The notes: generated from the sequence alone by a model not told the origin. 21,033 nt of DNA from a candidate division WOR-3 bacterium (GCA_027050205.1 JALUCS010000005.1:1-21033); one strand, 5' to 3'; numbered from the stretch's first letter, positions 1-21,033 are shown. Translations and numbers: made by a program.

Positions 1-128
1 GCGCCGTCGTCGGTGTCCATCCCTTCGGCGGCTTCAACATGTCCGGAACGGACGCCAAGGCCGGAGGTCCCGACTACCTCTTGTACTTCCTCCAGGGCAA
101 GAGCGTTTCCGAGAAGCTCAACTGGTAA
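1..128 (+). CDS. pruA: 3' end of 1-pyrroline-5-carboxylate (L-glutamate gamma-semialdehyde) dehydrogenase, partial
   Basis: The frame starting at base 3 reads [41 protein letters not shown]. [20 protein letters not shown] is the characteristic RocA/PruA C-terminus. Confidence 0.88.
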
Positions 129-145
129 GGCAATCCACATGTTGT

Positions 146-172
146 CCCCGCCCTCCGGGGCGGGGGTTTTTT
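146..172 (+). terminator. Rho-independent terminator
   Basis: CCCCGCCC-TCCG-GGGCGGGG hairpin followed by G and a T6 run, 17 nt after the pruA stop. Confidence 0.88.
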
Positions 173-215
173 ATTGATGGTACCCAGCGCCGCCCTTTCA
201 CCCGTCTTTCAGGGC

Positions 216-221
216 TATAAT
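216..221 (+). promoter_or_regulatory. Putative -10 element (TATAAT), leaderless/short-leader promoter
   Basis: Perfect TATAAT 10 nt before the ATG at 232, with no Shine-Dalgarno in between. Confidence 0.65.
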
Positions 222-231
222 CTACAAACTC

Positions 232-939
232 ATGGCAGCAGTGAAGACAGAGGTGAAATCCAAGAAGCCCGTCACCCTAAACGAAGTCAAGGCCCACCCC
301 AAGGTTGAGGCCCTCATTCTCAAGGCAGACAAGAACCTTGAGGCCCTCGGTTATACGGAGCATGGGAAGAGGCACGTATCTTGGGTGGCCAAGAACGCCG
401 GGAGGATAATGAGGAAACTGGGCTTCCCGGAGAGGAGAGCCCAGCTCGCCGAGATAGCAGGGTACCTCCACGACATAGGCAACGCCGTGAACCGCGTCGG
501 CCACGAGTACGTGGGCGCCCTCCTGACGAAGGACATCCTCACCGAGCTCGGTATGCCCTTTGACGAGGTACTGGAGATAATGGCCGCCATAGGCAACCAC
601 CACGAGGAGAGCGGCTATCCCGTATCGGACGTAGCAGCAGCCCTGATCATAGCCGACAAGGCCGACGTCCATCGCACGAGGGTAAGGCCCCAGAACCGTA
701 CCTCCCTCGCCCTCGTGAACGACATCCACGACAGGGTGAACTACGCCTCCACCCTCTCCCGCATAGAGATAGACCCAGACAACCGCATCATCTCCTACAA
801 CATAGAGATTGACATAAACATCGCCCCCGTCTACGAGTACTTTGAGATCTTCCTTGACCGCCTCATCATCTCCCGTAAGGCCGCCAAGGTCCTGAACGCC
901 GAACTCCACTTGTACATAAACGGGGTCCGTATGGCATGA
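232..939 (+). CDS. HD-domain metal-dependent phosphohydrolase (COG3294-like, uncharacterised)
   Basis: Motifs YTEHGKRHV, YLHDIGN, IGNHHE and IADKADVHRTRVR match the HD superfamily. Confidence 0.85.
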   Translation: MAAVKTEVKSKKPVTLNEVKAHPKVEALILKADKNLEALGYTEHGKRHVSWVAKNAGRIMRKLGFPERRAQLAEIAGYLHDIGNAVNRVGHEYVGALLTKDILTELGMPFDEVLEIMAAIGNHHEESGYPVSDVAAALIIADKADVHRTRVRPQNRTSLALVNDIHDRVNYASTLSRIEIDPDNRIISYNIEIDINIAPVYEYFEIFLDRLIISRKAAKVLNAELHLYINGVRMA

Positions 940-1712
940 CGGATACCCACAGCCACCTGAACGACCCCCGCTTCGCGGAGGACCTGGAGGAGGTGGTAAA
1001 ACGGGCGGTGGAGTGGGGGGTGAAACGCATAAACGTCGTAGGGTACGACCTCCCCTCCTCCCGGAGGGCGGTTGAGATAGCAGAGCAGTTCCCGGAGGTG
1101 TGGGCGGTGGTGGGCCTCCACCCCTACGAGGCCGAGAGGTACGGCGAGGAGGACCTCAAGGGGATAGAGGACCTCCTGTCCCATCCCAAGGTGGTGGCGG
1201 TGGGGGAGATAGGCTTGGACTACTACAGGGGGCCGGAGGACAGGGAGGCCCAAAGGAGGCTGTTCCTGAAGCAGATAGCCCTGGCCCGCTCCCACGACCT
1301 GCCCGTCGTCCTCCACGTCAGGGACGCCTTTGAGGACGTTGTGGCTGTAATCTCCGACTTCCCGGATGTGGCCTTCGTCTTCCACTCCTTCTCCGGAGAC
1401 GAGGGGGATATGGAGAGGGTGATACCGCAGAGGAACTGGTACGTGTCCTTCTCCGGAATGCTCACGTTCTTGGCTCACGTCCGGAGGGCCGCGGCGCTGG
1501 CACCGAGGGACAGGACCTTCGTTGAGACGGACGCCCCGTACCTAGCCCCCGTACCCAAGAGGGGGAGGAGGAACGAGCCGGCCTACGTGAAGTTTACTCT
1601 GGAGAGGCTGGCGGAGGTGTGGGGGGTGGAGTACGGGGAGGCGGAGAGGATAACGGACGGGAACGCTGAACGTTTCTTCGGGTACGGAAAGAGAGAGATT
1701 GTTAGCCCTTAA
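936..1712 (+). CDS. tatD: TatD family hydrolase/DNase
   Basis: Motifs DTHSHL, GLHP, GEIGLDY, LHVRDA, FHSFSG, ETDAPYLAP and RNEP. ATGA overlap with the upstream gene. Confidence 0.93.
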   Translation: MTDTHSHLNDPRFAEDLEEVVKRAVEWGVKRINVVGYDLPSSRRAVEIAEQFPEVWAVVGLHPYEAERYGEEDLKGIEDLLSHPKVVAVGEIGLDYYRGPEDREAQRRLFLKQIALARSHDLPVVLHVRDAFEDVVAVISDFPDVAFVFHSFSGDEGDMERVIPQRNWYVSFSGMLTFLAHVRRAAALAPRDRTFVETDAPYLAPVPKRGRRNEPAYVKFTLERLAEVWGVEYGEAERITDGNAERFFGYGKREIVSP

Positions 1713-2754
1713 GGTCGCCCTGATACTGCTCTTCTTCGGGATGTCCGCCCTCGTTTCGGGGTCGGAGGTGGCATATTTCAGTCGCAAGTCCCCCAGCGAC
1801 CTCGGACGTACCAAGGCCTTTGGCCTCCTAGCCACCATCCTCCTGCTGAACAACATGGCGAACTCCTACCTCTCCTCCCTCGTCGCCGACGTTGTCCCCG
1901 CTTCAGACCTCGTCGTCGGTGTCCTCCTCTCCCTCGCCGTAGCCGTTCTCGCCGAGTTCGTTCCCAAGCGGATAGCCCTCACCCATCCCCAACTCTTCGT
2001 AAGGGCGACGGAGTTCCTCTACCGCCCCCTCTCCTACCTCTTCTCCGTCCTGAAGGTGAGGGTGGAGGCCGATACGACCAAGCTGACGACCTACGCCATA
2101 ATGGAGGCCGTGGTGGACGCCGTCCGGAACTCGGATATGACGGACGAGGAGAGGCTCCAGATAGCGAAGGTACTCTACGCCATCCACGGTAAAGGCTTCG
2201 CCGTCCTCTACCCCCTCTCGGAGAGTCCCCTCCTAAGGTTTGAGATGTCCGTCCGGGAGGCCCTCAACCTCCTTGAGAGGGAGGGGTACGACAGGGACTG
2301 GGTCCCCGTGTATCACGTAGACCCCAACGAGGTCACCCACATGGTGAGCGTCCGAACCCTCCAAGAATCCCCACCGGACGAGCCGATAATGGACCTCCCT
2401 AAGGAGAGGGCCATCTACTTCCCCATAATCGGCAGCTTTGTGCGTATCCTCAACATCGTTGAAAACAGGGGACACGTGGTCCTGGTGGACGAGTTCGGGA
2501 ACGTCAGGGGCTTCTCCTACAGGAAGGACCTGGAACTGTGGCTCCTATCCTCCGGGAACGAGCTTCCCATAAGGACGTCCCTCCTTGAGGTCTATATAAT
2601 GACGGGGAAGGAGCTGGGTCCGATAAACTGGGACCTCGCCGACCTCTTCCACCGCAAACTTGGGCGAGCGGCCGAAGACGGGGACGAAATCACCATAGAG
2701 GGGTTGAGGCTTAGGGTGGTGGGAGATATTTTCGTACGGATAGAGGAGGCCTGA
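1699..2754 (+). CDS. CNNM/DUF21 membrane protein with degenerate CBS pair and CorC_HlyC-like C-terminus (CorB/TlyC-like)
   Basis: DUF21 motifs SGSEVAYFS, LATILLLNNMAN and AEFVPKRIA, CBS-like VLVDEFGNVRG, and C-terminal LGRAAEDGDEITIEGLRLRV. The TTG start overlaps tatD. Confidence 0.8.
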   Translation: MLALKVALILLFFGMSALVSGSEVAYFSRKSPSDLGRTKAFGLLATILLLNNMANSYLSSLVADVVPASDLVVGVLLSLAVAVLAEFVPKRIALTHPQLFVRATEFLYRPLSYLFSVLKVRVEADTTKLTTYAIMEAVVDAVRNSDMTDEERLQIAKVLYAIHGKGFAVLYPLSESPLLRFEMSVREALNLLEREGYDRDWVPVYHVDPNEVTHMVSVRTLQESPPDEPIMDLPKERAIYFPIIGSFVRILNIVENRGHVVLVDEFGNVRGFSYRKDLELWLLSSGNELPIRTSLLEVYIMTGKELGPINWDLADLFHRKLGRAAEDGDEITIEGLRLRVVGDIFVRIEEA

Positions 2755-2769
2755 CCGCTTCCACGACCG

Positions 2770-2775
2770 TAGAAT
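2770..2775 (+). promoter_or_regulatory. Putative -10 element (TAGAAT), leaderless promoter of gcvH
   Basis: TAGAAT lies exactly 7 nt before the ATG at 2783 in a 28-nt intergenic gap with no SD. Confidence 0.65.
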
Positions 2776-2782
2776 ATCCTCT

Positions 2783-3169
2783 ATGAAGGTACCGGATGAG
2801 CTCCTCTACACGAAAGAGCATGAGTGGGTCAAGGTTGAGGGCGACGTTGCCACCGTCGGCATAACCGACTACGCCCAGGACCAGCTCGGAGACATAATCT
2901 ACGTTGAACTTCCGGAGGTTGGGAGGAAGGTCAAGCAGATGGAGGCCGTGGCCACGGTTGAGGCCGTAAAGACGGCGGCGGACGTCTACTCCCCCGTCAG
3001 CGGTGAGGTGATAGAGGTAAACTCCAAACTATCGGAGAAGCCGGAGCTTCTCAACCAGGACCCCTACGGGGAGGGGTGGATGTTTAAGCTGAAGATGGAG
3101 AACCCCGAAGAGCTGAAAAACCTCCTCTCGCCCGAGGAGTACAGGAAACTGATTGAGGCGGAAGGATGA
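2783..3169 (+). CDS. gcvH: Glycine cleavage system H protein
   Basis: Motifs YTKEHEWV, GITDYAQDQLGDI, lipoyl-lysine motif VEAVKTAADVYSP and NQDPYGEGW. Confidence 0.97.
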   Translation: MKVPDELLYTKEHEWVKVEGDVATVGITDYAQDQLGDIIYVELPEVGRKVKQMEAVATVEAVKTAADVYSPVSGEVIEVNSKLSEKPELLNQDPYGEGWMFKLKMENPEELKNLLSPEEYRKLIEAEG

Positions 3170-4485
3170 GGTACCTATCCCTCAGCGATAGGGACAGGGA
3201 GGAGATGCTGAAGGCCCTGGGCCTCCCATCGCAGGAGGCCCTAATGAGGGATGCGGTCGGCGAGGATATCCCCTTTATAGAGACGCCGGACATACCCTCC
3301 CTGTCCGAGAGCGAGCTCCAGAGGCACATGGAGGCCCTCGCCTCCCTAAACGCCCATGACCTCCTCATCTTCGCCGGGGGCGGAGCCTACGACGTCTATA
3401 CCCCCTCGGTCGTGGGCCACATCCTCTTGAGGTCGGAGTTCTACACGGCCTACACCCCCTACCAGCCGGAGGTCTCACAGGGTACCCTCCAGGCGATGTA
3501 CGAGTTCCAGAGCATGATGGCCGAGATAGCAGCGATGGAGGTGGCCAACTCCTCCATGTACGACGGGGCAACCTCCCTGGCCGAGGCCATCCTCATGTCC
3601 TTTCGCCTGAAGAGGAAGTACAGGGTCCTTCTCCCGAAGTCCCTCAACCCCCTCTACCGCAGGGTGATAGACACCTACCTGCCCGACTTCGCCGAGGTGC
3701 GGGAGTACTCCTACACGGCCTCCGGTGAGGCCGACCTGCCCGAACTCCTCTCCCTGATAGACGGAGAAACGGCCTCCGTCGTCGTCCAGTCCCCCAACTA
3801 CTTCGGCGTAATGGAGAACCTTCGGGCGATAGGGAGCGCCGTAAAGGACAGGGACGTACTCCTTATCGTGCATTACGACCCCGTCGCGGCGACGGTCTTC
3901 ACCCCTCCGGGTGAGGTGGGGGCCGACATAGCCACGGCGGAGGGTCAGGTCCTCGGTCTCCCCCTCGGTTTCGGAGGCCCCTACGTCGGGATAATGGTCT
4001 CGTGGAAGAGGTACGTCAGGCAGATGCCGGGGAGGATAGTGGCCGAGACGACGGACGTGGACGGGCGGAGGGGCTTCGTGACCACCCTTCAGGCGAGGGA
4101 GCAGCACATAAGGAGGGCAAAGGCCACCTCCAACATATGCACGAACAACCAACTGATGGCTCTCGCCGTGGCCGTATATACCGCCCTCCTCGGCAAGGAG
4201 GGCCTTAGGAAGATAGCCCTAACCACCTACTCCAAGACCCGGTACTTCGCCAACAACTTACCGGACGGGTACAGGGTGGCCTTCAACGGTACCCCCTTCA
4301 GGGAGGTGGTGATAGAGGCGCCCCTGAAGGCGGAGGAGCTGATTGAGAGGGCTGCGGAGGAGGGCTTCCTACTCGGTCCGGCCGTCCCGGACTTAGGGGA
4401 TAGGCACCTGTTGGTGGCCTTTACGGACAGGCACACGAAGGGGGACATAGACGCCCTCCTCGGACTTTTGAAACGGCTTAGATGA
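3166..4485 (+). CDS. gcvPA: Glycine dehydrogenase (decarboxylating) subunit 1
   Basis: Motifs EFYTAYTPYQPEVSQGTLQ, NSSMYDGAT, GFGGPY and REQHIRRAKATSNICTN. The 439 aa length fits the split P1 subunit. Confidence 0.96.
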   Translation: MRYLSLSDRDREEMLKALGLPSQEALMRDAVGEDIPFIETPDIPSLSESELQRHMEALASLNAHDLLIFAGGGAYDVYTPSVVGHILLRSEFYTAYTPYQPEVSQGTLQAMYEFQSMMAEIAAMEVANSSMYDGATSLAEAILMSFRLKRKYRVLLPKSLNPLYRRVIDTYLPDFAEVREYSYTASGEADLPELLSLIDGETASVVVQSPNYFGVMENLRAIGSAVKDRDVLLIVHYDPVAATVFTPPGEVGADIATAEGQVLGLPLGFGGPYVGIMVSWKRYVRQMPGRIVAETTDVDGRRGFVTTLQAREQHIRRAKATSNICTNNQLMALAVAVYTALLGKEGLRKIALTTYSKTRYFANNLPDGYRVAFNGTPFREVVIEAPLKAEELIERAAEEGFLLGPAVPDLGDRHLLVAFTDRHTKGDIDALLGLLKRLR

Positions 4486-5828
4486 CCTACCGCAAGGTAC
4501 TGGTCGCACTCGGACCGGTACTCTTCGCCCTTGCCTTTCTCCTCCCCGTCAGCAGGGAGGTGGCCGCCACGATCGGGGCCATACTCTGGATGGGGGCGTG
4601 GTGGATAGGGGAGGTGGTACCCCTCGCCGTTACGGCCCTGTTGCCGTTGGTTATAGCCCCCCTCTTCGGTGTGGCTTCGGCGAAGGAGATAGCCCCCACC
4701 TACGCCAAGTCCCCCATATTCCTCTTCCTCGGAGGCTTCATCCTCGCCATAGCCCTTGAGAAGTACGACCTCCACCGCTACCTCTCCGGGAAACTCCTGA
4801 AGGTCTTCGGAAACTCCGAGATAGGCGTGTTCCTGGGGGTATCCCTCTCGGCCTACTTCCTCTCAATGTGGATAAGCAACACCTCCGCCACCCTGATAAT
4901 GATACCCCTAATCCTCTCCCTAGGTGCCGGCTCCCTCACGACCGCCCTCGCTCTCGGGGCCGCCTACTCCGCCAGCATAGGGGGTATGGCCACCCTCATA
5001 GGGACTCCCCCCAACATCCTGTACGCCGGCGTCCTGAAGAGCTACGGGGCAAGCGTCTCCTTCTTTGAGTGGATGGGCTTCGCCTTCCCCTTCTCCGTAC
5101 TCCTTGAGGCCATCTTCATAGCCCTCGCCGTCCTCTGGTTCAAACTCGGGCGGAGGCGGATAGACCTCCGGACGGAGGAGGTGGAGCTGACCCCACGCGG
5201 TAAGGTCGTCCTCGTCCTCTTCCTCATAACGGCCGTCCTGTGGCTGTGGAGGTCCGACCTCAACTTCGGGGCCTTTAAGGTACCCGGATGGAGTACCCTC
5301 CTCCACCTCAAGGGGGTAGACGACGCGACGGTCGCAATGACCTCCGCCATCCTCCTGTTCGTCGTTGGCCTCGTGGACTGGAAGGACACGGAGAAGGTCC
5401 CTTGGGACGCCCTCCTCCTCTTCGGTGGTGGCTTCGCCCTCTCCACTATGATAGTGAAGAGCAAACTGGCCGACCTCCTCGTCTCCTCCATGGGCGGCAT
5501 AACCGTCCACCCGATGGTCTTCGTCCTCATCTGGGCGCTGGTGACGAAGGTCCTAACGGAAGTGGCTTCCAACACGTCCGTAGCAGCCATGCTCCTGCCC
5601 ATAGGTTTCGCCTTCGCCAAGAGTGTGGGGATGGACGCGACCGCCCTCGCCGCCGTCATAGCCATATCCGCCTCCGAGGCCTTCATGCTTCCGGTCGCCA
5701 CCCCTCCCAACATGCTGGTCTACTCCTTCAAGCTCGTCAGCATGCGGGATATGATGAGGATAGGGATAGTGATGAACGTCATCGCCTACGTCCTCACCGT
5801 CCTCCTCGTCTATAGGCTGGCACCTTAA
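4482..5828 (+). CDS. DASS/SLC13 family Na+-coupled di/tricarboxylate or sulfate symporter
   Basis: Highly hydrophobic. Two SNT motifs (WISNTSAT, VASNTSVA), GTPPN and ATPPN, and VPWDALLLFGGG. Confidence 0.92.
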   Translation: MTYRKVLVALGPVLFALAFLLPVSREVAATIGAILWMGAWWIGEVVPLAVTALLPLVIAPLFGVASAKEIAPTYAKSPIFLFLGGFILAIALEKYDLHRYLSGKLLKVFGNSEIGVFLGVSLSAYFLSMWISNTSATLIMIPLILSLGAGSLTTALALGAAYSASIGGMATLIGTPPNILYAGVLKSYGASVSFFEWMGFAFPFSVLLEAIFIALAVLWFKLGRRRIDLRTEEVELTPRGKVVLVLFLITAVLWLWRSDLNFGAFKVPGWSTLLHLKGVDDATVAMTSAILLFVVGLVDWKDTEKVPWDALLLFGGGFALSTMIVKSKLADLLVSSMGGITVHPMVFVLIWALVTKVLTEVASNTSVAAMLLPIGFAFAKSVGMDATALAAVIAISASEAFMLPVATPPNMLVYSFKLVSMRDMMRIGIVMNVIAYVLTVLLVYRLAP

Positions 5829-5830
5829 CG

Positions 5831-5857
5831 AAAACCCCCGCCCCTAACGGGCGGGGG
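5831..5857 (-). terminator. Rho-independent terminator between convergent genes
   Basis: CCCCCGCCC-CTAAC-GGGCGGGGG hairpin preceded by AAAA, which is a T4 tail on the minus strand. It may act bidirectionally. Confidence 0.78.
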
Positions 5858-5883
5858 GGAACAGAGCAATGGTGGGCTACCGG

Positions 5884-8800
5884 CTAACGGACTACGAACT
5901 TCAGTCGCTTCGTCCCGCGTACCTCTTTAAGTTTTAGAACGAACACGCCGGAGGGGAGGGCCGGCTTCAGTACGACTTCACCGCTGACGTTTAACCTCTT
6001 CCCGTACATCAACCTCCCGGAGGCGTCGTAAATTTTAACCTCCACCCCTTCGCCCTTGCCCCTAAGCACCACCTCCCCACCTTCACCAACCGAGACCTTT
6101 ACCCCTCCGTCCACACCGGGACCCTCCCACTCGGCCGTGGCTATATCCACGCTATACACCTGTAGCCCCGCCGTTACGCTGGCCGTATAGACCTTGTGGT
6201 CCCTGTACCAGACGTCTCTGGGACCCGAAGGAGTGGAGTAGGCGTACGTTTGATAGTACCCACCGGAGAAGTCGGGGGCCAACCCTTTGAAGCCGTCGTA
6301 GTAGTTGGCCACGTACACGTTGCCGGCGGTCGCGTCGTAGGAGACGCCGACGACCTTGTTGCCGTAATCGTACCAGTACCCCCGTAGGCTCAAGTTTTCG
6401 GGATCGCTGATGTCTATGGCGTCCATACCGTTGTCCAGATAGGCCACGTACGCGAGGTTGTTGAATACGTCCAAGGCTACGTCAAGGGCGTCCGTGAGGA
6501 TGTAGGAGTCCATGTACCTGTCCATGTACGTGAAGGGCGTACCGGAGACGTCTATCGTCAGGAGTCCTCCGTCTATGCCTCCCTTCAGGGCGACGTAGGC
6601 CACCCCTCCGTAGGTCGCTACGCTCACGGCGACGGCGTTGGGAGACATACCGTAGTCCTCGTAGTAGTTGAAGGTGCTGTGGTTTATGGCGTACAGGGAT
6701 GAGCTATCGGCTATAAAGAGTAGGCCGGAGCCGAAGAGGGCGCAGTCGCAGTACACGTCGTACGCGTAGCCGGGTGTGTTGTACGTGTTTATGAGTGTGG
6801 GGCTGGTCTTGTTTGTTGCGTCTATGGCATATACGCCGTTCTCTCCCATCGCCATATAGACGGTGTCGTTGGCTACCGTTAGACCTTCTGCTTTACCGGT
6901 TAGGGTAATACCGGAGACGTACGTCGGTTGCGTTCCCGATACGTCAAGTATCACTAAGTCCTGGCCACCGAATAGGGGGGCATCGTTCCCGTCCTCTATG
7001 GCGAGGTAGGCGTAGTTGCCGTATACCTCCACGTCCTTCGTCCATCCCCACGCGGTGTAGAAGGAGACGAGTCGGGGGGAGGTGCGGGCGTTTACGTCGT
7101 AGTATGCTATATCTCTCCCATAGGGTACGAAGAGGGTGTCGTTCTCAAACATGATGTCCCCACTCGGCTCACCCTCCAGTCTATCCGACACTATCATCCG
7201 CGGGTTGACCGGGTCGCTTATGTCGTAGATGTAGAGATAGGTTGAATCGCCGAACTCTCTGGTGTATATGGTCAGAGCCAGCCTGTCGCCGAAGATGTGC
7301 ATATACTGCGGCCCTGAGTAAACCCACCTTTCGGAATGAGGCAATCTGTTGATGGACAGCAGATAGGGCTGGGAAGGCGTGGAGAAGTCCCATACGGCCA
7401 GGACCATCGTGTCGGAGCTGGGGTAGGAGTTCCAGCACTTGTACGTTGTGTACAGCCGGTTATCGCGATAGGCTATATCTCCAACGGAGATTCCACGAGT
7501 AGAGGTATATATGGAGTTGCACATATCCGTCTCCGATATGGTGGCGACGGGTGTAAGGCCTCCCCGCGTGTCGTATACTCTTATGCCGATGTCTCCCATC
7601 ATGAGTATGAGGTAATCCCCGAAGGACCTGAGCCTCATGTATTGAGGGCTAGAGGACGTGTCCAGGGTTATGGTGCGGGCCAGAGAGATGTTTCCGGTGG
7701 GCGAGAGGCTGTAGACTCCGAGGTAGGAGGTAGAGCTGTCCTGGCTCCAGTAAGCCACATAAACGGTGTCGTGTATAACGATGATGTCCCTGAACCTTAC
7801 CACCTTTCCCCTCGTTGGGGCCTGGGAGACGACGGTCATTGTGGCAGTATCCACGACGTAAACGCTGTCGGCGTCCGTACTCGTTGAGTTGATGAAGGCG
7901 ACCACCGAGTACTTGTAGCGACCTATTGCCATAACCATACCGAAAGCGTCATAGCCCGAAAAACATACCTCGTTTAACGAATACAGATCAGTTATAGCAT
8001 AACTTCCACCGGTGCTAACGGCATGGAATGAGCCGTTGACCCTTCTGACCCTCGCCACATCACCGCCGCAGCTGGAATACCCAAAGGGAACAAAGGAAAG
8101 CATAAGATCAAGCGTATCCCTCAGAACCTCTATCTTGCTGACGCCGTAGTTTGAGGCGGCGACGTATACGTACCGCCCGGAGGCGGCCATGGAGACGCCC
8201 GGACCCCACGTCTGCGCCCTAATGTAGGAGTTGAGGTAGGAGTCGTACCTCACCAGAGAGGAGTCCGTACGGGAGCCGTCAAGGAGCCAGACGTAGCCGG
8301 AGAAGACGAGGACGTCCTTCGGGACCATTCCGGAGGGGAGGATTTTGCCGTACTCAACCGTCTGGGTCTTGATGTTCATCATACTAAGGTTATAGTTTCC
8401 ATCGTAGGAGAGGAAGAAGATGTCGGGAGATGGGGAGTTGAAGGTACCCGCGAGCTGTCCCCGGAGGTAGAGGTCCCCGTAGGCGAGGGCGTAGGTGTAG
8501 CCGTTGTTTATGCTCCTTATGTGGGTGGGGGCAGCGTTTGAGGAGGAGTTGTCCCGCAGGATTATCAGGCCGCTGTCTCCGGCGGCGACGTATATCTTGT
8601 CCTCGTGCTTCAGTACCTTCAGGGCGTAGCCGGAGCCTCCTATGTTGTAAGTCCCTACGTACGTTGGCGAGTAGGGGTCATCTATGGCATACACGTGGAC
8701 GCCCCCGTACCCGGCCGCGATGTATGCGAACTTGTTCCCGGAGGAGAAGGTGGAGGGGGTGACGTAGACGTCCCTGAACTCCCCTGCGTTGTGGGTTATT

Positions 8801-9186
8801 GAAAGACGGGTGGGGTTGGAAGGGGTACTTACGTCCCATATCTCAAGGCCCCCTCTACCCGCTGCTATGTACAGGTCCTCTCCCACTTCATCGTAGTGGA
8901 GGCCCCACACTACCCCCCTCGTCCTTATCTCCCCCACCTTGGCGAGGTTGCTGTCAAGGACGAGTACGCCCCCACCGCTTCCCATGAAGACGTACCCCCT
9001 CGCCGGGTCTACGGCCACGGCGTAGGAGGGGCCGAAGGGCCAGTTGCTGTGAAACCTGGCATTCAGGGAGTCAAAGCCCGATAGAACGCGGAAGTCCCCC
9101 ACCTTCTTCGTTCCCCTCTCCGTAGCCACCACGCTGCGTGCGGCTGTTCCCGAAGTCGCCGATGCTATCAGCAGTACGTGAAGCAT
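5884..9186 (-). CDS. Large secreted LVIVD-repeat (beta-propeller) protein with T9SS-like C-terminal sorting domain
   Basis: Repeats such as LYIAAGRGGLEIWDVSTPSNP, AYIAAGYGGVHVYAIDDPYSP and AYVAYLDNGMDAIDISDPEN. C-terminus VKIYDASGRL...LPSGVFVLKL...KRLKFVVR. Confidence 0.85.
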   Translation of the reverse strand: MLHVLLIASATSGTAARSVVATERGTKKVGDFRVLSGFDSLNARFHSNWPFGPSYAVAVDPARGYVFMGSGGGVLVLDSNLAKVGEIRTRGVVWGLHYDEVGEDLYIAAGRGGLEIWDVSTPSNPTRLSITHNAGEFRDVYVTPSTFSSGNKFAYIAAGYGGVHVYAIDDPYSPTYVGTYNIGGSGYALKVLKHEDKIYVAAGDSGLIILRDNSSSNAAPTHIRSINNGYTYALAYGDLYLRGQLAGTFNSPSPDIFFLSYDGNYNLSMMNIKTQTVEYGKILPSGMVPKDVLVFSGYVWLLDGSRTDSSLVRYDSYLNSYIRAQTWGPGVSMAASGRYVYVAASNYGVSKIEVLRDTLDLMLSFVPFGYSSCGGDVARVRRVNGSFHAVSTGGSYAITDLYSLNEVCFSGYDAFGMVMAIGRYKYSVVAFINSTSTDADSVYVVDTATMTVVSQAPTRGKVVRFRDIIVIHDTVYVAYWSQDSSTSYLGVYSLSPTGNISLARTITLDTSSSPQYMRLRSFGDYLILMMGDIGIRVYDTRGGLTPVATISETDMCNSIYTSTRGISVGDIAYRDNRLYTTYKCWNSYPSSDTMVLAVWDFSTPSQPYLLSINRLPHSERWVYSGPQYMHIFGDRLALTIYTREFGDSTYLYIYDISDPVNPRMIVSDRLEGEPSGDIMFENDTLFVPYGRDIAYYDVNARTSPRLVSFYTAWGWTKDVEVYGNYAYLAIEDGNDAPLFGGQDLVILDVSGTQPTYVSGITLTGKAEGLTVANDTVYMAMGENGVYAIDATNKTSPTLINTYNTPGYAYDVYCDCALFGSGLLFIADSSSLYAINHSTFNYYEDYGMSPNAVAVSVATYGGVAYVALKGGIDGGLLTIDVSGTPFTYMDRYMDSYILTDALDVALDVFNNLAYVAYLDNGMDAIDISDPENLSLRGYWYDYGNKVVGVSYDATAGNVYVANYYDGFKGLAPDFSGGYYQTYAYSTPSGPRDVWYRDHKVYTASVTAGLQVYSVDIATAEWEGPGVDGGVKVSVGEGGEVVLRGKGEGVEVKIYDASGRLMYGKRLNVSGEVVLKPALPSGVFVLKLKEVRGTKRLKFVVR

Positions 9187-9195
9187 ACCTCCGAG

Positions 9196-9201
9196 ATTCT
9201 A
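9196..9201 (-). promoter_or_regulatory. Putative -10 element (TAGAAT, minus strand)
   Basis: TAGAAT lies 9 nt before the ATG at 9186, and its TAG is an in-frame stop for that ORF. Confidence 0.6.
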
Positions 9202-9228
9202 CGAACGCCCTCGTGCCGTCCGAAGGGA

Positions 9229-9251
9229 GGTTCAACACCGGAGGTTGAACC
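9229..9251. promoter_or_regulatory. Perfect inverted repeat GGTTCAAC-N7-GTTGAACC in a divergent promoter region (candidate operator)
   Basis: 8-bp arms centred between the two divergent -10 elements, followed by a CCGGGGGAA direct repeat (9250-9258, 9261-9269). Confidence 0.5.
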
Positions 9252-9278
9252 GGGGGAAATCCGGGGGAACCCCTTTCT

Positions 9279-9284
9279 TAAAAT
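9279..9284 (+). promoter_or_regulatory. Putative -10 element (TAAAAT)
   Basis: 10 nt before the ATG at 9295. Confidence 0.6.
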
Positions 9285-9294
9285 CCCCGGCGAT

Positions 9295-10860
9295 ATGCTC
9301 TTTAGCTCCCTTTTAGCAGCGCAGGGTGGCCCTGATGCTTTCGGGTACTACTGGAGGGACAACCGCGGTGGTCCCCCTTACGCAACCTTCAACTGGATAG
9401 ACGTAGGGGAGCTGGCTGTGGAGTGCTACGCGCAGTTCTACGAGACGGCAGACCCTACGGAGTACTGGATAGAGAGGCCTCTCTCCGCCGATCAACTTTT
9501 CCCAAGGTCGGACGAGGCCGTGACTGCCGTACCCATACCCTTTGATATGATCTTCTACGGAAGCGTCCATCCGGCGGGGGATAGCCTCTACGTCAGCAGT
9601 AACGTAGTGGTGTCCTTTGACTCTACCCTCTCCGACGACGACGCCTCAAACGACCCCGTACCCTCCACAGGGACACCCAACCATACGGTGATAGCTCCCT
9701 TCTGGGACGATATGAAGTCAGCCGCCTACGTGTGGACGGTGTCCGACCTAAGCACCCTACCCGGAGGGTGGGCCGGATGGGAGGGTCACCAGGCCCTCGT
9801 CATAGAGTGGGACAGCATAGCATACTGGAGCAACGGCTCCCCTGACTCCTACGGCAAGATAGAGCTCATCGTAACGGATAGCATACGGAACGGAAACAGC
9901 GTCATAGTCTGGGTGTTCTACGGGGACTATCAAAGTACAAGTACCACATCGGCTTCCATAGGAACGGAGAACGAGGACGGGAGCGTTGGATGCGCCTATA
10001 CGGGCGGGATAAACGACGGTTTCGGCTCAACCCCGTTCGTCACGGACTACAATCCGGGGGCCGTTCTGCTCCACGACACCCTCCTCGGAGACACGGGTGT
10101 GCATTACATCGTCTCCGGCGATGACGTAGTTGATACCATCCCCGCCCCCTTTAAGATGATGCTGTACGGTTTCCCCCTCTACGCGGGGGATCCTATAACT
10201 GTCTCAACCAACGGATGGGCCGCCCTGGGGAACTTCCTCTCCTCCTCCTACCGGAACAACACCTCCCTACCCGATGCGGCCTTCCCCAACAGCCTCCTCG
10301 CCGTATTCTGGGACGACCTCGTGGTCCTCGGCTCTGTGAAGTACAAGGTCGTAGGGACGGCTCCCAACCGCACCCTCGTTATAGAGTGGGACAGCGTAAA
10401 GAGGTACGGCTCCTCCTCCGGATCGGCGAGGTTCCAGGTTCAGATAAAGGAGATAACCGACACATCGGACCACTCCCTCCAGAGCGAGATATCCTTCCTC
10501 TACGGGGATACGGACTTCGGCTCCTCAACCCCATCGGCCACGATAGGCATAGAGAACGCCCTTGGGGACACCGCCCTACTCTACACGGGTTCGGCCATAA
10601 CCGGTACGGCCCCTAACATCTCGGCCATAGATACCAACGTCGTCATCCTCTTTACTAAGGGGACGGCGACCTCTACGTCCGAAGGGGCATCCTACCGGGA
10701 ACTTTTCAACACCTTAGCAGCGGTCTATTCCTCCTCCGGGAGGCTCGTAGGGTGGGCTAAGGTGGAAAGTGGAATCCCACAGCTAAAAACCCTAAAGCTT
10801 CCGCCCGGCGTGTATTTTGTGCGCACCGGAAACCGCATAGGGAGGTACTTGGTGCGGTAG
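9295..10860 (+). CDS. Secreted protein (521 aa) with GGPDAFGY N-terminal motif, tandem duplicated NIDO-like domain and T9SS-like C-terminal domain
   Basis: Start reassigned to ATG 9295 (MLFSSLLAAQGGPDAFGY). Two copies of PF...YG...VSxN...PN..(I/L)AxFWDD...LVIEWDS...SAxIGxEN. C-terminus VYSSSGRLV...LPPGVYFVR...RYLVR. Confidence 0.8.
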   Translation: MLFSSLLAAQGGPDAFGYYWRDNRGGPPYATFNWIDVGELAVECYAQFYETADPTEYWIERPLSADQLFPRSDEAVTAVPIPFDMIFYGSVHPAGDSLYVSSNVVVSFDSTLSDDDASNDPVPSTGTPNHTVIAPFWDDMKSAAYVWTVSDLSTLPGGWAGWEGHQALVIEWDSIAYWSNGSPDSYGKIELIVTDSIRNGNSVIVWVFYGDYQSTSTTSASIGTENEDGSVGCAYTGGINDGFGSTPFVTDYNPGAVLLHDTLLGDTGVHYIVSGDDVVDTIPAPFKMMLYGFPLYAGDPITVSTNGWAALGNFLSSSYRNNTSLPDAAFPNSLLAVFWDDLVVLGSVKYKVVGTAPNRTLVIEWDSVKRYGSSSGSARFQVQIKEITDTSDHSLQSEISFLYGDTDFGSSTPSATIGIENALGDTALLYTGSAITGTAPNISAIDTNVVILFTKGTATSTSEGASYRELFNTLAAVYSSSGRLVGWAKVESGIPQLKTLKLPPGVYFVRTGNRIGRYLVR

Positions 10861-10864
10861 AGAT

Positions 10865-10885
10865 GGGGGGGACACCCCCCTTTTT
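10865..10885 (+). terminator. Rho-independent terminator
   Basis: GGGGGG-GACA-CCCCCC followed by TTTTT, 4 nt after the stop. Confidence 0.8.
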
Positions 10886-11349
10886 CCTGAAAACCGGTCC
10901 CCGTTAGAGTTGGAGGTCTCGGCGTTGGTGGAGCTTCTTGTTTGTGAGATTTCTTTACACATTTTGCGTTAATCTGTGTGAAATTTTGATCATTTCTTCA
11001 TCGGAGCTTACGGAATCATAGTTATATGAGTCTTGCAGGGAATCTTTGCTGTATGCAGGTCTCTTCCGGATCATCCTAATAGGGATTAAAGTTGAAGTGT
11101 CGGTTTTTAAACACATCTTCGTATAAATGCGGCATCGGGTAGCAGATAGACCGTACGACTAACCGCAAGTAGGTAGGAGTGTCTCACTTATACATAAATA
11201 CGTTGAAAAGTGCGACAGTTGGCAGGTAGCCAACGGTTCCCCGCGGTGCTTCTTCGCATCTCCCCCGTCTCCCCGCTTGTTGTGGAAAATTTTGAATAAT
11301 TTCGGGAAATTTGATATAAATTATAATCATACTACGTGCAACTTGGCCC

Positions 11350-11367
11350 TTGAACGTTGATGTTCAA
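11350..11367. promoter_or_regulatory. Perfect inverted repeat TTGAAC-N6-GTTCAA (candidate operator)
   Basis: Lies 30 nt upstream of the -10 at 11398, and a further TGAACTTCAA follows at 11371-11380. Confidence 0.45.
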
Positions 11368-11397
11368 ATCTGAACTTCAACATTACGCAGACCGATG

Positions 11398-11403
11398 TAA
11401 AAT
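11398..11403 (+). promoter_or_regulatory. Putative -10 element (TAAAAT)
   Basis: 7 nt before the ATG at 11411. Confidence 0.6.
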
Positions 11404-11410
11404 CTCGTTT

Positions 11411-12847
11411 ATGCTCATACTGATGGTACAGGACCTGTACGGCGTATGGAACGACGCCTGGCCGATGTTTCGGCACGACTACAAACGTACGGGTTATTAC
11501 AGGAGGTGGAGGGCGAGGTGTTCCTCCATGTCCCACCTCTACGACGTTGTCCATGGTACGCAGCACGAAGGCGTTGTGAGCAGGGACGCCAACGGGGACG
11601 GCTACGCGGACGTGATAGGGACACAGGCTGAACCTTACGGCGTTAAGGTCGTCCACGGGTGGAACGGAAGCACTATATGGCAATCCGGATCGGATCAGTA
11701 CGGTTATCCCCCTACATCTGCAGCCGTTTCTAATACGAGAGTTTTCGCCGTAGGATTCCGTTATCTTCAGGTTTTTAACCTATACAGCGGTTCTACCATC
11801 TACACGTACTCCAAAGGTCCCGGTAGGGATCCATCCCCGGCCATAGCAGACATAGACGACGATGGATGTCCGGAGATATACGCAGCATTTACAAGTATCC
11901 TCGTTTCCATAGACGGATGTTCCTCTTCCTACTCTACCTTCTGGGTCCAGGTTTACTCACCGGGTTTCCATGCGCCCGCCCTCGGGGACGTGGATGGGGA
12001 CGGGGACCTTGAGGTCCTGTACCCTACGAGAAGCGGTACCGTTTACGTCTTAGACGCCGCCACTGGCAGTTTGCATAGCTATTTCATTCCCGGAACTCCT
12101 CCTCCATCGTCAAGGCCCGGCTATACCGTTCCTTTGGAGGATCTTGACGGCGATGGGAAGGATGAGGTTGTCGTCGTTACCTCCACCGCCATTAAGGTGT
12201 ATGACTACAACTCCGGCTGGATCCTCCGGTGGTCGGTATCCTTTCCTGGTGGCTCTATCCCTGCCCTTGGAGACAAGGACGGGGACGGCTTGCCTGACGT
12301 ATGGGCTATAAGGAACGGCAACGTCTACGTCTATAAGGGGACAGACGGCTCCTTTCTCGGCAGATCCAGTGTCAGCGACCTAGCTCTCTACTATCCCCCC
12401 ACGCTCGCGGACCTCACCGGGGATGGGGTTCCCGACGTCTTGGCGATTAGAAACCCCAACCGCGTCCGGGTGATTGACGGGGCTACCCTATCCCCTGCCG
12501 GACTTTATGGCGTAACTCCATATCCCATATCCTCCGAGATAATAGTTTTGAAGCTTCGGAACACCCTCGGCTTTGCCGTGGGGGATGGCTCCTGCCACAT
12601 AAACGCCTGGGGTGGTTGCCCTATAGGTACGGACAGCGATCTAGCCGTCGGCGAAAGGGAAGAGGCCCAGCCCAGCCTGAAGTTTGACGGCACATACGTA
12701 GTGGCGAAGGGGAGGGAGATAGAGATCTACGACCGTTCCGGGAATGTCCTCTTAAGGGGCTACGGCAAGGTCTCGGTGTCTTCCCTGCCCAAGGGCATAT
12801 ACTTCGCCCGCTCCGGCGAGAAGGTCATAAGGGTTATAGTTAGGTAG
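11411..12847 (+). CDS. Secreted FG-GAP/VCBS-repeat beta-propeller protein with T9SS-like CTD, paralog A (478 aa)
   Basis: WPMFRHDYKRTG motif. Ca-binding loops DANGDGYAD, DVDGDGDLE, DLDGDGKDE, DKDGDGLPD and DLTGDGVPD. CTD IEIYDRSG...LPKGIYF...KVIRVIVR. Start set by alignment with paralog B. Confidence 0.85.
   Translation: MLILMVQDLYGVWNDAWPMFRHDYKRTGYYRRWRARCSSMSHLYDVVHGTQHEGVVSRDANGDGYADVIGTQAEPYGVKVVHGWNGSTIWQSGSDQYGYPPTSAAVSNTRVFAVGFRYLQVFNLYSGSTIYTYSKGPGRDPSPAIADIDDDGCPEIYAAFTSILVSIDGCSSSYSTFWVQVYSPGFHAPALGDVDGDGDLEVLYPTRSGTVYVLDAATGSLHSYFIPGTPPPSSRPGYTVPLEDLDGDGKDEVVVVTSTAIKVYDYNSGWILRWSVSFPGGSIPALGDKDGDGLPDVWAIRNGNVYVYKGTDGSFLGRSSVSDLALYYPPTLADLTGDGVPDVLAIRNPNRVRVIDGATLSPAGLYGVTPYPISSEIIVLKLRNTLGFAVGDGSCHINAWGGCPIGTDSDLAVGEREEAQPSLKFDGTYVVAKGREIEIYDRSGNVLLRGYGKVSVSSLPKGIYFARSGEKVIRVIVR
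12589..12825 (+). repeat. 237-bp near-identical direct repeat (copy 1; copy 2 at 14224-14460) encoding linker plus CTD
   Basis: Manual alignment gives 9 mismatches in 237 nt and one amino-acid difference (N/H). Confidence 0.9.
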
Positions 12848-12965
12848 AACTGCGGGAGGGAGGTTAGAACTTTATCCGCCTCTTCTGACGGGAGAGGGTG
12901 TTTATGAAGTTCGGAAAGCTCCTAATAGAGCATTTTATGGATATATTTGTATCATTTGAAATAGT

Positions 12966-12995
12966 GCCCTCAATTGAAACTTAGAAATTGGGGGC
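12966..12995. promoter_or_regulatory. Inverted repeat GCCCTCAATT-N10-AATTGGGGGC between the paralogs
   Basis: 10-bp arms with one G-U wobble. No U tract on the plus strand, so it could be an operator or an RNA-stabilising hairpin. Confidence 0.4.
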
Positions 12996-13027
12996 AAAAC
13001 CAATTCATACCAATAGCTCATCACTAT

Positions 13028-13033
13028 TATAAT
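13028..13033 (+). promoter_or_regulatory. Putative -10 element (TATAAT)
   Basis: 9 nt before the ATG at 13043. TTCATA 18 nt upstream could be the -35. Confidence 0.65.
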
Positions 13034-13042
13034 TTCACCTCT

Positions 13043-14482
13043 ATGCTATGGATTCTAATAACACAGGATCTGTACGGCGTATGGAACGAGGCGTGGCCGA
13101 TGTTTCGGCACGATTACAAGCGTACGGGGCATTACAAGGCGTGGAAGGCTTCGTGTTCCTCTATGTCTCACCGCTACGACGTCGTCCACGGTAGTATGGA
13201 CGAAAGTGTGATAAGCAGGGACGCCAACGGGGACGGATATGCGGACGTAATAGGGACCCAGGCCGAGGCGTATGGCGTTAAGGTGATACACGGATGGACG
13301 GGAGGCACCATCTGGCAATCCGGATCGGACAGGTACTCCTACCCTCCCACACCTGCGGCCGCCTCCGATACGAGGGTCTTCGCCGTAGGATACAACTACT
13401 TCCAGGTCTTCAACCTCTCCACCGGCTCCATCATCTACACGTACGTCAAAGGTGGCCACAGGGATCCCGCCCCTGCCATAGCCGATATAGATAACGACGG
13501 CTGTCCGGAGGTATATACGGCCTTCGGTAATACGGCCGTTGCCATAAACGGATGCGCCTCCTCCTACTCTACCTTATGGACCCGCTCCCTCTCCTCAACT
13601 CCCCGCGCTCCCGCCCTCGGGGACGTGGATGGGGACGGCGACCTTGAGGTCCTCTATCCCACAAGCAGCGGCACCGTTTACGTCTTTGACGCCGCCACCG
13701 GCAGCTCGCACAGCTCCTTCTCCCCCGGTTCTCCTCCCTCATCGGCAAGGCCGGACTACACCGTAGCCTTGGAGGACCTTGACGGCGATGGAAAGGACGA
13801 GGTCGTGGCCGTTACCTCCTCCTACATCAGGGTCTACGATTACAACTCCGGCTGGAGCCTCCGGTGGTCGGTATCCTTCTCCGGTGAATCTGCCCCTGCC
13901 CTCGGAGACAAGGACGGGGACGGCTTACCCGACGTATGGGCTATAAGGAGCGGCAACGTCTACGTCTATAAGGGGACAAACGGTACCTATCTCGGTAGCT
14001 CCAGCGTCGGCGATCTGACCTCTGGCTATCCCCCCTCACTCGCGGACTTTACCGGGGATCTTATCCCCGATGTCCTGGCTATCAGGAGCAGCTACTACGT
14101 TCGGGTAATCAGCGGGGCAACCCTCTCGCCCGTAATGACGTTCGGCTCAACCCCCTACGGCATAACCTCCGAGGTGGCCGTTTTAAAACTCCAGAGTACC
14201 CTCGGCTTCGTAGTAGGGGATCACTCCTGCCACATAAACGCCTGGGGTGGCTGCCCTATAGGTACGGACAGCGATCTGGCCGTCGGCGAAAGGGAAGAGG
14301 CCCAGCCCAGCCTGAAGTTTGACGGCACCTACGTAGTGGCGAAGGGGAGGGAGATAGAAATCTACGACCGCTCCGGCCATGTCCTCTTAAGGGGCTACGG
14401 CAAGGTCTCGGTGTCCTCCTTGCCCAAGGGCATATACTTCGCCCGCTCCGGCGAGAAGGTATTAAGGGTCGTGGTAAGGTGA
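13043..14482 (+). CDS. Secreted FG-GAP/VCBS-repeat beta-propeller protein with T9SS-like CTD, paralog B (479 aa)
   Basis: Colinear paralog of 11411..12847. Begins MLWILITQDLYGVWNEAWPMFRHD and ends KVLRVVVR. Confidence 0.85.
   Translation: MLWILITQDLYGVWNEAWPMFRHDYKRTGHYKAWKASCSSMSHRYDVVHGSMDESVISRDANGDGYADVIGTQAEAYGVKVIHGWTGGTIWQSGSDRYSYPPTPAAASDTRVFAVGYNYFQVFNLSTGSIIYTYVKGGHRDPAPAIADIDNDGCPEVYTAFGNTAVAINGCASSYSTLWTRSLSSTPRAPALGDVDGDGDLEVLYPTSSGTVYVFDAATGSSHSSFSPGSPPSSARPDYTVALEDLDGDGKDEVVAVTSSYIRVYDYNSGWSLRWSVSFSGESAPALGDKDGDGLPDVWAIRSGNVYVYKGTNGTYLGSSSVGDLTSGYPPSLADFTGDLIPDVLAIRSSYYVRVISGATLSPVMTFGSTPYGITSEVAVLKLQSTLGFVVGDHSCHINAWGGCPIGTDSDLAVGEREEAQPSLKFDGTYVVAKGREIEIYDRSGHVLLRGYGKVSVSSLPKGIYFARSGEKVLRVVVR
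14224..14460 (+). repeat. 237-bp near-identical direct repeat (copy 2)
   Basis: Matches 12589-12825 with 9 mismatches. Confidence 0.9.
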
Positions 14483-14495
14483 TGTTTCATAAACT

Positions 14496-14525
14496 AAAAG
14501 AGGGGGGCGTACGCCCCCCTCTTTT
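14496..14525. terminator. Bidirectional Rho-independent terminator
   Basis: Perfect 30-bp palindrome AAAAGAGGGGGGCGT|ACGCCCCCCTCTTTT between convergent genes. Confidence 0.92.
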
Positions 14526-14543
14526 TGTACCCTAAGTTGCGCG

Positions 14544-15314
14544 TTAGTACTTGATCCAGCCGAGACCGGGGACCTTGTTCTGGATGTAGATGGTGGCTGT
14601 GGTGTTGTAGGGGCCGGAGCCGTTGGTGGGGCCGACCTTGATCAGGCCGAAGCAGGAGTTGGTGGAGATGTTGCCGTCCAGATCCCTGTCAAACCAGAGG
14701 TAGTACTCGGAGTTCCCGGATACGTCCTTCGTACCGCTGTAGGCGTCGGTGGAGTTGGGGGCGAGGCCAGCGGTGCTTCCGGGATCGGCGAACTTGGTCC
14801 TGACCTTACCGCCACCGATGGAGGTCTCAAAGACGTCCTTGAACTGCGGGGTGCCAGCGTTGTTGAAGAAGACGAAGTAGGCGGTGTTGTTGAGGGTGGT
14901 ATCTACGGACGCCTGACTGATGGTGGTGGCCTCGGTGCTGTCGCCCTTGAGGTAGACCTTCACCCAAGAGTGGTGGGTGGTGTCGGGGTCGTCGTGGGTG
15001 TAGATGGTGCCGAGGTCCTTCTCGTAGGGGGTCAGGTCTATGGAATCGGCGCCTCCGCCCTCGGCCTCAACCACTACGAGGCTATAGACGCCCTCGCTCC
15101 CCTGGAGGACGTAGTGGGTGGAGTCTATCGTGGCTATGAGGTTGCCGTCCCCGTAGATCTTGTACTTGTTGGCGTTCTCAACGGGGTTCCAAGTCAGGTC
15201 CAGGTCGGAGCCGTTGTTGGTAGCCTCTACGGTAACGGAGGGCGTACCTACGTTGCCCCTACATCCGACCATCAGAGCAGCGCCTGCGAAGAGTAAAGCG
15301 TAAAACCTCTTCAT
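14544..15314 (-). CDS. Lipoprotein of unknown function with N-terminal FN3-like segment
   Basis: Lipoprotein signal MKRFYALLFAGAALMVG|C. LTWNPVENANKYKIYGDG resembles FN3. Confidence 0.8.
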   Translation of the reverse strand: MKRFYALLFAGAALMVGCRGNVGTPSVTVEATNNGSDLDLTWNPVENANKYKIYGDGNLIATIDSTHYVLQGSEGVYSLVVVEAEGGGADSIDLTPYEKDLGTIYTHDDPDTTHHSWVKVYLKGDSTEATTISQASVDTTLNNTAYFVFFNNAGTPQFKDVFETSIGGGKVRTKFADPGSTAGLAPNSTDAYSGTKDVSGNSEYYLWFDRDLDGNISTNSCFGLIKVGPTNGSGPYNTTATIYIQNKVPGLGWIKY

Positions 15315-15323
15315 GACGAAGAT

Positions 15324-15329
15324 ATTTTA
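15324..15329 (-). promoter_or_regulatory. Putative -10 element (TAAAAT, minus strand)
   Basis: 9 nt before the ATG at 15314. Confidence 0.6.
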
Positions 15330-15370
15330 AGGGTGTCTCACTTATGTTGAGCAGTCCTAACTTACGGCCT

Positions 15371-15376
15371 TAAAAT
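15371..15376 (+). promoter_or_regulatory. Putative -10 element (TAAAAT)
   Basis: 9 nt before the ATG at 15386. TTGAGC (15347-15352) 18 nt upstream fits a -35. Confidence 0.65.
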
Positions 15377-15385
15377 CCCAACGTC

Positions 15386-16108
15386 ATGAGGAGAGCCGTT
15401 CTGTTAGGTGTAGCACTGCTGGCCCTGGCCGGCTGCGAAGAGGGTATCCCCCTCTCGCACACCCACGTCTTCGGTACGGGAGGGGCCACCGGCCCGGCCC
15501 TGACCACCCTAACTACCCTGCTTCCCTCCGAGTACGGTAGCGTTTCCCTGCCCGCCGGCTTGGACACCCTGACCTACGAGTCCGCCTTCTTCAAGATCCT
15601 GGTGGACCTCAAGGACTACGGGGAGGCCACGGTCAAGGTGGGGGACGTGGAGCTGACCTATCAGTCGGACAAGGGCATCTATATGGCTTTGGACACGTCG
15701 GGCGCCCCCGTTGAGGTCCCGCTTTCGGGAGGTACGGAGGTGAGCATAACCGTCCCCAAGTACAACGAGCGTATCCTCTTCACCCTACCCGACGTCTCCC
15801 CTCCGGAGACCGTCCTGGTGGATACCCTCGTCCATTCCGTAGGAGACAGCATAGTGGTCTCTTGGTCCCCCGTAAGCGGGGTCGACTCCATTCAGGTGTT
15901 CTTCAAACTCGCCGACAGGGACCCCTACGTAAAGAACTTACCTCCCACGGCCACCAACTTTACGATACCTGCCTCCATCGTGGATACCACCGGGAACGCC
16001 CTGATAATGGTGAACGTCCTGAAGCTGGTGAACATCGCGGAGGGACAGAAGCCGTCCTATATGATACTGGTAAAGGGGAAGGTGCTACCGCCGGTGCGGG
16101 TAGAGTGA
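15386..16108 (+). CDS. Lipoprotein of unknown function (beta-rich, C-terminal FN3/Ig-like)
   Basis: Lipobox in MRRAVLLGVALLALAG|C. VVSWSPVSGVDSIQV...TNFTIP resembles FN3. Confidence 0.8.
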   Translation: MRRAVLLGVALLALAGCEEGIPLSHTHVFGTGGATGPALTTLTTLLPSEYGSVSLPAGLDTLTYESAFFKILVDLKDYGEATVKVGDVELTYQSDKGIYMALDTSGAPVEVPLSGGTEVSITVPKYNERILFTLPDVSPPETVLVDTLVHSVGDSIVVSWSPVSGVDSIQVFFKLADRDPYVKNLPPTATNFTIPASIVDTTGNALIMVNVLKLVNIAEGQKPSYMILVKGKVLPPVRVE

Positions 16109-16112
16109 GGGG

Positions 16113-17249
16113 ATGCACAGGTCGGTCTTTGAGGCGATCCTAAGGACGCGAGAGAGGTTGGTGCGTTTCCTTGAGGAGAAGGAGAGGCCGGATTACGACC
16201 CGCAGTGGCGCCCGTTGGAACCATCCGAGGTACCCGACACCGTCGTGGCGGTGGACGGCTCACTCAACCACTCCCCCCGCACCTCCCACCTTATAGTGGC
16301 CCTTACCGGCCTCTCCCTACTCTTCTCCAAGGATAGGGAGCCGGGGGAGGAGGCCATATCCCACGTGGACGTCATAGACAGGGGAATCTTTCGCCGTATG
16401 GCCTTGGACTCCGTCCTCGGTACGTGGATGAGGTTGGCGGAGATAAAGTCCGTCTTGAGGCTCTCCCCACCGGAGGAGTCCATCGTACTTATGGACGGCT
16501 CTTTCGTCAGCGACGTAATAAATCCCAAACCGACACCGGAGTGGATCAGCGCCCACCTGTCGGAGGAGGACAGGGAGGTAATGGAGGGTCTGGACGACGA
16601 GTTGGCCAGCATGGGCCTGTACGATAGGATCAGGGAGGAGTTCCATCGCCACTCCTTCACCTCCCTTTACCTCCTGGACACGAGCGATACTCCGGGGAGG
16701 AAGGAACACAGGTACATGGCCCTCGCCCTCCTCCTGTACAGGGAACACCTTGAGGCCTTAAGCCGGTTGATAGCCGGGGGCTGGACGGTGGTCTTCGTCT
16801 CCAAAAGGTCCACGTCCAACGACTACATCAAGACGTGGGACTACAGGGGCATATACTCGGATCAGGTCCTCTTCTCCCTATTCACGCGGGGTAGGGGCTT
16901 TGCACCACCCTTGAGGGTCAGGTTCCCGGAGAAGGAAGGGGATGAGGATCCCCCTCCCAAGAAGTACGGCCTCGGAAAGGACTACGCCCACATTCTGGAC
17001 GTGGAGGTGTACGAGACCTTCGTCCGGTTCTCGGAGTACTCTCCCCTGACGTACAAGGTGGAGGTGGTAGGGACGTCGGAGGACGGGGTGGAGGGCATAC
17101 TGTCCGAGGTGGCCTCCCTATCCCCCGGTGGCTACCCCATCCCCCTTGAGAAGGCCCACAAGGAGGTCGTGATAACCTACAGCGACATGGAACTCATATC
17201 GCAGGTCATAACCCCGATAGAGATGAGCGTCAGGGAGGCGTTGAAATGA
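16113..17249 (+). CDS. nurA: NurA-family nuclease (DNA double-strand break repair)
   Basis: Motifs VAVDGS, VLMDGS, VFVSKRS and C-terminal GYPIPLEKAHKEVVI are NurA signatures. Confidence 0.85.
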   Translation: MHRSVFEAILRTRERLVRFLEEKERPDYDPQWRPLEPSEVPDTVVAVDGSLNHSPRTSHLIVALTGLSLLFSKDREPGEEAISHVDVIDRGIFRRMALDSVLGTWMRLAEIKSVLRLSPPEESIVLMDGSFVSDVINPKPTPEWISAHLSEEDREVMEGLDDELASMGLYDRIREEFHRHSFTSLYLLDTSDTPGRKEHRYMALALLLYREHLEALSRLIAGGWTVVFVSKRSTSNDYIKTWDYRGIYSDQVLFSLFTRGRGFAPPLRVRFPEKEGDEDPPPKKYGLGKDYAHILDVEVYETFVRFSEYSPLTYKVEVVGTSEDGVEGILSEVASLSPGGYPIPLEKAHKEVVITYSDMELISQVITPIEMSVREALK

Positions 17250-18046
17250 GGAAGCCCTTCTTCATAGCCGGGCCGTGCGTCATAGAGGGCGAGGGGATGG
17301 TGATGGACGTCGCCCACGAACTCAAGGGCATCGCGGAGAGGTACGGCGTAAGGCTCTACTTCAAAGCCTCCTACGACAAGGCCAACCGCACGTCCATAGA
17401 GAGCTTCAGGGGACCCGGCCTTGAGGAAGGTTTGAGGATACTCAAGAGGGTGAGGGAGGAGGTCGGCCTTCCCGTTCTGACGGACGTACACGACACCCAC
17501 GACGTTCCGAGGGTGGGGGAGGTGGTGGACGTGGTGCAGATACCGGCCTTTCTCTCCCGCCAGACCGACCTCTTAGTTGCCGCTGGAAAGACGGGCAAGG
17601 TGGTGAACATCAAAAAGGCCCAGTTCATGGCCCCGTGGGACGTCAAGTACGCCGTTGAGAAGGTAAGGAGTACGGGGAACGGTGAGGTGTGGGTGACGGA
17701 GAGGGGTACCCTCTTCGGGTACGGGGACTTAGTGGTGGATATGCGGGGCCTCATCTGGATGAGGAGGGACGGCCTCACGGTGGTGTACGACGCCACCCAC
17801 TCCCTCCAGGTGCTTTCGGGCAGGGGGAAGGTATCCGGAGGCCACCGGGACCTGATAACCCACCTCCTCCGGGGTGCCGTAGCCGTGGGGATAGACGGGA
17901 TATTCGCCGAGGTGCATCCGGACCCGCCCCGCGCCCTATCCGACGCCGCAACCCAGTTCCCCCTAAAGGAATTCCCCCGCCTCGTGGAGATGGCCCTGGA
18001 GCTATACGAGGTGGCCAGCCGCTGGTACAACTTTGAGGTGAGATGA
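17246..18046 (+). CDS. kdsA: KDO 8-phosphate synthase (2-dehydro-3-deoxyphosphooctonate aldolase), metal-dependent type
   Basis: Motifs IAGPCVIE, FKASYDKANRTS, QIPAFLSRQTDLL, DATHSLQ and EVHPDP..ALSD. Confidence 0.96.
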   Translation: MRKPFFIAGPCVIEGEGMVMDVAHELKGIAERYGVRLYFKASYDKANRTSIESFRGPGLEEGLRILKRVREEVGLPVLTDVHDTHDVPRVGEVVDVVQIPAFLSRQTDLLVAAGKTGKVVNIKKAQFMAPWDVKYAVEKVRSTGNGEVWVTERGTLFGYGDLVVDMRGLIWMRRDGLTVVYDATHSLQVLSGRGKVSGGHRDLITHLLRGAVAVGIDGIFAEVHPDPPRALSDAATQFPLKEFPRLVEMALELYEVASRWYNFEVR

Positions 18047-18594
18047 TAACCTTAATAGCCCTCCTTGACGTTGGGTACTTCCCGGAGGTCAAACTCCTCG
18101 CCGCCAAGGGCGTAGAGGTCGGGAAGATAAAGGTACTCCCCTCAAAGACGGGGAGGGTGGAGGTCTCCAAGGAGGGGTTGAGGGTGGTGAAGAGGGGGAG
18201 GACCCTCTTCCTGTTGGTTGATAGCCCAACGGACAGTGTCGTCCTCAAGGTGCCGAGGGGGATAGACTTAGAGATGGCGACCCTAAGGAGCGAGGTTGAG
18301 ATCAGGGGGGTGAGCCTGAAGGCCGTAGGTATAAACGACGTCGCCGGCCGTCTAAGAATAAGGGGAGGGGAGTTCGGGGACCTCAGCCTGACCCTCGTTG
18401 ATAGCGAGGTCCTGATGGAGGGGTGTAAGGTGGAGAGGATGGAGTTGGGGGCGATGGGTTCCCGCATAACCGTAAGGAAGAGCCGGATAAACTCCCTCAA
18501 CCTGAACGCCACCAAGGGGAAGATGATCCTGGAGGCCACCACCGTAGGGGAGTTTCAAAAGACCGTAAAGGACTTTCGCGTAGTATGGCGGTGA
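18043..18594 (+). CDS. Hypothetical exported protein, possibly DUF4097-like beta-solenoid
   Basis: ATGA overlap with kdsA, short hydrophobic N-terminus, and periodic beta-strand pattern in the C-terminal half. Confidence 0.6.
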   Translation: MITLIALLDVGYFPEVKLLAAKGVEVGKIKVLPSKTGRVEVSKEGLRVVKRGRTLFLLVDSPTDSVVLKVPRGIDLEMATLRSEVEIRGVSLKAVGINDVAGRLRIRGGEFGDLSLTLVDSEVLMEGCKVERMELGAMGSRITVRKSRINSLNLNATKGKMILEATTVGEFQKTVKDFRVVWR

Positions 18595-19427
18595 TGGGCA
18601 TAGACGTAGGGGGGACGGGGAGCCGGTACGTCCTCCTTGACGGCGATGGCAAAGTGGTGGAGACGGGGGAAATGAACTGGAGGTACGGCGAAGGGATAGA
18701 TGCCCTCGCCTCCGAGATAGGGGAAATGAAGGGGAGGACAGGGGCGGAGAGGGTCGGCGTGGCGATGCGGGGGGTGTGGAGGGAGGAGGAGAGGGAGGAG
18801 ATGAGGAAGAAGTTGGGGGTGGATGTGGTGATGAGCGACGTTGAGGGGGCCTTCTACGACGCTTTCAAAGACGAGGGCCTCGTCGTCGTAGCCGGGACGG
18901 GGTCCATCTGCTACGGCAGGAAGGGGGAGAGGGTGAGCCGTTTCGGGGGCTTCGGTCCCCTCATAGACGACTGGGGGAGCGGTTTCTGGATGGGGAGGCT
19001 GGCCGTGGAGATAGCCCTGAAGAAGGAGAGTTTCTTGAGGCTCGCCCTCTTCGGTACGGAGGACCTGAACGCCATCCGGGACATTCTGGCCAGCATCCAG
19101 AGGAGACCCTTTCCGGAGATGGTGAGGGAGATAGCCCGGTACGCCAAGGTTGTAATTAAGGCCGCAGAGATGGGGGAAGAGGACGCCTCCTTCGTCGTAA
19201 AGAGCGCCCTAAGGGAACTCCTCGGTATGTGCCTGTGGGTGAGGGAGGACCTCGGAAACGTCAGAAACATAGCCCTTCACGGAGGTCTGTTCAGATCGCC
19301 GTTTTTCAGGAGGCACTTCGTGAGCCTTTTGAAGAGGTACGCTTTCCAGCGAATAGTTGAGAGTACGGATGCGGCGAGAGGGGTGGGGAGGTGGATGTTG
19401 GAGACCGAGTTGAAGGGGGGCCGATAA
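18585..19427 (+). CDS. BadF/BadG/BcrA/BcrD-type ATPase, N-acetylglucosamine/N-acetylmuramate kinase-like
   Basis: Motifs GIDVGGT, VVAGTGSI, GGFGPLIDDWGSGFWMG and LHGGLF. Confidence 0.85.
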   Translation: MAVMGIDVGGTGSRYVLLDGDGKVVETGEMNWRYGEGIDALASEIGEMKGRTGAERVGVAMRGVWREEEREEMRKKLGVDVVMSDVEGAFYDAFKDEGLVVVAGTGSICYGRKGERVSRFGGFGPLIDDWGSGFWMGRLAVEIALKKESFLRLALFGTEDLNAIRDILASIQRRPFPEMVREIARYAKVVIKAAEMGEEDASFVVKSALRELLGMCLWVREDLGNVRNIALHGGLFRSPFFRRHFVSLLKRYAFQRIVESTDAARGVGRWMLETELKGGR

Positions 19428-19433
19428 CTCCCC

Positions 19434-19439
19434 TATAAT
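19434..19439 (+). promoter_or_regulatory. Putative -10 element (TATAAT)
   Basis: Perfect hexamer in the 34-nt gap, 22 nt before the ATG at 19462. Confidence 0.5.
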
Positions 19440-19461
19440 ACCCTCATATTCGGTTTAACCT

Positions 19462-20817
19462 ATGCTGTGGATGTTCCTTGCAAAGGACACGCTTTACCTT
19501 ACGAAGGACAAAAGACCCCTCGTCCTCAAACCCGTAGAGACGACGGTTGAGGAGGAGAATTTCAGGCATAGGTTCAGCATCAACGAGTTCGTTTATCCGA
19601 CGCAGATAAGCAGGGGCTACTTCGGAGGAACAGCATACTTCTACCAGATGATAGGGGGTCTCCTCCCCTCTGCTGGCTTCTCCTTCAGCGTCAGGGGACT
19701 GCCACCCACAAGCAACAGGATGTATATCAACGGCATACCCCTGCTCAACATGATGTTGAGCAGCCTCGCACCCCTGCCCATAAACGAGAATCTCGTATCC
19801 TCTGCCCGTGTTTACCGTGGAGATGCCCCGATGGAGTACGACGGCTTCTTAGGTGGGGTGATAGACATGAACGTTGAGCCTCTTTACAACAAGGTGCAGG
19901 TAGGACTACCCACAACTTACGCCTTTTACAGGGGATTCTACGGTCAGTACTCCAGTCCAACCTACCTAAACGTCCCACCCATAACCGATCCCCGCGTCAA
20001 GGGTAGCACCGAGAACTACTCTGCGGGGTTGGTGCGTAGGTTCTGGAGAAATCGCCTGAAATTGACCGCTCTATATGGCCATTCGTGGATGGGGATAAGG
20101 ATAAGATCCGAAAGGGACAGTATGCGGATGTATGCCGCCCTCAACGGCTACGGGACATCGCTAACCTTCAACTCCGGTCCTATATCTTCCATTCTGTATG
20201 CCTACGTGTCGGATAACGCCTACGATATGATGGGAACTTACGGTAGTGCCGGGAAGGTGGCGGTTAGGGTATCTTACGGGAACGTAGGGGAACGTCTCGT
20301 AATGCACGGCTTAGGAATGGAGTTTGAAGTGGGGGATAACGTAGCGAAGGATAACCTATCTGCGTCTTCCCTCTCCTACCGAACTTTCCATATTTCCCTC
20401 TTCGCTTCCCATAGATGGGATTTCTCCCGATCCTTCCTGTACGCCGGGGTGCGTCTCAACTACTCCAGGGATACCATCTACAGCCCAGAATTCCCCGGAT
20501 ATAACTACGGCATAGAGGGGATCATACCCACCTTCAGGATAAACTACAAGTGGTTCGTCAGCGACGTCAGGGCCTTCAAGGTCTTCGTCGGGAGTTCCTA
20601 TCAGAGCTACGCTCCCTTCTTCTACCTTCCCTTTATGGACCTGTACCCCTCCCCCTACTTCAGGGAGTACCCCTACGCCTACACCGCCAGCGTTGGCGAG
20701 GAGAGGCTTATAGGGGACTACGCCCTTGAGGTCAACCTCTACGCCCGCCTCTTTGAACCCTTTGTTTTCTACCTGAACTCCTCCACAACACCCCATTGTA
20801 AGCGACAAGTTTTATAA
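19462..20817 (+). pseudogene. TonB-dependent receptor-like outer membrane protein, probably truncated by IS insertion
   Basis: Plug-domain pattern FSVRGL...MYINGIPL...INENLVSSARVYRGDAPMEYDGFLGGVIDM, followed by amphipathic aromatic-rich beta strands. Ends abruptly (PHCKRQVL*) in AT-rich DNA without a terminal aromatic beta-signal. Confidence 0.6.
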
Positions 20818-21033
20818 AAACCGGGCTTGTTTCATAGGGATTAATTCATTATCACGTCCGACTTCGCATCAGTCTTGCTACAGCCTTAGAATATACGCCC
20901 TATGAGGACAACAAAAAGCAACGGCGCGAACCAATGGAAGCACCCCCGCCCCGAATGGGTGTTGAGGTACCTTGAGGAGTTGAAAAAGGAGAAAGGGAAA
21001 AACCTGCAGGTAAAGTACGTGAATGGGTCGTGG
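20791..21033 (+). mobile_element. Probable left end of an insertion sequence (IS1634/IS4-like); boundary approximate
   Basis: Drop in GC near CCCCATTGTAAGCGACAAG, interruption of the upstream ORF, and a transposase-like ORF start about 110 nt inside. Confidence 0.5.
20902..21033 (+). CDS. N-terminus of a probable transposase (partial, runs off the window)
   Basis: MRTTKSNGANQWKHPRPEWVLRYLEELKKEKGKNLQVKYVNGSW. The PEWV...KG...VKxxNG pattern recalls IS1634-like transposase N-termini. TAGAAT (20887-20892) lies 9 nt before the ATG. Confidence 0.5.
   Translation, partial: MRTTKSNGANQWKHPRPEWVLRYLEELKKEKGKNLQVKYVNGSW

Follow-up and report, generated by a model that had tools for sequence, protein, structure and literature searches.

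The stretch of DNA considered here (the window: 21,033 nt from a candidate division WOR-3 bacterium, GCA_027050205.1 JALUCS010000005.1:1-21033) raises a question about how proteins leave the cytoplasm. Six genes whose products look exported begin with only six to nine mostly hydrophobic residues and no basic n-region. A reading of the sequence alone had proposed that these are non-canonical export signals, used by all non-lipoprotein exported proteins and served by adapted SecA, SRP and signal peptidase. Are the short starts real, do they act as signals, and by what route? The host belongs to the class Hydrothermia of WOR-3, not to Bacteroidota, and I will refer to its genome as G000 and to the short N-terminus as the stub.

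Features of the window

9163..9186, minus strand: 8-codon uncharged hydrophobic N-terminus of gene 5884-9186 (1100-aa LVIVD beta-propeller with T9SS-type tail); stop 5 codons upstream
9196..9201, minus strand: -10-like hexamer, ending 9 nt before the ATG at 9186; score 8.9
9279..9284, plus strand: -10-like hexamer, ending 10 nt before the ATG at 9295; score 6.2
9295..9321, plus strand: 9-codon uncharged N-terminus, then Gln, of gene 9295-10860 (521-aa NIDO-like protein with T9SS-type tail below the TIGR04183 cut-off)
11398..11403, plus strand: -10-like hexamer, ending 7 nt before the ATG at 11411; score 7.9
11411..11428, plus strand: 6-codon hydrophobic N-terminus, then Gln, of gene 11411-12847 (FG-GAP paralog 1)
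13028..13033, plus strand: -10-like hexamer, ending 9 nt before the ATG at 13043; score 8.6
13043..13063, plus strand: 7-codon hydrophobic N-terminus, then Gln, of gene 13043-14482 (FG-GAP paralog 2)
15261..15314, minus strand: canonical lipoprotein signal, 17 residues and Cys, of gene 14544-15314 (internal control)
15386..15436, plus strand: canonical lipoprotein signal, 16 residues and Cys, of gene 15386-16108 (internal control)
18043..18066, plus strand: 8-codon hydrophobic N-terminus of gene 18043-18594 (183-aa DUF4097-like protein); the start overlaps the kdsA stop (ATGA)
19462..19482, plus strand: 7-codon hydrophobic N-terminus of gene 19462-20817 (TonB-receptor-like plug protein, 3' end cut short)

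All six short starts are where the sequence-only reading had placed them, and the lipoproteins, which it had set apart as exceptions, do carry basic signals before their Cys. The family assignments vary in quality. The tail of the LVIVD protein scores 26.5 bits against TIGR04183 (cut-off 23), the one of four window proteins to exceed that cut-off, the other three falling below it. The plug protein matches Plug with an E-value of 8e-5, just below cut-off, and a profile search assigned no Pfam or NCBIfam family to the lipoprotein of gene 14544-15314. The product of 18043-18594 matches PF13349 at an E-value of 0.002, below cut-off; this match and the N-terminus are the two indications that it may be exported. 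FG-GAP paralogs encoded elsewhere in the genome have basic signals of 20-22 residues.

The short methionines as protein starts

Longer N-termini had been held to be impossible for three of the genes, and indeed in-frame stops precede the Met at 9186 (minus strand), 18043 and 19462 by 5, 2 and 2 codons. For the two FG-GAP paralogs, homology does begin at the Met: the proteins align from residues 1-2 with 78% identity. A start model built on DNA only (leaderless -10 box, RBS, coupling) chooses the short Met. The hexamers upstream of 9186, 9295, 11411 and 13043 have scores (6.2-8.9) of a level reached by 46% of 881 training starts, as against 6 of 4061 internal ATGs; the one at 9196..9201 is presumably a leaderless promoter, back to back with that of 9295. 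The alternative TTG, ATG or GTG codons upstream of the window starts give no canonical signal. The expectation that gene callers would mis-extend such starts failed for these six, since public protein sets contain exact copies of all six short versions but not of the one upstream-extended version that was looked for.

The same holds beyond the window. Among 99 short tail proteins in the genome, 59 have no in-frame start codon upstream (40 have some), 53 have a stop within 12 codons upstream, and the start is supported by a -10 box in 76 and by an RBS or coupling in 20. These proteins do begin at the short Met. I considered leaderless transcription as a cause of short signals and found no link: 175 of 285 short-signal genes are leaderless, as are 88 of 156 canonical and 52 of 92 lipoprotein genes.

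Genome-wide spread and cargo

About 250 envelope-type proteins in G000 have an uncharged hydrophobic start of 6-9 residues. Such a start is found in 263 of 1437 TM-free proteins (18%), compared to 124 of 7366 internal Met positions (1.7%). Lys and Arg are absent from residues 2-7 in 100 of the 121 proteins with T9SS-type tails. The proposal that all non-lipoprotein exported proteins are short is thus correct for the window but too broad for the genome, where the remaining 21 have Lys or Arg in residues 2-7, most of them with full-length signals; long signals are kept by about one sixth of tail proteins and by lipoproteins. The short starts are not themselves short lipoprotein signals: the lipobox Cys of an SPase II signal is not evident, as Cys occurs at positions 6-14 in 15 of 257 short proteins, with 18 expected. 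This spread supports the suggestion that, throughout the lineage, proteins which have to cross the inner membrane bear a minimal signal at the N-terminus, lipoproteins exempt.

The cargo includes BamA, a second Omp85, SurA, LolA, Skp, a TolC-type OEP, LptD, FadL, a TonB receptor and a SprA-like protein, the largest product being 1851 aa in length. Judged by eye, the 18 BamA leaders compared in the window's order are all free of Lys and Arg. Positions 2-5 of the stub consist of L, I, V, F, M or W in 76-91% of cases (in part an effect of the selection rule), and hydrophobicity drops after position 6-7. The stub discriminates cargo, since it is conserved in kind and missing from all 17 genes in two ribosomal/RNA-polymerase stretches. 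A similar short hydrophobic start followed by TM helices is found in 21 proteins of G000, YajC included.

Register with mature chains and the predicted cleavage site

Residue 10 of LolA aligns with residue 3 of 1iwl_A, and residue 11 of SurA with residue 4 of 1m5y_A, chains that I take to be the mature E. coli proteins; in both cases, therefore, seven residues lie ahead of the mature chain. Long- and short-signal paralogs of one genome align from the first residue after the signal. By alignment, then, the stub stands where paralogs and orthologs have their long signal, and the mature chains remain in register. The match of FadL to solved structures was too weak for use, and the comparison of Skp was uninformative.

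The claim that the stub is often cleaved before Gln fares less well. Gln is enriched after the stub (at position 8 in 33 of 257 short proteins, 12.8% vs a background of 1.6%), but it occurs at positions 6-11 in only 63 of 257, so that in three quarters of short proteins the site is not marked by any Gln. In a search confined to the PF05096 type of glutaminyl cyclase (as distinct from the M28 type), the enzyme was found in none of five genomes. If cleavage sites are assumed from the position of Gln (56 short proteins with Gln at 7-10), residue -1 is small in 45 and bulky in 11, and residue -3 is L, I, V or F in 51 and small in two. In this genome 9 of 13 long signals likewise have Leu at -3. 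In LolA the register places Leu at -1 with Phe at -3, contrary to the (-3,-1) rule.

Export machinery

G000 encodes SecY, SecD, YidC, LepB and Lgt. SecA was not found in its assembly (93.5% complete) but is present in 19 of 21 relatives, and so Sec-type cargo occurs in one cell with SecYEG, SecA and LepB, if SecA is taken from the relatives. SRP, which had been predicted to be adapted, is instead missing from the class: an SRP54-family search found Ffh/FtsY in none of 38 Hydrothermia genomes (an apparent FtsY match in G000 is a ParA-type neighbour), and SRP RNA (RF00169) was found in none of three Hydrothermia genomes but in both of two others. The stubs have neither the TM-length helix nor the SRP that a signal anchor or SRP substrate would require. 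The signal peptidase is a single ordinary LepB, with no change peculiar to short lineages in 20 sequences. In a genome of the same genus, SecA shows nothing unusual beyond an enlarged preprotein-binding region.

The only class-specific change found in the machinery is in SecY, where Ser is replaced by Arg in TM10 in 59 of 64 sequences of the class and in none of 197 from other WOR-3. By alignment the Arg occupies the position of E. coli Ser405, beside L407/I408 and adjoining the pore ring. L407R and I408N are at prlA sites in E. coli SecY (PMC11494458). The Arg arose in a single evolutionary event, together with a gain of Asp/Glu and loss of Arg at the end of TM5, and may therefore be a neutral charge move. 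By analogy with prlA alleles, it may relax the proofreading of signals, though it is not required for short ones.

Tat does not appear to be the route, since no twin Arg is found in the stubs and TatC is absent from the 100%-complete genome G020, whose BamA signal is short. I rejected loss of N-formylation as a cause: Fmt is present in 5 of 5 genomes and Def in 115 of 121, and while Fmt of G000 has Ala in place of a conserved Asn, that of G013, which has short signals, lacks the change. Of the type IX-related families, PF18962 (the tail family) is present in 21 of 21 genomes, SprA_N in 5 of 5 and the PorV family PF19572 in 4 of 5, the exception being G000.

Distribution and origins within WOR-3

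Across Hydrothermia signals have shortened one gene at a time, with graded intermediates in relatives, and within the Skp family long and short signals switch between G012 and G013. All four combinations of SRP (present or absent) and signal length (short or long) occur inside the phylum, so the presence of SRP does not track signal length. Loss of SRP is rejected as the cause, given SRP-less families that retain long signals and an unrelated WOR-3 genome, G070, that has short signals along with SRP and an ordinary SecY motif. It follows from G070 that neither the loss of SRP nor the change in SecY is required. By one SecY tree, short signals would have arisen at least twice in WOR-3; the outgroup evidence on signal length comes from Skp, three BamAs and a few tail proteins. 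The survey covered WOR-3; a search for LolA homologs yielded nine close relatives and no others.

A degenerate DNA pattern for Met, five hydrophobic residues, a small residue and Gln matches G000 at 21 sites, 19 of them at gene starts. As a survey of 121 genomes it was discarded: in 20 stretches taken from other WOR-3 families, each of the 23 hits examined proved to be a short reading in the wrong frame.

A probable minimal signal peptide and its alternatives

I consider it rather probable that the short N-termini are minimal Sec/SPase I signal peptides, both the export route and cleavage being part of that judgement. The signal would be made up of Met, then five to seven hydrophobic residues, then a small one, with SPase I predicted to cut after about residue 7. 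SecA would bring the unfolded precursor to SecYEG after or late in translation, targeted mostly by its mature domain; targeting of this kind, and bypass of the signal in prl strains, have precedent (PMC5412566). The stub would be the h/c end of an ancestral signal from which the n-region and half of the h-region were deleted, gene by gene and at least twice in WOR-3. Its only task would be to open the lateral gate and to offer an L-x-(A/S) site to LepB; as its length does not suffice to cross the membrane, all of it would be pulled towards the outer leaflet.

The standard picture of SPase I requires a peptide that spans the bilayer, which seven residues cannot do. This geometry favours the strongest of the alternatives, in which export is by Sec but LepB does not remove the stub: it would stay in the outer leaflet, acting as a hydrophobic tether, or SppA-like enzymes or aminopeptidases would trim it up to a polar residue or pyroglutamate. 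The unchanged LepB, two SppA-like hits in G000 (by motif only) and the bulky -1 residues of LolA and of 11 of the 56 Gln-anchored sites agree with it. I nonetheless think it unlikely, in view of the small -1 in the other 45, the Leu at -3 shared with long signals and the exact register of LolA and SurA, and since LolA, Skp and beta-barrels must leave the inner membrane.

Less likely still, the stub could be a leftover cleavage tag rather than a signal, with targeting and gate opening left to the mature domain or mRNA and a permissive, prl-like translocon. Prl strains do export proteins that have no signal (PMC5412566), and the class has both its Arg beside L407/I408 and no SRP. Against this, the stub is strongly conserved in kind and avoids the ribosomal/RNA-polymerase stretches, and G070 has stubs despite its ordinary SecY motif. 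I give very little weight to a stub read by some other route (YidC alone, which is present in 5 of 5 genomes, piggy-backing on Tat, or an unknown exporter or adaptor), as cargo of up to 1851 aa is too large for YidC alone (PMC9360617), the complete G020 has no TatC, and Skp orthologs alternate between long and short signals. Least credible of all, and already largely refuted, is an annotation artefact in which ordinary signals begin upstream through rare codons or recoding: 40 of the 99 short tail proteins have some upstream start codon and several BamA starts in relatives depend on TTG or GTG, but 53 have stops 1-12 codons upstream, the listed extensions are unlike signals, the -10 box lies too close for a leader to fit, public gene calls made independently concur, and the same method recovers long signals where they are present.

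Returning to minimal signal peptides, a larger claim can be offered tentatively, as a possibility I would not bet on: that WOR-3 has a general export code below the accepted minimum, evolved at least twice, in which a seven-residue, charge-free, non-spanning signal is recognised, translocated and cleaved, in Hydrothermia without SRP and with a prl-like SecY bearing Arg by the pore ring. If so, a signal peptide could do without its n-region and its membrane-spanning h-region, and most of what these lineages secrete would escape the predictors.

For forty years mutants have been used to ask what the minimum signal peptide is, and what purpose the n-region and the length of the h-region serve. 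WOR-3 offers natural material for these questions: a single genome has some 250 probable minimal signals together with paralogs that bear long ones, and other genomes of the phylum add intermediates and a probable second origin. The secretomes of WOR-3 from hot springs and vents are probably under-called by signal predictors, and seven-residue signals could serve as compact secretion tags. A cultured WOR-3 strain, which clusters with Ca. Caldipriscus (PMC12285271), makes cleavage and route directly testable. A literature search that reached a minority of subscription papers found no description of such short signals, and the main texts of PMC12285271 and PMC12542636 do not contain the terms "signal", "secretion", "SRP" or "type IX".

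Comparison with known systems

The classical Sec/SPase I signal comprises n-, h- and c-regions (PMC9360617). The WOR-3 stub shares with it an N-terminal location, a hydrophobic core, in most Gln-anchored cases a small residue at the presumed -1, and cargo of the Sec type (BamA, SurA, Skp, LolA, TolC, LptD), and the two are interchangeable among paralogs and orthologs. The stub differs in lacking the basic n-region, the membrane-spanning h-region (within a total of about 18-30 residues) and a helix-breaking c-region, in having L, I, V or F at -3, and in its size, 6-9 residues in total vs about 20, found naturally and throughout a genome.

Bacteroidota T9SS cargo has full-length signals, and its Q-rule refers to N-terminal pyroglutamate. 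The WOR-3 proteins resemble this cargo in their sorting-domain-like C-terminal tails, a SprA-like protein and the enrichment of Gln at the presumed +1. They depart from it in that Gln is found in only a quarter of cases, with no PF05096 cyclase and with PF19572 not found in G000.

Proteobacterial N-out membrane proteins of the YajC type have short hydrophobic N-tails that end in A-x-A. Like the stubs, these consist of few hydrophobic residues, a small residue and a polar segment. In YajC-type proteins, however, a downstream TM helix can do the targeting, whereas the proteins with stubs are mostly soluble or beta-barrels with no TM helix.

A further parallel is with prlA (SecY) mutants of E. 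coli, which also export proteins with minimal signals and also have a charged TM10 residue next to the pore ring. S405R is not among the prlA alleles named in the available parts of PMC5412566 and PMC11494458. The prlA alleles are laboratory mutations at 407/408, whereas the WOR-3 change is at 405 and fixed in a class; and short signals in WOR-3 occur also without it.

Short N-termini in the window

The six N-termini of 6–9 hydrophobic, uncharged residues (here, stubs or short signals) that the sequence-only reading proposed in place of the ordinary signal peptide of about 20 residues are all present, at 9186 (minus strand), 9295, 11411, 13043, 18043 and 19462. The upstream in-frame stops it described also hold, lying 5, 2 and 2 codons ahead of the Met at 9186(-), 18043 and 19462, respectively, as do the ordinary basic signals of the window's two lipoproteins (17 and 16 residues). 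Its expectation that gene callers would mis-extend such starts was not borne out for these six: the short-start proteins occur as exact sequences in public sets, and the upstream-extended form from an ATG at 11360, the only extended form tested, is absent from them.

By family match, the four large window proteins are one LVIVD propeller, one NIDO-like protein and two FG-GAP paralogs. All four end in a T9SS-type tail (TIGR04183 above cut-off in one, below it in three), and proteins with such a tail are called tail proteins here. The protein at 19462 matches the TonB plug slightly below cut-off, and that at 18043 gives a weak match to DUF4097. The features concerned are:

9196–9201 (-): -10-like box, apparent leaderless-start example
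9279–9284: -10-like box, apparent leaderless-start example
11398–11403: -10-like box, apparent leaderless-start example
13028–13033: -10-like box, apparent leaderless-start example
19462–20817: TonB-receptor-like gene, ending at 451 aa, compared with 614 aa in a paralog

The window's last 269 nt (20765–21033), in which a small ORF begins, match the end of contig C95 at 97% identity; a repeated mobile element likely broke the TonB-receptor-like gene. An interspersed repeat of about 45 bp with inverted arms occupies 11174–11220, where an AT-rich gap separates genes for secreted proteins, and is found in 14 copies on 14 contigs (90–97% identity); candidate readings are an element end or an operator. 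A NurA-family nuclease gene (16113–17249) has a lipoprotein gene on one side and kdsA on the other; no HerA gene adjoins it.

Start sites and apparent leaderless transcripts

Calling with a dicodon model on the 2.05-Mb assembly of the window's genome (G000) gave 1943 genes. Uncoupled genes show a TA(A/T/G)A(A/C)T hexamer ending 6–11 nt 5' of the ATG (325 matches in 479 genes), and those coupled to an upstream gene have RBS-like motifs instead. A -10-like box preceded by a C-rich run, ending 6–10 nt 5' of the ATG with no RBS, is seen at about half of all genes, and a box without RBS also at most unit-leading genes. Judged from these motifs, leaderless mRNAs appear to be used in G000, apparently on a large scale. 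A start weight matrix, trained without tail proteins and blind to protein sequence, gave 46% of the 881 training starts, versus 6 of 4061 internal ATGs, a score over 4, and it selects the short Met at 9186, 9295, 11411 and 13043.

Extent in the genome

An iterated tail profile finds 122 tail proteins in G000, 121 with a called start, and 100 of the latter lack K/R in residues 2–7. In the short set examined (n = 99, leaving out one 5'-open and one mis-started gene), an upstream in-frame start codon is absent in 59 and a stop lies within 12 codons upstream in 53; a -10 box precedes 76, and RBS or coupling is seen in 20.

Of the 1870 genes with a start, 285 were classed as short and 92 as lipoprotein; the 156 classed as canonical take in signal anchors as well as a number of false positives. 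Among 1437 TM-free proteins the short-signal rule matches the N-terminus of 263, versus 124 of 7366 internal Met positions; about 24 chance matches are expected, so about 250 short signals are real in G000. Twenty chosen short-start proteins, identified by Pfam, include BamA, a second Omp85, SurA, LolA, Skp, a TolC-type protein, LptD, FadL and a TonB receptor, and an SprA-like protein of 1851 aa has a short start as well. No stub occurs among 17 genes of two ribosomal/RNA-polymerase stretches. Cys falls at positions 6–14 in 15 of 257 short proteins versus 18 expected, and without an excess of Cys, lipoproteins do not use the short signal.

In 21 single- or multi-span inner-membrane proteins, YajC (C132:21825–22148) included, a stub precedes a polar N-tail, as if it moved N-out tails. 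The T9SS-like set of this 2-Mb, non-Bacteroidota genome includes an SprA-like translocon (C56:13255–18810) and more than 120 tail proteins; PorV (PF19572) found no match in G000.

Distribution among relatives

The closest named relatives of the G000 signal peptidase I (LepB) are those of Ca. Caldipriscus and a Ca. Hydrothermia bacterium, which places G000 in WOR-3, class Hydrothermia. BamA is present in 62 of 64 class genomes, and 58 N-termini were read by eye (left out were two 5'-open, one unclear and one other). All 58 leaders have 6–14 residues: in the window's order (18 genomes) they have 6–9 and no K/R, and in the rest of the class 7–14, with one Lys in 15. Three BamA proteins from outside the class have basic signals of 19–23 residues. 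In many class genomes of several families (L299/L302–L306, L281–L290), the sole possible BamA start is a TTG or GTG after a nearby in-frame stop.

The Skp signal is short in G000, G013 and G051 and long in the other 12 class genomes read, being long in G012 and short in G013, members of one family. In 400 kb of the complete genome G020, the signal is basic and clearly of full length in two of nine tail proteins and mostly 9–13 residues long in the others. Together these patterns indicate that shortening is graded, gene by gene.

Export machinery

G000 encodes SecY, SecD, YidC, one LepB, Lgt, TatC, Fmt and Def. SecA was found in 19 of 21 relatives and not in the G000 assembly, which is 93.5% complete. 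The sequence-only reading had supposed an adapted signal peptidase and SRP, and neither supposition finds support: LepB has its usual catalytic motifs with no change restricted to short lineages (20 sequences), and Ffh/FtsY were found in none of the 38 class genomes searched, two near-closed among them. Ffh/FtsY are present in 79 of 97 other WOR-3 genomes and all 14 controls, and SRP RNA was found in 0 of 3 class genomes versus 2 of 2 others. SRP is also missing from WOR-3 families f9, f21, f22, f24 and f30, and seems to have been lost at least twice in WOR-3.

The SecY of the class has an Arg in the TM10 motif, aligned to E. coli Ser405:

L235:12985–14322 (-), G000 residue 404; also L324–L326, L330, L337–L339: SecY TM10 Arg, replacing a conserved Ser/Thr

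It lies two and three residues from positions 407 and 408, sites of the E. coli prlA changes L407R and I408N (PMC11494458). A pattern search over 64 class genomes found the Arg in 56, and three of the eight genomes it missed were read and also carry it. The seven pattern matches among 197 other WOR-3 genomes are all Ser codons. A metagenome scan gave 113 loci, of which 55 were SecY; 53 of these resembled Hydrothermia and the other two did not. With the Arg in these two unrelated sequences (L366, L448), the change is rare and not unique to the class. It goes together with the gain of an acidic residue and the loss of an Arg where TM5 ends, which may represent a moved charge pair, not a relaxed gate. 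In G000 Fmt (L103), Ala replaces a conserved Asn of the active-site motif and the C-terminal domain has diverged (38.5 bits versus 62–96 in relatives); formylation may be weak in the genus.

Neither SRP loss nor the SecY Arg suffices as sole explanation of short signals. Genome G070 (family f25) has Ffh, FtsY, SRP RNA and a TM10 Ser, and short uncharged N-termini on its BamA, SurA, Skp and SprA-like protein; across about 390 kb, 10 of 13 tail proteins have them as well (one spurious match dropped). Families f22, f24, f9 and f15 form one clade (98/97). SRP54-family searches found nothing in the first three and a single weak match in f15, and the ten Skp proteins read in this clade have long signals. 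All four combinations of SRP present or absent with short or long signals occur. In a SecY tree of 16 sequences, G070 is sister to f17 (100/98), where Skp signals are long in 10 of 10 read, and outside Hydrothermia; this one gene tree suggests that short signals arose at least twice.

Register and probable mechanism

Against 1iwl_A and 1m5y_A, chains I take to be mature E. coli LolA and SurA, residue 10 of LolA falls on chain residue 3 and residue 11 of SurA on chain residue 4, leaving seven residues ahead of the mature chain in both. Same-genome paralogs of the window's FG-GAP proteins carry basic signals of 20–22 residues, with homology starting at, or 1–2 residues from, the Gln after each signal, and many further long/short pairs in G000 align likewise. 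Gln stands at position 8 in 33 of 257 short proteins (12.8% versus 1.6%) and at positions 6–11 in 63 (23 expected). Where it stands at 7–10 (n = 56), a small residue is at -1 in 45 and L/I/V/F at -3 in 51; among G000 long signals ending in A/G before Gln, 9 of 13 have Leu at -3. By register, Gln and the -1/-3 pattern, the stub looks like the final seven residues of the genome's own long signals.

The starts, cargo, register and distribution of the stubs are matters of observation; Sec export plus LepB cleavage would probably account for them. SecA would drive precursors through SecYEG, targeted mainly via the mature domain, and the stub would open the gate and present an L-x-(A/S) site to LepB. 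According to PMC5412566, mature domains can target by themselves, and it is only in prl mutants that triggering by the signal is bypassed in part. Against clean cleavage stand a bulky -1 residue in 11 of the 56 Gln-anchored sites, the Leu that the LolA register places at -1 and the three quarters of short proteins without the Gln marker, and a stub that LepB does not cleave is an unlikely alternative. Somewhat less plausible is a vestigial tag. Service to some other export route is improbable, and an artefact of the short starts hardly merits belief.

Relation to known signals

Literature searches found no description of such short signals, and the relevant terms are absent from the main text of two recent WOR-3 papers (PMC12285271, PMC12542636). 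The short signals themselves are real. In PMC9360617, a signal peptide is defined as tripartite, its basic end raising efficiency and its apolar region essential. The stub departs from the definition of the classical Sec/SPI signal on two counts, n-region and length, and is therefore not classed as one, although it likely works like one.
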